A model generated the notes under the pieces. It had not been told where the DNA came from. It did not search any database and worked only from the letters and a program-made list of their open reading frames with translations. A DNA stretch of 64,000 nucleotides, from positions 453 to 64,452 of IMG/VR virus record IMGVR_UViG_3300045747_000058; one strand, given 5' to 3'. Positions 1-64,000 of the stretch are shown here, in pieces; position 1 is the first letter of the stretch, and the number at the start of each line of letters is the position of its first letter. Position numbers and translations under genes: made by a program. The DNA is from a virus.

Positions 1-1
1 C

Positions 2-169
2 CGCATCCTGCCTGGACTCAACATCTCCGACGATCCCGACATGCAGCGTGTCTGCGAACGTGTGGTTGCTGGACTACTTATAGACCCACACCGGCTACGC
101 AATTCAAACTCTGCACGTGTGAAGGTCCTGGGCGAAGCCGAGGCAATCTTGCAGCTATGTCCGGCGTAA
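2..169 (+). CDS. 3' end of a hypothetical protein, possibly DUF3150-like (partial)
   Basis: Frame 2 is open from the window start: RILPGLNISDDPDMQRVCERVVAGLL...QLCPA*. The LNISDDP motif resembles DUF3150 C-termini, a family often found next to VWA/AAA genes. Confidence 0.45.
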   Translation, partial: RILPGLNISDDPDMQRVCERVVAGLLIDPHRLRNSNSARVKVLGEAEAILQLCPA

Positions 170-399
170 CTTCACGCAAATCCGCCGATGGCCGTGCTAA
201 GTACTTCTACAACGGGCACAGTGAGTGCATCGGCCTAGTCCTACGATGCATAACCGACGACCGTTATGAGGCGCGGTGTCAGGAAGCCAACGGCGAGTTT
301 TTGCTTCAGCGTTTCAAGTCCATCAAGAAAGCGGAAGAGTGGGTCATGGCACACATAGCTCTAAGGAGATTACGTGGACAACTTAAGAATACGCTTTGA
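157..399 (+). CDS. Hypothetical protein
   Basis: 80-aa ORF filling the gap between neighbours on the coding strand. Confidence 0.5.
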   Translation: MSGVTSRKSADGRAKYFYNGHSECIGLVLRCITDDRYEARCQEANGEFLLQRFKSIKKAEEWVMAHIALRRLRGQLKNTL

Positions 400-1150
400 A
401 GCGCTGAGCGCACGTGATCAGCAGAAGATTCTCGACAAGCACCGCGACATCGAGACCGACCACAGGTGGTGGACCAGTATCTATGACCAGTTCATTATGG
501 ACGTGAATGAATACGGGTACATGGTGGATGAAACCCACGGCAAAGACACACGACACTGCATCTGGTGGAGCGGCTTCAGCAGCCAGGGCGACGGAGCTTG
601 CTTTGATGGCCGTGTCTGGAATTGGTCAGTTGCATTCAAAGATTGGCCGATACTGACAGAGTATTGCAAGGATGCAAGCGTCGATAAGTGGGTTAGATGG
701 AATTCCAAAGGCAACTACTCACATGAGCACTCGTTGGTGTTCGATTGGGATATTGATAATAGCAATGTCTACGATGAAAAGACTGATCGACTGCGCTGGC
801 TCGCCATGGACGACATGATCACGCAGGCTACGGCTGAGTGGGAGAAGTTCACAGCGCATACCGAGACGCAAGTGAAGGAACTGTGCCGCGACCTATACAT
901 AAAGCTCGAAGAAGAATACCACTGGCTCACAGATGATGAGCAGGTTCTTGGGTGTCTTATTGCCAACGGCATGTTAGAAGATGAATTACAGGAGTATGAA
1001 GATGACGAAGACGAAGACGACGAACCAGAAAGCACTGGACCAGTTGATAGCCGCACGGATCACGCTCTTGCTGGATCACTATTTCTTTGGGAGACTGGCT
1101 ATGCACTTGCAGCTAGTGGAGGACCTGACGATTCCGACACTGGCAGTTGA
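374..1150 (+). CDS. Conserved hypothetical protein with acidic tail (WSGFSSQGDGACF family)
   Basis: 258-aa ORF with a GGAG RBS. The SGFxSQGDGACF motif is seen in phage/ICE proteins often auto-annotated as 'antitoxin'. D/E-rich tail. Confidence 0.75.
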   Translation: MDNLRIRFEALSARDQQKILDKHRDIETDHRWWTSIYDQFIMDVNEYGYMVDETHGKDTRHCIWWSGFSSQGDGACFDGRVWNWSVAFKDWPILTEYCKDASVDKWVRWNSKGNYSHEHSLVFDWDIDNSNVYDEKTDRLRWLAMDDMITQATAEWEKFTAHTETQVKELCRDLYIKLEEEYHWLTDDEQVLGCLIANGMLEDELQEYEDDEDEDDEPESTGPVDSRTDHALAGSLFLWETGYALAASGGPDDSDTGS

Positions 1151-2114
1151 CGGTCGCCATATTTTCTACAACCCCAACTGGGTGCTGCAGCAGTCGGCTC
1201 GACGCACACAGTCTGGTTTCGTCCACGAGATCATGCACTGTGTCTGTGAGCACCATTTGCGTCGCAACGGACGTGAGCCAACCCGCTGGAATTATGCTGG
1301 AGACTATGTGATCAACATCGTCATCAAAGACGCTGGCTTCGAGTTGAGTGAAACCTGGCTCTATGACGAGAAGTACCGCGACATGTCCACTGAGCATGTC
1401 TACGATCTGCTCAAGCCTGAAGAGAACGACAAGCGCCCGACATTCGACGAGGTGCTCGACGGCGCGACCTCTGCCGGTGATGCAGCCGAGAAGGCGCTGG
1501 AGTGGGAGATAGCCGTACAGAGCGCAGCACAGATGGCTAAGGCGTACGGCAAGCTCCCCAAGGGCATGGAGCGCTTCATGGAAGAGATGGGAGAGCCACA
1601 GGTGCCCTGGCAAGCAGTCCTTCAGCGATTTATCAATCAGACCAGTCGCAACGACTACTCATGGTCTCGCCCTAGCAAACGCATGATTGCCCACGGATAC
1701 ATCATGCCCAGCCTGTACAGCGAAAACATGGGAGTGCTGGCAACGGGCATTGACACCTCTGGCTCGATTGACGGCCCGACCCTTACAGCGTTCGGCTCAG
1801 AGATTACAGCTGCGTTTAATGCATCACATCCCGAGAAGCTGATCAACATTTATTGCGACGCCAAAGTGGCGCATGTAGACGAAGTCGACCAGGGCAGCGG
1901 CATGCCGCCCTTCAAGGCACATGGTGGCGGTGGCACAGACTTCCGCCCACCGTTCGACTGGCTTGAGGAACACGACGTTACGCCCGCCTGTATGATTTAT
2001 CTCACTGACGGTTATGGTCCGTTCCCCGAAGAGCAGCCCGACTATCCGGTGCTGTGGTGCATGACAACACACGTAGTTCCGCCGTGGGGCGAGCACGTAA
2101 GGATCAAAGTATGA
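996..2114 (+). CDS. DUF2201-type metallopeptidase + VWA domain protein
   Basis: HEIMH zincin motif followed by WNYAGDYVIN. MIDAS-like DTSGS, GGGGTDF and YLTDG motifs. GGAG RBS before ATG 996. Confidence 0.85.
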   Translation: MKMTKTKTTNQKALDQLIAARITLLLDHYFFGRLAMHLQLVEDLTIPTLAVDGRHIFYNPNWVLQQSARRTQSGFVHEIMHCVCEHHLRRNGREPTRWNYAGDYVINIVIKDAGFELSETWLYDEKYRDMSTEHVYDLLKPEENDKRPTFDEVLDGATSAGDAAEKALEWEIAVQSAAQMAKAYGKLPKGMERFMEEMGEPQVPWQAVLQRFINQTSRNDYSWSRPSKRMIAHGYIMPSLYSENMGVLATGIDTSGSIDGPTLTAFGSEITAAFNASHPEKLINIYCDAKVAHVDEVDQGSGMPPFKAHGGGGTDFRPPFDWLEEHDVTPACMIYLTDGYGPFPEEQPDYPVLWCMTTHVVPPWGEHVRIKV

Positions 2115-2164
2115 AAACATCTGAACTGACAGGCGCTGCCCTTGACTGGACTGATCAGTTCTGA
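2111..2164 (+). pseudogene. Truncated remnant of a DUF2591/NinX-like gene
   Basis: Reads MKTSELTGAALDWTDQF*. The first 13 aa match the typical N-terminus of this phage family (MKTSELTGAALDWAVA), then a stop. Translationally coupled to the upstream gene. Confidence 0.5.
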
Positions 2165-2194
2165 CTATTCCGTTGATCTTTCGAATGATATAAG

Positions 2195-2207
2195 ATCGAA
2201 GCTCTAA
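2195..2207 (+). promoter_or_regulatory. 13-bp dispersed motif, copy 1 (ATCGAAGCTCTAA)
   Basis: Intergenic, 19 bp before ATG 2226. The 18-mer AGATCGAAGCTCTAACAC is identical at 57372-57389. Confidence 0.75.
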
Positions 2208-2225
2208 CACCGATCGGAATAAGAT

Positions 2226-2921
2226 ATGAGCGTACCCTCATGGAGTCATTCGAAGTTAACCGACTTCGATAAATGCAAGCACATGTTCTGGCTCAAGCAT
2301 GACCAGAAAATCCCCGAACCTGACCGCGTCCTACGTCCTGGCCAAACCGAGTTTGCCAACGACCGTGGCACCCGCGTCCATGACAACTGCGAGGCGTATG
2401 TGCGGGGTGACCATGACGCGCTTTGCCCCGAGGCCGAGAAGCACTTTGGCATCAAGATTGACCTCCTGCGCCACATGTACCAAGACGGCATCGTCAGCAT
2501 GGAAGGCGAGTGGGGCCACGACAAGGACTGGGAGATCGCCGAGTGGAAAAAGGCGTGGCTGCGACTGAAGCTCGACGTGATGGTGATGGTGGACTCCACC
2601 CACGCCATCGTGATCGACTACAAGACCGGCAAGAAGTGGGGCAACGAAGTCAAGCACGCTGAGCAACTTCAACTGTACCAACTGTGCGCGTTTCTGCGCC
2701 ACCCGGAGCTAGAGAAGGTCACCGCCGAGTTGTGGTACCTCGACCAGAACGAGGTGACCTCGCAGACCTTCACGCGCCAGCAGGGCCTGCGCTTTCGTCA
2801 AGGCTTTGACAAGCGCGGCATCAGCGCCACTACGTGCGAAGTGTTTCCGCCGAACCCAAATAAATGGAGTTGCCTCTACTGCGCGTTTAAGAACACTGAA
2901 CATTGCACGGTAGGTGTGTAA
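2226..2921 (+). CDS. PD-(D/E)XK (Cas4-like) exonuclease
   Basis: WSHSKL start, GTRVH, KLDV...IDYKTGK, QLQLY and a C-terminal CLYC cluster. Confidence 0.88.
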   Translation: MSVPSWSHSKLTDFDKCKHMFWLKHDQKIPEPDRVLRPGQTEFANDRGTRVHDNCEAYVRGDHDALCPEAEKHFGIKIDLLRHMYQDGIVSMEGEWGHDKDWEIAEWKKAWLRLKLDVMVMVDSTHAIVIDYKTGKKWGNEVKHAEQLQLYQLCAFLRHPELEKVTAELWYLDQNEVTSQTFTRQQGLRFRQGFDKRGISATTCEVFPPNPNKWSCLYCAFKNTEHCTVGV

Positions 2922-3009
2922 ACGCACCACGCAGACTCCATAAAGGAGCGCCACCTCCTCAAGAAGTGGCACGACCGAATTCTCCAATACCAAGCAAAGG
3001 AACGACTCC

Positions 3010-4539
3010 GTGGACGTATCTACCCCAGTGCGCTCAACCTTGCGCGGCGCTTCGAAACAGAGCAAGGTCTCCAAAGCCAGCACCGCCGTAATCAAGCCCT
3101 TCGCGCATCAGGTCAAGTCGCTCAAGCACAACGAGAAGACCGAGATCGTGTACGACTGCTCGGACCCAGGGACTGGGAAGACATACGTGAGGATCATGGC
3201 GTTTCTGGCAAGATTGCGTTCTGGACGTGGGACACAATCGTCGACTCCTGGGCGAGCTATGCTCGTACTAGCGCCGAAATCATTGCTGAGATCGGTATGG
3301 CTCAACGACATCAAGAAGTTCGCCCCGGGCCTAAAAGTCGCAGTAAGCACGGCAGGCAAACACGAAAGCGTGTTTGAAGAAGATGCCGATGTCTACGTCA
3401 CCAACATCGACGCGGTGAAATGGCTGGCTAAGCAGAACAAGAAGTTCTTCGAGCGATTCAGCGAGTTGGTCATTGATGAGTCCACCGCGTACAAGCATCA
3501 CTCGTCTCAGCGTTCCAAGGCCGCTGCCAAGGTCAGCAAGTTCTTCCAGTACCGCTGCTGCATGACCGGCACGCCTAATGGGCGCAGCATCACGGACGTG
3601 TGGCACCAGATTTATCTGCTCGATGGCGGCAAGCGCCTCGGCCCGTCCTTCTTCGCGTTCCGCAACTCTGTGTGCGAGGCCAAACAGGTCGGTCGTAACC
3701 AGCATGCCATTCAGTGGACTGACAAGACCGGCGCTGAAGAGGCTGTGTTCGGATTGCTGAGCGACATCGTGATTCGCCACAAGTTCGAAGACTGCGTGGA
3801 CATCCCGGCCAACCACCAGTACAGCATCCCCTACGAGTTATCGCCCAAGCACCGCAAGGCGTACGACGAGATGGAAGCGTTCTGCATGCTGGAGATTCAC
3901 GGCACGCTCGAAGAGCAGGCTCTGGCCCGCATGCGTGCGACCACCGTGGCGCAGATGAAGGCCAAGGCCAAGATCGCCCCCAAGGTGATCAGCGCTGTGC
4001 ATGCCGGCGCGCTGGCCCAAAAGCTCATGCAAATCGCCTCGGGCGCTGTGTATGAACCCGGCGGGACCTACCACGTGCTGGACACCGGGCGTTACGAGAT
4101 GATCCTTGATCTGATCGAAGAGCGCCAGCACAGCTTGTGCTTCTTCTACTGGAAGCACCAGCGTGACCTGTTGTGCCAGGAGGCCGACAAGCGTGGCATT
4201 ACCTTCGCAGTGATCGACGGCGATACCGGCGAGACTGAGCGTGAAGAGATCGTGGCGCGCTACCAGCGCGGCGCGTACCAGACGCTCTTTGCTCACCCCA
4301 AGAGCGCTGCCCATGGCCTGACCCTCACCAAGGGCACGGCCACCATCTGGCCCTCTCCGACGTACGACTTGGAGTTGTTTAAGCAAGGCTCCAAGCGTCA
4401 GCACCGGATGGGTCAGACCAAAAAGACCGAGACCATCATCGTGACCGCCACGAACACGATGGAGGAGAAGGTCTACAAAATTTTGTCAGACAAAGATGCT
4501 CGTATGAGCAACTTGCTTGACTTGTTTTCTACTCTCTAA
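3010..4539 (+). CDS. SNF2-like SF2 DNA helicase
   Basis: Walker A DPGTGKT, Walker B variant IDES, motif III MTGTP, HGLTLT and motif VI RQHRMGQ. Confidence 0.92.
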   Translation: MDVSTPVRSTLRGASKQSKVSKASTAVIKPFAHQVKSLKHNEKTEIVYDCSDPGTGKTYVRIMAFLARLRSGRGTQSSTPGRAMLVLAPKSLLRSVWLNDIKKFAPGLKVAVSTAGKHESVFEEDADVYVTNIDAVKWLAKQNKKFFERFSELVIDESTAYKHHSSQRSKAAAKVSKFFQYRCCMTGTPNGRSITDVWHQIYLLDGGKRLGPSFFAFRNSVCEAKQVGRNQHAIQWTDKTGAEEAVFGLLSDIVIRHKFEDCVDIPANHQYSIPYELSPKHRKAYDEMEAFCMLEIHGTLEEQALARMRATTVAQMKAKAKIAPKVISAVHAGALAQKLMQIASGAVYEPGGTYHVLDTGRYEMILDLIEERQHSLCFFYWKHQRDLLCQEADKRGITFAVIDGDTGETEREEIVARYQRGAYQTLFAHPKSAAHGLTLTKGTATIWPSPTYDLELFKQGSKRQHRMGQTKKTETIIVTATNTMEEKVYKILSDKDARMSNLLDLFSTL

Positions 4540-4549
4540 GAAAGATAGT

Positions 4550-4705
4550 ATGACGTTCGTAATGATCCAAGGTGCCTTTGCTGCCCGCTACGAAGGGCGC
4601 ACACAGCAAGAGATTATTGAAGTAAGTAACTGGAACTGGCCCGGGTGGGACATCTGCCAGTTCATTGAAGACTTCCGCATCAATGGCGAGAAAGCACTGG
4701 CATGA
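4550..4705 (+). CDS. Small hypothetical protein
   Basis: 51-aa ORF coupled to the next gene by an ATGA overlap. Confidence 0.55.
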   Translation: MTFVMIQGAFAARYEGRTQQEIIEVSNWNWPGWDICQFIEDFRINGEKALA

Positions 4706-4911
4706 CTGAGAATTTCAAACTCAATAAGGACGCATCCGTGGCCGTCGCTAATGACTACTTCTGGCAAAAGATTAACCCTGACACACCGCGCGGCGTAAAA
4801 CTTCAGCTGCTCGGTATCGGCGGCGTGGCAGCGTACGGCCACTGGGATGGCAAAAACCGCTACTGGACACACTGGGCACCCTGCCCTCGCATGCCCAAGG
4901 AGAACGTCTGA
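4702..4911 (+). CDS. Hypothetical protein (DUF551-like C-terminus)
   Basis: 69 aa ending WTHWAPCPRMP, a common phage small-protein motif. Confidence 0.7.
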   Translation: MTENFKLNKDASVAVANDYFWQKINPDTPRGVKLQLLGIGGVAAYGHWDGKNRYWTHWAPCPRMPKENV

Positions 4912-7037
4912 TGACTGGATGGGGATCACAGCTACGCGAGCGTGCTGAGTTCATTCTGAACCGCCCAGAAATCGTACCCGGTGCGGTGGACTGGAACCGA
5001 CTGGTCACTGTTGACTTCGAGACGTTCTACAGCATGGAATACACACTGTCCAAGCTGAGCACATCGGAGTATGTGCGTGACCCGCGCTTCAAAGCGCAGA
5101 TGGTGGGTATCAAGATCGGCAACAAACCGACCAAGGTGTACACCGGCATGGCTAAGATCAAAGCGGCATTGCTGGGTATCAACTGGGCGACGCACTCGCT
5201 GCTGTGCCACAACACAGCCTTCGACGGCTTCATCATGAGCCACGTGTTCGAGATTATTCCGTTCCAGTATTACGACACGCTGAGCATGGCCCGTGGCCTG
5301 CACAGCAATGAAATCGGTGCGAGCCTGGACGAAGTGGCTCAGTTCTACGGCAAAGGCTCCAAGCTCGATGGCGTGCTGGAGACCACCAAGGGCATCGAGA
5401 ACTGGGACGCGAAGCTGGTTAAAGCAGTCACACCCTACTGTGCCCAGGACGTGGATTTGACGCATGCCATCTTCAAGGAGATGCACGCCAAGTTCCCCGC
5501 CGACGAACTGGACCTCGTGGACATGACGATCCGCATGTTCTGCGACCCTGTGCTGAAGGTGGACATCCCACGCGTCGAGAAGGAGTATGAGCGTGAGGTC
5601 GCCGAGCGCAAGGCCAAGTTCTATGCGGTCGTGGACCCGAAGCCGTTCTACGATGACAAGACCATCCTGAAGACTGGCAAGGAACGTGCGCTGGAAGGTG
5701 AGGAGCGCGACGTGCTCATCATCAAGCGCATCCTCGGCTCCAACGAAAAGTTCGCCGATCTGTTGCGTGCCGAGGGCATCGAGCCGCCGGTGAAGATCAG
5801 CCCTGCGTGGATGAAGCGCAGCAAAGAGGAGCGTGAGGATGAGACGGATAAGTGGTCGTACGCGTTTGCCAAGGACGATTTGGAGTTCACCTCATTACCA
5901 GACAACATCGACCTCTGGCGTGGTGCGTTTGATCCCAATAAGAAGAAAGACATCCCGCTTATCTCGGCAAAACAAGATCGTATCCGCGCGCTCGTCGAGG
6001 CGCGGTTGGCCACGAAGAGCACCACCAATATCACGCGCGCTGAGCGGTTCCTGAAGGCTGGTGCCAACGACATGAGCCTGCCGGTTGGGTACGCCTACTA
6101 CCGCGCCCACACGGGCCGGTGGGGTGGCAACAACAAGATGAACATGCAGAACCTAAAACGTCCTGAATACGATAAGGCTAAGAACCCTATCCCAGGAACA
6201 GGCGAACTGCGACAGTCCATCCTGGCACCCAAGGGCTACCAGATGTGCGTGGTCGACTCTAGCCAGATTGAGGCCCGCGTAAATGGCTGGCTATGGGGTC
6301 AAAACGACCTCATGGCAGCGTTTGCGGCCGCCGACAGGGGTACAGGCTCAGACGCCTACTGCAACTTCGCTACGCTTATTTACGGCCGTCCGATCACCAA
6401 GGACGACAAGACCGAGCGCTTCGTGGGCAAGGTATGCGTTCTGGGCCTTGGGTACCAAATGGGTGCAGCCAAGTTTCAGATGACCCTGGCCAAGGGTGCT
6501 CTTGGCGGTCCCCCGATCTTTTTTGAATTGGACCGCTGCAAAGAGATCGTCGACACCTACCGCCGCGCAAACTTCAAGATCAGGCAGGGTTGGGACATCT
6601 GCGCCAGGATCATCGAAGACATGGCCGCTGGGCGCATGGGTCGGCATGGCCCGGTCTCTTGGGAAAAAGAAACGATCTGGCTTCCCAATGGAATGTCGCT
6701 CAAGTACCCTGAGCTACGCAAGCAGCCTGGAGAAAAGGGCTGGGACGAATGGTCGTACAAGTCAGGTGACATCCGCAAGAAGATTTATGGCGGTTTGCTT
6801 TGCGAAAACTTGGTTCAGGCTCTGGCACGAATCATCGTGGGTAAGCAGATGCTCAACATCCGCAAGAAGTACCGCGTCGTGATGACTACGCACGACGAGG
6901 CCGTGGCGCTGCCCAAGACACGTGAAGCAGAGTTCTGCTTCAAGCTCATGACGAAGGCTATGAGCACCCCGCTGGACTGGTGCATGGACATCCCGCTGAA
7001 CTGCGAGGGTGGCTACGCGACCAACTACAGCAAGTAG
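4911..7037 (+). CDS. polA: DNA polymerase family A with 3'-5' exonuclease
   Basis: ExoI VDFETFY, motif A VDSSQIEARV, motif B RFVGKVCVLGLGY, motif C THDE. Confidence 0.96.
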   Translation: MTGWGSQLRERAEFILNRPEIVPGAVDWNRLVTVDFETFYSMEYTLSKLSTSEYVRDPRFKAQMVGIKIGNKPTKVYTGMAKIKAALLGINWATHSLLCHNTAFDGFIMSHVFEIIPFQYYDTLSMARGLHSNEIGASLDEVAQFYGKGSKLDGVLETTKGIENWDAKLVKAVTPYCAQDVDLTHAIFKEMHAKFPADELDLVDMTIRMFCDPVLKVDIPRVEKEYEREVAERKAKFYAVVDPKPFYDDKTILKTGKERALEGEERDVLIIKRILGSNEKFADLLRAEGIEPPVKISPAWMKRSKEEREDETDKWSYAFAKDDLEFTSLPDNIDLWRGAFDPNKKKDIPLISAKQDRIRALVEARLATKSTTNITRAERFLKAGANDMSLPVGYAYYRAHTGRWGGNNKMNMQNLKRPEYDKAKNPIPGTGELRQSILAPKGYQMCVVDSSQIEARVNGWLWGQNDLMAAFAAADRGTGSDAYCNFATLIYGRPITKDDKTERFVGKVCVLGLGYQMGAAKFQMTLAKGALGGPPIFFELDRCKEIVDTYRRANFKIRQGWDICARIIEDMAAGRMGRHGPVSWEKETIWLPNGMSLKYPELRKQPGEKGWDEWSYKSGDIRKKIYGGLLCENLVQALARIIVGKQMLNIRKKYRVVMTTHDEAVALPKTREAEFCFKLMTKAMSTPLDWCMDIPLNCEGGYATNYSK

Positions 7038-7044
7038 TTATTTA

Positions 7045-7067
7045 TGGGCGCATAGAGTCTGCGCCCA
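7045..7067 (+). terminator. Stem-loop after polA (possible weak terminator or stabiliser)
   Basis: TGGGCGCA-7 nt-TGCGCCCA. Only a short T tract follows. Confidence 0.4.
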
Positions 7068-7159
7068 CCCTTTACGGACGAAAGTGATCGCTGCTTGGCT
7101 GACTGTTTCGCACAGTGTCCCCTGCAGGTTCATGAGTAGTCCACCAATCTTAGGAGAAA

Positions 7160-7918
7160 TTGATGTTCGCCATCAGTGGAAGAAACTTGCCGGACGTGCG
7201 TTCGTACGAAGACGCACTCAAGACGTGGGACGAAGCACACCAGCATGCCCGCTTTGGAACAGGTTGGCGTGGGTTGAAAGACAAGCGCGATACCAACAAG
7301 ATCATCCGCAAAGAAGGCGACAAGATTTTCTTTCGCTACCACACGACTGACCTCGTGACGTGGTTACCTGACCGAATCTGGATCAAACAATACGACAGCC
7401 CGAGTTCGTGCATCTTCACCAACTGCTTCACACCTCCCAGTGTCTGGGCGGTACAGAAGAAAGGTGAGATGTATGTGGCATGCAATGGCGGCTACTACCA
7501 GTCGTCGCTCTTGGCTGTCGAGATCGTGAAGGACAAGTTTGGGTGGGCAGTGACACCTGAGTCTGTTTACCAATTTCCCAAGTACACGCTGGACAAGAGC
7601 AAGGCCGCGAAAATCAGGAAGGTGCTCAAGCCGTTCCGTGATTACCGTGACTCTGTGCTGCGGCTGCGCGGTGGTCGGCATGAAGCAGAGTACTGCGATG
7701 AATACCGACTCTGTGTCATCTTGCGCAACCTCTTCGCTTCCCCGCAGATGACTGAGGAGATGCAGCGTGATCTGCTCTCCGAGGCAAATGCGTATGACGA
7801 CAGTCTGCTTCTGAAGAATGCGTACCTCACCGGTGGGGCGGTGAGTGTGACGCACGTGGCTGGTGAGCTTCGCCCCGAGAACCCGTATGCAGGACGTTCC
7901 GGTCTGCACTACATCTAA
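7160..7918 (+). CDS. Hypothetical protein
   Basis: 252-aa ORF with GGAG RBS. Confidence 0.8.
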   Translation: MMFAISGRNLPDVRSYEDALKTWDEAHQHARFGTGWRGLKDKRDTNKIIRKEGDKIFFRYHTTDLVTWLPDRIWIKQYDSPSSCIFTNCFTPPSVWAVQKKGEMYVACNGGYYQSSLLAVEIVKDKFGWAVTPESVYQFPKYTLDKSKAAKIRKVLKPFRDYRDSVLRLRGGRHEAEYCDEYRLCVILRNLFASPQMTEEMQRDLLSEANAYDDSLLLKNAYLTGGAVSVTHVAGELRPENPYAGRSGLHYI

Positions 7919-7925
7919 ACTCTAT
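7913..7925 (+). promoter_or_regulatory. 13-bp dispersed motif, copy 2 (ATCTAAACTCTAT)
   Basis: Directly abuts the -35 hexamer of the promoter at 7926. Confidence 0.65.
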
Positions 7926-7954
7926 TTGCGATCTGTTAAAGATTGCAGTACAAT
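7926..7954 (+). promoter_or_regulatory. Sigma70-type promoter
   Basis: TTGCGA-17 bp-TACAAT in an intergenic region upstream of ATG 7974. Confidence 0.7.
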
Positions 7955-7973
7955 TCATTCACTTAAGGAGAAC

Positions 7974-8390
7974 ATGATGGCAACAGCCACAGCTACCAAA
8001 ACCATGCCCAAGGTCCGTGAACTCGCGGTGGGCGCAACGATTGACCAACTGTGGGGCTACCGCGAGCAGAAGCGTGCTCTGGAGGCCCAGATCAAAGAGG
8101 TCGAAGAGAAGGCCAAAGGGATCGAAGAATCCCTCATGGAGCGCTTGGGCAAGGAGGGTCTGGAGAAGGCTACTGGCACCAAAGCATCTGTGTCCATTAC
8201 TGCGTCCGTCACTGCCGATGTGCAGGACTGGGACGCGTTCTACCCCTACATCGCAAAGAACAAATTCTGGCATTTGCTCCAGCGGCGTGTTTCCGATCCC
8301 AGCTATCGTGAATTGCTGGAGCAAGGCAAGAAGGTGCCGGGCGTCGTCCCGTTCACCAAGAAGCGTATCAATCTCCGTTCCACAACTTAA
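7974..8390 (+). CDS. Conserved phage hypothetical protein (coiled-coil N-terminus)
   Basis: AAGGAG RBS. DWDAFYPYI and VPGV motifs are typical of phage replication-region proteins. Confidence 0.8.
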   Translation: MMATATATKTMPKVRELAVGATIDQLWGYREQKRALEAQIKEVEEKAKGIEESLMERLGKEGLEKATGTKASVSITASVTADVQDWDAFYPYIAKNKFWHLLQRRVSDPSYRELLEQGKKVPGVVPFTKKRINLRSTT

Positions 8391-8398
8391 GGAGCCAT

Positions 8399-9190
8399 AT
8401 GGCCACCGCAAAAAAGACTGCAACCGCAGCACCCGCCGCCAAACCGGCGAAAACCAGCACCAACGTCGTAGCTCTGAAAAAGACTAGCGGCGCTGTTGTC
8501 GACATTCGCGCTCAGCTGCAAGCTCAGGCTGCAGCAATGAATGAGCGCACAGCCCCTGCCACCGGCATCAACATCCGTACCGCCGGTAAAAAGTTTAGCT
8601 TTCCCGACGGCCGCAAAGATGACGGCCCTGTGGAGATGGTCGTCGTTGACTTCGTAGCTCGTAATGAGTTCTATGAAGCTGACTTTGACAAGGACAACAT
8701 TGTCCCGCCTGCATGCTTCGCCATCGGCAACATCCCCACCAAGCTGGTGGCTTCAGATAACAGCCCGCAGAAGCAGTGCGACGACTGTGCCAGCTGCCCC
8801 ATGAACGCATTTGGTTCTAAAGGTAAGGGCAAGGCCTGCTCCAACACACGCCTTCTGGCCGTGGTGGAACCCGGCTCTGCCGCTGATGCGCCGATCTACT
8901 TGCTGAAGGTGTCGCCTACTGGTTTGAAGTCATTCGATGGCTTCGTGCAGAGCACCAGCCGCACGTTCCAGATGCCGCCTGTCGGTGTGGTCGTGACTGT
9001 CGGCTTCGACGACAACGAAGACTACCCCAAGCTGACTTTCAGCGATGCCAAGCCCAATGAGGACTTGGAAGCGCACTTCAGCCGCCAGGAAGAAGCTCGC
9101 CAGCTGCTGAGTCAGGAACCTGATGTGTCGGGTTACGAAACTCCGAAGCCCAAGGCTGCGAAGGGTCGCCCGACACCGGCTCGCCGTTAA
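8399..9190 (+). CDS. Putative ssDNA-binding/annealing protein
   Basis: 263 aa. PPACFA...CDDCASCPMNAFGS...GKACSNTRLLAV motif. Sits in the replication module. Confidence 0.6.
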   Translation: MATAKKTATAAPAAKPAKTSTNVVALKKTSGAVVDIRAQLQAQAAAMNERTAPATGINIRTAGKKFSFPDGRKDDGPVEMVVVDFVARNEFYEADFDKDNIVPPACFAIGNIPTKLVASDNSPQKQCDDCASCPMNAFGSKGKGKACSNTRLLAVVEPGSAADAPIYLLKVSPTGLKSFDGFVQSTSRTFQMPPVGVVVTVGFDDNEDYPKLTFSDAKPNEDLEAHFSRQEEARQLLSQEPDVSGYETPKPKAAKGRPTPARR

Positions 9191-9199
9191 AGGCGCGTC

Positions 9200-9415
9200 A
9201 TGGCCAGCAAGTACACGCTCGCTACGGCGCTTCGTTCATACGGCGCTCTCGTGAGTGTCTTGGACACGCTGACCGAGGAAGAAGTGCTGGCCTGTCTCCA
9301 ACTGGAGGCAGGCTCACAAAGGAGAGAGTCCGTCCTAAACCGACTCATATCACGGGCCGTCCGGCTCAATGAAATCACGTACGCACGCCAACTAAAGGAG
9401 AAATACCATGGCTAA
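9200..9415 (+). CDS. Hypothetical protein
   Basis: 71 aa, overlaps the next start. Confidence 0.7.
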   Translation: MASKYTLATALRSYGALVSVLDTLTEEEVLACLQLEAGSQRRESVLNRLISRAVRLNEITYARQLKEKYHG

Positions 9416-9698
9416 AAAACCCACTCTCACCCCCGCAGAAATCAAGACCGCCAAGAAGGGTCTGGTCGAATTGCTCAAGCAGCAGAAGGAAGCGCTGAAG
9501 CCCCACATCGAATCGGTGAAGGCTGCTGAGAAGTCTCTCGCTGCCGCCAAGAAGGAAGCCGACAAGGCTGTGGCATTGGCCCAAAAGGCTCACGCTCTGG
9601 CTGCTGCTAAAGCTGCCAAGGCTGAAGCTGCTGCTGCCAAAGGCACCGAGAAGATCAATGCCAAGCTGGCTGCACTCGAACCCGAGACTGTTGTCTAA
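9408..9698 (+). CDS. Ala/Lys-rich histone-like or coiled-coil protein
   Basis: GGAG RBS. AAAKAAKAEAAAAK composition. Confidence 0.75.
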   Translation: MAKKPTLTPAEIKTAKKGLVELLKQQKEALKPHIESVKAAEKSLAAAKKEADKAVALAQKAHALAAAKAAKAEAAAAKGTEKINAKLAALEPETVV

Positions 9699-9718
9699 GG
9701 TCAACCAATTGACAGATA

Positions 9719-9756
9719 CACGAGTGGTGCTGCGAGGTCTCGCAGTACTATTCGTG
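9719..9756 (+). other. Long RNA hairpin (17-18 bp, 3 G-U pairs)
   Basis: CACGAGTGGTGCTGCGAG-GT-CTCGCAGTACTATTCGTG. All three DNA mismatches are G-U pairs on the + transcript. Confidence 0.75.
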
Positions 9757-9758
9757 CC

Positions 9759-9775
9759 CGATCTAGATTAGATCG
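9759..9775. promoter_or_regulatory. Operator-like palindrome CGATCTA-GAT-TAGATCG
   Basis: Perfect 7-bp inverted repeat sharing the ATCTA half-site of the dispersed motif. Confidence 0.55.
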
Positions 9776-9806
9776 ACCAACAAAACTACTTCAGGAGGAT
9801 GCGCAA

Positions 9807-10370
9807 ATGCCGCACGTAATGGTTGATAACGAGACTTTAGCAACAACAGCCGATGCAGTTATTCTGTCTATCGGGGCTGTGAAGTTCGATCTCGCTACCG
9901 GCGAGATCGACAACGATGGCTTCTATCGTTCGATCTCAATCGAGTCGAACTTGGAAATGAAGCGTCGCATCAGTGAGGACACGTTGCTATGGTGGTTCAA
10001 GCAAGACATTGCGGCACAGCAAGTCTTCCATGAGGCCAAAGAGACGCTGCAGACCGCGCTGATTGAGTTCAGCGACTGGCTGGCCAATAACGACAACACC
10101 ATGTGGTCGAACGGTGCAGACTTCGACATACCCATGCTCGCCCATGCGTACACGCAGTTCGGGATGGAAGTGCCATGGAAGTTTTGGAACTCGAAGTGCT
10201 TCCGCACTTACAAAAATTTGCCTGGAGCTAAAGACATCCGTGTCCCTGCCCTAGGAGTTAAGCACAACGCGTTGTCCGACGCGTACCAACAGGCTCAGAC
10301 AGTTAGCGCGATTCACCGCCAGTTGTTCCTAAACATCCCATTCGCGTCCCCTAAAAAGGCAAAGACATGA
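9807..10370 (+). CDS. DEDDh 3'-5' exonuclease (Rv2179c/DUF5051-like)
   Basis: VMVDNETL, ILSIGAV, WSNGADFDIP, HNALSDA. Confidence 0.9.
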   Translation: MPHVMVDNETLATTADAVILSIGAVKFDLATGEIDNDGFYRSISIESNLEMKRRISEDTLLWWFKQDIAAQQVFHEAKETLQTALIEFSDWLANNDNTMWSNGADFDIPMLAHAYTQFGMEVPWKFWNSKCFRTYKNLPGAKDIRVPALGVKHNALSDAYQQAQTVSAIHRQLFLNIPFASPKKAKT

Positions 10371-10672
10371 GCACAATCGACGCAACCCTTGCTGAGCGTG
10401 GTTCGCGCTACGGCGCATTCGCTGGGCATGCCCGCATTACCCAAGCCATCAAGGCTGCTATGGTCGACACGGCGCGCTGGGAAGAACTCAAGGATGACCA
10501 AAAGGAATCCCTGGAAATGGTGGCCCACAAGATCGGTCGCATTCTCAACGGCGACCCAAACTATGTCGACTCGTGGACCGACATCATCGGGTACACACGT
10601 TTGGTCGAAGTCCGCCTGCTCGCTGCTGAAGAAGCAGCGAAGAAGGTCGTGCCACTCAAACGCAAAGTATGA
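10367..10672 (+). CDS. DUF6378-like protein
   Basis: TLAERGSRYG...HKIGRILNGDPNYVDSWTDIIGY. Confidence 0.82.
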   Translation: MSTIDATLAERGSRYGAFAGHARITQAIKAAMVDTARWEELKDDQKESLEMVAHKIGRILNGDPNYVDSWTDIIGYTRLVEVRLLAAEEAAKKVVPLKRKV

Positions 10673-11064
10673 GCGCCAAGCCGGAGACTACGTTTTCGGG
10701 GAGTGTGAACAAGCACCTTCCGGCCTGGGTGTACCGCATGAAAAACAATAACCCCTATCTGGGTGGGTTGCCTGACATGTGGTACTCCGGTCCCGGCGGC
10801 GACCTGTGGGTGGAGTTCAAATTCATCATAATGCCCAAGCGCGTAGACACGACCATCAAGTTCGACCTCAGCAAACTCCAACAAGAGTGGTTAAGAGGTC
10901 GATACGAAGAAGGACGGAACGTGGGGGTTATCGTCGGCCATAAAGACGGTGGTGTATGGATGCCGGGAATAGACTGGGATGATACATACGCCGCCGTTGA
11001 CTTCCTACGTCTGCACCGCACTCGTAAGGAATTAGCATCAATCATTGAGGCGCATGTCGCATGA
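10669..11064 (+). CDS. VRR-NUC-like nuclease / putative Holliday junction resolvase
   Basis: GLPDM...WVEFK...LSKLQQEWL PD-(D/E)XK pattern. Confidence 0.82.
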   Translation: MSAKPETTFSGSVNKHLPAWVYRMKNNNPYLGGLPDMWYSGPGGDLWVEFKFIIMPKRVDTTIKFDLSKLQQEWLRGRYEEGRNVGVIVGHKDGGVWMPGIDWDDTYAAVDFLRLHRTRKELASIIEAHVA

Positions 11065-11216
11065 ATTTCAACAACCTCTTCACTACAGCGAGAGTGCTTC
11101 GAGCGATCTACCAAACCGTCTCGACCTCACTCTTGCTCTACTACATGGCTCGACGAGCCAAACAGGGCAAGCGAGTCACACGCCCCAGCCGTCGGCTTGA
11201 CGGCTACCAAGACTGA
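11061..11216 (+). CDS. Small basic hypothetical protein (51 aa, absent from ORF track)
   Basis: ATGA overlap with the upstream gene. MNFNNLFTTARVLRAIYQ...DGYQD*. Confidence 0.55.
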   Translation: MNFNNLFTTARVLRAIYQTVSTSLLLYYMARRAKQGKRVTRPSRRLDGYQD

Positions 11217-11252
11217 CGAGCATTTATACTCGCCCGTCGAAAAGGAGTAAGC

Positions 11253-11627
11253 ATGAGACATTCTGAGAAGGGGCTTCTTCAGACCCTGGAGAAAATTCTT
11301 CGTACTACGGGGCAACCAATGGACTGCAACCAGCTGTTCGATATGCCTGAAGTCAGGGAGTACGCCGCTACAGCAAACCGTGTATCGGACTATCTTGGTG
11401 GGTTGTGGCGTAAAGGGCTTGTGACTCGTTTACCGTCAGCAAGCGAAGGTACCTCTCGCGCTCGTTGGAGCTACCAGTGGAAAGAACTAGCTCCTCTAGG
11501 CGTCGGTGTGGAATACGCTCCTCGACTAATCGCGGACCGTCCGAATCTTGTCATCACTGAAGATGGGACGACGATCCACATAACGCTCCCTCATCTCGTC
11601 ATCTCCATTCGGCAAACTAAGTCATAA
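11253..11627 (+). CDS. Putative winged-helix DNA-binding protein
   Basis: AAGGAG RBS. Pattern of helices then VSDYLGGLWRKGLVTR...WSYQW resembles a wHTH wing. Confidence 0.65.
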   Translation: MRHSEKGLLQTLEKILRTTGQPMDCNQLFDMPEVREYAATANRVSDYLGGLWRKGLVTRLPSASEGTSRARWSYQWKELAPLGVGVEYAPRLIADRPNLVITEDGTTIHITLPHLVISIRQTKS

Positions 11628-11653
11628 CCCTAATGCCTTCGGGCACTCCTGAA

Positions 11654-11666
11654 ATCTAAGCTCTAT
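11654..11666 (+). promoter_or_regulatory. 13-bp dispersed motif, copy 3 (ATCTAAGCTCTAT)
   Basis: Overlaps the start codon of 11665. Preceded by a C(UUCG)G mini-hairpin. Confidence 0.7.
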
Positions 11667-11904
11667 GCACGACCTAACAAAAGAAGAAAAGAACGAAGCG
11701 GCCGCGCAGAACTGGGGACTATTCCATGTCTACGACACCACAAAAGAGATGTGGGTGATGACTGTGCTACCCATCAATTTTTCGGACACGGTAGGCGCTA
11801 TGCAAGCGCTCAACCATGTTGTGAGTCAAGCGAAGTTCAACCACTCTCTGAGTCTGAAGGTATTGCGCCTGATGGCTCAGTTCAACGCAGGATCGAAAAA
11901 GTGA
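11665..11904 (+). CDS. Hypothetical protein
   Basis: 79 aa, GTGA overlap with the ligase. Confidence 0.7.
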   Translation: MHDLTKEEKNEAAAQNWGLFHVYDTTKEMWVMTVLPINFSDTVGAMQALNHVVSQAKFNHSLSLKVLRLMAQFNAGSKK

Positions 11905-12794
11905 CAGCAATCAAACCTTTTAAGCCAATGCTCGCTTCCCCTATGGAACTTGAACATGTGCGATGGCCTATGTACGCATCTGTCAAGCTCGACGGCATTC
12001 GTGCCGTAGTGCGCGACGGCATGCTTCTTAGTCGTTCGCTCAAGCCGATCCCCAACTGGATCATCAGCAGCGCACTGAGCAAACCAATTTTTGAGGGCCT
12101 CGATGGCGAGTTAATTGTCGGCCCGACCACCAGCCCGACGTGTTATCGCGACACGGTCTCTGGGGTCATGTCGGAGGACAAGTCACCTGACTGGACGTTC
12201 CACGTGTTCGACCAATACAAGCACGGTGAGCCGTTCGATGCACGCATGGATCGTCTGGAAGCTACGGTGCGCAATATGGGTACCCGTATTGCTCGTCTGG
12301 AGCAAAAACTCGTTCACGACATCGAATCTCTAAATGAGTTCGAAGCGAAAGCACTAGAGGCTGGCCACGAAGGTGTGATTCTGCGTCACCCCAAGTCGCC
12401 CTATAAGTTCGGTCGCTCCACAGCTAAGGAGGGCTACTTGCTGAAGGTGAAGCGCTTCGTGGACGGTGAGGCCGAGATCATTGGTTTTGAAGAGGAGATG
12501 TTTAATGGAAACGAAGCGACCACAAACGAACTCGGACGCACTGCCCGAAGCAGCCACAAGTCAGGACTCATCGGTAAAGGAACTCTCGGCGCACTGCAAG
12601 TTAAGGATGCCAAAACTGCTGTTGAGTTCTCTATTGGGACTGGCTTCACAGCAGAGCAGCGCCAGCACATCTGGAACAACCGAGACAAGCTCCTCGGCAC
12701 GCTGCGCAAGTACAAGTCCTTCCCTATCGGAGTGAAGGACAAACCCCGTCACCCAGTGGACCTCGGCCCACGGGATGTCCGTGACTTGTCATGA
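11901..12794 (+). CDS. lig: ATP-dependent DNA ligase
   Basis: KPMLA, adenylation motif VKLDGIRA, LDGEL, EGVILR, LLKVKRF and OB-fold GTGF. GTG start. Confidence 0.95.
   Translation: MTAIKPFKPMLASPMELEHVRWPMYASVKLDGIRAVVRDGMLLSRSLKPIPNWIISSALSKPIFEGLDGELIVGPTTSPTCYRDTVSGVMSEDKSPDWTFHVFDQYKHGEPFDARMDRLEATVRNMGTRIARLEQKLVHDIESLNEFEAKALEAGHEGVILRHPKSPYKFGRSTAKEGYLLKVKRFVDGEAEIIGFEEEMFNGNEATTNELGRTARSSHKSGLIGKGTLGALQVKDAKTAVEFSIGTGFTAEQRQHIWNNRDKLLGTLRKYKSFPIGVKDKPRHPVDLGPRDVRDLS
12321..12333 (+). promoter_or_regulatory. 13-bp dispersed motif, intragenic copy 4 (ATCGAATCTCTAA)
   Basis: Exact fit to ATC(T/G)AANCTCTAA inside the ligase gene, in sense orientation. Confidence 0.5.
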
Positions 12795-13054
12795 GTGATA
12801 CGCGGGAGTCCTACGGCACGACCATGGTGATCCGAATGGGTCAGAACGGCGGGGTGAATCTCACAACGACGTACCGCGACTACATGGACATGCAGCAGAC
12901 CTTGCTGGACGCCATGCCCGTAGCTGAAGCCCTCCAACGCACGTTACCCCGCATCACTGTGATCAGTACCGAAGAACTCAAATTTCTGGAGGAGTTTATC
13001 CAGGCTGAGTGGGATCGTCGCGCCCGACTGCGACTGCAATTATCAAAACTTTAG
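12791..13054 (+). CDS. Hypothetical protein
   Basis: 87 aa, ATGA overlap. Confidence 0.65.
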   Translation: MSDTRESYGTTMVIRMGQNGGVNLTTTYRDYMDMQQTLLDAMPVAEALQRTLPRITVISTEELKFLEEFIQAEWDRRARLRLQLSKL

Positions 13055-13062
13055 GAAGAACC

Positions 13063-13266
13063 ATGAGACTCTACAAAATCAAAGCATCCGGGCAGGGTGA
13101 TGTACTCACCAAGATCGTCTGGGTCGGTAGCGCCGCTGAAGGCGTGGCCGCACGCAAGGTACTTTACGCCGAGGGTTTCGCCCGCAAGGAAGTGACTGAG
13201 GTCCAGGTGGATATTCCCACCGACAAAATCAGTCTGCTCGAATACCTGAACGGGAACATGACATGA
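13063..13266 (+). CDS. Hypothetical protein
   Basis: 67 aa, AGGAAG RBS, coupled to the dUTPase. Confidence 0.7.
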   Translation: MRLYKIKASGQGDVLTKIVWVGSAAEGVAARKVLYAEGFARKEVTEVQVDIPTDKISLLEYLNGNMT

Positions 13267-13913
13267 ACCCGCAGCACATCTCTACGATGCTGCGCATGCA
13301 GGGCCAGATCAACAGCAAGATCGATCCCGACTGGCTGGGGGCTGACTACCCATGGCACCGCGCCATGTACGTCGAGGCAGTCGAGGCCTTGGACCTTTTT
13401 GGTTGGAAGTGGTGGAAACTCAAGCCCACGGCTGACCAGTACCAGATTCAACTTGAACTGGTGGACATCTGGCACTTCGCCATGAGCAACATTCTGGCTA
13501 TCCACGAAGGCGATCTCGTGGCCGCGAGCGTGGCGATCCAGGAATACTTCGACAAGCTCGAAGAGAACCCTGACTGCTACGGTGAAATTTCCACAGTCCA
13601 CACGCACACGTTGTTCGACCTGTTGGCTGGGTCTGCCGCCTTGCAGCGCCAGCTTAACGGCCCAGCGTTCAACGTGCTGATGGGGCGCTTCAATCTCACA
13701 TGGGATAAGTTGTACGAAATGTATGTCGGCAAGAACGTGCTCAACACGTTCCGCCAAGACCACGGGTACAAAGACGGCACGTATCAGAAGGAGTGGGGTG
13801 GCGTGGAAGATAACACCGTGCTTGAAAGTCTCATGGTGGTCAACCCTGACGCTTCGCCAGAGACACTGATGGACCTGTTAGAGCGTCACTATCAGATCGC
13901 CTTGACGACATGA
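13263..13913 (+). CDS. dut: Dimeric (all-alpha) dUTPase
   Basis: EAVE...GWKWWK, LELVDIWHF, YVGKNVLNTFRQDHGYKDGTY motifs of the dUTPase_2 family. Confidence 0.92.
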   Translation: MNPQHISTMLRMQGQINSKIDPDWLGADYPWHRAMYVEAVEALDLFGWKWWKLKPTADQYQIQLELVDIWHFAMSNILAIHEGDLVAASVAIQEYFDKLEENPDCYGEISTVHTHTLFDLLAGSAALQRQLNGPAFNVLMGRFNLTWDKLYEMYVGKNVLNTFRQDHGYKDGTYQKEWGGVEDNTVLESLMVVNPDASPETLMDLLERHYQIALTT

Positions 13914-14212
13914 CACTCACGTCCACTTCTGCCAAGTTGTCAATTGACACCACGGCCCTGGAGCAGCTGGTCTATGAGGCCATTCTGTCTACCAAGGAAC
14001 GTGGTGCGATTAGCGACGAGCTACGCCATATGTTTCCGAACCTTGCCTACTCGTCGGTGACAGCGCGGTACGCCGCGCTCGAAGCGCAGGGCCGCATCTA
14101 CCGCCCCGGTGTGACGCGCCAGGGCGACAGTGGCCGAGCGCAGATGGTGATGTGGGCGGGTAAATATGCCGGTCGTGCTAGTGACCGCCTCCGAAAGGTG
14201 CTCGGTCTGTGA
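13910..14212 (+). CDS. Putative winged-helix DNA-binding protein
   Basis: GAISDEL...YSSVTARYAALEAQGRI...SGRAQMV. Confidence 0.65.
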   Translation: MTLTSTSAKLSIDTTALEQLVYEAILSTKERGAISDELRHMFPNLAYSSVTARYAALEAQGRIYRPGVTRQGDSGRAQMVMWAGKYAGRASDRLRKVLGL

Positions 14213-14538
14213 AGTCTCTTGGCCTCGTCGACGCTGCTGCCCTGCTCCGTATTCACCCGAGTACGTTGCAGGCGCGCGCGAAGGCGGGCCTTATTCCCGG
14301 TTCAAAGATTGGCCGCGCATGGGTGTTCTTGGAGGACGACCTTGTCTCCTACATTCGTGGCGGACAGGAGAACGTATGTCCCTCTACAAACAAACACCAG
14401 ACGGCCCGTGGTGGGTCAGCATCACTCACCCCAATGCACCACGGGTACGTCGCTCAACTGGAACAGTTGATAAAAAAGAAGCGCAACGAATCCACGATGA
14501 GATCAAGGCAGAGTTATGGAAAATCACACCCAAGCTAA
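14209..14538 (+). CDS. xis: Excisionase-like HTH protein
   Basis: LVDAAALLRIHPSTLQARAKAGLIPGSKIGRAWVF (MerR/Xis HTH). The 3' end overlaps int by 163 bp. Confidence 0.85.
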   Translation: MKSLGLVDAAALLRIHPSTLQARAKAGLIPGSKIGRAWVFLEDDLVSYIRGGQENVCPSTNKHQTARGGSASLTPMHHGYVAQLEQLIKKKRNESTMRSRQSYGKSHPS

Positions 14539-15368
14539 GTGGCAAAACCTGGGGTATGGCGGTCATGAAGTGGGTCTCAAAAGAGACCCGCAGCGACAGC
14601 GAGTTATTGAGTCTAGCCAAGCTCGGACGTATTTATACGGATCGCGCGCTGACTTCCATGACGCGGGAGAGCATCCACAGTGCCCTAGCGTTCTGCAAGA
14701 CTGCAGGCACGTACACACGCTACCGCACCATGATCATGGCGATTTTGAATGTCGCCAAAGACGAAGGCTGGCTGCGCGAAGTGCCGAAGCTCGCCACCAA
14801 GACCGACAAGAAGACCAAGCCGCGTGAGTGGATCACGCAAGAACAATGGACCAAACTTTATGCAGAACTCCCAGGACACCTCAAGCCCATGGCAGCTTTT
14901 GCAATCAGCACAGGACTTCGACAGTCTAATGTCCTTGGACTTCGATGGGACCGTGTTGACCTCGAACGAAGACTGGTATGGGTTGAAGCGGAAGATACCA
15001 AAGCCGATAAAGCTCTCGCCGTACCACTTAATGATGATGCGCTCGAAGTCCTCACGGCGCGACGTGTCAGGGGTGAGCACGATGAGTGGGTCTTTACGTT
15101 CCGAGGCAAGCCGATCAAGGATGTCAAGACGGCATTCATTGCTGCATGCATACGAGCCGGTGTTGGTCAGTCAACAAAGACTGGATATGTTGGTTTCACG
15201 TGGCATGGCTTTAGACACACATGGGCTACGTGGCACATTCAGCATGGAACTCCTCTGGAGGTTCTTATGCGGCTTGGCGGCTGGAGTGATATGCGTATGG
15301 TTCTTAACTACGCTCAGCACTCACCGGGGCATCTAGCCTCATATGCGAATAACGTGAGGAAGAAATGA
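14376..15368 (+). CDS. int: Tyrosine recombinase (phage integrase)
   Basis: STGLRQSNV (R), TKADK (K), WHGFRHTWATW (HxxR), LGGWS and VLNYAQ (catalytic Y). GGAG RBS before ATG 14376. Confidence 0.96.
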   Translation: MSLYKQTPDGPWWVSITHPNAPRVRRSTGTVDKKEAQRIHDEIKAELWKITPKLSGKTWGMAVMKWVSKETRSDSELLSLAKLGRIYTDRALTSMTRESIHSALAFCKTAGTYTRYRTMIMAILNVAKDEGWLREVPKLATKTDKKTKPREWITQEQWTKLYAELPGHLKPMAAFAISTGLRQSNVLGLRWDRVDLERRLVWVEAEDTKADKALAVPLNDDALEVLTARRVRGEHDEWVFTFRGKPIKDVKTAFIAACIRAGVGQSTKTGYVGFTWHGFRHTWATWHIQHGTPLEVLMRLGGWSDMRMVLNYAQHSPGHLASYANNVRKK

Positions 15369-15577
15369 TCAATCTCGACGCGGTCATCCACACCGAAGTG
15401 GTCACGCTACGCAGCATCCTTAACGAGACGCTGAAGGATAAGACCTGTATTGAAAAGCTTCGGAGTTTGAAACTCAACGAAACACTAACCGTTAACCACC
15501 AGCATGGGAACTGCTCATTGACCTATGACGAGTGCCAGGACATCTTGGCCCTATGGCGCATGCGAGGCAAGCTATGA
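15365..15577 (+). CDS. Hypothetical protein
   Basis: 70 aa with ATGA overlaps on both sides. Confidence 0.65.
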   Translation: MINLDAVIHTEVVTLRSILNETLKDKTCIEKLRSLKLNETLTVNHQHGNCSLTYDECQDILALWRMRGKL

Positions 15578-15885
15578 AAGTCATTGTCGCTGACCTTGAG
15601 GACAATGGTGACTACCTCGACCTCAACGTCTACATCCAGACCGGCGGTAAGAATGATCCAGAGTACCAATGGCGTCCGTATAGAGACAACCAGACTGGTC
15701 ACTTCGGGTTCAGCGACTTCCGGTTAGCTGAGAACACGAGAAAGCTTTTTGACGACTGTAATGATCCGCCTCGGGCGGTGTATGCAGCGATCTTGCCGTA
15801 CGCCCGTGAAGTAGCCGCGAGGCTTGGTGTATCAACGAGCCGTGTGGCCGCTGCGGTCCAGATGAAGTATGACAAATCGTTATGA
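15574..15885 (+). CDS. Hypothetical protein
   Basis: 103 aa, last + strand gene before attP. Confidence 0.65.
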   Translation: MKVIVADLEDNGDYLDLNVYIQTGGKNDPEYQWRPYRDNQTGHFGFSDFRLAENTRKLFDDCNDPPRAVYAAILPYAREVAARLGVSTSRVAAAVQMKYDKSL

Positions 15886-15886
15886 C
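15868..15886 (+). promoter_or_regulatory. Putative integrase arm-type sites (left arm)
   Basis: TATGAC-N7-TATGAC, with the same spacing as the pair at 16085-16103. Confidence 0.65.
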
Positions 15887-15952
15887 CTGACTAGGCTTTT
15901 TGAGGCTGGTTCTAACGGTTTAGACCCTCTCTGTTTCGAGGTCTAACCAATG

Positions 15953-15984
15953 AAAAAGCCCCTTCTCCAGAGGAGAAAGGGCTT
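15953..15984 (-). terminator. Rho-independent terminator downstream of the tRNA fragment and late genes
   Basis: Minus strand reads AAGCCCTTTCTCC-TCT-GGAGAAGGGGCTTTTT. Confidence 0.85.
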
Positions 15985-15990
15985 CGTGTT

Positions 15991-16039
15991 TGGTAGGCGC
16001 AATTGGACTCGAACCAACGACCCCCACCATGTCAAGGTG
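15991..16039 (-). tRNA. attP core: 3' 49 nt of tRNA-Val(GAC), partial and not a functional tRNA
   Basis: Minus strand reads CACCTTGACATGGTGGGGGTCGTTGGTTCGAGTCCAATTGCGCCTACCA (anticodon arm, T arm, acceptor 3' strand, CCA). The D arm and 5' strand are absent. Confidence 0.92.
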
Positions 16040-16084
16040 CGCTGCCCCAGGTGCAAGGCCCTAGGCATGCGGGTTCTGGGGCGT

Positions 16085-16103
16085 TATGACATTTCACTAT
16101 GAC
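16085..16103 (+). promoter_or_regulatory. Putative integrase arm-type sites (right arm)
   Basis: TATGAC-N7-TATGAC. CGTTATGAC is shared with the left arm. Confidence 0.65.
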
Positions 16104-16116
16104 CAGAACGGCTAAG

Positions 16117-16665
16117 CTACTTCAAAGGCGCTGAGTTGGCCAGCATTTCTGTTTTGCGTGCGCTATCTTTATTTGAGCCGTACCAGTAAACGAGCACCAT
16201 CATCGTAACGGCGTCCATGAGGCCCAGGATGCGGCCAACGACCATTTCGGACGTTGTAGCTGGGTAGCCAAGGAATAGCACCGCAATCTCGCAGCCTAGG
16301 GTGACTATCAACAGCACCAGACTGAGGTAGAACAGCGGCATCTGAGCGCCGCCCGACACGTTTGCTTTGCGGGCGTCCGCCCTGTCGCCAACAGCCAAGG
16401 CGTCTTGCTTGAAAGCAAGGTCGGCGTACTTGTAGCCCATCTCGGATTCGTGGGTCTTGAACTCAATCTCAAGTTGCTTGATCTTCACCATGTCCTCGGG
16501 CCTGATCTGACCGTCAGCGAAAGCCTTAGCGATCTTGTCGGTGGTCGGCTCACTCATGCCAAGCACGTTGCCGATTGCAGCGATGGCGACCCCGGCAAGT
16601 GGCGTACCCAATGCCGTGGCCACGGTAGGCGCGAGGCCCATGATTGTCTTGATCCAGTCGTTCAT
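16117..16665 (-). CDS. Holin (3TM holin family)
   Basis: APTVATALGTPLAG N-terminus, two further hydrophobic segments, YWYGSNKDS C-terminal motif. Confidence 0.8.
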   Translation of the reverse strand: MNDWIKTIMGLAPTVATALGTPLAGVAIAAIGNVLGMSEPTTDKIAKAFADGQIRPEDMVKIKQLEIEFKTHESEMGYKYADLAFKQDALAVGDRADARKANVSGGAQMPLFYLSLVLLIVTLGCEIAVLFLGYPATTSEMVVGRILGLMDAVTMMVLVYWYGSNKDSARKTEMLANSAPLK

Positions 16666-16880
16666 AGTTCACCCCATCCTGTATCGACATCTGGAACTTC
16701 CAGAAAACACTGCCACATAATTCTCAGCGCCAACTTGCAGCCCTGCGCCTCATTCACAAAACCTTTAGCGATATAACGTTCGTACTTGTCGCGCACCATG
16801 ATCAGCGCCACAGCTTGAGACTTGATGAGCCTACGGTCGTAGGGGTCGATGTCATTGATGTCGATGCCGTTCATGGACAC
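16662..16880 (-). CDS. Hypothetical protein in the lysis cassette
   Basis: 72 aa, overlaps both neighbours. Confidence 0.65.
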   Translation of the reverse strand: MSMNGIDINDIDPYDRRLIKSQAVALIMVRDKYERYIAKGFVNEAQGCKLALRIMWQCFLEVPDVDTGWGEL

Positions 16881-17260
16881 CCCGGACCCATATCGTTGCC
16901 GCCGTACACCTTGCGCTCGTAGCGGTCTTTGCAGTAATCAGCGGGGCAGGACTTGCCATCGTCAGGCATCCACGACATATTGAAAACAGCATCGCGGCCA
17001 CCGCAGGCAAGTGGGATAACGTGGTCGATTGACCAGCCGGGGCAGGCACCTTTGTGCAGCCCAGTGCTGGGACAGGCCCATACTTTTTTGAAAGCGTTGA
17101 TGACCTTTGTGCTTCGGTGGATGCTGCCGTCCGCATCGCGCACGACTTCACCGGCATAGCGGTAGTCAACGATAGGGTCGAGGGTCTGCGAATGCACAGT
17201 CATCGTCACTAGCCACAGAGTCAGTAGCAAAAAGATGTAGACGTAGATCAGGTTTCTCAT
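16871..17260 (-). CDS. HNH-family nuclease with N-terminal signal peptide/TM
   Basis: Hydrophobic N-terminus MRNLIYVYIFLLLTLWLVTMTVHS. CPSTG...GACPGWSIDHVIPLACGGRDAVFNM HNH motif. Confidence 0.78.
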   Translation of the reverse strand: MRNLIYVYIFLLLTLWLVTMTVHSQTLDPIVDYRYAGEVVRDADGSIHRSTKVINAFKKVWACPSTGLHKGACPGWSIDHVIPLACGGRDAVFNMSWMPDDGKSCPADYCKDRYERKVYGGNDMGPGCP

Positions 17261-17685
17261 ACGAAATCCCGGGTGCCTTGGTTGTCGATCACAAGTGTTT
17301 GCCGGTCGTCACCATTGAATGCGATATGCACCCAAGTCCCAAACTCATGGATGACCTGCTGGAAGGGCACCTTGGACTTGATGAGCGCACGCACGATCTG
17401 CTCTGGCGTACCAGCAGTGGGGCATGTGAAATCGATAGCCATCCCGGTCACATGCGCAGATGTGGGTTTGCTTCCAACCGCTTTATTCAAGTCTGGGCAC
17501 CGATACCAGGACGAAACGATGATTGCGTTGCTGTTCAACTCAAGACGGACTAGCTCCATTCCCAATGCAGCTTTCTTGACGTTCTGCATCAACTCAATCG
17601 GCAGGTCGTTATTGATTCCGAGGCGCGCTGCCGTTTGGCTATGGACGCATTCTTCTAGCGAAAAGTGGGCGGATAAAGGCGTCAT
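17257..17685 (-). CDS. Endolysin, peptidase M15A family
   Basis: HFSLEE, SSWYRC...LNKAVG, SAHVTGMAID (SxHxxGxAxD) and WVHIA. Confidence 0.92.
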   Translation of the reverse strand: MTPLSAHFSLEECVHSQTAARLGINNDLPIELMQNVKKAALGMELVRLELNSNAIIVSSWYRCPDLNKAVGSKPTSAHVTGMAIDFTCPTAGTPEQIVRALIKSKVPFQQVIHEFGTWVHIAFNGDDRQTLVIDNQGTRDFV

Positions 17686-18080
17686 GATGTTGGTCCCTTC
17701 AAAAACTGTTGCCACGCTGAGCCAGCAAGGAATGTGAGTACGCCAAGCCCTAGCCACTTTGCGGCTGCGACTCTCATCTCTTGCCAAAACTTAACCCTAG
17801 CCTCGGCTTGCTCGATCACAAGCTCATGATGTCTACGGTGCCCGTCTGGGTCGCCTTCGGGGAAGGCTTGGCCCATCAGCTTGCTAATCGCTTCTGCAAG
17901 CTCGGATGTCTCCAGTTTCATGTGCTCCGACAACTTCTCATCTAACTTGATCTGATTTCGATCTATCCGCTTCACGAGCGCAAGCAATTGCATCGGACTG
18001 CCCTTACGACGGTCGGCGTAGTCAGGTGCAAGCTCTATAAAGCTGCTGCTTTGGTGCTCGCCTAGGTCGGTGTCATTCAT
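17682..18080 (-). CDS. Lysis-cassette membrane protein (C-terminal TM)
   Basis: Coiled coil, FPEGDPDGHRRHHE motif, C-terminal hydrophobic helix. Confidence 0.75.
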   Translation of the reverse strand: MNDTDLGEHQSSSFIELAPDYADRRKGSPMQLLALVKRIDRNQIKLDEKLSEHMKLETSELAEAISKLMGQAFPEGDPDGHRRHHELVIEQAEARVKFWQEMRVAAAKWLGLGVLTFLAGSAWQQFLKGPTS

Positions 18081-18095
18081 GGTTTTAGTTCTAAG

Positions 18096-18108
18096 TTAGA
18101 GGTTAGAT
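18096..18108 (-). promoter_or_regulatory. 13-bp dispersed motif, copy 5 (ATCTAACCTCTAA on minus)
   Basis: 16 bp upstream of the first lysis gene. Overlaps a TCTAA-G-TTAGA palindrome. Confidence 0.75.
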
Positions 18109-18280
18109 TCCGTGGGGCAATTATGCCATCACGCCTATGACTTTTATTAAGTCGTTTCCTTTTGGAACCGGCTGCGTACAGCCCCAAATTATTCCTGTTT
18201 CTCAACAGACCTCGCCGCGCTTTTTCACGACCACTTTGCTCGACCACGTTATTCACGCTCAATTCCACAAGTCATAAGCA

Positions 18281-18411
18281 CAGATCAAAAGACCATATCC
18301 TCTCTGTAACCTATCTATTCTTATACTCTTATACTTATAAACTTAAATTATTAGAATTGAATTTTAAATTAAGTAAGTAAGTAATAGAGTATTTTCCTAT
18401 ATAGAGGTAGG
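18281..18411. repeat. AT-rich element copy A (inverted relative to 58616-58747)
   Basis: Shared boxes of 14 bp (18281-94), 26 bp (18320-45) and 12 bp (18400-11) around a diverged AT-rich spacer. Confidence 0.9.
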
Positions 18412-18429
18412 CGACGGTTCATAACGTAA

Positions 18430-21400
18430 TTAGTCAGCTTGCGCTTCTCGCACTCGATCTCCAGAATTTACCCAGTTCGCATAGAGCGCGTTTGCTGGCA
18501 TCGCGTGCAGCGCCACGCTGCCGAACTGTTTACGCCCACCCGCGAGCTGCGCTACTTCAGCCAACTGCTCAATCGTCGGGCCAAGCAGTCGGCCGATGCC
18601 AGTGCCACCTTCCTTCATGTCATTCATTGCATCCACACTGAACTGACCTACTCCTAGCAAGCCCGCGCGTTGCGTTTCATACCCAATGTGATCAGCCAAG
18701 CTCCAACCATTCTTCCAATCAGGTTCCAAGGAACCGGAGGTCACGAGGCTCTTAGCCGCGTCTGCCGCGAACATCACAGGGATGTACGAGGCCACCGCCA
18801 GCATGGGCGTGTAGTTGCCGTGCGCGGCCTCATGGGTGATGCGTTTGAGTATGGTCTCTTGGAACGCGAAGGCAAACTGTTTGAGGTGGCCAATGAGCGC
18901 GTAGTGCGGGTCGTTCATCCACACTGGTTTGTCCGCAGCGTCTGGTCGCAGCACAGCGCCGTCCACCCAGCGGTTCAGAGCCATCTTGGTCTTAAGGTTC
19001 TTCGGGTCCATCAGCAGTTCACCCTGTGAGTCCTTCAGCACGTCTTTGGCCGTGAGACCTAACTCACGCAAGTATCGCTCGGAGTGGGCAGTGGGGTGAT
19101 CTACGTGTCGCACGATGAAGCGTTTGGCCGCTTCCATTGCGCTCACACGCATTGACTGGTTTACCTGTTCGGCAAAGTTGTATTTGAAAAATGCGTTGTT
19201 GATCTTTTCAGCGGTGCCTCCGCTCAGTCCTCCACCGAACGTAGCACCCATTGTGTGGGACAGGTTGGCGTTGTCGATGATGCCCATGGTGGTGGCCATC
19301 TCGGTCTGGTGGTCAAACGTCGGGTGGTCCTTCCATGCGCTAAACAATTCTTTAGCGCCACGCTTGTATGCCCCCCATGCGTCGCCGAGCTTGCCGCCGC
19401 GCACCATAATGCCCAGCGGGTCGACCATGCTGCTGAACAGCATCATGGGTAGCAGCCGCACATTCTGGTACACCATCATGTTGCTCATCAGGCGGCGAGC
19501 GTCTGGGCTGATGTCCGCCCCCAGGTGGCCGTTGATGCCGTCCACGTAGTCCTGCGCCAGAGCTATATGCTCCTTGGTCGCGCCCTGCCCTTTGGCTTTG
19601 TCCAGCAGTTTATACAGCCCACTGCTGTCGTCGTTAAAGCGTCGCGCCCACTCAGCCCGCTTGGTGGCCTGCGCCACGTAGTTGGACATGACACCGTGGA
19701 AGTCCTTCTTCATGAACGGAGCCAACTCACTGTCAGGGATGAACGACAGCTTGCGCTCCTTACGTGCCTGCATCCCTGGGATGTCTGTCAGCACGCCATC
19801 CATGGAGCCGTCACCGGCGATGATGCGGTGCATGGTGTCCTCACCCACACCGTACTTACTCAGCACTGCGTTGAACTCGTCCTGATGTGAGGAGATGTAG
19901 TACGCATCGTAGACGCGAGGGAAGTAGTCCGCCCCCAGGTCATTGAGCTTTACACCAGCCCGTGTGACGTAGTCCCGCATGTCCTTTAGAAAGCCCTTCA
20001 CTGCAGTCTGTGCAGCGCGCCCCTCGGCGGTGGTGGCAGTCCGCCCTTCTTGTAGCGCCTCGAAGGCATCCTGCATGTGTGCCTCGTTGGCGGTGCCCAG
20101 TGCTTTGCTCAGCGCATCCATGCGGGTTGATGCTTCGGCGCGAGCCGTGGGCAGGTAGCCCGCGTCGCTGCTCTCCTCCGTGTGCTGAGCTTTGACCAGT
20201 TTGGCCAGCTTGATCAGCGCAGGGTTGCCAGTGTCATGCAGCCGCTCACTGCCTGTGGAGACCAGCGCGTCACGCAGGTTCACCAGCGGCTTGCCGATGC
20301 TCTTGATTGTCTCCAGCGTGTCGTTCTTGCCCACGTCCATCAGGTCACGGCCCAGGATGTGGTCGCTCTTGCCCACATACTTGCCGTCGTTGAAGTACTT
20401 CAGGATGTGCTCGGCACGCTGGTCGTTGGTCCATATGCCCATGATGTTGCGGAAGAACTGCTTGATGCGGTTGAACACACCGACCTGTGGGCCTTGCAGT
20501 TTGAAGTTCTTGTCGTGCGCCCAGAACTGGTACGCATAAGCTGCGGCCTCCTCGGGGTCACGCAGTTGGCGCAGTGCCTCGGGGCTGTGAGCCAGCCGCT
20601 CACGAAGCTGGGCCTGGATGTGCGGGGACATTGCCATGCGCTCAATCACGTTGCTAATCTCAGGGTGTCCCTTGTCACGAAGCTGCTGGAAGAATCCGTG
20701 CAGCGCCTCATGGTGCGCCACGCTCATCGGGTTCAGACTGTGGACCGACACGCGGATGATGTCGCCCATCTGCTCCCGGGAGAACTCACCGGCGTGGAGG
20801 ATGTTGGCCATCTCTAAGCTGACGGTGTTGCCCAGCACCTTGTGCAGGTAGTCGAGGATGTCCTTGTGTGAAGAGGTCTTGGGGCCGGTGGCGTTGGGGG
20901 CCATACGTTGGGCGCTGAGACGGTCAATGCGGTGTTGACTCCAGGTATTTTCTTTGCCTGGGTTAGCGCCGGTGTCACGGTGCGAGCCGATGTCACCGGA
21001 GGGATCATGGAAGTCCTTGACGTGTTCGTTGAACGAGCGCAACAGCATTCGCATCTCGGTCGTCGAGTAGTTACCTTCGCGGAATTTGGAGTATGTGCCG
21101 TCGGGGGACTGACCGTCGCCCTTGGTCTCACGTTCCTCTTTGGGGTTCAGTTCACGCAGGAGGTGCGCGTACTTGTCGTGAGCGAGGGTTCCATCCTTTG
21201 GGCCGTCGATGGAGACCCCATGTCCTGGGGCGTCGTCCCATCTGAACTTGTTGATCGTCAGCACGGTGGCCGCGTCGGGGTCGGGCACCTCGGCTTTCTC
21301 CATCACGTCGTGGTCCAGCACACGCATGATGTAACCACTTTCGCCGTCGCGGGTCGTCCACAGCGTCGCACGCTTGATGGGGCCGAACGCACCGATGTGT

Positions 21401-24400
21401 GCGAGCTTATCTATGTTGTCTGAGGTCTCACGGTTAATACCCCAGTATTTTTTGCCGGTGCTTTCCAAGCTGTACTTCTTCGTCAGCAGGCCGTATGCCA
21501 CGGTGGGGTCGGCCTTGATCAGCTCAGCGATACGTGCGTTGGCAGCGTCCAAGACCTTCACGACCTCGGGCGTAGCCTCTTGCCCGTTCAGCGCCTCCAC
21601 CGCACGCTGCAAGCCCTTTGCATCCGTGCTCTCCGACATTTCCTTGATCAGTGCCTTGTCACCAGAGGCTGCTTTCTCCAGAAACGCCGCCTTCTTGGCG
21701 GCTACTGCTTTTGGGTCGGGGGTGCCCTCCACCTTCGCAGCCTTCTCCGTCGGTGGGTGCGCCTCTCGGAAGTCCTTCGTACGGATTGCTTCCTTGGACC
21801 CCATCACCAGTGCGTCGAGCGCAGCCTTGGCGTCCGTCGGAGAGGCGATCTTGCCGTCATGCCCCTTGGCGAAGTTCATCAGCTTGTCGCGCATGGCGGG
21901 GGCCAGCACATCAGCGTACGTCGCCAGCTTGGTCGCACGCTCTGCGAGGCTGCGCATCATCGCCAGCTTGGGTGCCGCCACACCGAGCTTCTGCTCAGCC
22001 GTAGCACCCTTCTTCGGGAAAGCATTCCCCAGGTTGCGCCACTCGTCGAGGAACGTGCCCAGACGCTTGTTGAACGTCTCTTGGTACGCGGTATGGCCCA
22101 CATCCGTGAGCATTCCGTTCTGCGTGGCGAGCCGGTCCTTTTCGGTGTGGAAGCCTGCGATGTCTTTCTTGATCTTCTCGATGGCCTTGGCATTCGGGCC
22201 GACAAACTTCTCGCTGTCCTTCAGCGACGCGCCCTCGTTCTCCTTGACGAACTGTTCACGGGCAGCGGCATCTTCCTTCTCCAACCCACGCATGCGTGCG
22301 GACAGGTTGGTGATGTTGCCCTTGAGTTCGTTGATCGCGCTATTGTGCTCATGGACGTTCGGGTTCTTCACCTTGCTGAAGTCGTCGCGAAACGAGCCGT
22401 CACCGGCGTTGGTGCGGATTCTTAGATCGTCTTCAGAGAGTAGAGATGAGGTCGTACCAATGTCACCGAACGGGTCCACCTCACGCTTACCAGAGCCAGT
22501 GCCGCCGTACGGGTCACCACTTCGGTAGATGCGCTCCTGGGTCAGTTCGGTCAGTTGGTCGTGAGCACGTTCCAATTCATGGGCCACATTTTTGCCGTCC
22601 GCAGCTTGGCGCTCCAAATCTTCGATGTGGCTGCGCTGCTTGGCAACAGCGGCGTTGATCTCCGCTGCCTTGGGCGCATCACGCATGTTCTGCTCCATGT
22701 GCGCCACACGATCCTTCAGGTCCCTCAGGCTGTCCATAGGCTTGCCGTTGCCGCCAATAGGTAGCTGCCCCTTGTCGTCGGGGAACATGCGGTGCCCATT
22801 GTTCAGTTCGTCGATCTGGTTACGGATGTAGCTGGCCTTGTCTTTGCTCGTCTCGCCCTCCAGTGTGCGCTCCAGACGAGCAATGCGGCTCTCGCGGTCA
22901 GCGATCTCGGACTTCACTCCTTCGATGCGCAGGCGGTGATGACCGGCGATAGCGTCACGGTCGTGGGCACCGGTGGCGTTGTCGGAGCGAATCTGCGTAC
23001 GAAGCTCTTCGATCTGTGCGCTGATCTGCTTACGCGTCTCAGGCTTGGACGTACCTTCTAGCTTCGTCTCCAGCGTTTCGAGTTTGGACTGCAACTTACG
23101 CTGCGCAGCTTCGTGGACCACACCGCGTGCTGGCTTGGCGCTGGCACCTTCGTCTTTTGCACCTATCTGCCCAGTCCGTTGTGGCGAGCCGTACTCGGTG
23201 CCCAGGATTTCTTCCTGGCGTCCACGGTCTTTTTCCATCGCACGCTTCAGTGCGTTCGTCCATGCCTCGCGCTCGGGGATGCGGAAGTCTGGGTCGCTGA
23301 GGTGCTCTTGCTTCCACTTTGCCAGCGCTAGGTTGTAATCCTTACCCTTGAGGAATTTCCCTTCCAGCGCCTCGATGCCAGCCTTGTGCAGCTTGTCACG
23401 CGCAACATCCTCACCTACCCACGCCTTCTTGTGAGCGCTCACCAGTTGATCACGTGTGAGTTCGTCCACGTGGGCCAACTGCTTCTGCATCTCAGGTGAG
23501 AGATTCTTCGGCTCAGGGAAACGCGAACCCAGATCACCACGCAGATCACCCACGGTGATCTTGCGGCCCTTGCGGTACGCCACCACGGTGTCAGGGTCGA
23601 TGTTGCCCAGCATGCGGTCTGTACCGCCCTTGGGTGCCTTCACCACTTGGTCGTGGCTCAGCGTTTCACCGTTCTCATTGTTGAATCCGTTGCCTTTGCT
23701 CTCGTGCTGCAACACCGCTGCGTAGCCGTTGGTGAATGCCTCCTTGATACGCTGCATGTCAGTGGCGTCGTTGCCACTGGTATGGTCGTAGCCCATCTTC
23801 TTGGAGAACTCGCTGGTCAGGCGCACTGCGTCGTATGCCCTGTCACCCACGTTGAACCGTGCTGGCGAGCGGCCATGGTTCTTGGCGTCCAGCTGCACGC
23901 GGCGCAACTCGTATGGTGCGATGCCCTCAGCGTCGCGGTCCTTGCCTTGGAGCTTGATGTAGCCCACGTTACCCGCGTGCTTTTCGTCCATCCCCACCAT
24001 GTGCGGGAACTGCTCCTGCACCGTGCCCCACGACTTGCCGGAGGACTTCATGTAGTCCTTTGCAGTCACGAAGCTCACGTTGTAGCCGGGGTACTGGTTG
24101 CGCAGTTCACGGATGCGGCTCTCTGTGGAGCTTTGCGCGTCGGCCATGCCGGTGGACTGTTCGTGCGCAGGAGAGCGGAACAGGCCATTGAGCTTGCCAG
24201 TGCCACGCTTCACAGTGCCTACCTTGTCGCCCTTGCCGATGTACAACTCGCCTTGTCCGGTCTCCTTGTTCACGCCGCGCACATACCCGTGGGTGTCCCA
24301 CTCATGCTCGGGCACCTCAGCCAGATCGGGAAAGTTCTTGTCGATGTCCGCGATCACGTCGCGGTCCTTCATGCCGCCCTGTGCCAACCGATCAGCGTGC

Positions 24401-26946
24401 TCGCGCATGGAGACGAACTCCCACTTGTGGTTGGGCCGGTTCTTCTCCATCTGGCCCATCACGTGTTGGGTGTAGCTCTTGGCAGACTTGAACTTACCCT
24501 TCTGTACGTCGGGGTGGTCCATCATGCCGCCGATGCCCTGCATGCCCTCGGAGTCGCCTGAGGCATGCACCGTGGCTACTGACTGCCGACCTGCCTTGTC
24601 GCCTTCGCCTACGAACAGGTCACGGATGCTGCCGTCCTCATTCTTGTGGTAACCCTCTTGGAAGTCGTGCTCCAGTTCTGCGTTGTCGCGTTGCAGACCT
24701 TCCTTCGCGGCCTGCGCTGCCACGGCGGACTCATCGGTCTCGCCCACGGACTTGCCGACCTTCTGGTCGGTGCCGGTGATGTTGCTCGGGCGGTCACGCT
24801 CCACCATGGCAGCGTTCTCAAGCAGTGCGTAGGCCTTGTCAGCCTTCTTGCCGAAGATCGCCTGCATCTGGCGGTGCATCTCTTTGTTGTACAGCGTGGA
24901 CTCTTCGCTCTGCTGCTTGTCGTTGCCGCGCACCCAGTTCATCAGGTGCTTAGCTGTCTGTGGGTCGTTGACGACGCTGTAGTGCTCGCTGCCGCGAGGC
25001 AGCATGGCGACGAGGCCCTTCTGCACCGTGTCGTATTGATCATGCGTGTCCACCGCGCCATTGATGTGGCCGAACACATTGTTGACTTCCTCGGGGTCCT
25101 TGCCACGGATGGCGTTGTACACCCTCGTAAGCGCGGGGCCAGTGTCCGGCCCGAGGATGCTCACGAGGTTGTCGAACATCGCTTCCTTCTTGTTCTCGAA
25201 GCGGAACTTGCCGAGGTTTTCGTATCGGCCGTCTTTGCCCTTCTGGATATTGGCTTCTCTACCGGCGAGGCTCATCCATTTGCGGATGCCGGAGACAAGC
25301 TCGGTCTGCATGGGTCGGCTGCTGACGAGCGCACTCTTCAGACGCTCATCAGTGATCGCGGGCAGTAGCTCCTTGGCGATGATGTCGTGCGCTGCGCTGA
25401 AGTCCTCAGACTTCTTGGCCCCACCCTTGTCACCGCCCATGGCCTCGTTCATACCCTTCGTGAACGAACTGACCTTGCCCATCAGGGTGTCGAGGAACCC
25501 CTTGTCCTCAGCGGCCTTGGCTATCGTGGCACGATTCTCTGGGACGTTCAGGTCTCGGCTGGCGGCCTGCACCTCGTCGGTGGCGTGACCACTACCCTCC
25601 ATTTCCCGAAACAGGTCGTTGGCGCGGCGGTTCGCCTCAGCCTCAGACGCGTCGGCCATGCTCTTGGCCTGTTCGGGGTTGGCCTTGCGCATGGCCTCGG
25701 GGTCACCAAAAAAGCCGTTGTTCTTCAGGTCGTCGAGTTTCTTGTCCGCCTTGCCTTTGGCTACGCCGAGGTAGTCCAGCGCGGTCTGGGCTGCGCCCTT
25801 TTCTGCCAAGTCCTTTTTGATCGGTTCGAACGTCTCGCGGATGCTCTTGGCTGCTGCCACATATGCGTCATACGCTTTGTCGCCCACACCCTTGGCACCG
25901 GCTGCTACCTGCTCCTTTACGTCGGGAGGCACGTTGGTGTCGGATAAGAGGTCCGAGATGTCCTGCTTGGTGGCCTTGTAGGTCTCGGCCGCGCCCTTGC
26001 CGAGCTTGCTCTCGGACACTCCGTCGTATAGACCCTGGGCGATCTCCCCCAGGTTGTCCCAGACGCCTGTAGCGGCCTTTCCGGGCCTGGACTGGGCAAC
26101 GTCCTCCTTAGCCACAGAAAACGCGTCTCCGACCCCTTTTAGGGCTTTACGAGGCATTCCGTGCACCATGTCTCCAGCCATACCCGCCATACCGAAGGCA
26201 CCACCCAGCACCGCGTTGTCCACGCCAGCTTCCTTGATGGCGTTCGGGTCGGTCACCTGACCGCTGGTAGCCAGTTGGCGGATGCCCTCACCACCTGCAC
26301 CGGCCACACCCTGGCCCAGGACGCCCGCACCCATGTTGTGCATGAAACTCTGGCCGATGGTGCGGCCAGCGGCCTGCTCTGCTCCTGCCCCCAGCATGCG
26401 CCCAGCCATAGTGCCGGGGACGATGTTCAGCGCTGCGGACGAAGCCAAACCACCCAGCGCGGCACGGCCGAAGTTCTCCTGTGGGCTGCGCAGCTGGGCT
26501 TCAGGGTCCTGCTGCTGACGAAGGGAGATGTCACCGGCTTCGAGCGGAGCGAACAGGGCCGTGGGCGCAGCGATGGCACCCCCCTTGACTTTGGTCAGCC
26601 CGCCGAGCAGGCCAGCGCCCATGCCGCCCACGAGCGCGGGCGTAAGCTGACCGGCCTTGTAGCCCAACCAGTTTGCCCCGCCACGCAGATCGTGCACGCT
26701 GGCCCACGTCGGGTTTGCTGCTGCTTGCTCTGCTTGCTGGGCCTCTAGTAGCTGCTGTTGCAGTGCCTGGGTTGCTTCGGGCGAGACACTGCCGCCAAAA
26801 GCTCGGGTAGCACCCTGGCCGAGCGCAGAGAGTTGCGCCCCCATGCCAGCACCGGCACCGCGCAGGCCCTTGGAAAACTCGGACTCGCTGTTTGGACGTT
26901 TGCTGGTAGGTTCCGCGTCGGCGTAATACTGGTCGTAGAGGCTCAT
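18430..26946 (-). CDS. Giant internal virion / ejection protein (polyvalent-type) with gluzincin metallopeptidase domain
   Basis: 2838 aa. AHHEALH (20698-20712) with downstream EEAAAYAY. Tandem ~124-aa duplicated domain. Last gene of the virion module. Confidence 0.8.
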   Translation of the reverse strand: MSLYDQYYADAEPTSKRPNSESEFSKGLRGAGAGMGAQLSALGQGATRAFGGSVSPEATQALQQQLLEAQQAEQAAANPTWASVHDLRGGANWLGYKAGQLTPALVGGMGAGLLGGLTKVKGGAIAAPTALFAPLEAGDISLRQQQDPEAQLRSPQENFGRAALGGLASSAALNIVPGTMAGRMLGAGAEQAAGRTIGQSFMHNMGAGVLGQGVAGAGGEGIRQLATSGQVTDPNAIKEAGVDNAVLGGAFGMAGMAGDMVHGMPRKALKGVGDAFSVAKEDVAQSRPGKAATGVWDNLGEIAQGLYDGVSESKLGKGAAETYKATKQDISDLLSDTNVPPDVKEQVAAGAKGVGDKAYDAYVAAAKSIRETFEPIKKDLAEKGAAQTALDYLGVAKGKADKKLDDLKNNGFFGDPEAMRKANPEQAKSMADASEAEANRRANDLFREMEGSGHATDEVQAASRDLNVPENRATIAKAAEDKGFLDTLMGKVSSFTKGMNEAMGGDKGGAKKSEDFSAAHDIIAKELLPAITDERLKSALVSSRPMQTELVSGIRKWMSLAGREANIQKGKDGRYENLGKFRFENKKEAMFDNLVSILGPDTGPALTRVYNAIRGKDPEEVNNVFGHINGAVDTHDQYDTVQKGLVAMLPRGSEHYSVVNDPQTAKHLMNWVRGNDKQQSEESTLYNKEMHRQMQAIFGKKADKAYALLENAAMVERDRPSNITGTDQKVGKSVGETDESAVAAQAAKEGLQRDNAELEHDFQEGYHKNEDGSIRDLFVGEGDKAGRQSVATVHASGDSEGMQGIGGMMDHPDVQKGKFKSAKSYTQHVMGQMEKNRPNHKWEFVSMREHADRLAQGGMKDRDVIADIDKNFPDLAEVPEHEWDTHGYVRGVNKETGQGELYIGKGDKVGTVKRGTGKLNGLFRSPAHEQSTGMADAQSSTESRIRELRNQYPGYNVSFVTAKDYMKSSGKSWGTVQEQFPHMVGMDEKHAGNVGYIKLQGKDRDAEGIAPYELRRVQLDAKNHGRSPARFNVGDRAYDAVRLTSEFSKKMGYDHTSGNDATDMQRIKEAFTNGYAAVLQHESKGNGFNNENGETLSHDQVVKAPKGGTDRMLGNIDPDTVVAYRKGRKITVGDLRGDLGSRFPEPKNLSPEMQKQLAHVDELTRDQLVSAHKKAWVGEDVARDKLHKAGIEALEGKFLKGKDYNLALAKWKQEHLSDPDFRIPEREAWTNALKRAMEKDRGRQEEILGTEYGSPQRTGQIGAKDEGASAKPARGVVHEAAQRKLQSKLETLETKLEGTSKPETRKQISAQIEELRTQIRSDNATGAHDRDAIAGHHRLRIEGVKSEIADRESRIARLERTLEGETSKDKASYIRNQIDELNNGHRMFPDDKGQLPIGGNGKPMDSLRDLKDRVAHMEQNMRDAPKAAEINAAVAKQRSHIEDLERQAADGKNVAHELERAHDQLTELTQERIYRSGDPYGGTGSGKREVDPFGDIGTTSSLLSEDDLRIRTNAGDGSFRDDFSKVKNPNVHEHNSAINELKGNITNLSARMRGLEKEDAAAREQFVKENEGASLKDSEKFVGPNAKAIEKIKKDIAGFHTEKDRLATQNGMLTDVGHTAYQETFNKRLGTFLDEWRNLGNAFPKKGATAEQKLGVAAPKLAMMRSLAERATKLATYADVLAPAMRDKLMNFAKGHDGKIASPTDAKAALDALVMGSKEAIRTKDFREAHPPTEKAAKVEGTPDPKAVAAKKAAFLEKAASGDKALIKEMSESTDAKGLQRAVEALNGQEATPEVVKVLDAANARIAELIKADPTVAYGLLTKKYSLESTGKKYWGINRETSDNIDKLAHIGAFGPIKRATLWTTRDGESGYIMRVLDHDVMEKAEVPDPDAATVLTINKFRWDDAPGHGVSIDGPKDGTLAHDKYAHLLRELNPKEERETKGDGQSPDGTYSKFREGNYSTTEMRMLLRSFNEHVKDFHDPSGDIGSHRDTGANPGKENTWSQHRIDRLSAQRMAPNATGPKTSSHKDILDYLHKVLGNTVSLEMANILHAGEFSREQMGDIIRVSVHSLNPMSVAHHEALHGFFQQLRDKGHPEISNVIERMAMSPHIQAQLRERLAHSPEALRQLRDPEEAAAYAYQFWAHDKNFKLQGPQVGVFNRIKQFFRNIMGIWTNDQRAEHILKYFNDGKYVGKSDHILGRDLMDVGKNDTLETIKSIGKPLVNLRDALVSTGSERLHDTGNPALIKLAKLVKAQHTEESSDAGYLPTARAEASTRMDALSKALGTANEAHMQDAFEALQEGRTATTAEGRAAQTAVKGFLKDMRDYVTRAGVKLNDLGADYFPRVYDAYYISSHQDEFNAVLSKYGVGEDTMHRIIAGDGSMDGVLTDIPGMQARKERKLSFIPDSELAPFMKKDFHGVMSNYVAQATKRAEWARRFNDDSSGLYKLLDKAKGQGATKEHIALAQDYVDGINGHLGADISPDARRLMSNMMVYQNVRLLPMMLFSSMVDPLGIMVRGGKLGDAWGAYKRGAKELFSAWKDHPTFDHQTEMATTMGIIDNANLSHTMGATFGGGLSGGTAEKINNAFFKYNFAEQVNQSMRVSAMEAAKRFIVRHVDHPTAHSERYLRELGLTAKDVLKDSQGELLMDPKNLKTKMALNRWVDGAVLRPDAADKPVWMNDPHYALIGHLKQFAFAFQETILKRITHEAAHGNYTPMLAVASYIPVMFAADAAKSLVTSGSLEPDWKNGWSLADHIGYETQRAGLLGVGQFSVDAMNDMKEGGTGIGRLLGPTIEQLAEVAQLAGGRKQFGSVALHAMPANALYANWVNSGDRVREAQAD

Positions 26947-26960
26947 GGGGTTTCCTTGTC

Positions 26961-29900
26961 TTACTGGCCGATGCTGGTGAAGTTGCGGCTCTCGGGGGCG
27001 CCGATGGAGCTAAACGGGTGGCGGAAGGTGAAGCCCCCGTCCACAGCAGAGCGAGGTATTTTTGAGCCGTTGCGCAAGACATAGTGGCTGTCGGTGCTGC
27101 GTTTGAGGTCAATGGCGTAGTCCGCAGGGTTGGGGCTATCCACCATCGTGCCCGCCCACGGCGCCACACCTTTGTTCTGGGCCACGAGGCGCTTCATCGC
27201 CATGCCTTGATCAATCACGGACTTGTCCTGCTCGGTCAGGTGGGCAAAGCCACCCTTCTCAATCCTGGCCGCGCCTTGGTGGTCCCCCATGTCACGAGCA
27301 CGTTTGGCTGCGCCTTCGAGGTACGCCTGTGCACCGGACATGTGTTCGGATACGGCTTTCTGGTCTGGGCCTTGTTTGCCGTCCACATCGGTGACGTATT
27401 TCGAGCCAAGCTGATCGGCGTAGTTCTTCGCAGCTGTCTGTCCGTTGTCGAACGTCTGTTTGTCCTTGGTGTTGCCGAACTCTTCGCGGCGCAACTGGTA
27501 GTCACGGTCCTTGGACATCCATTCCATACGTGCATTGGCACGCGCTGCTTGGTTGCTCAGCTGGTGACCCAGGACCGCTGCATCCGCTGTGATCTGGTGA
27601 GCGCGGAGGTTTGTCGTGTTCGTGGCTGCACCGCGTAGGGTCTCGCCGCGCTGCCGTAAACCCTCAAGGTCCTGCTGCCTGTATCCTTCGAGCGCAGCCT
27701 CGCCGCGCGCTGATTCTCGTAGGTCAGTCTTGGAGCTTGCTTCTATACGTGCAGCCTGGATACCTTTCTCACGGTCCCACCGAGCCTGTGCATCCAGTGC
27801 GACTTGCCCTTGGGCTGCTTGGTCCACTCGGCCCTGGGCTGCTTGTTGTAGGCGCTCTTGCCCCATGCTGTCGCCAAGGCGGCGGTCTTTTTCGGTGTTT
27901 GCGAGGCGCTGCTGCACGTCCTCTTCCGAAGGTGTGAAGGCGCTGCCGCGTAGGGCGGGTTGCGGAGTGCCGCTGGCTGCAGCTTGTACAGCAGGTGTCG
28001 CAGGTGCGGTCTGCGCGGCAGTAGCGGACTCTTTGGCTGGGTCACCGCTCATGAGTCGCCCAATGATGTTCTGCTCAGGGTTCATATGATGGCTCGTCAG
28101 AATCTCGTCGCCGTGGAACAGCGCGTTGGCACCTTTGTGCGCGTACTTGTCGCCCAGATATGCACCACCCGCAGTACCCGCAAAAGTGCCGACTGGGCCT
28201 GTTGCTGTCCCGACACCACCCCCGAACGCACCTCCAAGAGCAGTACCGCCGACGCGCAGCACGTCTTGGCCGAGGAGCTTAGCCTGCTCTCCTATGGAGA
28301 GAGGGCTGTTTGGGCCGTATGCGTCGTAGTGGCCCAACACACCGAACAAGTTGCTGGCGGGGCCTGCGATCTTGCCTGCGTTGGCGCGAACGTACTTCCC
28401 AGCGTTTGCTGCTGCATCGGTTGCAGCGACACCGGCGTTGCCGACGGTAATCCCGCCGCCTTTGGCTGCGGCAAACGGGTTCTTCCAGTTCACACCCTCG
28501 GGCACGAGGCCTTGCGCACCTGTCTTGACTTTGTCCCACATGCTGTTGGTCTTGGCCCCATCGCGCAGGCCGTCCACTGTCGCACCCCATGCACTGCCGC
28601 CGTTTGTCGGGGGTGCTGCGGTGTTCCCACGCAGGCCGTCCACTGTCGCGCCCCATGCACCCGAAGGCTTAGGCGATGCGCCGCCGTTACCGCCAACTGC
28701 ACCGGGAGACCCAGGCTTGTCATAGAAGTCGTAGCCGCCAGTGCGTCCTGTGCCCGCCACTGGCACGACGGCGCGAGAGGCGTTGGTGTGGTATGCCTGA
28801 TTTGCCCGCATAGCTGCGTCGTCAGCCGCCGAGGCCATGGCAGGTTCAGGCTGCGGGGGCGGGCTGTACGAACCCGTCTTTTCGTCATAGATCAAGTCTT
28901 CAATGCCACCGCTGAACGAGCCTTGTGCATGCAGCACAGGGCCGTGAAGCGCTTCCTTCGTTGCACCGGCCACGGTCTTGCCCTGCGACGCCAGCGTTAC
29001 CTTTTGGACTTTCTTCAGGTGTCCGCGCAGGCTCGGGTCCTTCTTCATCATGGCGTTGGACACCACGAACTCTCCTGGCTCGTACATGGCCGGAATCTTG
29101 TCACCTGTACCGTGACCTGGGACCGTGCCGCCGTTGCGCAGGCCGAGCGCTTGCATCTTCGCTGCCGTGCTCGCGCCGCTACTGTAGTTGGTGATGTTGT
29201 TTACCGGGGCAGCTACTTGCGTGGGGGCCTGTGCGGGGGCTGGTGCTCTGGCCGCAGCGTCTTGGGCTGCGTACTTGGCGTTCACGCGAGCCATTTGCTG
29301 CTCGGGCGATTCCTTGAATAAGCCCTTGATGGAATCCAGCATGCCGCCGTCTTTGAAGTGGACCATGTTGCCTTGATTGGCGACATTGCCGATCCTGGCC
29401 TGCTGCAACTGGTACCCATCCTGATGAGAGGCGAGGTTGCTCATGGTCTGGTCCACCGCTGCCGTGGGGTGTCCAGGCGTGCCGCCAGCTGTCATGCCGA
29501 GGCTGGGTTGAGACGTCGAGGCTGCTCGGCCGGCCGCATTGCTAAATGTGTTCGTGGTCTTGTCGAACTGAATGTCCTGGCTTGGGTTGCCAGGGGCAGA
29601 CGAGTTGTACTGCGGGCCGGACACGTTGCCGACCTGATGGGTGCGCAGGCCTTCGGCCGTGGGCGCGGCAAAACTATGCGCGGCGGGCAGGCCGACCTGA
29701 TGGGTGCGCAGGCCTTCGGCCGTGGGCGCGGCAAAACTATGCGCGGCGGGCAGGCCCACGTTGGCATCGGGTGCCGTGGTCGGTGCTGGCACGCCAGTCG
29801 GCGCGGCGGGGGCCGCTGGAGGCGTCAGTACCGACTTGACGCCAGCGTTGTGCGCCGCGAGGTCCTGTGCCCATGTGCCGCCACCTGTGGGCGGGTTCAC

Positions 29901-30125
29901 CATCTCGACTGCTGGGGCGCTCTCAGGGACTAGAGAATTGAAGGGTTGGCCGCCCTGGCTGCGAGAGAAGTTGACGGTTGGGCGGGGCTTTGATGCTTGG
30001 GGGTCGAAATCCTGCCACGACCGTTGGGTTGGCAGCAAGGTGTTCGGGTCGATGCCCATCTTGCGGGCAATACGGTCATCCCCCGTAGAACGCTGCGGGC
30101 GAAGGGAAGTCGGAAAATCGGCCAT
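26961..30125 (-). CDS. Internal virion / ejection protein
   Basis: ~1054 aa, Ala/Gly/Pro-rich. GGTVPGHGTGDKIPAMYEPGEFVV motif typical of injected or tape-measure-like proteins. AAGGAG RBS favours ATG 30125. Confidence 0.75.
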   Translation of the reverse strand: MADFPTSLRPQRSTGDDRIARKMGIDPNTLLPTQRSWQDFDPQASKPRPTVNFSRSQGGQPFNSLVPESAPAVEMVNPPTGGGTWAQDLAAHNAGVKSVLTPPAAPAAPTGVPAPTTAPDANVGLPAAHSFAAPTAEGLRTHQVGLPAAHSFAAPTAEGLRTHQVGNVSGPQYNSSAPGNPSQDIQFDKTTNTFSNAAGRAASTSQPSLGMTAGGTPGHPTAAVDQTMSNLASHQDGYQLQQARIGNVANQGNMVHFKDGGMLDSIKGLFKESPEQQMARVNAKYAAQDAAARAPAPAQAPTQVAAPVNNITNYSSGASTAAKMQALGLRNGGTVPGHGTGDKIPAMYEPGEFVVSNAMMKKDPSLRGHLKKVQKVTLASQGKTVAGATKEALHGPVLHAQGSFSGGIEDLIYDEKTGSYSPPPQPEPAMASAADDAAMRANQAYHTNASRAVVPVAGTGRTGGYDFYDKPGSPGAVGGNGGASPKPSGAWGATVDGLRGNTAAPPTNGGSAWGATVDGLRDGAKTNSMWDKVKTGAQGLVPEGVNWKNPFAAAKGGGITVGNAGVAATDAAANAGKYVRANAGKIAGPASNLFGVLGHYDAYGPNSPLSIGEQAKLLGQDVLRVGGTALGGAFGGGVGTATGPVGTFAGTAGGAYLGDKYAHKGANALFHGDEILTSHHMNPEQNIIGRLMSGDPAKESATAAQTAPATPAVQAAASGTPQPALRGSAFTPSEEDVQQRLANTEKDRRLGDSMGQERLQQAAQGRVDQAAQGQVALDAQARWDREKGIQAARIEASSKTDLRESARGEAALEGYRQQDLEGLRQRGETLRGAATNTTNLRAHQITADAAVLGHQLSNQAARANARMEWMSKDRDYQLRREEFGNTKDKQTFDNGQTAAKNYADQLGSKYVTDVDGKQGPDQKAVSEHMSGAQAYLEGAAKRARDMGDHQGAARIEKGGFAHLTEQDKSVIDQGMAMKRLVAQNKGVAPWAGTMVDSPNPADYAIDLKRSTDSHYVLRNGSKIPRSAVDGGFTFRHPFSSIGAPESRNFTSIGQ
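29628..29756. repeat. Perfect 63-bp tandem duplication
   Basis: Encodes VGLPAAHSFAAPTAEGLRTHQ twice. Confidence 0.95.
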
Positions 30126-30202
30126 GGGCACTCCTTGAGGAAGTGCCTTCGCAGCCTGTCGGCTCCAGCGGATTACGGCATTTTAATGCCTACGCCGGTA
30201 AG

Positions 30203-30379
30203 TCACCAGCCCCGCACTGCCCCGGTGTAAAGGATGTACCCGCCGACACATGCCATGATGAACATCGTCCTCTTGAACTGCCCCCACTGATACTTCACAA
30301 ATTTCTTAGGGTGTCGAAGGTCGGTACCCTCAAGGTATTCCTTGAAAACTTCTTTGGTCGCATCTTTGAGTTTCGTCAT
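30203..30379 (-). CDS. Small membrane protein (58 aa, absent from ORF track)
   Basis: GGAG RBS. MTKLKDATKEVFKEYLEGTDLRHPKKFVKYQWGQFKRTMFIMACVGGYILYTGAVRGW*, with a C-terminal TM helix. Confidence 0.7.
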   Translation of the reverse strand: MTKLKDATKEVFKEYLEGTDLRHPKKFVKYQWGQFKRTMFIMACVGGYILYTGAVRGW

Positions 30380-30407
30380 GTTCCACTCCAGTTGGTTTGT
30401 AAGTACT

Positions 30408-32429
30408 TTACGGTGATAGGACGCTGCCCGGCATAGTGGCCACTTGGGCTACCGGCGCATTGTAGTTGTAGCTGGTGGAGTCAGAGCCGCTGATGGATGC
30501 TTGAGCATGCATCATCGCATATGCTGAAGAGGTCCACTGTGCGTATACCTGAGCGCCGACCTTGGCGGCGTCAGCACGGGCGGTGTTCGTGGCGATGAGG
30601 GAGTCCGCAGAAGCTCGTGCTGTCTGAAGTGTTATGGTCTGCTGCGCCTCGTACTGCTTGATGCCAGCCTCCCAAACGCGGGCATGCATGTTGGCCTTTG
30701 CCTCAGCCGCTGCTATGGAGGCCCGGTCTGCGTCTAGCAGTGCGGAGTTTTGCATTGCTTGTGCCTTCGCTGTTTCGGAAGCAACGACGCCCCTGGCACG
30801 GTAGCCTTCCCACTCCACGCTTTTCGCTTGGGCTATGGCACTGAACCGACTTATCTCTGCTCGCGCTTTCTCGCCCTGCGCTGAGGCCACCGCAGCGTGA
30901 GCCGATGCGTTGGCTTTGTACGCTTCGAGTTTCAGCCCTTCTGCCTGCACGCCATATTTGTACACCTCAGTTTTGGCGACCTCAGCCCCGACCAGCGCGG
31001 AGTAGGCGCGAACCTGTTCGCCAGCTGCGCCAATTTTGGCTTGGCCGAGTTGTACCTGGGATTGGACAGCGCTGATCTGGGCTTTGAACACTTCGATTTT
31101 GGAGGTCTCTGCGTTGACCTGGGCCACGTACGCCCTGATCTGCTCACCCGCGATGCCGATCTTGGCCTGCTCTAGTTGGACCAGCACTTGCGCAGCGCCG
31201 ACCTGAGCTTTGTAAATCTCCACATGGGACATGCTCGCGTCCACCTCAGTCTTGTACTGCTGGACCATGTTGGTGTTGATCTGGGCTTTAGTCTGTTCGC
31301 CGGAGATTTGCGCTTTGAAGGCTTCGACCTTTGTCATCTCTGCCTGGATCAAGGTTCTGTAAGCCTCACTGTATGTGCTATATGCCGCCAGCAGTGTTTT
31401 GAAGTTGTCCGTCTGCGCGTTGTAGATGCTGATGGCATTGTCTGCGTACGTTTTGGCTGTCTCGAATGCCAGCTGCTCCATCTTGTATGCCTGATCAATC
31501 AGCTGGCCCTCAAGTTGGATGCCCAAGGTGATAGCCTGCTTCAGGTTCTCCTGCTCCATCTCGGCTTGCTTCACAGAGACATCGCGGGACAGTTCGGACA
31601 GTTTGTCGTAGTACGCTTGTTCAGCTTCACGCATCTGGGCACTCAGCGCGCCGGTGGGCAGCACAAACCCAAGCGATTCGGATTTGCGCATTACCTCACT
31701 TACGTTTGCTTGAGCGATCTTGGTCTCGCGGTCGCGGCTTCGGTCCCAGATTGCCTGTTCAACCGCAGCGGATAGACCCGTGCCCCCAGCCAGCCGTGTC
31801 TGGAGATAAGCCAGCATCTGCGTCTGGTACCCGTCGCCCTGGGCGTAAGAGTACGGTGTCGGGGCGGCCAGCATCATCGTGGGCATGTCGGACAGCTTGG
31901 TCAGCCAGTCCTCGTGCATGTTCACGCCAGTGAAGGTCACCGTGTCGATAGCGAGGTACGCCGGTAGTGTCGGAAGCGTGATCTCCGGGGCGCTCGGTAC
32001 CAGCACGGTCGACACTGCTGGAAGCGAGGGGATTGTCGGCAGTGTGATCAGCGGCGCGTCGGGCAAAGTCACCGCGTCGAGCGATGGGATTACTGGTATA
32101 GCCCCAGTCGAGATAGTCGGTAGACTGGGCAGGTTCATCGTCGGAGCGAGGTCCGTGAACGGGGTTATGTCGATTGCTGGAATGAGTTCCGATATGTCCA
32201 TCGGTGTGGTCCCTGTTGAGGGGATGGTGATGGGGGTCAGCGGGGAGATTGGCGGGAGGTCTATGGTCGGCACTGGGGGCAGATTGCTCGCAGCCACTGT
32301 GATCGGCGGCAGGTCGAAGTTGATGGCGTTCAGCGCGGTGATCATCTCCTTCGTCGCCAGTTGCGCATCCTTTGCATAGTTCTGCGCGTTGGTGAATATT
32401 GTGCTGACTTGTGTTGATGCTCCGGGCAT
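30408..32429 (-). CDS. Putative DNA pilot / ejection protein
   Basis: 673 aa. Pro-rich N-terminal part, then a long repetitive coiled coil (AKIGxAGEQxRAY twice). Confidence 0.7.
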   Translation of the reverse strand: MPGASTQVSTIFTNAQNYAKDAQLATKEMITALNAINFDLPPITVAASNLPPVPTIDLPPISPLTPITIPSTGTTPMDISELIPAIDITPFTDLAPTMNLPSLPTISTGAIPVIPSLDAVTLPDAPLITLPTIPSLPAVSTVLVPSAPEITLPTLPAYLAIDTVTFTGVNMHEDWLTKLSDMPTMMLAAPTPYSYAQGDGYQTQMLAYLQTRLAGGTGLSAAVEQAIWDRSRDRETKIAQANVSEVMRKSESLGFVLPTGALSAQMREAEQAYYDKLSELSRDVSVKQAEMEQENLKQAITLGIQLEGQLIDQAYKMEQLAFETAKTYADNAISIYNAQTDNFKTLLAAYSTYSEAYRTLIQAEMTKVEAFKAQISGEQTKAQINTNMVQQYKTEVDASMSHVEIYKAQVGAAQVLVQLEQAKIGIAGEQIRAYVAQVNAETSKIEVFKAQISAVQSQVQLGQAKIGAAGEQVRAYSALVGAEVAKTEVYKYGVQAEGLKLEAYKANASAHAAVASAQGEKARAEISRFSAIAQAKSVEWEGYRARGVVASETAKAQAMQNSALLDADRASIAAAEAKANMHARVWEAGIKQYEAQQTITLQTARASADSLIATNTARADAAKVGAQVYAQWTSSAYAMMHAQASISGSDSTSYNYNAPVAQVATMPGSVLSP

Positions 32430-32869
32430 TATGAAGTCCTCCGAGTGGTGGATTGGACGACCGCGATCTCGATTGCGTCCAGTTGAAAGTCCCCACCGTC
32501 GGCGTTGGAGTAACCGAATGCGAGGTAGTTCTCTCGGATTCCTCGCCCTGGCTTGCAGCGCGATTCACCACCCGTGTCGACCGGGAAATTGTACTGGTAC
32601 GCGGCGGATTCTCCTATCACCTCCAGCATGCCGGTACCCGCGCCTTTCAGTGCGAAGTACACCATATCGATGAATTTGTTCAGTGAAGTGCCCCACAGCT
32701 TCTTCCCCGAGATGACGTGACTCACGATTGGCGTCGTAGCGTCCGTATCCCCGACCAAGTTGTACAGCCCGCTGGGACCTCCAGCCTGCGTGGCGGTGAG
32801 GCCGTCGAACGCGAAGTTGGTGTACTCCGACACTGCGCCCGTGAGAGTGTTGACGATGATGGTGTTCAT
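32429..32869 (-). CDS. Virion structural protein (tail-associated)
   Basis: 146 aa, MNTIIVNTLTGAVSEYTNF, coupled within the virion operon. Confidence 0.7.
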   Translation of the reverse strand: MNTIIVNTLTGAVSEYTNFAFDGLTATQAGGPSGLYNLVGDTDATTPIVSHVISGKKLWGTSLNKFIDMVYFALKGAGTGMLEVIGESAAYQYNFPVDTGGESRCKPGRGIRENYLAFGYSNADGGDFQLDAIEIAVVQSTTRRTS

Positions 32870-35286
32870 ATGGATACCGGTGAGTTGAGGGACGCTTCTT
32901 TCCAGCTTTTGAGGTCCATGGTCGTGTTGACCGCAGTGATCGTGTTGTTCTCGTTGAGGATGTCGTGCAGCGTCTTAACATTCTTCTCCGTTGCGGCATA
33001 CCAGAGACTGCGCTCTGCGCCGGTCGTGGGGGTGACCCGGACGTTCACTAACACCGCCAGCGTCACTGGGTCACGAGCGTAGTAGACATTCGTGGCGGAA
33101 ATAAGTTGAGTGGTACTCCCGACGGCCGAGACGCCTTGCATACCTTTCCATGTTATTCCGTTCTCCACACCGGACTGGACTGCCCAAGCATTCCCTGTGA
33201 ACTCGTAGTGAGATGCGTCGACACCGGCGGTGTACGCTACTGTTTGGTCGGGGCACTGTAGTGACCCAGTGATTCCGACTAAGTTGAACGGGGTATATGT
33301 GAAGTTCTCCATTGCGTCGAAGCCAGCATACTGGGCGTACAAGAAGTCCCCTAGAACTATCGATGACGCACTTATGTACCCGGTATTCGTAGATGGCGGG
33401 CCAGGGGGAGCCGGGAAGCCCGACGGGTCTTTGAATATCGCCAATCCACTGGCGGTGTCGGTGGCGACCAGTGTTCGACGGGTGAACCCTCCTGCCCCCA
33501 CAACGCTAATGTAGATGTTGCGCTCTCCGGGTAGTCCGGCGTAGCTGGTGGAGTACGCCTGCCCTACAGGGTCGGGACCAGTGCCAGCGCCAGTGACCGC
33601 CGTCGTGGCGTCGTCGTCGAGGGTTACCAGCAAGTCAGTCACGTGGTCGTAGAACAGAATTTTGCTGGTGCTAGTCTTTGCGGTTCCAGCGTAACTGGAT
33701 GTGCCATCGACTGTCACAAATGATGTGAACTCGGTAGTTTCTGTGGGTATCGCTCTTTTTGGGAATACCGTCGAGACTGTGAGCGAGGCATGGTGCGTGC
33801 TTGTTTTTGTCCCGGTAGACGTCTCGGAAGAGGAGAGGACCCCTCCGTTGGGGGCAAGAGCTACGGAGATGATGGTGCTGGCTGAGTTGCTGCTGACCGC
33901 GTTGGAAATGCTGGTCTGGACTGTCGACCAGGGGACCTTGTCTCCGTTGGCCGCGTACATCATCCCCCCGAATGAGGTCGAGGTAGAGTTGTTCCAGTTA
34001 TGGTGGTTGCCCGTAGCGTAGCTGGTGAAGTTCGACCCGGAAACGTACTCCCACCCAGTTGTTCCCCCTGCGCAGTCCGATACAAAGTATCCGCCGATTG
34101 CCCTAGACAGGGTCTTGGTAGCCCCGCCGGAACCGCTGAGCACGGTGCCAAAATCACTTGTGGTCGCGTCGTTAGCTATGACCCCCTGCGTGTATGTGAA
34201 CGCCGCCTCCACGAACTCAGTCTTCTCGACCATTGAGAGTTCGATGAAGTCGTCGTACCACGCGCTGACGCTGTTCGTAGGGGAAGTCCTGAACCGCTGC
34301 GTCCGCAGAATCGCCTTCTTCCCCGACGGGTGGATAGTTACCGCGCTCCCGGCATTTTGAGTTGGGGCGAGTGTGATCGTGAGGGTCGACGATGGCGTGA
34401 AGTACGCGCTGCTTAGGGCGCTGCTCGCAGAGTCCAGATCGGGGGTGCTGAGCGGCGCAGGGCCTTGGTGCAATCGCAGCGTGCTGGGGTCCACAATTTG
34501 GATGTATGCCAAGTTGCTACCGAGCATGAACATCGGCGTGTCGGAGAGACCGTCGGCACTTGTGCGAAGGAAATTGACTCGGTTCTGTGACATGATGCAC
34601 GCCGCGCGGTACACCGCAGTCTCCCCGTCTACCGTGAGCGCGTCGTACCCCCCGACCAGACTGACCCAGGCTACATACGGCTTGCTTTTCCCAGGTCCTG
34701 GGTTAATCCCGGTAAGAACTTCGCCCGAGCCGATAGGGGACCTGAAGTTGGAAAACCACTTGGTCCGGTCCTCGGAGACCCACAGTTGCTGCCCACCAAT
34801 GAGTTTTTTCTGGTGGACTATGTCCCATTCGCCCGAGGCAACAGGGGGGATGGACTTGGGCACTATCCTGGGCACTAGGACTATGGGCTGTGGTTCGGTC
34901 AGGTTGTACGCGACTTGTATCAGCCACCCGAGGACTGCGTTGTCGCTCATGTCGGTGAATGCCACGCCTATACCGTGGTACGGAATGGGGTATCCCGTCG
35001 GGTTTGGTACGGTCACCATCACGCGCCTTGTGGGTCCGTTTGAGTAGATCGACACCTGGGTCCCATCCGGCAGTACGTGGTCCGCAGAATGGAAGCCGTT
35101 GGGAAACGCGGACATCGTCACAGATACGAGGAACGCCCGCGTTATTCGCTCGACCATACTATTTTGGTAGCTGTTCATCACGCTACCACTACCGTCCGGG
35201 GCGCACACCACGAGTTTTACCGGCAGTCTTCCAGTGACTATCTGCCCATTGATCCCGAAGAATGATTCACCGCCCCCGACGCTCAT
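32866..35286 (-). CDS. Putative tail / receptor-binding protein
   Basis: 806 aa, Ser/Thr/Gly and aromatic-rich, beta-structure-like. Confidence 0.65.
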   Translation of the reverse strand: MSVGGGESFFGINGQIVTGRLPVKLVVCAPDGSGSVMNSYQNSMVERITRAFLVSVTMSAFPNGFHSADHVLPDGTQVSIYSNGPTRRVMVTVPNPTGYPIPYHGIGVAFTDMSDNAVLGWLIQVAYNLTEPQPIVLVPRIVPKSIPPVASGEWDIVHQKKLIGGQQLWVSEDRTKWFSNFRSPIGSGEVLTGINPGPGKSKPYVAWVSLVGGYDALTVDGETAVYRAACIMSQNRVNFLRTSADGLSDTPMFMLGSNLAYIQIVDPSTLRLHQGPAPLSTPDLDSASSALSSAYFTPSSTLTITLAPTQNAGSAVTIHPSGKKAILRTQRFRTSPTNSVSAWYDDFIELSMVEKTEFVEAAFTYTQGVIANDATTSDFGTVLSGSGGATKTLSRAIGGYFVSDCAGGTTGWEYVSGSNFTSYATGNHHNWNNSTSTSFGGMMYAANGDKVPWSTVQTSISNAVSSNSASTIISVALAPNGGVLSSSETSTGTKTSTHHASLTVSTVFPKRAIPTETTEFTSFVTVDGTSSYAGTAKTSTSKILFYDHVTDLLVTLDDDATTAVTGAGTGPDPVGQAYSTSYAGLPGERNIYISVVGAGGFTRRTLVATDTASGLAIFKDPSGFPAPPGPPSTNTGYISASSIVLGDFLYAQYAGFDAMENFTYTPFNLVGITGSLQCPDQTVAYTAGVDASHYEFTGNAWAVQSGVENGITWKGMQGVSAVGSTTQLISATNVYYARDPVTLAVLVNVRVTPTTGAERSLWYAATEKNVKTLHDILNENNTITAVNTTMDLKSWKEASLNSPVSI

Positions 35287-36446
35287 ACCGGTATCGCCAC
35301 GTACTGGGGCACTGCCCCATTCATGCGGAAGGCGGACACGACTTCGGTCACTGCGGTCTTGTACCGGCCCTCAGTCATGCGCGTGATTTCGCCACCTCGG
35401 AAACCAGCGGCGACGATGCCGTCAGCGATGCAGAGCATGGCGATGCCCTGCCCCGTGCTGTCGCCTCGCTTGATGCGCTCACCGGCGGCGAACACGCCAG
35501 AGCCGAGCACTACTGCACCGTCGAGCTTCTTGGCGTACGTCAGGCCGACGAACTCGTTGCCGGACAGGAACGCCAACTCGGTCGTCGTGCCCACGAAGAT
35601 ACCGTCCTCGACAGGCTGAACCAGGGTGATGGGGGAGCCGAACTGTTTGAAGCTGGTACGCATGTCGCACAGTTCTGGTCGGTGCAACTCAGACGCCCAC
35701 AGTACGTTGTCCTTGGCCACAAGCACGCGCCCGCGCCACTCGACTGGCAGGATGCCGACAGGCATGGGGTGAAGGAACTCAGTGCGGCAGGGCATTGTCA
35801 GGCTGCTGTTCTTTCCTAGGTAGCTGAAAGAACTTGTCACTGTCATGCCCGCGTAGAACATCTGCCCGCCATTCACGCTGCTTAGGTACACGTTGATGCG
35901 GTACCCAGGCTCTACCGGCAGACCCGTCAGCAGCACGCCACCGTCAGGCACCGGTACTGGGTTGGAGTACGACGGTGCGCCTTCCAGGCCATCAGAGTTT
36001 CGGACGTAGGTGATGGCGTACTGGTAGTCGCCCTGGTACAGGTCACCAGCCACGAAGGTCAGCGCGCCAATACCGGGCGGCAGAGGGATGCCCCAGGGGG
36101 TCGTACTGGTGCCGTTGGTGACGCCACTGATCAGGCCGTTGGAGAATGCTGTGCGCCCGTCGGGTAGGTCGCAGTACCAGACACGACTTGCACCCAGCGA
36201 GGGGAGCAGTACCGTCGGGGTCGTGCCATCCAAGATCAGATCGCCGTTTTGGACGGCCAGCGTGCGTCCGTTGCCGGCGTGCACGAACCGGTGACTGGCG
36301 GCGCTGACGCGAGTGAAGCCTTTGCGGCGGTACACCTCACCGGACATGCCAATGTCCACGTCTGTCGCTGTTGCCAGTTCGCTGTTACCCAGCCGGTGCC
36401 CTGGCAAGACATTGTTTATGCCGGTGAATTTTGAGAGCTTGATCAT
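35283..36446 (-). CDS. Putative tail nozzle / tail tubular protein
   Basis: True start MIKLSKFTGINN (ATGA overlap with the upstream gene). LWASELHRPELCD and propeller-like repeats. Confidence 0.65.
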   Translation of the reverse strand: MIKLSKFTGINNVLPGHRLGNSELATATDVDIGMSGEVYRRKGFTRVSAASHRFVHAGNGRTLAVQNGDLILDGTTPTVLLPSLGASRVWYCDLPDGRTAFSNGLISGVTNGTSTTPWGIPLPPGIGALTFVAGDLYQGDYQYAITYVRNSDGLEGAPSYSNPVPVPDGGVLLTGLPVEPGYRINVYLSSVNGGQMFYAGMTVTSSFSYLGKNSSLTMPCRTEFLHPMPVGILPVEWRGRVLVAKDNVLWASELHRPELCDMRTSFKQFGSPITLVQPVEDGIFVGTTTELAFLSGNEFVGLTYAKKLDGAVVLGSGVFAAGERIKRGDSTGQGIAMLCIADGIVAAGFRGGEITRMTEGRYKTAVTEVVSAFRMNGAVPQYVAIPV

Positions 36447-37219
36447 GGAAGAGTCCTGGCCGAGGTGGGGTGCCCGACAGTGAGGGTGGGCGCTATATGC
36501 ATCGCGCGCTTTATCGGGCGGAACGACCCAGTGCCGTGGGCTGTAGACGTCCATCCGCTGGCGTGGTAACTGAACCGTTCGGCGGTGCTCCTCGGGTTGC
36601 CGAGATGGCCGCAGTGGATTCCGAAAGTGTTGTGCACAGGGGCTACTGCCAGGGTGCGCGATCCGAACCGCGTACCGGCAAATCCACTTGCGAGTTTGGG
36701 CGGCAGTACCTTGCTCCGTGGCGTCCCGAGCCTCGTAGGCATGAACCCTGCCGTCCATGTGTAGACGACGTGCGGTGGCTCTGGGATGAGCGTGGAGCAG
36801 AAGCCGCTTGCGTATGTCGTGAACTTGGATGTGCCGGTGCCCGTGGCCCACTCGGGGGCGGGCGCGGGCTGCGCGGCGAACGCGCAGCCTAGTGTGGCTG
36901 TGCCTAGGGCGGTCTCTGGCAGGCCTGACGCTTGAAGGCCGCTGACGGTAGTGCTCGTTGTCGGAGTCGGGAACACAGTGTCGCTGCTACCCTGCGTCAG
37001 GGTTGTCGTGTTCTGTGGCGGAAGCGGCGTGCTACGGATGCCGATACCGTACGTGAAGTAGGTCGTCGTGAACCCTTCCGCGAGGGCAGTTTGCAGCGAA
37101 GGGAAATACGCCGTCGAGACCGTTGAGGTAGGGCCGAAACTCGTTGCCGCGAACAATGCGATCAGGCTGGGGGAACCGAGTGCGGTCGAGACCACACCCG
37201 TTGCGACGTAGACCGTCAT
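36443..37219 (-). CDS. Fibre-like protein with ASG(F/W/L)xxTxxGT repeats
   Basis: 258 aa with at least five ASGF/AGF...T.(L/F)G(T/S) repeats. Confidence 0.65.
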   Translation of the reverse strand: MTVYVATGVVSTALGSPSLIALFAATSFGPTSTVSTAYFPSLQTALAEGFTTTYFTYGIGIRSTPLPPQNTTTLTQGSSDTVFPTPTTSTTVSGLQASGLPETALGTATLGCAFAAQPAPAPEWATGTGTSKFTTYASGFCSTLIPEPPHVVYTWTAGFMPTRLGTPRSKVLPPKLASGFAGTRFGSRTLAVAPVHNTFGIHCGHLGNPRSTAERFSYHASGWTSTAHGTGSFRPIKRAMHIAPTLTVGHPTSARTLP

Positions 37220-37234
37220 GTGTCCCCCTTGCGG

Positions 37235-37645
37235 TTACAGACTGAAGATTTTGTAGACGCCGTTGTCCCACTGCACAGTGATGTCACCGCCGTTGGTAGC
37301 CAACGGGAACCCTACGATGGTGTCGATGAACGCCAACAGTGGGGAGGTCGCGGCAGAGCCGGTGTCCTTGTAGATCACCACGCCTTTGAGCGTGTCACCG
37401 GACGCTACGGTAGGCCATGTCGGGTCGGCGGCGTCGAAGATTCCGCTCGTAATCGCCTTAGACGCAAGGGTCTGCGGAGTGCCCACCACGTAGGCTGAAA
37501 GCTGGGAGTAGAACTCGTCAGTCGTCAGGATTGGCGTGTAGGTGCTCTTCACCAGCGCCACTCGAATAGTGTCGGTGTCGAGGGAAATCGAGTTGGAAGA
37601 ACTGAGCAGTTTTTCCTTACCTTTTGCGTATAGGGCGTTGGCCAT
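37235..37645 (-). CDS. Minor tail / fibre-associated protein
   Basis: MANALYAKGKEKLL...FDAAD...SPLLAFID...NGGDITVQWDNG family. AAGGAG RBS. Confidence 0.8.
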   Translation of the reverse strand: MANALYAKGKEKLLSSSNSISLDTDTIRVALVKSTYTPILTTDEFYSQLSAYVVGTPQTLASKAITSGIFDAADPTWPTVASGDTLKGVVIYKDTGSAATSPLLAFIDTIVGFPLATNGGDITVQWDNGVYKIFSL

Positions 37646-37668
37646 GGGAACTCCTTCGGTGTGGGGCT

Positions 37669-37696
37669 ATTCTAACTTAGAGCTTAGATTCGGCAA
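37669..37696 (-). promoter_or_regulatory. Sigma70-type promoter whose spacer contains motif copy 6 (ATCTAAGCTCTAA, 37677-37689)
   Basis: Minus strand reads TTGCCG-aatctaagctctaagt(16)-TAGAAT. Confidence 0.7.
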
Positions 37697-40600
37697 TTAC
37701 CCAGTGATCGACGCGAGGGTGCGGTGCTCACTAGTGATTGCCGAGAGAGTGCGGTGCTCGGGCGCGACTTCGATGCGGGTCGTGAGGGCGGGTACGACCA
37801 GGGTGGTGGACTCAGCGTTGACAATGATTACTCGGCGAGGGTCTCGGCCCTGCCCGCTCACACCCATCAGCGGCGTGAGCGCAGCCACAGCCAGGGCGCT
37901 GGATGCCATCGCCTTGCCGATGGCGACCACCGTCCCGACGGAGGACACGGCCACTGCGGTGGTGTCCATCAATACTTGGATGAACGCGGCAGCAGCGCTG
38001 CTTGATTGGGCGCTACCCTGCCCCGTCATTGCCACACCTTTGGTCATGGATGTGTCCACGGTGGATGTGGCGGATGGCGATGCGGCGAGCGAATGGACCA
38101 CACCCTTGTTCACGTCACCAGTAGCTGCTGCTTGAGACAGCATCGCAGCCGCGAGTGTCGACGCGAGTTTCAGCGACGATGAGGCCGCACTGGCAACTGC
38201 GGCCGGTGCGGCCAGCATGTTGACCTTCTGGTTGACCGCCGCCACGGAAGTAGCGGTGGCGGTGGCGGTGGCGGTCAGCGCGGTCGAGCTTGCAGCAGTA
38301 CCAGTCACAGTAGCCGTCGATACCATAGCCGCAGCCAGCGGCACCACGCCGTGGTTATCCATCGGCGCATCCACCGTAGAGGTGGCTTGCGCGGTAGCTG
38401 ACAGCCCCACCGTCAGCGCAGTTGCGCTAGTCGCTGAAGCCACCGCTGCAATGTCGGCGGCGAGTTGGTCTAGGTGCGGGCCAGCAGCCAGCGGCGCGGT
38501 CAGGGTGGCGACCGAGAATGCGGATGAGGCGAAGGTACCCAAGCTGCCCGACAAGGTCATCGTGCCAGTGGAGACGGACGTGATGTCGGACGCCAGGAAG
38601 ATCGGGCGCGCTATGGTCGGCGCAAACGCCGAGACTGCGGCAGCGTCAGCCGCGAGCGGTTTCCCGAAGGCACCAGTGGTCGGGGTGAGGGAGGCAGAGG
38701 CACCAGCGGCCGCAGTGAGCCTCGGGTCTCGGAGGAGTGAGGCGGTCGCCGTACTGGATGCAGTTGCGTCGGACGCGATGACCTGGGCGGTACCGGCCAC
38801 AGACGACAGGTCCGATGTGGACGTCGCCACAGCAGAAGCGCCTGATGCAAGTACTGGGTCGCGCAATAGGGTGGCTGAGAGGGCGGACGATGCTGCCGAT
38901 ACGGCGGCCACGGTAACCGCTGCGATACCTGCGAGACCGCTTACTGCGGTAAGCGCGGAAGAAGCGGCCGCTGCTAGTGGCGTATCAGAGCGCAGCGGGG
39001 TGAGTAGCCGGGTGGGATCGAAGCTGGCGATGAACCGGGGTACGCCAGTCGTGACGCGGGCGGCTGAGAACGTGGCACCCTGGAAGCTAAAGTACGGCCC
39101 GCCGAAGGTCACATATGCATTGCCAGTGACGCCCGACTTCACAGAGTCAGTGCCTGTCGCGTCCAGTGCACCGCCGACGAATATTCTGATCGTTGTGCCC
39201 GCGCGCGTCACAGCGACGTGGGACGGGCGGTCAATCGAGACCGGGGTCGTGCCGGTCAGCGAGAGGCCGGAACTCGTGTAGGTGATGAAACCGTCCAGCG
39301 AGGTCGCGATGGTGATGTCCCGGCCCGACATGACCGGCTGAGCGCCCAACGCGAGGAGGTCCGATCGGTACCAGAAGTCGATTGCAAAGTCGCCAGTCTG
39401 GACGTCAAGCGTGGTATCGATGAGGGCGGCGATACCGTGCACAGTCCCGTCCGCAGACGCAGGCACGACGATCGCGTTGCCCATGCCCGCGACGAGTTCT
39501 GTACCGACCCCGAAGGGTCCGCCGAACGTCGTAAGGGTCCGCGCGTAGTCGCTGCTGTCGTATATGCTGCCCGAGTTCTTTATGAACAGCGTCACGTACT
39601 TAGCAAACGGGTCGCCCACGAAGGTCGAACTGGCAGCGGGTGCTGTGGACAGTAGGAACTTTGACGCTGCCGCTGCGGACGCTTGCGCGGACCCAAGGAT
39701 ATTTACGTCCAGTACAACCCCATAGGCCACCCCGCCGGTGGCGCTTGCTGCCGAGCTTGCCGCCGTGGCCAGCGCGACAACAGGGACCACGCCACCACTC
39801 ACGGTGCTCGTGGCCACGGCCGTGGCGGCGAGTTTCACCCCTATGGACAGGGAGCCGATAGAGACGGACTCGGCCAGCGCATTGATGGACATGCTCAGCG
39901 TGCTGGCAGTCGTGAGTGCGGCCGTGAACGCTGACACCGCACCCGAGGTAGCCGTCAGGGGGACACTCTGCCCCAGGTTAGCTGTGGCAGTGGCTGTGGC
40001 GACCGCCGTCACCGCCATAGCGGACGGTATGCTCAGGTCTGCTGTTGTCGTGGCGCTCGCAGCAGCGTTTGCCGCCAGCACAGTGAACCCCGACACCGGT
40101 AACGGATAAATTTCTGCTGGCGTAGTTTCAGCCAGGAAGAACGGCCCGCCCAGCACGGGGGTAGCCCGGTCGATTAGCGCATTGAGGGTGAACGTCAGCC
40201 CGCGCATGCCCGCGAAGGCGGATGCGGCGAGGAAGATCGGGAACTTGATGTCAGAGTTAACGGAGGCTACCGCCTGCGCATTAGCGCCCAGCCGTTTAGA
40301 TGTAGTCCCGAAGTTCTCAAGCGCGGCGGCGAGCGTAGTGCGGGAGTTCGAGACCCCCACGGCGGCTGCTAGATTGTTAACTCCGATGCTCGTCGGGAAC
40401 GTCGCTGTCGGGACCGCAAACGCACCGGTGTAGCGGGCGATGCCCTTGGTGATTCGGAACTCGTCGATGTTGCCGACGAAGGTTGTGGTGGTGGTCCCTG
40501 GGCCAGCGCCAATGTAGAAGTTGTTGCCGTCGAAGCCGGTCTGAAGCCAGTTAATGTCCCCGGAAAAACCATAGCTCTGTGCGCCGTTGACATACATGAA

Positions 40601-41407
40601 CAGTCCCGGCGACGTTGCCGTACGGTTCACTACTAGCGCGACGTGGGTCCACACATTCAGGGGGACGGTGCCGCCTGTGCTTACGTTGACTGTGGCTGCT
40701 GCGTCGTTGATCTGCAGGGACCACGTCAGCACACCTGTCGAACTCATCACGAGGGAGTTCGATTCCTTCGAGCTAAACGACCCGAACCGCTGGAAGATGT
40801 AGTTGTTGGCGTTCGCGTACGAAGTCGGGCGAATCCAGAATTCAATGGTGTAGCTGTCTGACCCGATCTCATAGTCGGGACTCGACGGGAACGTGATGCC
40901 TGTACCCGCCGCACCCGAAGCGAGGGCGATGGACGATGCGCCGAACTGGAACTGCGCTACCGAGGTCGTCGCATTCGTCTGGGATATTGCAGTCTTGTTG
41001 TACGGGCTGGAGTCCGTGAACGTGGTGCCAGCATCGGTGCCCTCACCTTTGAGGAGCATGACCACGTATGGCCAGTACGAGTCCCCGGAATCTACGCCAC
41101 GCGCAAGCTGAATGTCCGCTGTGACCGTGGCGGATGAGGCGAGGTCAATGCTGAGCGGCAGGTATCCAGGCCATGCCATCGGCACCGACGCCGACGCCAC
41201 TGCGCTTGCTGCCAGGGTGATGTTGCCTCGGGTGGTCAGTCCAGCGGTCGCTGTCGAGGTCGCCTGCGGTGAAGCCTTCAGCGACCCGTTCACCGACACG
41301 GAGAAGAACGCGTCCGCCGCTACGACCGAGGACTGGCTGGCCTTGGTATGCTTTACAAGGTCGGTTGGATGTATCCGGCCTGACGGTTTGGCGCGCCAGA
41401 TACCCAT
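37697..41407 (-). CDS. Long fibre protein with two LamG/ConA-like domains and Ala/Thr-rich repeats
   Basis: 1236 aa. YTIEFWIRP...WTHVALV...IDEFRITKGIARY and FAIDFWYR...SHVAVTR...ARVTTG, between LAAxAxAxS repeats. Confidence 0.8.
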   Translation of the reverse strand: MGIWRAKPSGRIHPTDLVKHTKASQSSVVAADAFFSVSVNGSLKASPQATSTATAGLTTRGNITLAASAVASASVPMAWPGYLPLSIDLASSATVTADIQLARGVDSGDSYWPYVVMLLKGEGTDAGTTFTDSSPYNKTAISQTNATTSVAQFQFGASSIALASGAAGTGITFPSSPDYEIGSDSYTIEFWIRPTSYANANNYIFQRFGSFSSKESNSLVMSSTGVLTWSLQINDAAATVNVSTGGTVPLNVWTHVALVVNRTATSPGLFMYVNGAQSYGFSGDINWLQTGFDGNNFYIGAGPGTTTTTFVGNIDEFRITKGIARYTGAFAVPTATFPTSIGVNNLAAAVGVSNSRTTLAAALENFGTTSKRLGANAQAVASVNSDIKFPIFLAASAFAGMRGLTFTLNALIDRATPVLGGPFFLAETTPAEIYPLPVSGFTVLAANAAASATTTADLSIPSAMAVTAVATATATANLGQSVPLTATSGAVSAFTAALTTASTLSMSINALAESVSIGSLSIGVKLAATAVATSTVSGGVVPVVALATAASSAASATGGVAYGVVLDVNILGSAQASAAAASKFLLSTAPAASSTFVGDPFAKYVTLFIKNSGSIYDSSDYARTLTTFGGPFGVGTELVAGMGNAIVVPASADGTVHGIAALIDTTLDVQTGDFAIDFWYRSDLLALGAQPVMSGRDITIATSLDGFITYTSSGLSLTGTTPVSIDRPSHVAVTRAGTTIRIFVGGALDATGTDSVKSGVTGNAYVTFGGPYFSFQGATFSAARVTTGVPRFIASFDPTRLLTPLRSDTPLAAAASSALTAVSGLAGIAAVTVAAVSAASSALSATLLRDPVLASGASAVATSTSDLSSVAGTAQVIASDATASSTATASLLRDPRLTAAAGASASLTPTTGAFGKPLAADAAAVSAFAPTIARPIFLASDITSVSTGTMTLSGSLGTFASSAFSVATLTAPLAAGPHLDQLAADIAAVASATSATALTVGLSATAQATSTVDAPMDNHGVVPLAAAMVSTATVTGTAASSTALTATATATATSVAAVNQKVNMLAAPAAVASAASSSLKLASTLAAAMLSQAAATGDVNKGVVHSLAASPSATSTVDTSMTKGVAMTGQGSAQSSSAAAAFIQVLMDTTAVAVSSVGTVVAIGKAMASSALAVAALTPLMGVSGQGRDPRRVIIVNAESTTLVVPALTTRIEVAPEHRTLSAITSEHRTLASITG

Positions 41408-41412
41408 GGCGC

Positions 41413-42210
41413 TTATCCGTTCACGACTTCAAATTGCAGTTCGAAGAGACCGGTGGCTGTGGAGTCGGGTTGCACGATCGGCATGATCGCCGAGGTCTGG
41501 AAAATCTGCGGCATACCAGTTTTCAGGAAGTCGTGGACGTCGCCCATATTCGCAACGATCACGCGACCCTCCCAAATGCGCCGCAACACCAGTACGTTGA
41601 ACGTACCCACCGTGCTGACACTGGACGTGACCGACTCAATTTTCTGAACACCTGTATCGCCCGCCGCCAACGGTAGCTGCAACATACGGCCCACGATGGG
41701 CGCTACTGCGGTAGCGATCACGCCGGTAGTGTGTGCGGCTACACCCGCCTGATTGGTATACGTCACTGCGATACTCTGGTTACCAGTGAATGCCGTTACC
41801 GCTTCAATCCAGATTTCAGTGTTCGTGAAGTCTGTTCCGCCAAGCACGCGACCGGCGTAGCTAGGTTGGGCCGCAAGAGTGATCGCAGCATTGAACGCAA
41901 ATGCTCCTGCTTTGAATAGGCAGTCAAACAACTTTATGCGCGCTGGTACCGTACCGCCGAAGGTGACACCACCCATGTAGTAGTTGCCTGCGCCCAGGTT
42001 GTTGATGACCGGAAAACCGGCGTCTGTCCCGCCGACGGGTACGATCCCAGCAGCGGTAGATGTACCGGCCAACACACCAGCACCAGGGTTACCCGCTGCT
42101 TGTAACACCTGCGTGTTCATAAGCGCGATGGCGGTTACCGAAGCAGTTTTGTTGATGCTGACACGCTGCGCGGGCGCTGCGATGAAGCCATCCAAAGTGG
42201 TGATAGCCAT
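41413..42210 (-). CDS. Virion structural protein (fibre-associated)
   Basis: 265 aa, MAITTLDG...VTYTNQAG...LPLAAGDTGVQKIES. Confidence 0.7.
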   Translation of the reverse strand: MAITTLDGFIAAPAQRVSINKTASVTAIALMNTQVLQAAGNPGAGVLAGTSTAAGIVPVGGTDAGFPVINNLGAGNYYMGGVTFGGTVPARIKLFDCLFKAGAFAFNAAITLAAQPSYAGRVLGGTDFTNTEIWIEAVTAFTGNQSIAVTYTNQAGVAAHTTGVIATAVAPIVGRMLQLPLAAGDTGVQKIESVTSSVSTVGTFNVLVLRRIWEGRVIVANMGDVHDFLKTGMPQIFQTSAIMPIVQPDSTATGLFELQFEVVNG

Positions 42211-42401
42211 TACACAACTCCCCCGTTATCCAGTAGCCAAGCGTTGGCGGTATTCAGCGTCGCCACGATGGCCTCCACCCTGTGGTATGGGTGCCAGTCG
42301 GGCGTCTTCTCTATCACGATGCCGCGCGCATCCGTGTCAGCAGTGATGCTGATCTGGGTCGCCCCCGTCGCGTCATCAATTACCGTCCACGTGTTGCGCA
42401 T
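42210..42401 (-). CDS. Small hypothetical virion-module protein
   Basis: 63 aa from ATG 42401, TAATG coupling. Confidence 0.6.
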   Translation of the reverse strand: MRNTWTVIDDATGATQISITADTDARGIVIEKTPDWHPYHRVEAIVATLNTANAWLLDNGGVV

Positions 42402-42423
42402 ACGATCCACCTTAGAGAATAGA

Positions 42424-42894
42424 TTAGTTGTCGATCTGGAACGTCAAGCTGTTTGCAGGGAACGTCACGCTGTCACCCACGTTGATCGTCTTGGAGACAG
42501 TCAGCGCAGAGTAGATCAGCAGGTTACCGGCGGCGGCGGCGTCATAGATGCCCACACCGGTCACTGTGCCCCAGCCAGCTGGCGTGGGTGTCGGGAAGGT
42601 GATGATTGCTTGGTTGCGGGTTGTGCCGGTCACGCCGGAAGACGCAGCAGTAGTGCTGGCCTGCTGGGTGTTGTCCCATGCCGTCGTGGAGCTTGCCACG
42701 GCTACGCGCGCGTAGGCGTTACCTGTCACTTCGGTACCTGCGGTGGAGTCCGTCGGTGTCGTGGTCAGCAGTCCGATGTACAGGTTGGCGGGGCCAGTAC
42801 CTGCGGCAGCGGTTGCGCCAGTGATGTTGATTGCTTGGGCGCGAAAGAACCAATCAATCAGTTTATTTTCCAGAAAGTCCGACATAGCTGCCAT
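42424..42894 (-). CDS. Fibre/tail protein (MSDFLENKL family)
   Basis: MSDFLENKLIDW...LYIGLLTTTP...EVTGNAYARVAV...WGTVTGVGIYDAAAAGNLL. Confidence 0.8.
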   Translation of the reverse strand: MAAMSDFLENKLIDWFFRAQAINITGATAAAGTGPANLYIGLLTTTPTDSTAGTEVTGNAYARVAVASSTTAWDNTQQASTTAASSGVTGTTRNQAIITFPTPTPAGWGTVTGVGIYDAAAAGNLLIYSALTVSKTINVGDSVTFPANSLTFQIDN

Positions 42895-42905
42895 GATTAG
42901 CTCCT

Positions 42906-43178
42906 TTAGCGTTCAACGATTTTGAGGGTGATCGACCGGTCATCAACTCTGCCGCCGTTGGTCGTGATCCGGCAAGTCAGTGTCTCAGTGGTGCCTACGA
43001 CACCACCGGAAACAAAAGCAGTCGCGTTCGTCGTGCCAAACGACGAGGAGACTTTGGTAAGTCCCGCAGACACTACCCACTCAACCGTGAGGATCGTGTC
43101 GTTGAGGGGTAGGAGGTACGGTGCCCAGTCGAACGTGTAGTCGAGGACAGCGTTGGGGTCTTTTTTATATACGGCCAT
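42906..43178 (-). CDS. Fibre-tail adaptor-like protein
   Basis: KDPNAVLDYTFDW...GG..G...LTCRITTNGGRVDDRS. Confidence 0.78.
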   Translation of the reverse strand: MAVYKKDPNAVLDYTFDWAPYLLPLNDTILTVEWVVSAGLTKVSSSFGTTNATAFVSGGVVGTTETLTCRITTNGGRVDDRSITLKIVER

Positions 43179-43819
43179 CAAAGACCTCCATACGAAACAG
43201 CACCGACTGGTCGGCGTAGGCGGCTCTGCTCAACCTTCGCAGCTGCACAGTAGGCGACAAACGCGGCCTCGTGCTTCGCCGATTTCTGAGGGTCTTGCCC
43301 ATCGGTATCAGGGATGCTGTACGCCCGCTTCTTCACCCAGTCGAGGAGGTTGATATGGTGCTGGGCGTCGATCTCAAAGTCGTCACCGGCGACTACGTCG
43401 ACGGGCAGACGGAAAGTACGAAGCTCGACCACGCACGCAGTGTTGGGCTTTGGGTGCGCGCGGACGTACCCTTTTTCCATCCCAGTGATAAGCGCGCGAA
43501 GGGGTCCTTCGCGGCCGTCGAACTTCATGCCCTTTTCTCGCATCTTCTCGACGGCGACCAGGGGGACGTCGTTGCCCGTCGCAGAGTCGATGGCGTCACG
43601 CAGTTTCAAGATCGCGGGGTCGATGGCGTACCACTCAGTGCCGTCGGCCTTGATCATGAGCTTGAAACTGCGGGCATCTTCGATGCCGTAGGTCCACCGG
43701 CAGAACTGTTTCTGAGCGTCGTCGATGTACGTGTAGATCAGCGCATCGCTCCACAGATATGGAGCGGCGGTGTCAAACACCTCCGAACGAAACTGGTCCT
43801 TCAGTTCTGTCGTGTTCAT
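43178..43819 (-). CDS. Head-tail adaptor (podoviral tail adaptor-like)
   Basis: PYLWSDALIYTYIDDAQKQFCR. Position after the capsid genes. Confidence 0.72.
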   Translation of the reverse strand: MNTTELKDQFRSEVFDTAAPYLWSDALIYTYIDDAQKQFCRWTYGIEDARSFKLMIKADGTEWYAIDPAILKLRDAIDSATGNDVPLVAVEKMREKGMKFDGREGPLRALITGMEKGYVRAHPKPNTACVVELRTFRLPVDVVAGDDFEIDAQHHINLLDWVKKRAYSIPDTDGQDPQKSAKHEAAFVAYCAAAKVEQSRLRRPVGAVSYGGL

Positions 43820-43822
43820 GGT

Positions 43823-44197
43823 TTAGTCGTTGTCTTTGATCTTGAACGCGGTCCAGGCTGCATCGCGTTCTTTGTTCTGGACAGTCCAGCCAAGGATCGT
43901 AGAAAGCACCTTGGCATGCGGAGAGCCTGCGGCGGTGAAATCCTCGCGCTTACCGCGCAGAGTTATGGTCTCGAAGGCTTCGGAGATGGCCTGCTGGCGA
44001 ACAGAGGGGTCTGTCGGTTCGAGGGCTTCAGGGTTGGTCGCGGGGTCCATGTCCAACTCTTCCTCCGGCACAGCGCCTGCTGCCATGACCTCTTCGTACA
44101 TATTTGGAGGGACGTGCGTAAGCTCACCCTTTTTGAATTCGATGGCGTGGCCACTGGTGGACACGATGGTGCGATTGCGATGCATCACAAATTTCAT
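43823..44197 (-). CDS. Conserved phage hypothetical protein (DFTAAGSP/VLSTILGW)
   Basis: 124 aa with GGAG RBS, in the head module. Confidence 0.75.
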   Translation of the reverse strand: MKFVMHRNRTIVSTSGHAIEFKKGELTHVPPNMYEEVMAAGAVPEEELDMDPATNPEALEPTDPSVRQQAISEAFETITLRGKREDFTAAGSPHAKVLSTILGWTVQNKERDAAWTAFKIKDND

Positions 44198-44225
44198 TTT
44201 TAGTTTCTCCGTGCGGTTAGTAGAA

Positions 44226-44247
44226 GGACGGGGCCGAGGCCCCGTCC
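44226..44247 (-). terminator. GC-rich stem-loop after the capsid operon
   Basis: 9-bp stem GGACGGGGC/GCCCCGTCC with a weak U tract. Confidence 0.5.
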
Positions 44248-44258
44248 ACTCAGGTCAT

Positions 44259-44765
44259 TTATGCAATGACAGTTTCGTCGGCCTTGCCGTCGATGGTGTA
44301 GTTCACGCGGACGCGAACCTTTCCGGCGGTAGCAGTGGCAGTCAGACCGGCCGTGGTCAAGCGGATGTTGACGCCAGCGTTGCACAGCAGGGGCGCGGTC
44401 AGCAGCAATGCGGTGCGCGAGCCAGCAGCGGCAGCGTCCAAGTCCAGGGCGGATACCAGGGCAGCGGTGTTGCCAGCGACGCCCAGGTTCAGTGTCGCGC
44501 CAGCGCCGATGCCGACGAATGCGGTCTCGACGATGACTTCACCACCGGTGATCACTGCGCCGATAGGCATAGGGACCGCGTCGAGTACGACACCAGTGCC
44601 AGCGGTCAGGCCGGACACAACGGACGAAGGGTCGGCCAGGGCAACGGTGGAGCCGAAGGTAGTCTTCACTTGCGAGACGGAGTCGATGGCCCAGTCGTTG
44701 TAGTTGAAGACAAACTCGGCTGTCAGCTGACGCTGGACCGTACGGGTTGCGAGTAGTTTGCTCAT
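44259..44765 (-). CDS. Capsid cement / decoration-like protein
   Basis: 168 aa, beta-rich, immediately downstream of the major capsid gene. Confidence 0.65.
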   Translation of the reverse strand: MSKLLATRTVQRQLTAEFVFNYNDWAIDSVSQVKTTFGSTVALADPSSVVSGLTAGTGVVLDAVPMPIGAVITGGEVIVETAFVGIGAGATLNLGVAGNTAALVSALDLDAAAAGSRTALLLTAPLLCNAGVNIRLTTAGLTATATAGKVRVRVNYTIDGKADETVIA

Positions 44766-44779
44766 GGTGTGTTACCTCC

Positions 44780-45892
44780 TTATTGAGCGACGTAGCAAGA
44801 CAGCACGCCGAAGTCTTCGACAGCGCCGTTCTCGTAGATGTTTCCGAATTTAGGCTTCAGGAAACCGGCGATCTTGCCAACAGAGATGCCTTGCTGGTTG
44901 TCGTAGTCAAAGCCCTTTTCGTTCCATTCGGGTGCGCCGATGTCGGCCATGCCCATGGCTTGAGCGCCACAGAACAGGATTTGCGCGCCGTCGATGGTGC
45001 CGGTGCCGCCGTACTTGGAGCCGCTGGCAGCGCCAGTGGTGTTGGGCACGTGGCGGAACTCGTGCAGGTAGATGCCGTCGATCTTCACGGTGGAGCCGCT
45101 GAAGAGCTTGTCATTTACGCTGGAGTTCTGGCTGTAGCGCAAGTTGGCCATGTAGTCAGGGTCCATCTTCAGCTTGGCCATCGCCTGCGGTGTCAGGAAC
45201 GCATGGTAGGTTTCCTCGCCGCCCTCGCCGGTCACGCCACGGACGTAGCGGTCTTTGGCGTAAGCCTTGAGTTGCACGAACATGTTCCAGCTTGGGGTGT
45301 CACCGGCGATGATGGCAGACGAAGCGGCCGCAGGCACCAGGGTCTTTGCCACGCTATCCCAACGCAAGCGGCGGGCGTTCGAGGGGGCGGTCACATCACC
45401 GGCGAACTCCAGAAACTGGAGATCAGAGCCAATGCGGGCAGCGCCGTTGTTCTTAAACGCGTAGCTGCGGCCAGCCAAGGTCAGGAACGCCATCTGGTCA
45501 ATGCGGTCAGCCAGCCAGTAGGCGAGCACATCGCGGCTGTTGCCACGGAACTCGACGACGGACTTCTGGTCAGCCATACGGCCTTCGTGACGGTTGGCAT
45601 GACGCAGCTGGTCGATGCGAATCACTTGGTCGAAGGTTTGCATGCCCTCTTCGTTACCTTCCAGGGTGCGGTCGCCAGCGACGCCGTCACCAGTCAGGTC
45701 AGCCAGCAAAGTGATTACGGCGCGTGCGCCCTTCTCAGTCTTTTTCAGTTCAGTGATGTGCTGAACCATGCTGTTGGGACCCTTGCCCAGGAACTTGTTC
45801 ACGAACGACATGTTGCGGGCCTGTTTCCACAAGTCCATAGACCAGACGGTCTTTTGCTCGCTTGTCAGCAAGCCGAAGTTGGTTAGTGCCAT
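44780..45892 (-). CDS. Major capsid protein (N4-gp56/P22-coat-like HK97 fold)
   Basis: 370 aa. LTGDGVAGDRTLEGNEE, IRIDQLRHA and GIYLHE motifs. AAGGAGG RBS. Confidence 0.92.
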   Translation of the reverse strand: MALTNFGLLTSEQKTVWSMDLWKQARNMSFVNKFLGKGPNSMVQHITELKKTEKGARAVITLLADLTGDGVAGDRTLEGNEEGMQTFDQVIRIDQLRHANRHEGRMADQKSVVEFRGNSRDVLAYWLADRIDQMAFLTLAGRSYAFKNNGAARIGSDLQFLEFAGDVTAPSNARRLRWDSVAKTLVPAAASSAIIAGDTPSWNMFVQLKAYAKDRYVRGVTGEGGEETYHAFLTPQAMAKLKMDPDYMANLRYSQNSSVNDKLFSGSTVKIDGIYLHEFRHVPNTTGAASGSKYGGTGTIDGAQILFCGAQAMGMADIGAPEWNEKGFDYDNQQGISVGKIAGFLKPKFGNIYENGAVEDFGVLSCYVAQ

Positions 45893-45904
45893 GTGGCACC
45901 TCCT

Positions 45905-46026
45905 TTTAGATCGAAGTTAGAGATAAGAAATCACAACGTCGAATATCGCCCCGACAAGCGAGAGTGGTAGGTGCTATCGTGACCTTACCTGAACCGTATG
46001 TTGCGCATTCTAATCTAAATTAGAAC
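45905..46026 (-). promoter_or_regulatory. Putative capsid promoter region with TCTAA half-sites
   Basis: Minus strand TTCTAATTTAGAT-TAGAAT (good -10, poor -35), plus CTCTAACTTCGATCTAA just before the RBS. Confidence 0.5.
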
Positions 46027-46039
46027 GGCGTTCGATCTA

Positions 46040-47185
46040 CTATGCGACGGTTGCCCCGCGTGGCACAAAAACATCCACGGATAGCCCGTTAATACCGGCA
46101 CCGCCGTTGCCTGCGGCGAATATGCGGCCGTCGCTCATCAGCTTCACGGTGGGCGTCTCGGACGGCACCGGGACGCCAGTGATCGCAGAAAACGTGTTCA
46201 CGACCGTGCCGTTCCCGCTGACGATCAGCGCGCGGTAGTACGTGGTGCTGTAGATGTACAGGAGCAGTGCGCTGGTTCCTGATGTCTGGCACATGGACAT
46301 GAACTGCGCAAAAGTGCCAGAGACAAATGTCTTCGCTGTACCGAGGGTGAACACTCCAGCTGCAACGGACCACGGCACCACGCCAAACACAGAAGTAGTC
46401 TGGTTGTAGTACGCGATCAGTCCGCCAGTGGCCGACGTCGCAATGAACGCCGCAGGGGTGCCGAGCGTGAACGCAGCCGACGCCGTCCCAAATGCGGGGG
46501 TTGTGCCCGTGAGGGTTATGTCCACCATCTGGAAGCTGTTGGTCCCTGTGGTGGCGACGCACACGACCTCGGTCGCGGACAGCTGCGCCAAAAATAGCTG
46601 GCTTGATGCGACGAGGAACGCGCTCACCACGCCGACGCCGGGAGTGATGACGGAGGTCGTGTGGGCGATGTGTTTTGCGGCCAGGACGTTCCCCGCCGTG
46701 TGATACACGCATAAGGATGCGGCGGCGGAAAGGCCAACTGTGTATATGCCGTTGCCAGGGGCGACCAACGTGATCACTTCAGGCCCTACACTGATCCGGT
46801 CGTTGGTGAGGTCGATGATTACCCCGCCCCCGTAATTGGCCGTAGTTACGGTGTACGTCACCCGGTACCCGACGAACACATGCGTGGCGTCGATCACGGT
46901 CTCGGTACAGACCAAGTTCCCCCCAGTACCGGGGGTAGGGAATGCGACGATGCGACAGGATACGAGTTTTACGCGCGTGCCGTCGACTGCGAATAAGTAA
47001 GCGGCGTACCACTTACTTGTTGTACGCGCGGAGAGCACAAGCACTCTGGTGGGGGACAGCACGGAGACCACGGTGTTCTGGCACGGCAGCGCGACCTCGT
47101 GGAATGCATGCTGGGCGTAGGCGTGGTCGGACCCGACTTCGGCGCGAGCCTCCCCCGTGATCAGGTGAAAGTTCGCATTGAACAT
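46040..47185 (-). CDS. Beta-propeller-like receptor-binding / fibre tip protein
   Basis: 381 aa with repeated ~48-aa units (VLSPTRVLV, GLSAAASLCVY, QLSATEVVCV, ATSATGGLIAY, QTSGTSALLLY, LMSDGRIFA). Confidence 0.62.
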   Translation of the reverse strand: MFNANFHLITGEARAEVGSDHAYAQHAFHEVALPCQNTVVSVLSPTRVLVLSARTTSKWYAAYLFAVDGTRVKLVSCRIVAFPTPGTGGNLVCTETVIDATHVFVGYRVTYTVTTANYGGGVIIDLTNDRISVGPEVITLVAPGNGIYTVGLSAAASLCVYHTAGNVLAAKHIAHTTSVITPGVGVVSAFLVASSQLFLAQLSATEVVCVATTGTNSFQMVDITLTGTTPAFGTASAAFTLGTPAAFIATSATGGLIAYYNQTTSVFGVVPWSVAAGVFTLGTAKTFVSGTFAQFMSMCQTSGTSALLLYIYSTTYYRALIVSGNGTVVNTFSAITGVPVPSETPTVKLMSDGRIFAAGNGGAGINGLSVDVFVPRGATVA

Positions 47186-47844
47186 TATGCGTATGCCTTA
47201 GAGAAGTTCGCGTACCACGCGCTCTGCGCGGAGTAGTAAATCGCGCTGAGCATGTCGACCGCGTTGGCACCCACAGATAGCACAGGCACCACGCCGCCGG
47301 GGAACTTGAACGACGTGCTAAAGGTCATCGTGCTGCCGTTGGTCGCGCCCTGCTTGATCAGCAGCGTGATTGTCTGACCGTTGGTCGGGGTGGTAGGCGT
47401 CTGAAGGACGCACGTGACGCTGTCGGCGGTGAATATGAAGTTGTTTGAGGTGCTGGCGTCAATCGTGAGGGAGGTCGTAGTGGCAAGGGTCACTGGTGTA
47501 ACGGCCTGCGCTTTGGTAAAGGCGTTTGCGTCGCTCAGGTTCACTTTGCCGTCAATGGACTCTGCGGTGACAAAGTTCACTACCGTGGCGCCTGCACTCC
47601 AGGCACGCGCTGCGGTGCCCCCCTGGGCACGGACGATGACTGTGAAGCCGTCGGTGACGCGGGTGGTCACCTTCACGATCTCAGGGATGTTGGCCGAGTC
47701 CACAATCGTGGCGTAGAAGAAGTCCGCCGCGCTTGTGACGGGGAACTTTACCCCGTCGCCCGAGGTGACGGACATCGAGGTAGCGATATCGGTGATGCTG
47801 GCGGATAAGGCCGAGCGGGCAAGGTTCGTGTGTTTGACACCCAT
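47185..47844 (-). CDS. Short fibre protein
   Basis: N-domain SITDIATSMSVTSG...EIVKVTTR...VRAQGGTAARAWSAG. C-domain KQGATNG...FKFPGGVVPVLS...AVDML, typical of fibre proteins. Confidence 0.75.
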   Translation of the reverse strand: MGVKHTNLARSALSASITDIATSMSVTSGDGVKFPVTSAADFFYATIVDSANIPEIVKVTTRVTDGFTVIVRAQGGTAARAWSAGATVVNFVTAESIDGKVNLSDANAFTKAQAVTPVTLATTTSLTIDASTSNNFIFTADSVTCVLQTPTTPTNGQTITLLIKQGATNGSTMTFSTSFKFPGGVVPVLSVGANAVDMLSAIYYSAQSAWYANFSKAYA

Positions 47845-47856
47845 GACTACTTCCTC

Positions 47857-47888
47857 AAAAAGGCCCCGGCCTTTGTGGGGCCGGGGCT
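47857..47888 (-). terminator. Rho-independent terminator
   Basis: GCCCCGGCC stem (9 bp) followed by TTTTT on the minus strand. Confidence 0.8.
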
Positions 47889-47926
47889 AACATGACGCAC
47901 CGCATAGGGAGATTGCTACGCGGCTC

Positions 47927-48286
47927 TCAGCGCGCCATTTCGCGCGCGATGGCGTGGACGACACCGCGAAAAATAAAGTCCTTGGCTTTCTGTTCAGCTG
48001 GAAGGTCTGCGTATGGGACGTAGCAAGGGTGCAGCTTGTTCGCTGGGTCCTTGTGCGCACCGTAGCTCCAACCGTCTTTGCGCTTCTGCTCCATCCATGC
48101 TTGATGGCTGGCGTCAACACCCAGGTCCGGGTTTGCAAGGTGAAGCTCAACGCCTGCGATGGCGCTGTCCTTCTGCCACTGCGGTGCTTCTTCCCAGAGA
48201 GTCTGGGTCTTGTCGCCGAGGGCTGCACAGTAGGCCGCGTTCACCTCATGGCACACGCGGGCGATGGAGTGGGCCATGGATTTCAT
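47927..48286 (-). CDS. RyR-domain protein
   Basis: ARVCHE...SHQAWMEQKRKDGWSYGAHKDPANKLHPCYVPYADLPAEQKAKD. Confidence 0.88.
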   Translation of the reverse strand: MKSMAHSIARVCHEVNAAYCAALGDKTQTLWEEAPQWQKDSAIAGVELHLANPDLGVDASHQAWMEQKRKDGWSYGAHKDPANKLHPCYVPYADLPAEQKAKDFIFRGVVHAIAREMAR

Positions 48287-48594
48287 TGCGCCACCGCCGG
48301 ACCGACGACATGCTTAGCCTGCCCCTGCTGGTAGGGCATCCATTCGGCGTAACCGCCACTCGCGGGGGCGGCATCATCGTCTTGCAGCAACTTCACGCTG
48401 GTGCGGTTGAAGCTGTTACCGTAGTGGTCCATGATGTGGAGGTTGACCATGCGGTCGTCCCAGACGTACACGACAGTTGCGTCCATCGGCTGATCAGAAA
48501 TCTGCGAGGGGTGTAGGTAGTTGTTGTTCCCGAGAGATACGGGCGAGTTGTCGTGGCGATACCAGACCTTGCGGCCTACTGTTGGCTTGATCAT
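48283..48594 (-). CDS. Conserved phage protein (MIKPTVGR family)
   Basis: MIKPTVGRKVWY...QPMDATVVYVWDDRMVNL...AEWMPYQQGQA. Confidence 0.8.
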   Translation of the reverse strand: MIKPTVGRKVWYRHDNSPVSLGNNNYLHPSQISDQPMDATVVYVWDDRMVNLHIMDHYGNSFNRTSVKLLQDDDAAPASGGYAEWMPYQQGQAKHVVGPAVAQ

Positions 48595-48609
48595 TTTGGT
48601 TCTCCTGGG

Positions 48610-49626
48610 TTAAACAAACTCGTCGCCGCGCATACGTGCGAGCACGTCGTCGGGCAGTTTCTTGAAGTCGTCCTGGCTCATCTTCATCACGTCCTTGGCG
48701 GACAGTGAGCCACCGGCCTTGTCGCTGTCCATGCCGACCTTCGCGGTGCTGGCAGGCGTCTTGGATGCGGCGTCCACGTTCTTAGCCACAGCGGCCTTCT
48801 TGCGCTCCTTAGCTACGTCCTTGGCGACCTCTTCAGCGTCTACCTTGGGCGCGATGGTGGTGGCTTTCTCCTGGGCCTTGTCCTCAATGTCCACGACCTT
48901 TTTAACCGCCGCTTGCAGGGCCTTCGTCGGGGTCATGTTGCGCTGGCGCTCGTAGAAAATCTTCCACTCCACCACCTCACCCAGCACAGCTTTGTCGAAG
49001 TCGTCATGGTCAGGGTTCAGCGTGGGGAAGCTGGACTCGATGCGCTCCAGTGCCACGTCGTACCGGGCCTGCTCTGTGGCCTGGGCGATAGCGATCTGGG
49101 TCTTGTAGTCGTTCTTGGCGTCGTTGATCTGGCGCTCGACAGCACGAATCTCGCGCATTTTCAGCGTGGCCTGATCAATCTCGCCGTCGGCCAGCAGCTT
49201 GGTGTACTCCTTCTCCAACGCCAGGACACCGTTCTCCAGATGGGTCAGGTCTTGGTTAATGTCCGCGACCTGACGGCCCTTCTCGTACTGGGCTAGGCGC
49301 TCCTCGGCCGCTTCGCGCTGAGCACGCTCCTTGGCCAGGATGTCCTTGTGGCGACTCAGCGGGATGCGTGAGTCCTTCTTCTTCGGTTCCTCTAGGGAAG
49401 CGTCAGGGTCCTCGGGGTCCAGGTCCTCGTCGTCCTTGCCCGCGAGCTTGACCAACTCAGCTTCAGCAGCTTTCGCCTCGGCTGCGCGCTCGGCTTTGGA
49501 CAGTTCGTCCTGCGCGCCGTCGGCATCCTCACCGGTGGCAGTGAAGTTGTCACCCCGGTCAGCGCCGCCGCCGTCGGCCTCGCCTGCGGGTTTCATATAA
49601 CGCTTGAGAAAGTTTTTCAGTATCAT
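48610..49626 (-). CDS. Capsid scaffolding protein
   Basis: 338 aa. Acidic N-terminus, RIPLSRHK, coiled coil, C-terminal MSQDDFKKLP..LARMRGD. Confidence 0.85.
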   Translation of the reverse strand: MILKNFLKRYMKPAGEADGGGADRGDNFTATGEDADGAQDELSKAERAAEAKAAEAELVKLAGKDDEDLDPEDPDASLEEPKKKDSRIPLSRHKDILAKERAQREAAEERLAQYEKGRQVADINQDLTHLENGVLALEKEYTKLLADGEIDQATLKMREIRAVERQINDAKNDYKTQIAIAQATEQARYDVALERIESSFPTLNPDHDDFDKAVLGEVVEWKIFYERQRNMTPTKALQAAVKKVVDIEDKAQEKATTIAPKVDAEEVAKDVAKERKKAAVAKNVDAASKTPASTAKVGMDSDKAGGSLSAKDVMKMSQDDFKKLPDDVLARMRGDEFV

Positions 49627-51779
49627 TTTGGTGCTCCAGTTTGCGAAGTGGGTCTCTCGACAGCTGCCGCTGCCATCCGTGCCGACTCCACGCGTTGCAT
49701 CTCGCGCTTCTGTGCCATGTCCTGCTCCTGCAGGGCCATCTTGTTCTGGGACTCCTCACGGCGAAGCCCCATCTCCATGTACTTCAGCTGGGTGTCTCGT
49801 TGGAACTCCTGCTCCTTCAGCCCCATGTCATGTTCTGCGGACTGGGCCTTCACCTGCGCCTCAGCCATCTTGGCCTGCCCGCTGCCGTCGTCCGGCTCGC
49901 CCTGGGCGGCGATCTGGGTGTTCACCTGGGTCTCCTGAGTCTTGGCACCCTTCAGGCCTGCGTCGGCGTGCTTCACGGCGGCCTCGCCCTCAGTCTTGGT
50001 GACCTCAGCCTGAAGCTGGCGCTGTTGCATCTGCTTCTGGGCCTGCGCCTCGGGGCCATTTGTGATGGCTTGCATCTGCTTGATGATGTCTTTCTTGTTC
50101 ATCAAGCGACTTGCGTCGATCAGCACAGAGTCAGGCAACTGGATGCCAGCGTCGCGCATGGCAATGGCCTGCTCAAACTGGCTGTCCTCCAACGACTCAC
50201 GGGCCGGGACGGACGTGATGGTGATGTCGTACTCGCCCAGGGTCAGGTCGTTGACCACCTCGCCGGTTGGCGACATCTCATTAATCCCAAACGACTCACT
50301 CTCGCCGGTAGTCTGGTCATGGGTGATCGTCATGATCCGCTGCTCGGTGTAGAACTCTTGTACGAGGTCCAACACGTTGCGCGCCAGGATGTAGTCAGTG
50401 CGGGTCAGGTTGTCCAGCGGCTTAACCAAGTTTGTGGAACCTGCCTGACGCTTTTGTTGGATGGCTTTAGCGGCAACGTCGGCTCGGTCCATGCCCTGCA
50501 TGGAGTCGGAGACTCCACTGATGGTCTTGACGTGCTCTTCGGCTTTGTAGCTGATCCGATCCAGTCCTTGGGGTACTTGATTCGGTGCAATCTTCTGGAC
50601 ATCTTTGTCTGGGTCTCCGTTAACCTCAATCACAAGGCCGGTCTGAGCGCCCTTCTCTTCCAGCTCCTCCACGGTCATGTTGGACAGTGCGCCAGCCTTC
50701 ACCTTGTAGCCTGAGTTCGCCGTGGTGTTCACCACATGAAGCTCCTGGCTCGTGACCTTGTTCAGTAGCTCCTGGGAACCCAGCAAGTTCTCGACGAGGC
50801 CGATGGTCGAGCCACGGCGGAAGTGGGGGAAGAACGGCACGATGGTGAAGTGCTTGTAGGGCGACCAGTCGTCATGCAGCATCACGTTGTCTGCGATCAC
50901 TGTCCAGCGGATGCGGCGCACAAGTTTGGTGGTGACCTTGAAGCCGAACCGTTCGACGAACAGGGCGATGCGGTTGCGGTCAAACTCGGTGGGGACCGGG
51001 CGCATGTCGCCGTCCTGGCTTACGAAGTGCTTCTGCCGGTCCAGCATGCGGTACTGGCGGTCGATGATGCGGATGTTACGCATCACCGACGAGTTGTCGT
51101 AGTCGCCCGTGTACATCGGGTTGAACCGGTCGCCGAAGCGGTCGCGGAACGCCTGAATGGAGTCATACCCGTATGGGAAGTAGCTCTGCTCGCGGTTGCG
51201 CAGCAGTTCCGCGTCCTCGGGGTTGTACAGGACGGCGATGTCGTCGGCCGTGACCCATTTCGTGGTGAACACTTCGTTCCACGTGTCAGGGTCGTACTCC
51301 TCGCCGTCGGGGTCGATGATCACGTTCTTCGGATTCATCGGGTCGATACGGACCTCGCCCTCCATGGAGTCGTTGTAGTCGATCCGCACGTCGAGGAAGC
51401 CACGGCTGGTGATGATCCCGTCGGCGAACATGTCGCTGCGCTTCCAGGCCATCTGGTTGTTGTCCATGATCTGCTTGTAGACCTTGTTCAGCACATCGGC
51501 GGTCTCAGCAGGTGCCCCGGAGCGGGGGCGGAAGGACGTTTCGGCGCGGGCCTGAATCTGCTCGCCCATAATGTTGGACACCGTCGGCAAAATCTTGTTG
51601 ATCGTCAGGGCTGGGCGGCGCACCAACTCCAGGCGGGCCTTATCAGTGGGGTCCCACTGGTCACCTAGGAAGAACCGGTCGCACTTTTCGGCCTTTTCCA
51701 CGTACTTCGCATGGCCGTTGTCCCTACACCAAGCGTACCGGGTCCAGATTTTCTTAGCGATTTCGGTGTTTATAGGCAT
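49623..51779 (-). CDS. Portal protein (P22-like)
   Basis: ~718 aa. GDQW...RPALTINKI, IVPFFP, GLVENLLGSQELLNK, and a Gln-rich barrel-like C-terminus. Confidence 0.93.
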   Translation of the reverse strand: MPINTEIAKKIWTRYAWCRDNGHAKYVEKAEKCDRFFLGDQWDPTDKARLELVRRPALTINKILPTVSNIMGEQIQARAETSFRPRSGAPAETADVLNKVYKQIMDNNQMAWKRSDMFADGIITSRGFLDVRIDYNDSMEGEVRIDPMNPKNVIIDPDGEEYDPDTWNEVFTTKWVTADDIAVLYNPEDAELLRNREQSYFPYGYDSIQAFRDRFGDRFNPMYTGDYDNSSVMRNIRIIDRQYRMLDRQKHFVSQDGDMRPVPTEFDRNRIALFVERFGFKVTTKLVRRIRWTVIADNVMLHDDWSPYKHFTIVPFFPHFRRGSTIGLVENLLGSQELLNKVTSQELHVVNTTANSGYKVKAGALSNMTVEELEEKGAQTGLVIEVNGDPDKDVQKIAPNQVPQGLDRISYKAEEHVKTISGVSDSMQGMDRADVAAKAIQQKRQAGSTNLVKPLDNLTRTDYILARNVLDLVQEFYTEQRIMTITHDQTTGESESFGINEMSPTGEVVNDLTLGEYDITITSVPARESLEDSQFEQAIAMRDAGIQLPDSVLIDASRLMNKKDIIKQMQAITNGPEAQAQKQMQQRQLQAEVTKTEGEAAVKHADAGLKGAKTQETQVNTQIAAQGEPDDGSGQAKMAEAQVKAQSAEHDMGLKEQEFQRDTQLKYMEMGLRREESQNKMALQEQDMAQKREMQRVESARMAAAAVERPTSQTGAPK

Positions 51780-51857
51780 GGTGTGCTCGGCTTGTGTCTG
51801 GTACACAAAGTCCGAGCGGCATGCTCTTCATCCTTTGGGGTGGAAGGGTGCGGGAGG

Positions 51858-52226
51858 TCACTTCAGGTTCCGCAGCTTGTAGAGGGTCTGCGCGGTCAGT
51901 TCCTCCATCTCAGCCAGGATGTTCAGTAACGACTGGCGGTCGCTGTCCTCATCCTCTTCTTCCTCGATGTCTTCCAAGAACTCCTCCAACATAGATACCG
52001 GCGTGCCGGTCGGGGTGTCGACGGCTGGCCACTTACTAAGCGGCACCTGACCCTCAAGGCCCATGTACACCTCGGCGTACTTGTCAGTGAGCGTGAGCAG
52101 GGTGTCGTAGAAGTCGCCGAGAGCGATGTGCTCGCTGTACGACTTGGAGGAGAGATGGGCGAAGTGGACCGCTGTGCGCAGTGCGAAGCACTCGGCGACG
52201 AAGGTGGAGCAGGAGTCCTTGGCCAT
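51858..52226 (-). CDS. Ferritin/Dps-like four-helix protein (DUF5856-like)
   Basis: HFAHL...HIALGDFYD...DKYAE...E..ELTAQTLYKL pattern. Confidence 0.75.
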   Translation of the reverse strand: MAKDSCSTFVAECFALRTAVHFAHLSSKSYSEHIALGDFYDTLLTLTDKYAEVYMGLEGQVPLSKWPAVDTPTGTPVSMLEEFLEDIEEEEDEDSDRQSLLNILAEMEELTAQTLYKLRNLK

Positions 52227-52229
52227 AGG

Positions 52230-53813
52230 TTACGCGGCCATGGCTGAGCCAGAGGAGTTCGAAACTCGGAGTTTGTCGCGCCAGGATTTCATGGGTTTCA
52301 CCTCTGTTTTACGTGGCGCTTCGCGCCCAATCACCATCTGTGCCATCCAGGCCAACGAGTCCACTTGGTCGTCGTGTGCCCCGGCCGGAAAACGTAGCAT
52401 TTCTGCGCGAAGGGACTCGTACCACTCGCCACTCGTGTTGAAACTGACCATCCCTTGCTGCATCCGACCCTGAAGGGGTCTAGCGCGGGCCATTTTGTCG
52501 GTGATGGGCTTCAGAACCACGATGGATGGGTAGAACTTCCTCTCTCGCATCCGTTTCTTAAGTAGAGCTTCGATTGCGCGCCAAATCTGGCCGTCCTCGA
52601 AGCCCAGTATCAGGGTCGGACTATACCATTTCGTCGCTAGATTCAGAATAGATTCAACGATGAAGAACGCGTTCCCGCTTTTGAACCGCACTTGATCCAC
52701 CACGTGCAGCACGTCGTCCTGATCCTGCAGCCCCACGGTGCCCACGGTGTAATCGGACTGTTTCTTCTCACTGATGGCAAAGTCCCAAGCCATGTAGACA
52801 TAGGACCTCTGGAGGTGCGGGGGCTGGGACCGCCGAAACTGGTCCTTCATGAAATACGAGCCGTCCGATGGCACTGGGTTCTGTTGGTACAGGGCGCTCC
52901 ACCACCGACTGCCCTTGTTCTGTGCCCGAATACGGTTCAGCTTGTCCAAATCGTACCGGTCGGGGTGCAGCGCCTCACCCTTGCAACGCAGGAGAGTGTG
53001 CGGGGTGTCTGGAGGCGCGTCGTACTCAATCAGGTCGGTCTCATGGTTCAGGTACTCGTCCGCCTCAGCGATGGCCGGGTACTTGATCACTTCAAACTGA
53101 TCCACAAACTCGTCGTCGCTGCCCTCCTTCATCATCAGCTGAAGGCGACCGGCGAGATCGTCATCGTGCCACCACGTCTGGATAATCAGCACCCCGCCGC
53201 CTGGGGCTAGACGGGAGTACGCGGTGGATAGGTACCACTCCCAAATTTTTTCTCGCGTATCAGCCGAATCTGCTTCCTCAGCATTCTTGATTGGGTCATC
53301 AATAACGAGGCAATGCGCGCCTTTTCCGGTGATCGCTCCACCGATGCCCGCAGCCACGTACCCCCCACGCTGGCCATGGACCCCCCAAGACTCTGTCGAC
53401 TGATTATTGGGGTCCAGACGGGTCTCGTATAGGTTCTCATACAGGGGGTCGGCGATGATCTGCTTAACCTTGCGGGAGAAATCCATAGCCAGAGAGACGT
53501 TATAAGAGCACGCAATGAATTCATGGTCAGGGTGCTGGCCGAGGTGCCAAGCAGGGAAGTTACGGGAAACCAGTTCGGACTTACCGTGGCGCGGGGGCAT
53601 GAGCAGCATCAGGCGCGGGGACTTCCCGTCCGCTACATCACGGGAGAACCGCTCCAGGCGGCGGCAGATGTCACGGTGGACCCAGCCATCCTTGTACTTG
53701 TTGTTGAACCGCTTCACGAACGGCATCAGGGTGCGCTTGGCAAGCACGCGCTGGGCCATTTCGGCCTGCGCTTTGAGGAGAACGGGGCTAGGAGCCTGAT
53801 TCTTCGTCGCCAT
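52230..53813 (-). CDS. terL: Terminase large subunit
   Basis: MPPRHGKS Walker A, VIDDP Walker B, RNase H-like AWDFA and HDDQVD. Confidence 0.96.
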   Translation of the reverse strand: MATKNQAPSPVLLKAQAEMAQRVLAKRTLMPFVKRFNNKYKDGWVHRDICRRLERFSRDVADGKSPRLMLLMPPRHGKSELVSRNFPAWHLGQHPDHEFIACSYNVSLAMDFSRKVKQIIADPLYENLYETRLDPNNQSTESWGVHGQRGGYVAAGIGGAITGKGAHCLVIDDPIKNAEEADSADTREKIWEWYLSTAYSRLAPGGGVLIIQTWWHDDDLAGRLQLMMKEGSDDEFVDQFEVIKYPAIAEADEYLNHETDLIEYDAPPDTPHTLLRCKGEALHPDRYDLDKLNRIRAQNKGSRWWSALYQQNPVPSDGSYFMKDQFRRSQPPHLQRSYVYMAWDFAISEKKQSDYTVGTVGLQDQDDVLHVVDQVRFKSGNAFFIVESILNLATKWYSPTLILGFEDGQIWRAIEALLKKRMRERKFYPSIVVLKPITDKMARARPLQGRMQQGMVSFNTSGEWYESLRAEMLRFPAGAHDDQVDSLAWMAQMVIGREAPRKTEVKPMKSWRDKLRVSNSSGSAMAA

Positions 53814-54330
53814 CGTCGTGGTCCTGCCCGATCAGGGCCTGATCCACGCCGGTGAGGGACGCTTCTTCGATGATTTTGAGGAGTTCGGCGTCTGACATCT
53901 TATTCATCCGCTCAATGGCGACGCTGCCGTTCACATTCACATTCACGTCGATCTTTTTCGGCTCGTAGAAGCCGCACATCTTCCCGATCTCGCGCCAGCC
54001 AGCAATCATCGTGGCCGGTTCGCTCATGAGGCGAGCCATCTCAATGGAATCTTTCAGCCCTTCGAGCACGTCGGCGCGGGTGATCTGCGACTCCCGCTGA
54101 AACGCATCCACTTGGAGACGGTAGGCCTTCTGGATGTGGGGCATGGTCCGCAGTTTGTGCCCGTAGTTCGCTTTTTCGTCGAACCCGGCGCGCAGGGCAG
54201 CGTTGTGGATGCTGTCGCCCCCGGCCCACAAACTCACAAACTCCTGCTGGCGCAGGGTCAAGGGCTGGTCTTCACGGGCCTCGCGCAAGGCCGCGAAGGT
54301 CTTGGGGCGGGGATTCTTGATGGTTGCCAT
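53788..54330 (-). CDS. terS: Terminase small subunit
   Basis: LTLRQQEFV...AALRAGF HTH, ITRADVL...IGKMCGFY. Overlaps terL. Confidence 0.88.
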   Translation of the reverse strand: MATIKNPRPKTFAALREAREDQPLTLRQQEFVSLWAGGDSIHNAALRAGFDEKANYGHKLRTMPHIQKAYRLQVDAFQRESQITRADVLEGLKDSIEMARLMSEPATMIAGWREIGKMCGFYEPKKIDVNVNVNGSVAIERMNKMSDAELLKIIEEASLTGVDQALIGQDHDDGDEESGS

Positions 54331-54346
54331 GGGTCGATTTTAGATC

Positions 54347-54458
54347 GAAAAAATTTTTTCTAAAAATTTTGGATTTAGAGCGACGTGTGAGGCTCTTATC
54401 CCCGTGTCCCGAATCGCACCCCTGGTTCGGATTCGTCTTCAGACACGCGGATAAGGAG
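54347..54458. other. Divergent control region: A-tract palindrome and long stem-loop (candidate packaging/terminus site)
   Basis: GAAAAAATTTTTTC at 54347-60. CTTATCCCCGTGTC/GACACGCGGATAAG is a 13/14 inverted repeat with an inner CGAATC/GATTCG stem. Confidence 0.5.
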
Positions 54459-54566
54459 TCTCTTTGCCCCCACGGCACCTGAAGTCAACTTCGCATCGGC
54501 TTTCAGCCTCAGGCGAAGTCATTCGGCTGTTTATGTCTTTAACCCGTTCAACAAGGAGCTAACGCC

Positions 54567-54893
54567 ATGAACACCACCGACACCACCTGCACTCAGGCTC
54601 AAGTAGATGCATTGCTTGGTCGCAAGATCGTGAACTACGTCATCGCCATCACAGTGCAGTGCATCTCACTCACCCTGGCCTTCTGCTGCTCCAGCTTCTG
54701 GCTGGGCTTTCTGGTCTACATCGTTGTAGGCCTGCTCATCGGGCTGCTCGCAGTCGTGGGCATGCTCTACCTCGCGATGTTCGTCTCGGACGATTCGTTC
54801 GAGGCCCTCGGCGCCAAGGCTGGCTCACTCGTGAGCACTGTCACTGGCTGGTTCTCTAAGCAGCCTTCGCCTTCGGCTCAGTCTGCATCTTGA
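54567..54893 (+). CDS. Early membrane protein (2-3 TM)
   Basis: AAGGAG RBS, long hydrophobic segments. Confidence 0.75.
   Translation: MNTTDTTCTQAQVDALLGRKIVNYVIAITVQCISLTLAFCCSSFWLGFLVYIVVGLLIGLLAVVGMLYLAMFVSDDSFEALGAKAGSLVSTVTGWFSKQPSPSAQSAS
54859..54886 (+). repeat. 28-bp direct repeat, copy 1
   Basis: AGCAGCCTTCGCCTTCGGCTCAGTCTGC, identical at 56774-56801. Confidence 0.95.
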
Positions 54894-54936
54894 TGCCTAG
54901 TTTGTCTTTTACCTCGTAACTCTAAAGGAGATCGTA

Positions 54937-55299
54937 ATGTCTGATTCCAAGATCGCTGCTTTGCTCGCTGTCAAAGCTAATTCCCGTCCCGTGCTCGCGG
55001 CTGCGCTCGTCGCTGCCAACACGGAACTCGTGGCTCTGCGTGCGAAGCACCTTGACGTTGTCGATATGCGCTTGGAGGTCGCTGATCTCCGCGCTCAGAT
55101 CGTGTCGCTGGAAGCTGCGCCTGTCGCGCCCAAGACTCCAGCACCTAAGCCCTTCGTGCGCCGCGACTTCGCGGCTGAGACCAAAGCCCGTCATGCCCGC
55201 AACCGCGCAATGACTGATACGTACTTCGCAGCTTTCCCGCAAGAACGTAGCTGTACTACGTATCAATTGGAGCAGTTTATTGCGAAGTCTGCCCACTGA
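54937..55299 (+). CDS. Early hypothetical protein (coiled coil)
   Basis: AAGGAG RBS, 120 aa. Confidence 0.75.
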   Translation: MSDSKIAALLAVKANSRPVLAAALVAANTELVALRAKHLDVVDMRLEVADLRAQIVSLEAAPVAPKTPAPKPFVRRDFAAETKARHARNRAMTDTYFAAFPQERSCTTYQLEQFIAKSAH

Positions 55300-55433
55300 G
55301 GTAGACCATTAGGCACGCTAATACACCATTAGTAAAACTTATGCATAAAGGCTAACTCCTTCGGACTGGGTGGCGTGCTACCCAGTACGAAGCATTTCGC
55401 TTCAATCTGTCTTTAACTTTTGGAGAACATCTC

Positions 55434-55868
55434 ATGGCTACTCATAAATCCACCAAGACCGCAACTGCCAAGGCTGTTGAGGAACAAGCAGCGCCAGCTG
55501 CTACTCCCTCATTCATGAATGAGGAAATGTGGTCTCAGTTCATGCAAGACCACGCTATCAAGCACCCCTGGCTAGGTCTTCTAGCCCAAATCGGCACGAT
55601 TGCCATTGGCTTCTCTGCTTCGATCATCATCGCAAGCACCATTGCCAATCTGATACTCGTTGGCTCAACCTCCATGTTCATGGTGGGTCTGGGCCTTGCG
55701 TTGTATTACTTCATTAGCTTCATCGGATGCATCCTGAGTTTCAGGGCTGCGTCCTTCGTTGGTGACTACGTTGCCAACGGCAAGTTCGAAGAGCACTACC
55801 AAGACGCCAAGTCTTGGGTCAAGGGCTTGTTCGGTTCTAACGACGTTGCACCAGCAACTGTCCACTAA
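55434..55868 (+). CDS. Early membrane protein (2-3 TM)
   Basis: GGAG RBS, hydrophobic core, amphipathic tail resembling that of 54567-54893. Confidence 0.78.
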   Translation: MATHKSTKTATAKAVEEQAAPAATPSFMNEEMWSQFMQDHAIKHPWLGLLAQIGTIAIGFSASIIIASTIANLILVGSTSMFMVGLGLALYYFISFIGCILSFRAASFVGDYVANGKFEEHYQDAKSWVKGLFGSNDVAPATVH

Positions 55869-55878
55869 GGAGATCGGC

Positions 55879-56001
55879 ATGACCAAAGCAATTGCTCGTG
55901 CCGCTGCCATCCTGGCTGTCGGCATCTTCGTCGCTCACATGCAACCTGATTGCTCTGAGTTCTCCGTAACACCTCAACTCTGTATTGGAGTATCCAAATG
56001 A
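55879..56001 (+). CDS. Small exported or membrane peptide (40 aa)
   Basis: AAGGAG RBS, signal-like N-terminus, two Cys. Confidence 0.6.
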   Translation: MTKAIARAAAILAVGIFVAHMQPDCSEFSVTPQLCIGVSK

Positions 56002-56288
56002 TTGAGTCTGGAATCATCGTAGGCATTGCCCTGCTCATGTCCCTGTCCAAGTTCTCTTGGCCCTGGCGCATGCGCATCCTGTCTAACCCCGTGATCATTG
56101 ACGCTATCGTCTTCATCGGTCTGTGCATCTTGCACTGGGGAACATTCTCCGGCGTCATGGCAGCAACAGTTGGCGCGTTCATCGTGTCCCTGGTGCTGTC
56201 ACTTGGTCGCTGGTTGTTCGGCTACATGGACAAAGGTGTGTACATCCCTGGTCGCATGGACATTGGAGGATTGCTCCATGTCGCGTAA
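55998..56288 (+). CDS. Early membrane protein (3 TM)
   Basis: GGAG RBS. GTFSGVMAATVGA motif. Confidence 0.78.
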   Translation: MIESGIIVGIALLMSLSKFSWPWRMRILSNPVIIDAIVFIGLCILHWGTFSGVMAATVGAFIVSLVLSLGRWLFGYMDKGVYIPGRMDIGGLLHVA

Positions 56289-56490
56289 ATGCTATGAGTG
56301 CGATCTCATTACATGCACCTTTGCTGGTTATAACCGGCCAGCGTGCGCGTGGTTCGAGGAGTACAGCGACGATGCTGAGGAACTCTATCAAGAGGAATGT
56401 GTTCCCCACACAGTCATCGACAAACCTGTTGATCCTGACCAAGCACTGCGCGGTCACTTGATCAAACTGCTGCGGAGTGATCATGCATAA
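56278..56490 (+). CDS. Small Cys-containing hypothetical protein
   Basis: GGAGG RBS, CYEC...C...C. Confidence 0.6.
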   Translation: MSRKCYECDLITCTFAGYNRPACAWFEEYSDDAEELYQEECVPHTVIDKPVDPDQALRGHLIKLLRSDHA

Positions 56491-56566
56491 GCACGACGCA
56501 ATCGTGGTGAATGGCTGCATCGTTGCAGCCATTTTTCTTTGCATCATCCTGATGGTGCTGCCATGA
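56483..56566 (+). CDS. 27-aa single-TM peptide
   Basis: GGAG RBS. MHKHDAIVVNGCIVAAIFLCIILMVLP*, with an ATGA overlap to the next gene. Confidence 0.55.
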   Translation: MHKHDAIVVNGCIVAAIFLCIILMVLP

Positions 56567-56775
56567 AACTCAGCTACGTGCTTGAGGTGAGTGGCCCCAC
56601 CGTAGGTAATTACGACCGCATCTCGTTTGATTCATTCGAGTCAATGAACGATGCGTTCCGCAATCGTGCTCATGATGGTCTGAACTACACGTTCGAGATC
56701 ATTGAAGACGACTTCTACTGGAGACTGCCTGCGGCCTCCAGTGTCTACCGTCCTGTCGCTGAGACACCTGTCTAG
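56563..56775 (+). CDS. Hypothetical protein
   Basis: 70 aa. Its stop codon overlaps repeat copy 2. Confidence 0.65.
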   Translation: MKLSYVLEVSGPTVGNYDRISFDSFESMNDAFRNRAHDGLNYTFEIIEDDFYWRLPAASSVYRPVAETPV

Positions 56776-56801
56776 CAGCCTTCGCCTTCGGCTCAGTCTG
56801 C
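56774..56801 (+). repeat. 28-bp direct repeat, copy 2
   Basis: Identical to 54859-54886. Confidence 0.95.
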
Positions 56802-56849
56802 TTCATTCCGCTTTCTTTGTCTTTAACCCTTTCCCTTAAGGAGAAACCT

Positions 56850-57119
56850 ATGGCACGTACGTGCATTACCTCAGATGATGGCTCTCTCACCATCAACGGC
56901 TCAGTCATCAGCCCCACGCTCATCCAACTGGTGCGTGTGTTCATGGAGTGCGACCGCAAAGTCCACGCCATCAAGCTGGTGCGTTATGACACCAATCTTG
57001 GCTTGGCTGAAGCCAAAGACTTCGTGGACTTCCTCTACGACGTGCGTGACGGTCAGACACGCATGTACTCCCACACGACGGAAGCGCGTGATCTCGCTTC
57101 CAAGAACCTGCACTACTAG
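56850..57119 (+). CDS. Ribosomal protein bL12 (L7/L12) C-terminal-domain-like protein
   Basis: KVHAIKLVRYDTNLGLAEAKDFVD matches the bL12 CTD consensus KIxxIKxVRxxTGLGLKEAKDLVE. Confidence 0.75.
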   Translation: MARTCITSDDGSLTINGSVISPTLIQLVRVFMECDRKVHAIKLVRYDTNLGLAEAKDFVDFLYDVRDGQTRMYSHTTEARDLASKNLHY

Positions 57120-57131
57120 GAGAAAGAAACC

Positions 57132-57386
57132 ATGGCTAATGCCCAACGTCAACCCAAGATCACCGTGCTGCCCTACATGGGCAAACACCGCGAGAAGCCT
57201 GAGGTCGTAGACGACGAGGTGCTGTTCGATCCGCACGGTCCTATGGGTCAGATGCTTGCAGAAACCACCGAGTGCGTCGGTAGCGACCCGCTAGACGTGT
57301 TGCTCAAGTACGAGTCCTGGCTCAAGAAGCACTTCGACATGACCTTGATCGAAGCTGCCATCTTTGGTGTGAGATCGAAGCTCTAA
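57132..57386 (+). CDS. Hypothetical protein
   Basis: 84 aa, acidic. Confidence 0.7.
   Translation: MANAQRQPKITVLPYMGKHREKPEVVDDEVLFDPHGPMGQMLAETTECVGSDPLDVLLKYESWLKKHFDMTLIEAAIFGVRSKL
57374..57386 (+). promoter_or_regulatory. 13-bp dispersed motif, copy 7 (ATCGAAGCTCTAA)
   Basis: Identical to copy 1 including flanks. Upstream of the 57480 leader. Confidence 0.75.
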
Positions 57387-57479
57387 CACAGATCGTAGCT
57401 AACAGGCGTTTATGAGACGCCTGTTGGATACGCACATTCCGTGTGTATCAACCTGTCTATCAACTTTTGGAGAAATCAA

Positions 57480-58487
57480 ATGAACGAACAAGCTATCGCC
57501 GTCCTGGCCTCTATCCAAGCTGCAACCAACAGCAAGGTCAAAACCGACTTGGCAGAACGCATCGAAGACCGTGTCGACGAGACCGGTATGAACAAGAACG
57601 GAAACATCATCTTTGAAGGACAAATCATGCATCGTGACGAAGTAGCTCAACTCATGGACAAGCGCGAGATCACAGCACGCGCATCCGCACTGTTCGATGT
57701 GCAAGACGTAATCCAAGACCAAGTGGTAGCTAACCACGCGCGCTTGGTCCTGCGTCGCAACATCTTGTGGGCAATCAATGCCCGCATCATCGGCAGTCTC
57801 AGGGACGTGCTCATTGGCATGGGCAAGACTGCGGTCGAGACCGGAAACATTGACAACTGGAACGAGTTCATGTCCGGTATCTCTGCAGCTGAGTCTTCTA
57901 GCCAGTATGCGGAAGACCTTGGCTACGCACACTACGGTAGCCAGATGTCCAAGGCACGTGCACTCATTGACATCGCACAGACATGGACTGACCACGCAGC
58001 CCGTGATGCAAAGGCAGCACGCGAAAAGCTGGACGCGCCTAACCTCATCGAGATGATGGCTAGTCCCCAGGACATGGACACTGCCAAAGCAGACAAGATG
58101 GCAATCGCCGTGCGTCTGCAGATGGAAGACGAGTTCACTGAGGACGAGATCAAAGAGTCTGAACAGTTCGCACGCAAGAAAGCTGTGAACGACCATCTGC
58201 GTCGTCAGGCTCTCAACAAAGAGCAGGCACCGATTTTGGAGAGGCTGTATCACGTGGCTCTTGAAGGCATGACACGGGTTGAGCCTGTTCAGTTCTGGCA
58301 GCTGCCCATTGAGACACAAGCCTCGCTGACTGAGTCGGTTATCCGTTCAGCCAAGAAGCTGCCGGAGCAACTGGCCAAGATGAACAGCGTGGACATCATT
58401 GAGTTGTCTATGGCTGTGCCTCAGCTGAAGCGCTTGGTGAAGAAGCTGGACGCTGTGTTGGAAAGCGATAAGTTCGCGGGTGTGTGA
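57480..58487 (+). CDS. Early alpha-helical hypothetical protein (335 aa)
   Basis: GGAG RBS, strong codon bias, no motif recognised. Confidence 0.82.
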   Translation: MNEQAIAVLASIQAATNSKVKTDLAERIEDRVDETGMNKNGNIIFEGQIMHRDEVAQLMDKREITARASALFDVQDVIQDQVVANHARLVLRRNILWAINARIIGSLRDVLIGMGKTAVETGNIDNWNEFMSGISAAESSSQYAEDLGYAHYGSQMSKARALIDIAQTWTDHAARDAKAAREKLDAPNLIEMMASPQDMDTAKADKMAIAVRLQMEDEFTEDEIKESEQFARKKAVNDHLRRQALNKEQAPILERLYHVALEGMTRVEPVQFWQLPIETQASLTESVIRSAKKLPEQLAKMNSVDIIELSMAVPQLKRLVKKLDAVLESDKFAGV

Positions 58488-58499
58488 ACTGTAGGTTGA

Positions 58500-58531
58500 A
58501 AGAGTGGGAGCTTCGGCTCCTACTCTTTTTT
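58500..58531 (+). terminator. Rho-independent terminator ending the early region
   Basis: AGAGTGGGAGC-TTCG-GCTCCTACTCT-TTTTT. Confidence 0.9.
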
Positions 58532-58615
58532 GTGTGGCGATGAGTGACTGCGTAAAAGTCTGTCTACCCGGTCGAGACTAAAAGACCATCCTTACGGTTT
58601 ATGCTTTCGATCGTC

Positions 58616-58747
58616 CCTACCTCTATAGAGAATAATATTTACTTTCTACTACTAATATACTTTATTTTCTTTATTGATAAGATAAGTTTATAAGTATAAG
58701 AGTATAAGGTATATAGAATTACAGAGGAGAACAGGTCTTTTGATCTG
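58616..58747. repeat. AT-rich element copy B (inverted relative to 18281-18411), candidate origin or promoter
   Basis: Boxes at 58616-27, 58683-708 and 58734-47 are exact reverse complements of the copy A boxes. Lies just upstream of the primase-helicase. Confidence 0.9.
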
Positions 58748-58762
58748 ACCTTACGTCTTTTG

Positions 58763-58775
58763 ATCTAAGCTCTGC
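58763..58775 (+). promoter_or_regulatory. 13-bp dispersed motif, copy 8 (ATCTAAGCTCTGC)
   Basis: Within the inverted repeat GATCTAA-N8-TTAGATC (58762-83), 40 bp before ATG 58815. Confidence 0.6.
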
Positions 58776-58814
58776 TTTAGATCGCATACACTCTACCCCT
58801 TCTGAAAGGCAAAC

Positions 58815-61193
58815 ATGAACGTCGTTTTTCTTCAAGCATCTGAGCCGTTGACCAAACAATATTCGAAAGTCAACGGTGACCTGACAAAGACTCCCTACCC
58901 TATGACGTGGGAGTTCACTTCGCACAAAGAAGTGGTCAACAACCTCCCCCAGTTCGAAGCCCTTCTGATCAAACACTCTGCACGTGGTAACTGCGTGCTC
59001 AAGGGTCTGATCGTTCGCGACCTCGTGAAAGAGTCGCGTGCGGGCAGCACCACTTCCAATGACACCACGGAGTGGTTGGTGTTAGACCTGGACGGATTAC
59101 CTGAGCACATCACCATTCAGACCCCTGGTGGTCAAGCCCTCAGCACCCCAATGACCATTGACTTGTTTCTTGGCGAGATGGGTCTAGCCGACATCTCTTA
59201 CATCGTGCAGTGGTCTGCCTCATACGGTGTGTCTGACAAGAAGATACGCGCGCACGTGTTCATGATGCTCGACCGCGCCTACACCGCACCACTGATTAAG
59301 CAGTGGCTGATCCAGAAGAACCATGAGGTGCCGCTCCTGCGTGACTCCATGGGTCTGACCAAGACTGGCAACTCCTTGCTCTGGCCCTTGGATGTGAGCG
59401 CATGTCAAAACGACAAGTTAATCTACATTGCCCCACCCATCCTCAAGGGCATCAAAGACCCGATGGGCAAGACGCCACGCATCAAGCTGGAGAAACGCAA
59501 GCACGAAGTACTTGCGTTGACCTCGACCATCAACACCACAGATAAAAACAAAAAGCTCACGCACGACCGTGTTAACGAGTTGCGCGACATCGGTGGACTG
59601 CCTAAGCGTAAGTTCACCTACAAAGTCGTCGGCAGTGCTGAGGTCATGCTCAAACCAGATGAAGCCACCATCTCTGAAATGAAAACTGAACGTGGGTTCG
59701 TGTATTTCAACTTGAATGGTGGAGACTCCTGGGCGTACTACCACCCAGAGGATCGCCCGGACTACCTGCACAACTTCAAAGGGGAACCAAGTTACCTCAC
59801 CAAAGAAATTCTCCCCGAGTACTGGGCACAGATCACCTCGTCAGGAAATCTTCGCACGTCAAGTTCGGGCATTACTTACCTGGCTTTTTGTGACCGTAAG
59901 TCTGGGGTGTATTACCGCGGTACCTACGACAATGCTGCTGACCTCTTGGACATCACCCCCGCCAAGAACGAAACACAACTGCGTCACTTTGCGCTCCAGT
60001 ACGGCGTGCCGCTCGGAGATTACATCCCCGAATGGGACCTAGCCTTCGACCCTATGGACAACGTCCGTGTGGACGTGGCTAACAAAACGATCAACAAATT
60101 CGTGCCCAGCTGCTACATGAAGACAGTGGCTAAGAAGGTCACCAAGTGCCCGCCCACTGTCTTCAAAGTCCTTCACCACGCACTAGGCTTGGACGTGGAC
60201 ATCACAGAGCACTTCCTGAACTGGACTGCTTACGTCCTCCAGAAGCGTGACCGTACCAAGACCGCATGGGTCATGCATGGCACCCAAGGCACTGGCAAAG
60301 GAATTCTCACCAATAACATCCTCAGACCCATCTTCGGTGCTCCGCACGTAGCTAGTCGCCGAATGGAGGAACTGGCCGACAAATACAACCAGTTCATGGA
60401 AAACAGCTTACTGGTGTTTGTCGATGAGGTGCAGATCAAGGCCTTACAGAATGAAGGCGGCATCATGGCGAAGCTGAAGAACTTCATCACTGAAGAGAAT
60501 GTACCTATGCGCGCCATGTACAGCAACGCGCAAGAGGCGCGCAATTACACCAACTGGATTTTCATGTCCAACATGGCTGACCCAATCCTGATCGACAAGA
60601 ATGATCGTCGCTTCAACGTAGGCAAATACCAGCCTGACAAACTGGTACTGACTGACAAAGAGTTGGACACCATCGACAAAGAGCTTCAAACATTCCACGA
60701 CTTCCTACTGTCCTATCCCCTGGATGAGCAGAGAGCAGGTGAAGTGATCCATACCACGGACCGCGACACCATGATCTCTATCTCCGAGTCTTCAATTGAT
60801 ACGGTGGCCTCTGCCCTGCTCGAAGGAAACTTTGGATTCTTTGTAGAGCAGCTTCCGACAGACATGGCCTACCAGCGCAACGCCATGATCAATGGAAAGG
60901 TCGAAGATTACCGTGAAGTGTTGATCTCCCTGCTTGGCCGCACAAACTCAGCTGGTGCATGCAACATCGCCCGTGATGAGCTACGCGCCATGTTGGAGTA
61001 TGTGGTGGGGAACATCCCTGTCTCGCCCAACAAGTTCACCTCCATGCTCAAGCACCACCGCGTGCACACAAAAGTAGTGTGGGTGAACAACAAGTCTGTC
61101 AACGGAATCACCGTGCAATGGCAGGACACGAGGAACTTTAGCAAGTACATCGCTGACCACTTCGCACCGAAAGGAAAGGTTAAGACCAAATGA
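58815..61193 (+). CDS. Primase-helicase (N-terminal primase-like domain + SF3/DUF5906 helicase)
   Basis: WLVLDLDG and RAHVF AEP-like motifs. Walker A GTQGTGKG, Walker B VFVDE, motif C IFMSN, DRRFNV. Confidence 0.88.
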   Translation: MNVVFLQASEPLTKQYSKVNGDLTKTPYPMTWEFTSHKEVVNNLPQFEALLIKHSARGNCVLKGLIVRDLVKESRAGSTTSNDTTEWLVLDLDGLPEHITIQTPGGQALSTPMTIDLFLGEMGLADISYIVQWSASYGVSDKKIRAHVFMMLDRAYTAPLIKQWLIQKNHEVPLLRDSMGLTKTGNSLLWPLDVSACQNDKLIYIAPPILKGIKDPMGKTPRIKLEKRKHEVLALTSTINTTDKNKKLTHDRVNELRDIGGLPKRKFTYKVVGSAEVMLKPDEATISEMKTERGFVYFNLNGGDSWAYYHPEDRPDYLHNFKGEPSYLTKEILPEYWAQITSSGNLRTSSSGITYLAFCDRKSGVYYRGTYDNAADLLDITPAKNETQLRHFALQYGVPLGDYIPEWDLAFDPMDNVRVDVANKTINKFVPSCYMKTVAKKVTKCPPTVFKVLHHALGLDVDITEHFLNWTAYVLQKRDRTKTAWVMHGTQGTGKGILTNNILRPIFGAPHVASRRMEELADKYNQFMENSLLVFVDEVQIKALQNEGGIMAKLKNFITEENVPMRAMYSNAQEARNYTNWIFMSNMADPILIDKNDRRFNVGKYQPDKLVLTDKELDTIDKELQTFHDFLLSYPLDEQRAGEVIHTTDRDTMISISESSIDTVASALLEGNFGFFVEQLPTDMAYQRNAMINGKVEDYREVLISLLGRTNSAGACNIARDELRAMLEYVVGNIPVSPNKFTSMLKHHRVHTKVVWVNNKSVNGITVQWQDTRNFSKYIADHFAPKGKVKTK

Positions 61194-61336
61194 AAAAGCT
61201 CAAAGCATTCGTCATAGGCATGGTGGAATTTCGCTCAGACTTCACCATGTACTACACCTCCTATGAACTCAAGATGGCTTACGACCGTGGCCGTGAGTTC
61301 GCTCACAAGATCACACTGAGAAAGTTCGAGCAATGA
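61190..61336 (+). CDS. Small hypothetical protein (48 aa, absent from ORF track)
   Basis: ATGA overlaps at both ends. MKKLKAFVIGMVEFRSDF...YDRGREFAHKITLRKFEQ*. Confidence 0.65.
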   Translation: MKKLKAFVIGMVEFRSDFTMYYTSYELKMAYDRGREFAHKITLRKFEQ

Positions 61337-61521
61337 GCAGCGGACCCGGCAAGCACCTGCGCTTCTTAGAGCGCCGTATGAAGTGGCTCAAAGAACGTGT
61401 AGCGAAATCCACTGATACTGAGTTCACTTTCGACAAATCCGAAATCGCAGCCCTTGAGTGGGCTATCACGAATCTTCAACACACCCGCGTCATCGCACAC
61501 AGAGTAGAGGTAGCCAAATGA
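61333..61521 (+). CDS. Hypothetical protein
   Basis: 62 aa, coupled. Confidence 0.65.
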   Translation: MSSGPGKHLRFLERRMKWLKERVAKSTDTEFTFDKSEIAALEWAITNLQHTRVIAHRVEVAK

Positions 61522-61826
61522 AACAGTACACAGAAGACGAAATCACCGAAGAAGTGCGCCGCATTTACCGGAACATGCATGGAGAATTCAAGCACATGCA
61601 CATCACCGAGCTAATGGTTGAGGTCGCCACCAACACGCCTGAGTCTGTGCGCATCAAGATCAGCGCTATGTACGATGCACCGCCCATGAATACCCAGCTG
61701 CTGTTCCCGATGTGCGAGTTTTTTGAAACGAAGCACATCAACGACGTAGACCGTTGGGACAAAGAAGGCTGTGAAACATGCAACTGGGGCAGTAGCTATG
61801 GCTTCGAGTTGGAAGTGTTGCCGTGA
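61518..61826 (+). CDS. Conserved phage protein (GCETCNWGSSYG motif)
   Basis: GAGG RBS, ATGA overlap. Confidence 0.72.
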   Translation: MKQYTEDEITEEVRRIYRNMHGEFKHMHITELMVEVATNTPESVRIKISAMYDAPPMNTQLLFPMCEFFETKHINDVDRWDKEGCETCNWGSSYGFELEVLP

Positions 61827-62344
61827 GTATCTTCTTCGTCTCTGACACCCACTTTGGGCACGCCAACATCATCGACTACTGCAATCGCCCTTACGTGAAT
61901 GTGGAGGAGATGAACGACGCCATGGTGAGGAACTGGAACGGTGTTGTCAGTCCAAAGGACACCGTCTATCACCTGGGCGACGTGGCCTTCAACAACTACG
62001 AGCACATCGAGCGCTTGAACGGCAAGATCAAGCTCGTTCCTGGCAACCATGACCTGCAACGCGAGAAGAAAGTGTTCTATCTCTTCGATGAGGTGCTGCC
62101 GGAACTGACCTACCTGAAGCTCGACAAGCTGCGCCGCTTCGTGCTCTGCCACTACCCATTAGAGTCGTGGCGTCGTGAGTACACCTACCACCTCCACGGC
62201 CACGCACACGGCACAGCCGGTGTGAAGCACAACCGTTTGGATATGGGTGTGGATGCCACGAAACTGATGCGCCCCGAGCACATCGACGACGTGATGCAGC
62301 GCATGCTGATAAACAACCTGTGGGCACAGGAGAGGAACAAATGA
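61823..62344 (+). CDS. Calcineurin-like metallophosphoesterase
   Basis: SDTHFGH, HLGDV, PGNHD, LCHYP, HGHAH. Confidence 0.93.
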   Translation: MSIFFVSDTHFGHANIIDYCNRPYVNVEEMNDAMVRNWNGVVSPKDTVYHLGDVAFNNYEHIERLNGKIKLVPGNHDLQREKKVFYLFDEVLPELTYLKLDKLRRFVLCHYPLESWRREYTYHLHGHAHGTAGVKHNRLDMGVDATKLMRPEHIDDVMQRMLINNLWAQERNK

Positions 62345-62616
62345 GCCACAAGAGCCTGATCAAGCTGCGTCGGTGTACCTGCTGCCATGAGGACCTGCCT
62401 ACGTCCTCATTCACGCACAACCCCAAGCGTGGCACCTACACACCTACCTACCGCGAGTGCAATGTGTGGCTGACCCTCTTCAGACAGGCGTTCGGCCCTA
62501 CACGCAACATGCGCTATGTACGCCAGTATTCACACGACTACTACCAGCGCATGAAGCGCTCAACAACTGCTGCCAACGACCTGTACGCAGCGTGGGGAAT
62601 AAGGAGCGTCGCATGA
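62341..62616 (+). CDS. Hypothetical protein, possible Zn-binding
   Basis: GGAGAGG RBS, CTCC...C. Confidence 0.65.
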   Translation: MSHKSLIKLRRCTCCHEDLPTSSFTHNPKRGTYTPTYRECNVWLTLFRQAFGPTRNMRYVRQYSHDYYQRMKRSTTAANDLYAAWGIRSVA

Positions 62617-62774
62617 AGCGCATTACCATCCCCGTGGTTGGGAATATTGATGCAATCAAGAGTCAGTTGCGGGAACAGCTTGGAATCGATATGAGCTATT
62701 CGCAGGTGATTGACTTCCTGATTAAGCACTATCGAAACAGTGTGAAACATACAACCGTGTGGAGAGAGAAATGA
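62613..62774 (+). CDS. Small putative ribbon-helix-helix DNA-binding protein
   Basis: MKRITIPV (strand), two helices, MSYSQVIDFLI. Confidence 0.55.
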   Translation: MKRITIPVVGNIDAIKSQLREQLGIDMSYSQVIDFLIKHYRNSVKHTTVWREK

Positions 62775-62977
62775 GCCACACAACTACCCAACTCAACTGG
62801 CATCTGAAATACAAAGAAGTGTATGAAGAACTGCACGACTACAAAGTGGATAACAAACGCCTGCAAGCCGCTGTGCTGACTTTGCGCAGCGACAACATTT
62901 TGATGTCCGAAAAGATCAGTTCGGTACGGACATCGCTATCTGAGATTACCCAACTTTTAACCAAGGAAATGAAATGA
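62771..62977 (+). CDS. Coiled-coil hypothetical protein
   Basis: 68 aa, ATGA overlaps. Confidence 0.65.
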   Translation: MSHTTTQLNWHLKYKEVYEELHDYKVDNKRLQAAVLTLRSDNILMSEKISSVRTSLSEITQLLTKEMK

Positions 62978-63354
62978 ACATTGATCAAATGACTTACGGC
63001 GAACTCCGCCAAATCTCGGCCCTGTTTAACAGCATTCAATCAGTGCCAGCTATTCAGAATACGCAGGCCCATCCGTTTGTTGGGAAGTATGTGATTGCAC
63101 GTTGCTATGCAGCGGGCGTACATGCTGGTGAAGTAGTGAGTGTTGACGGTGAAAACGTCATCTTGAAAGATTCCCGCCGACTTTGGAGTTGGAAAGCTAA
63201 AGACGGAGTGGCACTGTCGGGCGTCGCTCAAACCGGCGTGAAATCCGGATGCAAGATCGACGTAGTGAACCCTGAGATTGCACTGATGGGAGTGTGCGAG
63301 CTTATCCCCGCGTCTGCCGTAGCGAAGGAGTCAATCAATGACTTTAAGAAATAA
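62974..63354 (+). CDS. DUF6948-like protein
   Basis: GKYVIARCYAAGVHAG...LKDSRRLWSW...LSGVAQTG. Confidence 0.8.
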   Translation: MNIDQMTYGELRQISALFNSIQSVPAIQNTQAHPFVGKYVIARCYAAGVHAGEVVSVDGENVILKDSRRLWSWKAKDGVALSGVAQTGVKSGCKIDVVNPEIALMGVCELIPASAVAKESINDFKK

Positions 63355-63601
63355 AACATTTAACACTGGCAACGGCTACGGCTACGGCGACGGCAACGGC
63401 AGCGGCGACAGCAACGGCAGCGGCAGCGGCGACGGCAGCGGCGACAGCAGCGGCAACGGCAACGGCTACGGCGACGGCAACGGCAGCGGCGACAGCAGCG
63501 GCGACAGCAGCGGCGACAGCAGCGGCTACGGCAGCGGCAGCGGCTACGGCAACGGCAGCGGCAACGGCTACGGCAGCGGCGACGGCAACGGAGAGGATTG
63601 A
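63338..63601 (+). CDS. Gly-rich low-complexity repeat protein (G-N/S/D/Y)n
   Basis: AAGGAG RBS. ~37 hexamer units, mostly GGC-(AAC/AGC/GAC/TAC). Confidence 0.72.
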   Translation: MTLRNKTFNTGNGYGYGDGNGSGDSNGSGSGDGSGDSSGNGNGYGDGNGSGDSSGDSSGDSSGYGSGSGYGNGSGNGYGSGDGNGED

Positions 63602-63645
63602 ATAATGACCATTAACCAAGCCCGAGCAGCATTGGGAGAAGTGAA

Positions 63646-63939
63646 ATGACTGAACTAAAAGAACACGACCATCCAGAGCATTGCTGGACATGGACAAGGA
63701 CTGAAGTTGAGTTTATCAACGCAAGAGTGCGTGACTACGGACGCGCAGAGTACCTGCGTGGGCTGGAGCAGGCTGCGAAGGTGTGTGATGACTACGCAGT
63801 TGACAAATGGAACCTTTACAAAGGCCGCCCACCCTACACAGGAAAAGAAGATGGCCGTGCAGACCCACATATTCAAGGAGAAAGCTGTGGTGCTGATGAC
63901 TGTGTAGAAGCTATCCGCGCACTTATGGAGTCAACATGA
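63646..63939 (+). CDS. Hypothetical protein
   Basis: 97 aa. GLEQAAKVCD...CVEAIRAL is a common phage pattern. Confidence 0.7.
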   Translation: MTELKEHDHPEHCWTWTRTEVEFINARVRDYGRAEYLRGLEQAAKVCDDYAVDKWNLYKGRPPYTGKEDGRADPHIQGESCGADDCVEAIRALMEST

Positions 63940-64000
63940 ACTGGCAAGAATGGTTTGAAGTCAACAAAAAGTACATCTACGGTGCCGATGTTGATGCGTG
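63936..64000 (+). CDS. 5' part of a CDS running off the window
   Basis: GGAG RBS, ATGA overlap, MNWQEWFEVNKKYIYGADVDA... Confidence 0.55.
   Translation, partial: MNWQEWFEVNKKYIYGADVDA

Follow-up and report, generated by a model that had tools for sequence, protein, structure and literature searches.

Related regulatory systems

The stoperators of cluster A mycobacteriophages are dispersed, asymmetric sites that lie co-oriented with transcription at gene boundaries in both genome arms and are phage-specific (PMC9283540). We analyzed a window of 64,000 nucleotides from a virus (positions 453 to 64,452 of IMG/VR record IMGVR_UViG_3300045747_000058) for which an initial annotation had proposed an analogous system, based on a 13-bp motif oriented with transcription. 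The motif is real, and it is stronger than first described. As with the sites of L5 gp71 and the TipsytheTRex repressor (PMC9283540, PMC6550527), many asymmetric copies occupy both arms of a temperate phage without its own RNA polymerase, although there are 15-19 per genome here and more than 20 in cluster A. Both kinds of site are found in promoters and short intergenic gaps, often over stop or start codons, with an orientation that follows transcription.

The two systems differ in their parts. The cluster A site is a 13-bp monomer, whereas the site here has three half-sites of 5 bp, two of them direct and one inverted, over ~21 bp, and the cluster A binder is a 183-aa HTH plus Stoperator-domain protein, whereas our candidate is a 124-aa winged helix plus beta domain. 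Unlike cluster A, the hosts here are Burkholderiales and the virion is of the KPP25/Bcep22 podovirus type. The proposed analogy thus held for the genomic signature (dispersed, asymmetric, co-oriented, at boundaries, in both arms, phage-specific) and broke down on the 13-bp monomer site. The likeness is known here from sequence, and from it we infer repression and polarity on this phage.

A tripartite motif

Allowing two mismatches or fewer, the 13-mer has 14 matches in the window against 3.25 expected, a count reached by none of the shuffles (0/100). With one mismatch or fewer, the whole genome of this 64.5-kb phage contains 9 matches and the reversed pattern 0. When intergenic DNA was searched without bias for repeated 12-mers, this element also came out as the top family. 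It extends 3' beyond the 13-mer to a length of 21-23 bp (~25 bits), with the consensus (A)TC(T/G)AA-N-(C/A)TC(T/G)AA-N-TT(A/C)GA(T)(C). This is a tripartite site of ~21 bp, rather than the 13-bp monomer first reported, in which three TC(T/G)AA half-sites recur every 7 bp, the first two direct and the third inverted. A scoring matrix trained on five complete relatives alone, with the genome's own sites left out, identified 15 sites in the window against 0.1 expected from Markov-2 simulations. All eight copies listed initially exist (2195+, 7913+, 11654+, 12321+, 18096-, 37677-, 57374+, 58763+); the list had lacked 4527+, 42412-, 45917-, 52562- and 54913+, as well as two weaker in-gene sites (8465+, 22423-).

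When the inverted half-site is read on its own strand, its T/G degeneracy equals that of both direct half-sites. Between motif positions 4 and 17 there is no covariation (T:A 34, T:C 24, G:A 24, G:C 6), so a hairpin between half-sites 1 and 3 is unsupported, and a mini-stem between positions 9-11 and 17-19 is disrupted in ~28% of sites. The equal degeneracy and the lack of hairpin covariation argue for a motif that is read as double-stranded DNA, and palindromic versions with two half-sites are found in gaps that bear promoters. The half-site centers are merely 6-7 bp apart, an unusual spacing for winged-helix dimers.

Two other systems resemble this layout. The Fur box can be described as three NATWAT hexamers, two direct and one inverted, or as overlapping 7-1-7 repeats. 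Our motif shares its direct-direct-N-inverted arrangement, and half-sites 2 and 3 form a 7-1-7-like inverted repeat. The analogy is one of layout only, as the period here is 7 bp rather than 6, the candidate protein lacks a metal-binding dimerization domain, and Fur boxes are not known to follow an orientation rule. The C1 repressor of phage P1, a helical protein of ~283 aa, binds dispersed asymmetric 17-bp operators (consensus ATTGCTCTAATAAATTT), which lie at promoters with no known genome-wide orientation rule. As proposed for our phage, one repressor serves many asymmetric operators scattered across a large temperate phage genome. The P1 consensus and our motif have the heptamer GCTCTAA in common, which may be coincidence.

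Placement of the sites

The sites in the window and the two genes discussed with them are as follows (SD, Shine-Dalgarno sequence).

2195-2217, + strand: site ending 8 nt before the ATG of gene 2226-2921, SD absent in between
4527-4549, + strand: site holding the TAA stop of the SNF2 helicase gene and abutting the ATG at 4550; third half-site purine-rich, SD-like
7913-7935, + strand: site including the stop of gene 7160-7918; its third half-site is the -35 (TTGCGA) of a sigma70-like promoter, TTGCGA-17-TACAAT, at 7926-7954
8465-8487, + strand: weaker in-gene site, kept only in the two closest relatives
9758-9780, no strand assigned: near-palindromic arrangement of two half-sites, GATCTAGATTAGATC, located in a gap of 109 bp before the exonuclease gene, as a candidate for a symmetric operator
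11253-11627, + strand: 124-aa winged-helix plus beta-domain ORF, candidate motif binder
11654-11676, + strand: site 26 nt past the stop of the winged-helix gene, containing the next gene's ATG
12321-12343, + strand: in-gene site, lying in frame within the DNA ligase gene, with conservation in G001 and G002 only
14166-15368, + strand: tyrosine integrase, co-occurring with the winged-helix gene and the motif
18086-18108, - strand: highest-scoring site, 5 nt upstream of the ATG at 18080; it occupies the far end of a 350-bp gap with an AT-rich element
22423-22445, - strand: weaker in-gene site in the gene for a 2838-aa virion protein
37667-37689, - strand: site filling the spacer and -10 (TAGAAT) of a promoter-like TTGCCG-16-TAGAAT
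42402-42424, - strand: site flanked by the stop of gene 42424-42894 and the ATG at 42401, with an SD-like third half-site
45907-45929, - strand: site 14 nt upstream of the major capsid gene
46010-46032, - strand: palindromic partial site, TTCTAATTTAGAT then TAGAAT, ~100 bp upstream of the capsid-proximal site
52552-52574, - strand: in-gene site in TerL, kept in 7/7 winged-helix-positive genomes
54330-54352, - strand: weak partial site at the head of the late operon, where it overlaps the start of TerS
54913-54935, + strand: site followed after 1 nt by the ATG at 54937; its third half-site, AGGAGA, doubles as SD
57374-57396, + strand: site that includes the stop of gene 57132-57386; two hairpins come after it, and the next start is 83 nt off
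58763-58785, + strand: site 29 nt upstream of the primase gene, just downstream of an AT-rich element

With the matrix that excludes the genome's own sites, 15/15 window sites are co-oriented with the local genes, as are 91/101 sites over six genomes (p=1.7e-17). The full matrix scan and the relatives therefore bear out the orientation with transcription noted at first. Placement at gene boundaries was likewise upheld: in the window, 11/15 sites coincide at least in part with an intergenic gap or with a start or stop codon, and over the six genomes 66/101 lie at boundaries. The two promoter contexts named in the annotation (7926-7954 and 37677) are present, and two of its inverted half-site arrangements were recovered as palindromes at 9758-9780 and 46010-46032; a third two-half-site palindromic arrangement lies at 54330-54352. 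No -35 or -10 was found conserved at a fixed distance from the sites. Where promoter-like hexamers overlap sites, their register differs from site to site, which is typical of operators and not of activator sites.

The sites are also placed with respect to start codons. In 45/60 boundary sites, the motif ends 30 nt or less upstream of a start codon, and in long gaps the site stays 5-30 nt from the downstream start rather than near the upstream stop, which is beyond what a simple roadblock requires. The full range of motif-to-start distances is -18 to >100 nt. The start codon falls inside several sites, at position 12 or, in other loci, position 6, while several further sites reach a stop codon but no start, the next one lying 69-129 nt off. 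All genes with a site 3-10 nt upstream lack an SD. Where the site lies 0-2 nt before the start, the third half-site itself takes on an AAGGAGA-like sequence and supplies the SD, as is the case at six sites, each with the SD inside the motif. This absence or replacement of the SD hints at a role on the mRNA.

The capsid gene is preceded by a site in 6/6 genomes, and sites head the late operon in G001 and G005, though for many sites the gene downstream is not conserved among relatives. The TerL in-gene site, 1 nt upstream of an in-frame Met, is encoded by rare AT-rich codons in all seven genomes with the winged-helix gene, whereas motif-less relatives encode a similar peptide with GC-rich codons. 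From this codon usage, the TerL site appears to be under selection at the nucleotide level.

A winged-helix gene tracks the motif

Conservation in related phages was confirmed, with 15-19 sites in each of G000-G005. There are 4 each in G009 and G010 and none in G006-G008 or Pseudomonas phage KPP25. Homologues of ORF 11253-11627 occur in G001-G005 and in G009, a prophage of Herminiimonas sp. CN, but not in G006-G008, G010 or KPP25. It is the only gene that matches exactly the motif's presence pattern across relatives. Of three candidate binders named initially, this one stood, being both the sole gene to track the motif and linked to the integrase; ORFs 13910-14212 and 62613-62774 were ruled out as the conserved binder, as neither has a homologue in the motif-bearing G001-G005.

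The tyrosine integrase is present in G000, G001, G003, G004, G005 and G009, and absent from all relatives classed as motif-less (G006-G008, G010 and KPP25). In 29/38 loci with enough flank, an integrase lies 0.2-4.6 kb downstream of the winged-helix gene on the same strand. The motif thus co-occurs with both genes, a pattern that is based on 12 complete genomes and on phylogenetically non-independent loci, and that for the winged-helix gene could come partly from shared ancestry. G002 has no integrase, and its copy of the winged-helix gene has a stop at the invariant W76, yet it retains 19 sites. This fits a repressor that is dispensable in lytic growth, and not an essential activator, though G002 is a single case and the stop codon could be an assembly error. 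A relative that keeps its sites with no integrase and with a broken candidate binder gene is a further likeness to cluster A, where lytic D29 is described as derived by deletion from a parent that was temperate (PMC5712189).

The AlphaFold2 model of ORF 11253-11627 (pLDDT 88.8) predicts that residues 8-76 form a winged helix and residues 91-120 a beta meander of four strands. Its structural matches are winged-helix domains (Z 7-9), many of them regulators, including Fur/PerR/Zur, MarR, ArsR and a PhiH1 repressor-like protein. The Fur, PerR and Zur domains are among the best matches, as are RNA-binding SelB domains. There was no sequence similarity to any solved chain. A language model gave a weak lead (score 0.86) to the P1 late-promoter-activator family, and Pfam gave no match to that family (P1 Lpa).

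Among 74 IMG/VR loci carrying the gene, most have a site past its stop codon; of those with homologues of at least ~47% identity, nearly all have one 30-70 nt past the stop, and in more divergent homologues the site is altered or lost. Matches around the homologues number 180 on the gene's strand versus 23 on the opposite strand. The gene itself lies within a co-directional early/replication operon with an upstream gap of just 36 nt. We saw no convincing promoter dedicated to this gene, a difficulty given that a lysogen would have to express it.

Alternative explanations

The preference for start codons would be accounted for if the motif acted in the transcript, as an AU-rich element that tunes translation initiation or processing at cistron junctions, possibly with the winged-helix protein as an RNA binder. 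Orientation with transcription then follows automatically, and the hugging of starts in long gaps, the missing or built-in SDs, the in-frame Met after the TerL site and the SelB matches all suit such an element. The start-associated sequences (SAS/ESAS) of cluster K mycobacteriophages offer a precedent: SAS too is a repeated asymmetric motif directly before starts, nearly always in one orientation, conserved across subclusters and sometimes holding the upstream stop codon (PMC3203893). However, SAS is a 13-bp element with an AGGAG core that lies 3-7 bp before the start and occurs in the non-structural half only (PMC3203893), whereas the sites here mostly lack an SD core, vary widely in distance and occur in both arms. 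We consider this explanation unlikely, given that a reverse-complement half-site of equal degeneracy can be explained on duplex DNA but not on single-stranded RNA, that half-sites 1 and 3 show no stem covariation and the mini-stem is broken in part of the sites, that some sites cover only a stop codon or overlap -35 or -10 hexamers, and that palindromic versions lie upstream of likely promoters. It is rather improbable that each site is instead a phage-specific promoter or activator site, at which the winged-helix protein or an unrecognized polymerase or sigma-like factor initiates short-leader or leaderless mRNAs for middle and late genes. A self-contained, asymmetric, gene-directed element just upstream of starts does recall T7-type promoters and T4 MotA boxes, its third half-site reads TAGAAT, a good -10, in several sites, and SD-less genes 5-9 nt downstream could be leaderless. 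The sites before the capsid gene and late operons and the lead to the P1 activator family, the latter lacking Pfam support, point the same way. But Pfam and PHROG scans of ~45 ORFs, including all large ones, found no RNA polymerase or sigma factor, and no such gene tracks the motif. The would-be -10 is not at a fixed distance, has an invariant G at position 3 and usually has C for the critical final T. A fixed transcription start is unworkable for sites that end 0-2 nt from, or contain, the start codon; hairpins directly follow the site at 57374; and G002 is a complete genome despite its nonsense mutation.

Lambda Xis and P2 Cox are excisionases, small winged-helix proteins that bind directly repeated boxes, and a small winged-helix protein encoded upstream of an integrase could be a recombination directionality factor of this kind. 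The dispersed sites would then be secondary, with no global effect on transcription, for example as module-boundary sequences that favor mosaic recombination, and their frequent position before non-conserved genes is as expected at module junctions. We regard this as very improbable. No cluster of sites is found by the integrase/tRNA-Val region, the expected place of attP arms, where the sole match (15476) has 2 mismatches. Sites also precede core genes, the capsid gene among them, and the conservation of 15-19 co-oriented sites per genome, one of them kept by rare codons in TerL, suggests selection on each site and not passive junction scars.

A proposed dispersed operator system

The explanation that we favor, and to which we give an even chance, is that the motif sites serve a repressor of the lysogeny module as dispersed operators, akin to stoperators and convergent on those of cluster A mycobacteriophages. 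The binder would be the phage-encoded product of ORF 11253-11627, as a member of the integrase-proximal lysogeny module, and it would read the two direct and one inverted TC(T/G)AA half-sites on duplex DNA. In the lysogen, gene boundaries throughout both arms would be occupied by it, at ~15 sites per genome. Where a site overlaps a sigma70-like promoter, in one register or another, it would work as a classical operator, while at the majority, in tiny stop-start gaps, the bound protein would be an orientation-dependent, polar block to elongating host RNA polymerase. A ~65-kb prophage without a CI/Cro cassette would in this manner be silenced, most likely by a system like the mycobacteriophage stoperators that is built from unrelated parts.

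Genome organization and relatives

The window covers bases 453-64452 of a 64,565-bp IMG/VR record with an estimated completeness of 98%, and its G+C content is 57%. Genes were called with a codon-model caller, which also recovers the annotated strand blocks of KPP25, a cultured Pseudomonas phage relative. The gene blocks and the features that we refer to below are:

1-15.9 kb, plus strand: block with DUF2201 protein, SNF2 helicase, PolA, exonuclease, ATP ligase, NTP pyrophosphohydrolase and integrase
14166-15368, plus strand: tyrosine integrase
15991-16068, minus strand: tRNA-Val(GAC), directly 3' of the integrase module, where two gene blocks converge
54.3 down to 16.1 kb, minus strand: late block with TerS, TerL, portal, capsid, head closure, tail, a 2838-aa virion protein and lysis
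44780-45892, minus strand: major capsid gene
54.5 kb to end, plus strand: early block, including a DUF5906/VapE primase

The tRNA-Val(GAC) gene next to the integrase is likely the attP region or a tRNA-targeted integration site. The four largest virion/tail genes (18430-26946, 26961-30131, 32866-35286 and 37697-41407, all on the minus strand and encoding 2838, 1056, 806 and 1236 aa) lack a homologue over their full length in the ten complete relatives that we compared, while the head genes are 60-95% identical. The host-interaction module of the phage is highly mosaic.

By capsid protein, the closest cultured relatives are the Pseudomonas podophages KPP25 and phiR18 (63% identity), with Acidovorax phage AP1 and the Bcep22 group farther off. 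A megablast search of cultured phages with 10 kb of the window returned no match. Among sequencing runs, a search matched the window to two pond-metagenome DNA runs, one of which is probably its source, and to no RNA run. Pfam and PHROG scans of about forty-five ORFs, including all of the large ones, detected neither an RNA polymerase nor a sigma factor nor a CI/Cro-type repressor, and no gp71-like repressor was found among the same ORFs. A capsid-protein scan of IMG/VR returned 321 related stretches. From IMG/VR and cultured phages, the comparison set comprised ten complete relatives (G001-G010) and KPP25; the window itself is referred to as G000.

Structure and distribution of the motif

The initial annotation described a 13-bp motif in eight copies, and its coordinates were all correct on re-checking. 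Allowing up to two mismatches, the 13-mer has 14 matches in the window against 3.25 expected, a count not attained by any shuffle. When the flanks are aligned, conservation runs on in the 3' direction through a GA(T)(C) block, and the family consensus from this genome and five complete relatives is (A)TC(T/G)AA-N-(C/A)TC(T/G)AA-N-TT(A/C)GA(T)(C). The actual site is longer than the 13 bp first proposed. It is a tripartite element of about 21 bp, in which two direct TC(T/G)AA half-sites and an inverted third one repeat with a 7-bp period, and its information of about 25 bits is confined to about 21 positions.

A matrix built from the relatives only finds 15 sites in the window, compared with 0.1 in Markov-2 simulations. 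Site counts of 15 in the window and 15-19 in each of five relatives (G001-G005, capsid identity 75-95%) compare with 0.05-0.25 expected; those of G004 are rich in TCGAA. The motif also ranks first in an unbiased count of repeated 12-mers restricted to intergenic DNA, and a scan for the exact 21-bp pattern independently matched several of the same 66-71-kb contigs as the capsid scan. No conserved -35 or -10 was found at a constant spacing on either side of the motif, and an Rfam scan of the window returned no family. An IHF site (WATCAA-N4-TTR) was dismissed as the identity of the motif, since the motif has T or G, and in no case A, at position 4.

Three further relatives (G006-G008), with a capsid identity of 78%, have no sites, and neither does KPP25. 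G009 and G010 have four sites each, mostly palindromic; G009 also has the direct-direct-inverted layout, with TCTAC/TCTAA half-sites, in about eight intergenic places. The repeated GTTACGA words of KPP25 are not spread over the genome; they cluster in two intergenic regions. Intergenic regions of the motif-less G006 and G008 (L148-L151, L156-L159) contain repeated words of their own, TTCTATTCTTCT, AGAATAGAAGAA and TAGAAGAAAAGA, which could be a different regulatory repeat.

Orientation and placement of the sites

As the initial annotation had proposed, the motif is oriented with transcription: all 15 sites found in the window with the relatives-only matrix are on the coding strand of their local block. 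Across the six genomes G000-G005 (sites of at least 16 bits, n = 101), 91 of 101 sites are co-oriented with genes (p = 1.7e-17). The placement at gene boundaries was likewise borne out, with 66 of the 101 sites at boundaries although intergenic DNA is a minor share of the genomes.

The upstream gene's stop codon falls inside the site in nineteen of sixty boundary sites, as the TAA in one of half-sites 1 and 2 or as a TAA ending at position 1. In forty-five of the sixty, a start codon follows within 30 nt of the motif end. The distance from motif to start ranges from -18 to over 100 nt, and in long gaps the site keeps beside the downstream start. A Shine-Dalgarno sequence is lacking in genes that begin 3-10 nt after a site. 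At 0-2 nt (six sites) an AAGGAGA-like purine run replaces the third half-site and acts as the Shine-Dalgarno sequence, and at 12 nt or more an ordinary one is present between site and start. About thirteen genes make up the group that starts 3-10 nt after the motif without a Shine-Dalgarno sequence (2218-2228 and 18078-18085 in the window, and equivalents in G001-G005); despite these, AAGGAG is the most enriched upstream hexamer in the six genomes.

A few sites overlap sigma70-like promoters, in differing registers. In TTGCGA-17-TACAAT at 7913 the third half-site serves as the -35, and at 37677 the motif occupies the spacer and -10 of TTGCCG-16-TAGAAT. Past the site at 57374, which holds a stop codon, come two hairpins, and it is 83 nt to the next start. 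The site at 54913 abuts one of the leader boxes of the early genes. Palindromic versions with two half-sites are found at 9758 (5' of the exonuclease gene), 46010 (5' of the capsid gene) and 54330 (where the late operon begins), and the gaps that hold them probably also hold promoters.

Two AT-rich elements of about 130 bp, inverted relative to each other (18281-18430, minus strand; 58620-58760, plus strand), have long identical stretches in common (AAGTTTATAAGTATAAGAGTATAAG ... TTACAGAG ... GGTCTTTTGATCTG). Each is upstream of a motif site (18086-18108 and 58763-58785, respectively). Two intergenic regions of KPP25, located at about 26.2-26.9 kb and 58.1-58.6 kb, form an analogous pair that carries GTTACGAAATTT palindromes and CTACAGA boxes. 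These paired elements may be strong early promoters or origins.

Genes preceded by sites include capsid, tail, lysis, packaging and replication genes. A site precedes the capsid gene in six of six genomes, the gene at 2226-2921 in four of six, the gene at 7977-8390 in four of five, and the gene 3' of ORF 11253-11627 in at least four of six. Many further sites stand before genes not common to the six genomes, and more than half of the boundary sites in G000-G005 precede such unshared genes. The motif often marks junctions of exchangeable cassettes and could have a double role as a recombination hotspot.

One site inside a gene is also conserved. The site within TerL (52552-52574, minus strand) persists in each of the seven genomes with the winged-helix gene described below, where it is spelled by the rare codons GAA GCT/TCT CTA CTT/TTA AAG AAA. 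Motif-less relatives encode a similar TerL peptide with GAG GCG GTC CTC AAG AAG, and this difference in codons reflects nucleotide-level selection. An in-frame Met codon (KKR-M-RE) lies 1 nt beyond the end of the TerL site, whose third half-site is replaced by the purine run AAGAAA; in this it resembles sites abutting real start codons. Conceivably, an internal start produces a C-terminal fragment of TerL, about 108 aa long. The in-gene sites in the ligase gene and at 8465 are common only to the closest trio of genomes and may be inertia.

A candidate binding protein

Three ORFs had been put forward as binders of the motif, of which one was retained. In an all-against-all protein comparison, ORF 11253-11627 (plus strand) is the one gene whose presence matches the motif, and no large gene tracks it. 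ORFs 13910-14212 and 62613-62774 were rejected because neither has a homologue in any relative compared. Homologues of ORF 11253-11627 are present in G001-G005 (50-85% identity) and G009 (42%), and none was found in G006-G008, G010 or KPP25.

The 124-aa product has 136 relatives in the databases, all hypothetical and none with a Pfam domain, including one from Variovorax sp. J22R133. Among genome contigs, the protein matched MAGs of Polaromonas and Rhodoferax as well as Herminiimonas sp. CN, whose prophage is G009. A tblastn search of the cultured-phage collection gave no match, and a profile of the protein, run at E up to 10, found none among solved chains. Pfam and PHROG gave no family for it either, and forty family members searched against Pfam at E up to 5 returned noise only.

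In an AlphaFold2 model of the protein (pLDDT 88.8), residues 8-76 form a winged helix and residues 91-120 a four-strand beta meander. The modelled helices (8-19, 25-35, 41-53) and strands (57-61, 72-76) give the predicted winged-helix fold, in which a three-helix bundle with its recognition helix is followed by a beta-hairpin wing; an invariant RVSDYLG lies within the recognition helix. VIA-align matched the model to many winged-helix domains with Z of 8-9 across 62-73 residues. These matches are generic, many of them to regulators (Fur/PerR/Zur, MarR, ArsR, PhiH1 repressor-like) and others to SelB and Z-alpha domains. Foldseek (PDB and AFDB) and a wide VIA-align search identified no specific family, and no Cox, Xis or stoperator-repressor match stood out. 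A homodimer prediction scored 0.03, which gives no verdict either way.

We examined 74 loci of the gene in IMG/VR. A site is present 30-70 nt past the stop codon in nearly all of those whose protein is at least about 47% identical, and it usually holds the ATG of the next gene. More divergent homologues lack the canonical site and have variants such as CTCTAAC-GNN-GTCTTATG instead; a CTCTAAC...GTCTTA variant goes with homologues of 34-37% identity. In the window, the stretch between the stop codon and the downstream site (11628-11653) contains a small UUCG-type tetraloop hairpin (TGCC-TTCG-GGCA).

The gene is also linked to integration. An integrase lies 0.2-4.6 kb 3' of it, on the same strand, in 29 of the 38 loci whose downstream flank extends for 6 kb or more. 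Tyrosine integrases are present in G000, G001, G003, G004, G005 and G009, and none was found in G002, G006-G008, G010 or KPP25; five genomes checked for a serine recombinase (G002, G004, G005, G006, G010) had none. The complete genome G002 is integrase-less, yet has kept 19 motif sites, and its winged-helix gene (L170:10001-10375, equivalent to G002 24408-24779) has an in-frame stop at the invariant W76. A missing integrase, a broken winged-helix gene and retention of the sites are as expected of a lytic derivative, were the protein the repressor. It is possible that G002 is a natural lytic derivative of a temperate phage, and mycobacteriophage D29 has been described as a derivative of this sort (PMC5712189). 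Only one such stop was seen, and an assembly error could account for it.

What the motif is likely to do

Read on its own strand, the third half-site has a T/G degeneracy equal to that of the direct half-sites, with a T share of 64%, 74% and 71% at positions 4, 11 and 17 (complement), respectively. The same degeneracy in both orientations is expected of one protein module reading duplex half-sites. A hairpin pairing half-site 1 with half-site 3 was rejected, since there is no covariation between positions 4 and 17 (T:A 34, T:C 24, G:A 24, G:C 6; odds ratio 0.35). Positions 11 and 17 are weakly correlated, and a mini-stem there is mismatched in about 28% of sites. Given the matching degeneracy and the lack of support for a stem, we think it likely that the motif is a protein-binding site on double-stranded DNA.

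The best-supported reading of these sequence patterns is that the motif would be the dispersed operator set of the winged-helix protein, in a system that silences phage transcription. A site that overlaps a promoter would act as a classical operator, and one that takes up the space between cistrons would serve as a roadblock. The conserved site 3' of the binder gene would halt read-through from an always-on gene into genes kept off, and its position just past that gene fits the logic of a silencer. Three features do not fit comfortably: the binder gene has no evident promoter of its own, the sites hug start codons, and the genes downstream of them show the Shine-Dalgarno pattern described here. 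These points leave some room for a start-associated role at the mRNA level, like that of the start-associated sequences (SAS) of cluster K mycobacteriophages (PMC3203893). We nevertheless consider such a role unlikely, as the inverted half-site would present a reader of single-stranded RNA with two different words. The SAS also differ from our sites in carrying a Shine-Dalgarno core 3-7 bp before the start, whereas here only the six sites at 0-2 nt are Shine-Dalgarno-like, and in being restricted to the non-structural half of the genome, whereas our sites also stand before structural genes.

That the motif is instead a promoter or an activator's site seems less likely still. A polymerase or sigma gene was absent from the scans, and the phage differs from those with T7-type promoters in that no cognate single-subunit RNA polymerase was found by Pfam or PHROG among its large ORFs. 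There is no -10 at a fixed place, the overlaps with promoters are in variable registers, and a fixed transcript start is incompatible with start codons and Shine-Dalgarno sequences inside the motif. The nonsense allele in G002 also fits poorly with an activator that lytic growth could not do without. We regard it as very improbable that the protein is an excisionase or Cox-like protein with the sites as its junction sequences, which would leave the selection on individual sites unexplained.

Comparison with cluster A stoperators

To our knowledge, cluster A mycobacteriophages have until now been alone in using one repressor for genome-wide, orientation-dependent silencing. The phage studied here is like them in having many copies of one asymmetric site dispersed across the genome, in the correlation of site orientation with transcription, and in the location of sites in promoters (7913, 37677) and short intergenic spaces. 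The asymmetric 13-bp sites of cluster A repressors correlate with the direction of transcription and lose their function when inverted, and the cause of the block's polarity is still an open question (PMC9283540). That the protein here would likewise halt elongation in one orientation and confer immunity has indirect backing in the integrase linkage and in G002, with its missing integrase and broken gene for the candidate binder. In every feature that sequence can test, the motif system appears to resemble cluster A stoperators without being a member of that family. Repressors of the L5 gp71 type have an N-terminal HTH and a Stoperator domain and bind the 13-bp site as a monomer, whereas the candidate binder here is a predicted winged helix with a beta meander and no sequence similarity to solved chains, and its site is a tripartite 21-mer. 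The direct-direct-inverted layout is like that of the classical Fur box, as an analogy only.

The motif and its candidate binder would make up a stoperator-like silencing system, probably convergent, in temperate podophages of Burkholderiales hosts (Polaromonas, Rhodoferax, Variovorax, Herminiimonas). A fuller claim can be made only tentatively, and we lean somewhat against it: that this is the first stoperator-type system beyond actinobacteriophages, in which a genome of about 65 kb would be silenced by 15-20 polar roadblock/operator sites of tripartite, 7-bp-period build, convergent with cluster A and read by a previously undescribed winged-helix and beta-domain repressor.

A candidate function can now be assigned to more than 130 hypothetical proteins, and Herminiimonas sp. 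CN and Variovorax sp. J22R133, as natural lysogens, offer practical entry points. If the silencing system is real, it would provide a second system for asking how a small DNA-bound protein halts RNA polymerase in one direction, as well as orthogonal polar transcription blocks for proteobacterial synthetic biology. If it is an independent Gram-negative invention, with an unrelated protein and a site of another build, the strategy would be a general answer to the silencing of long operons.
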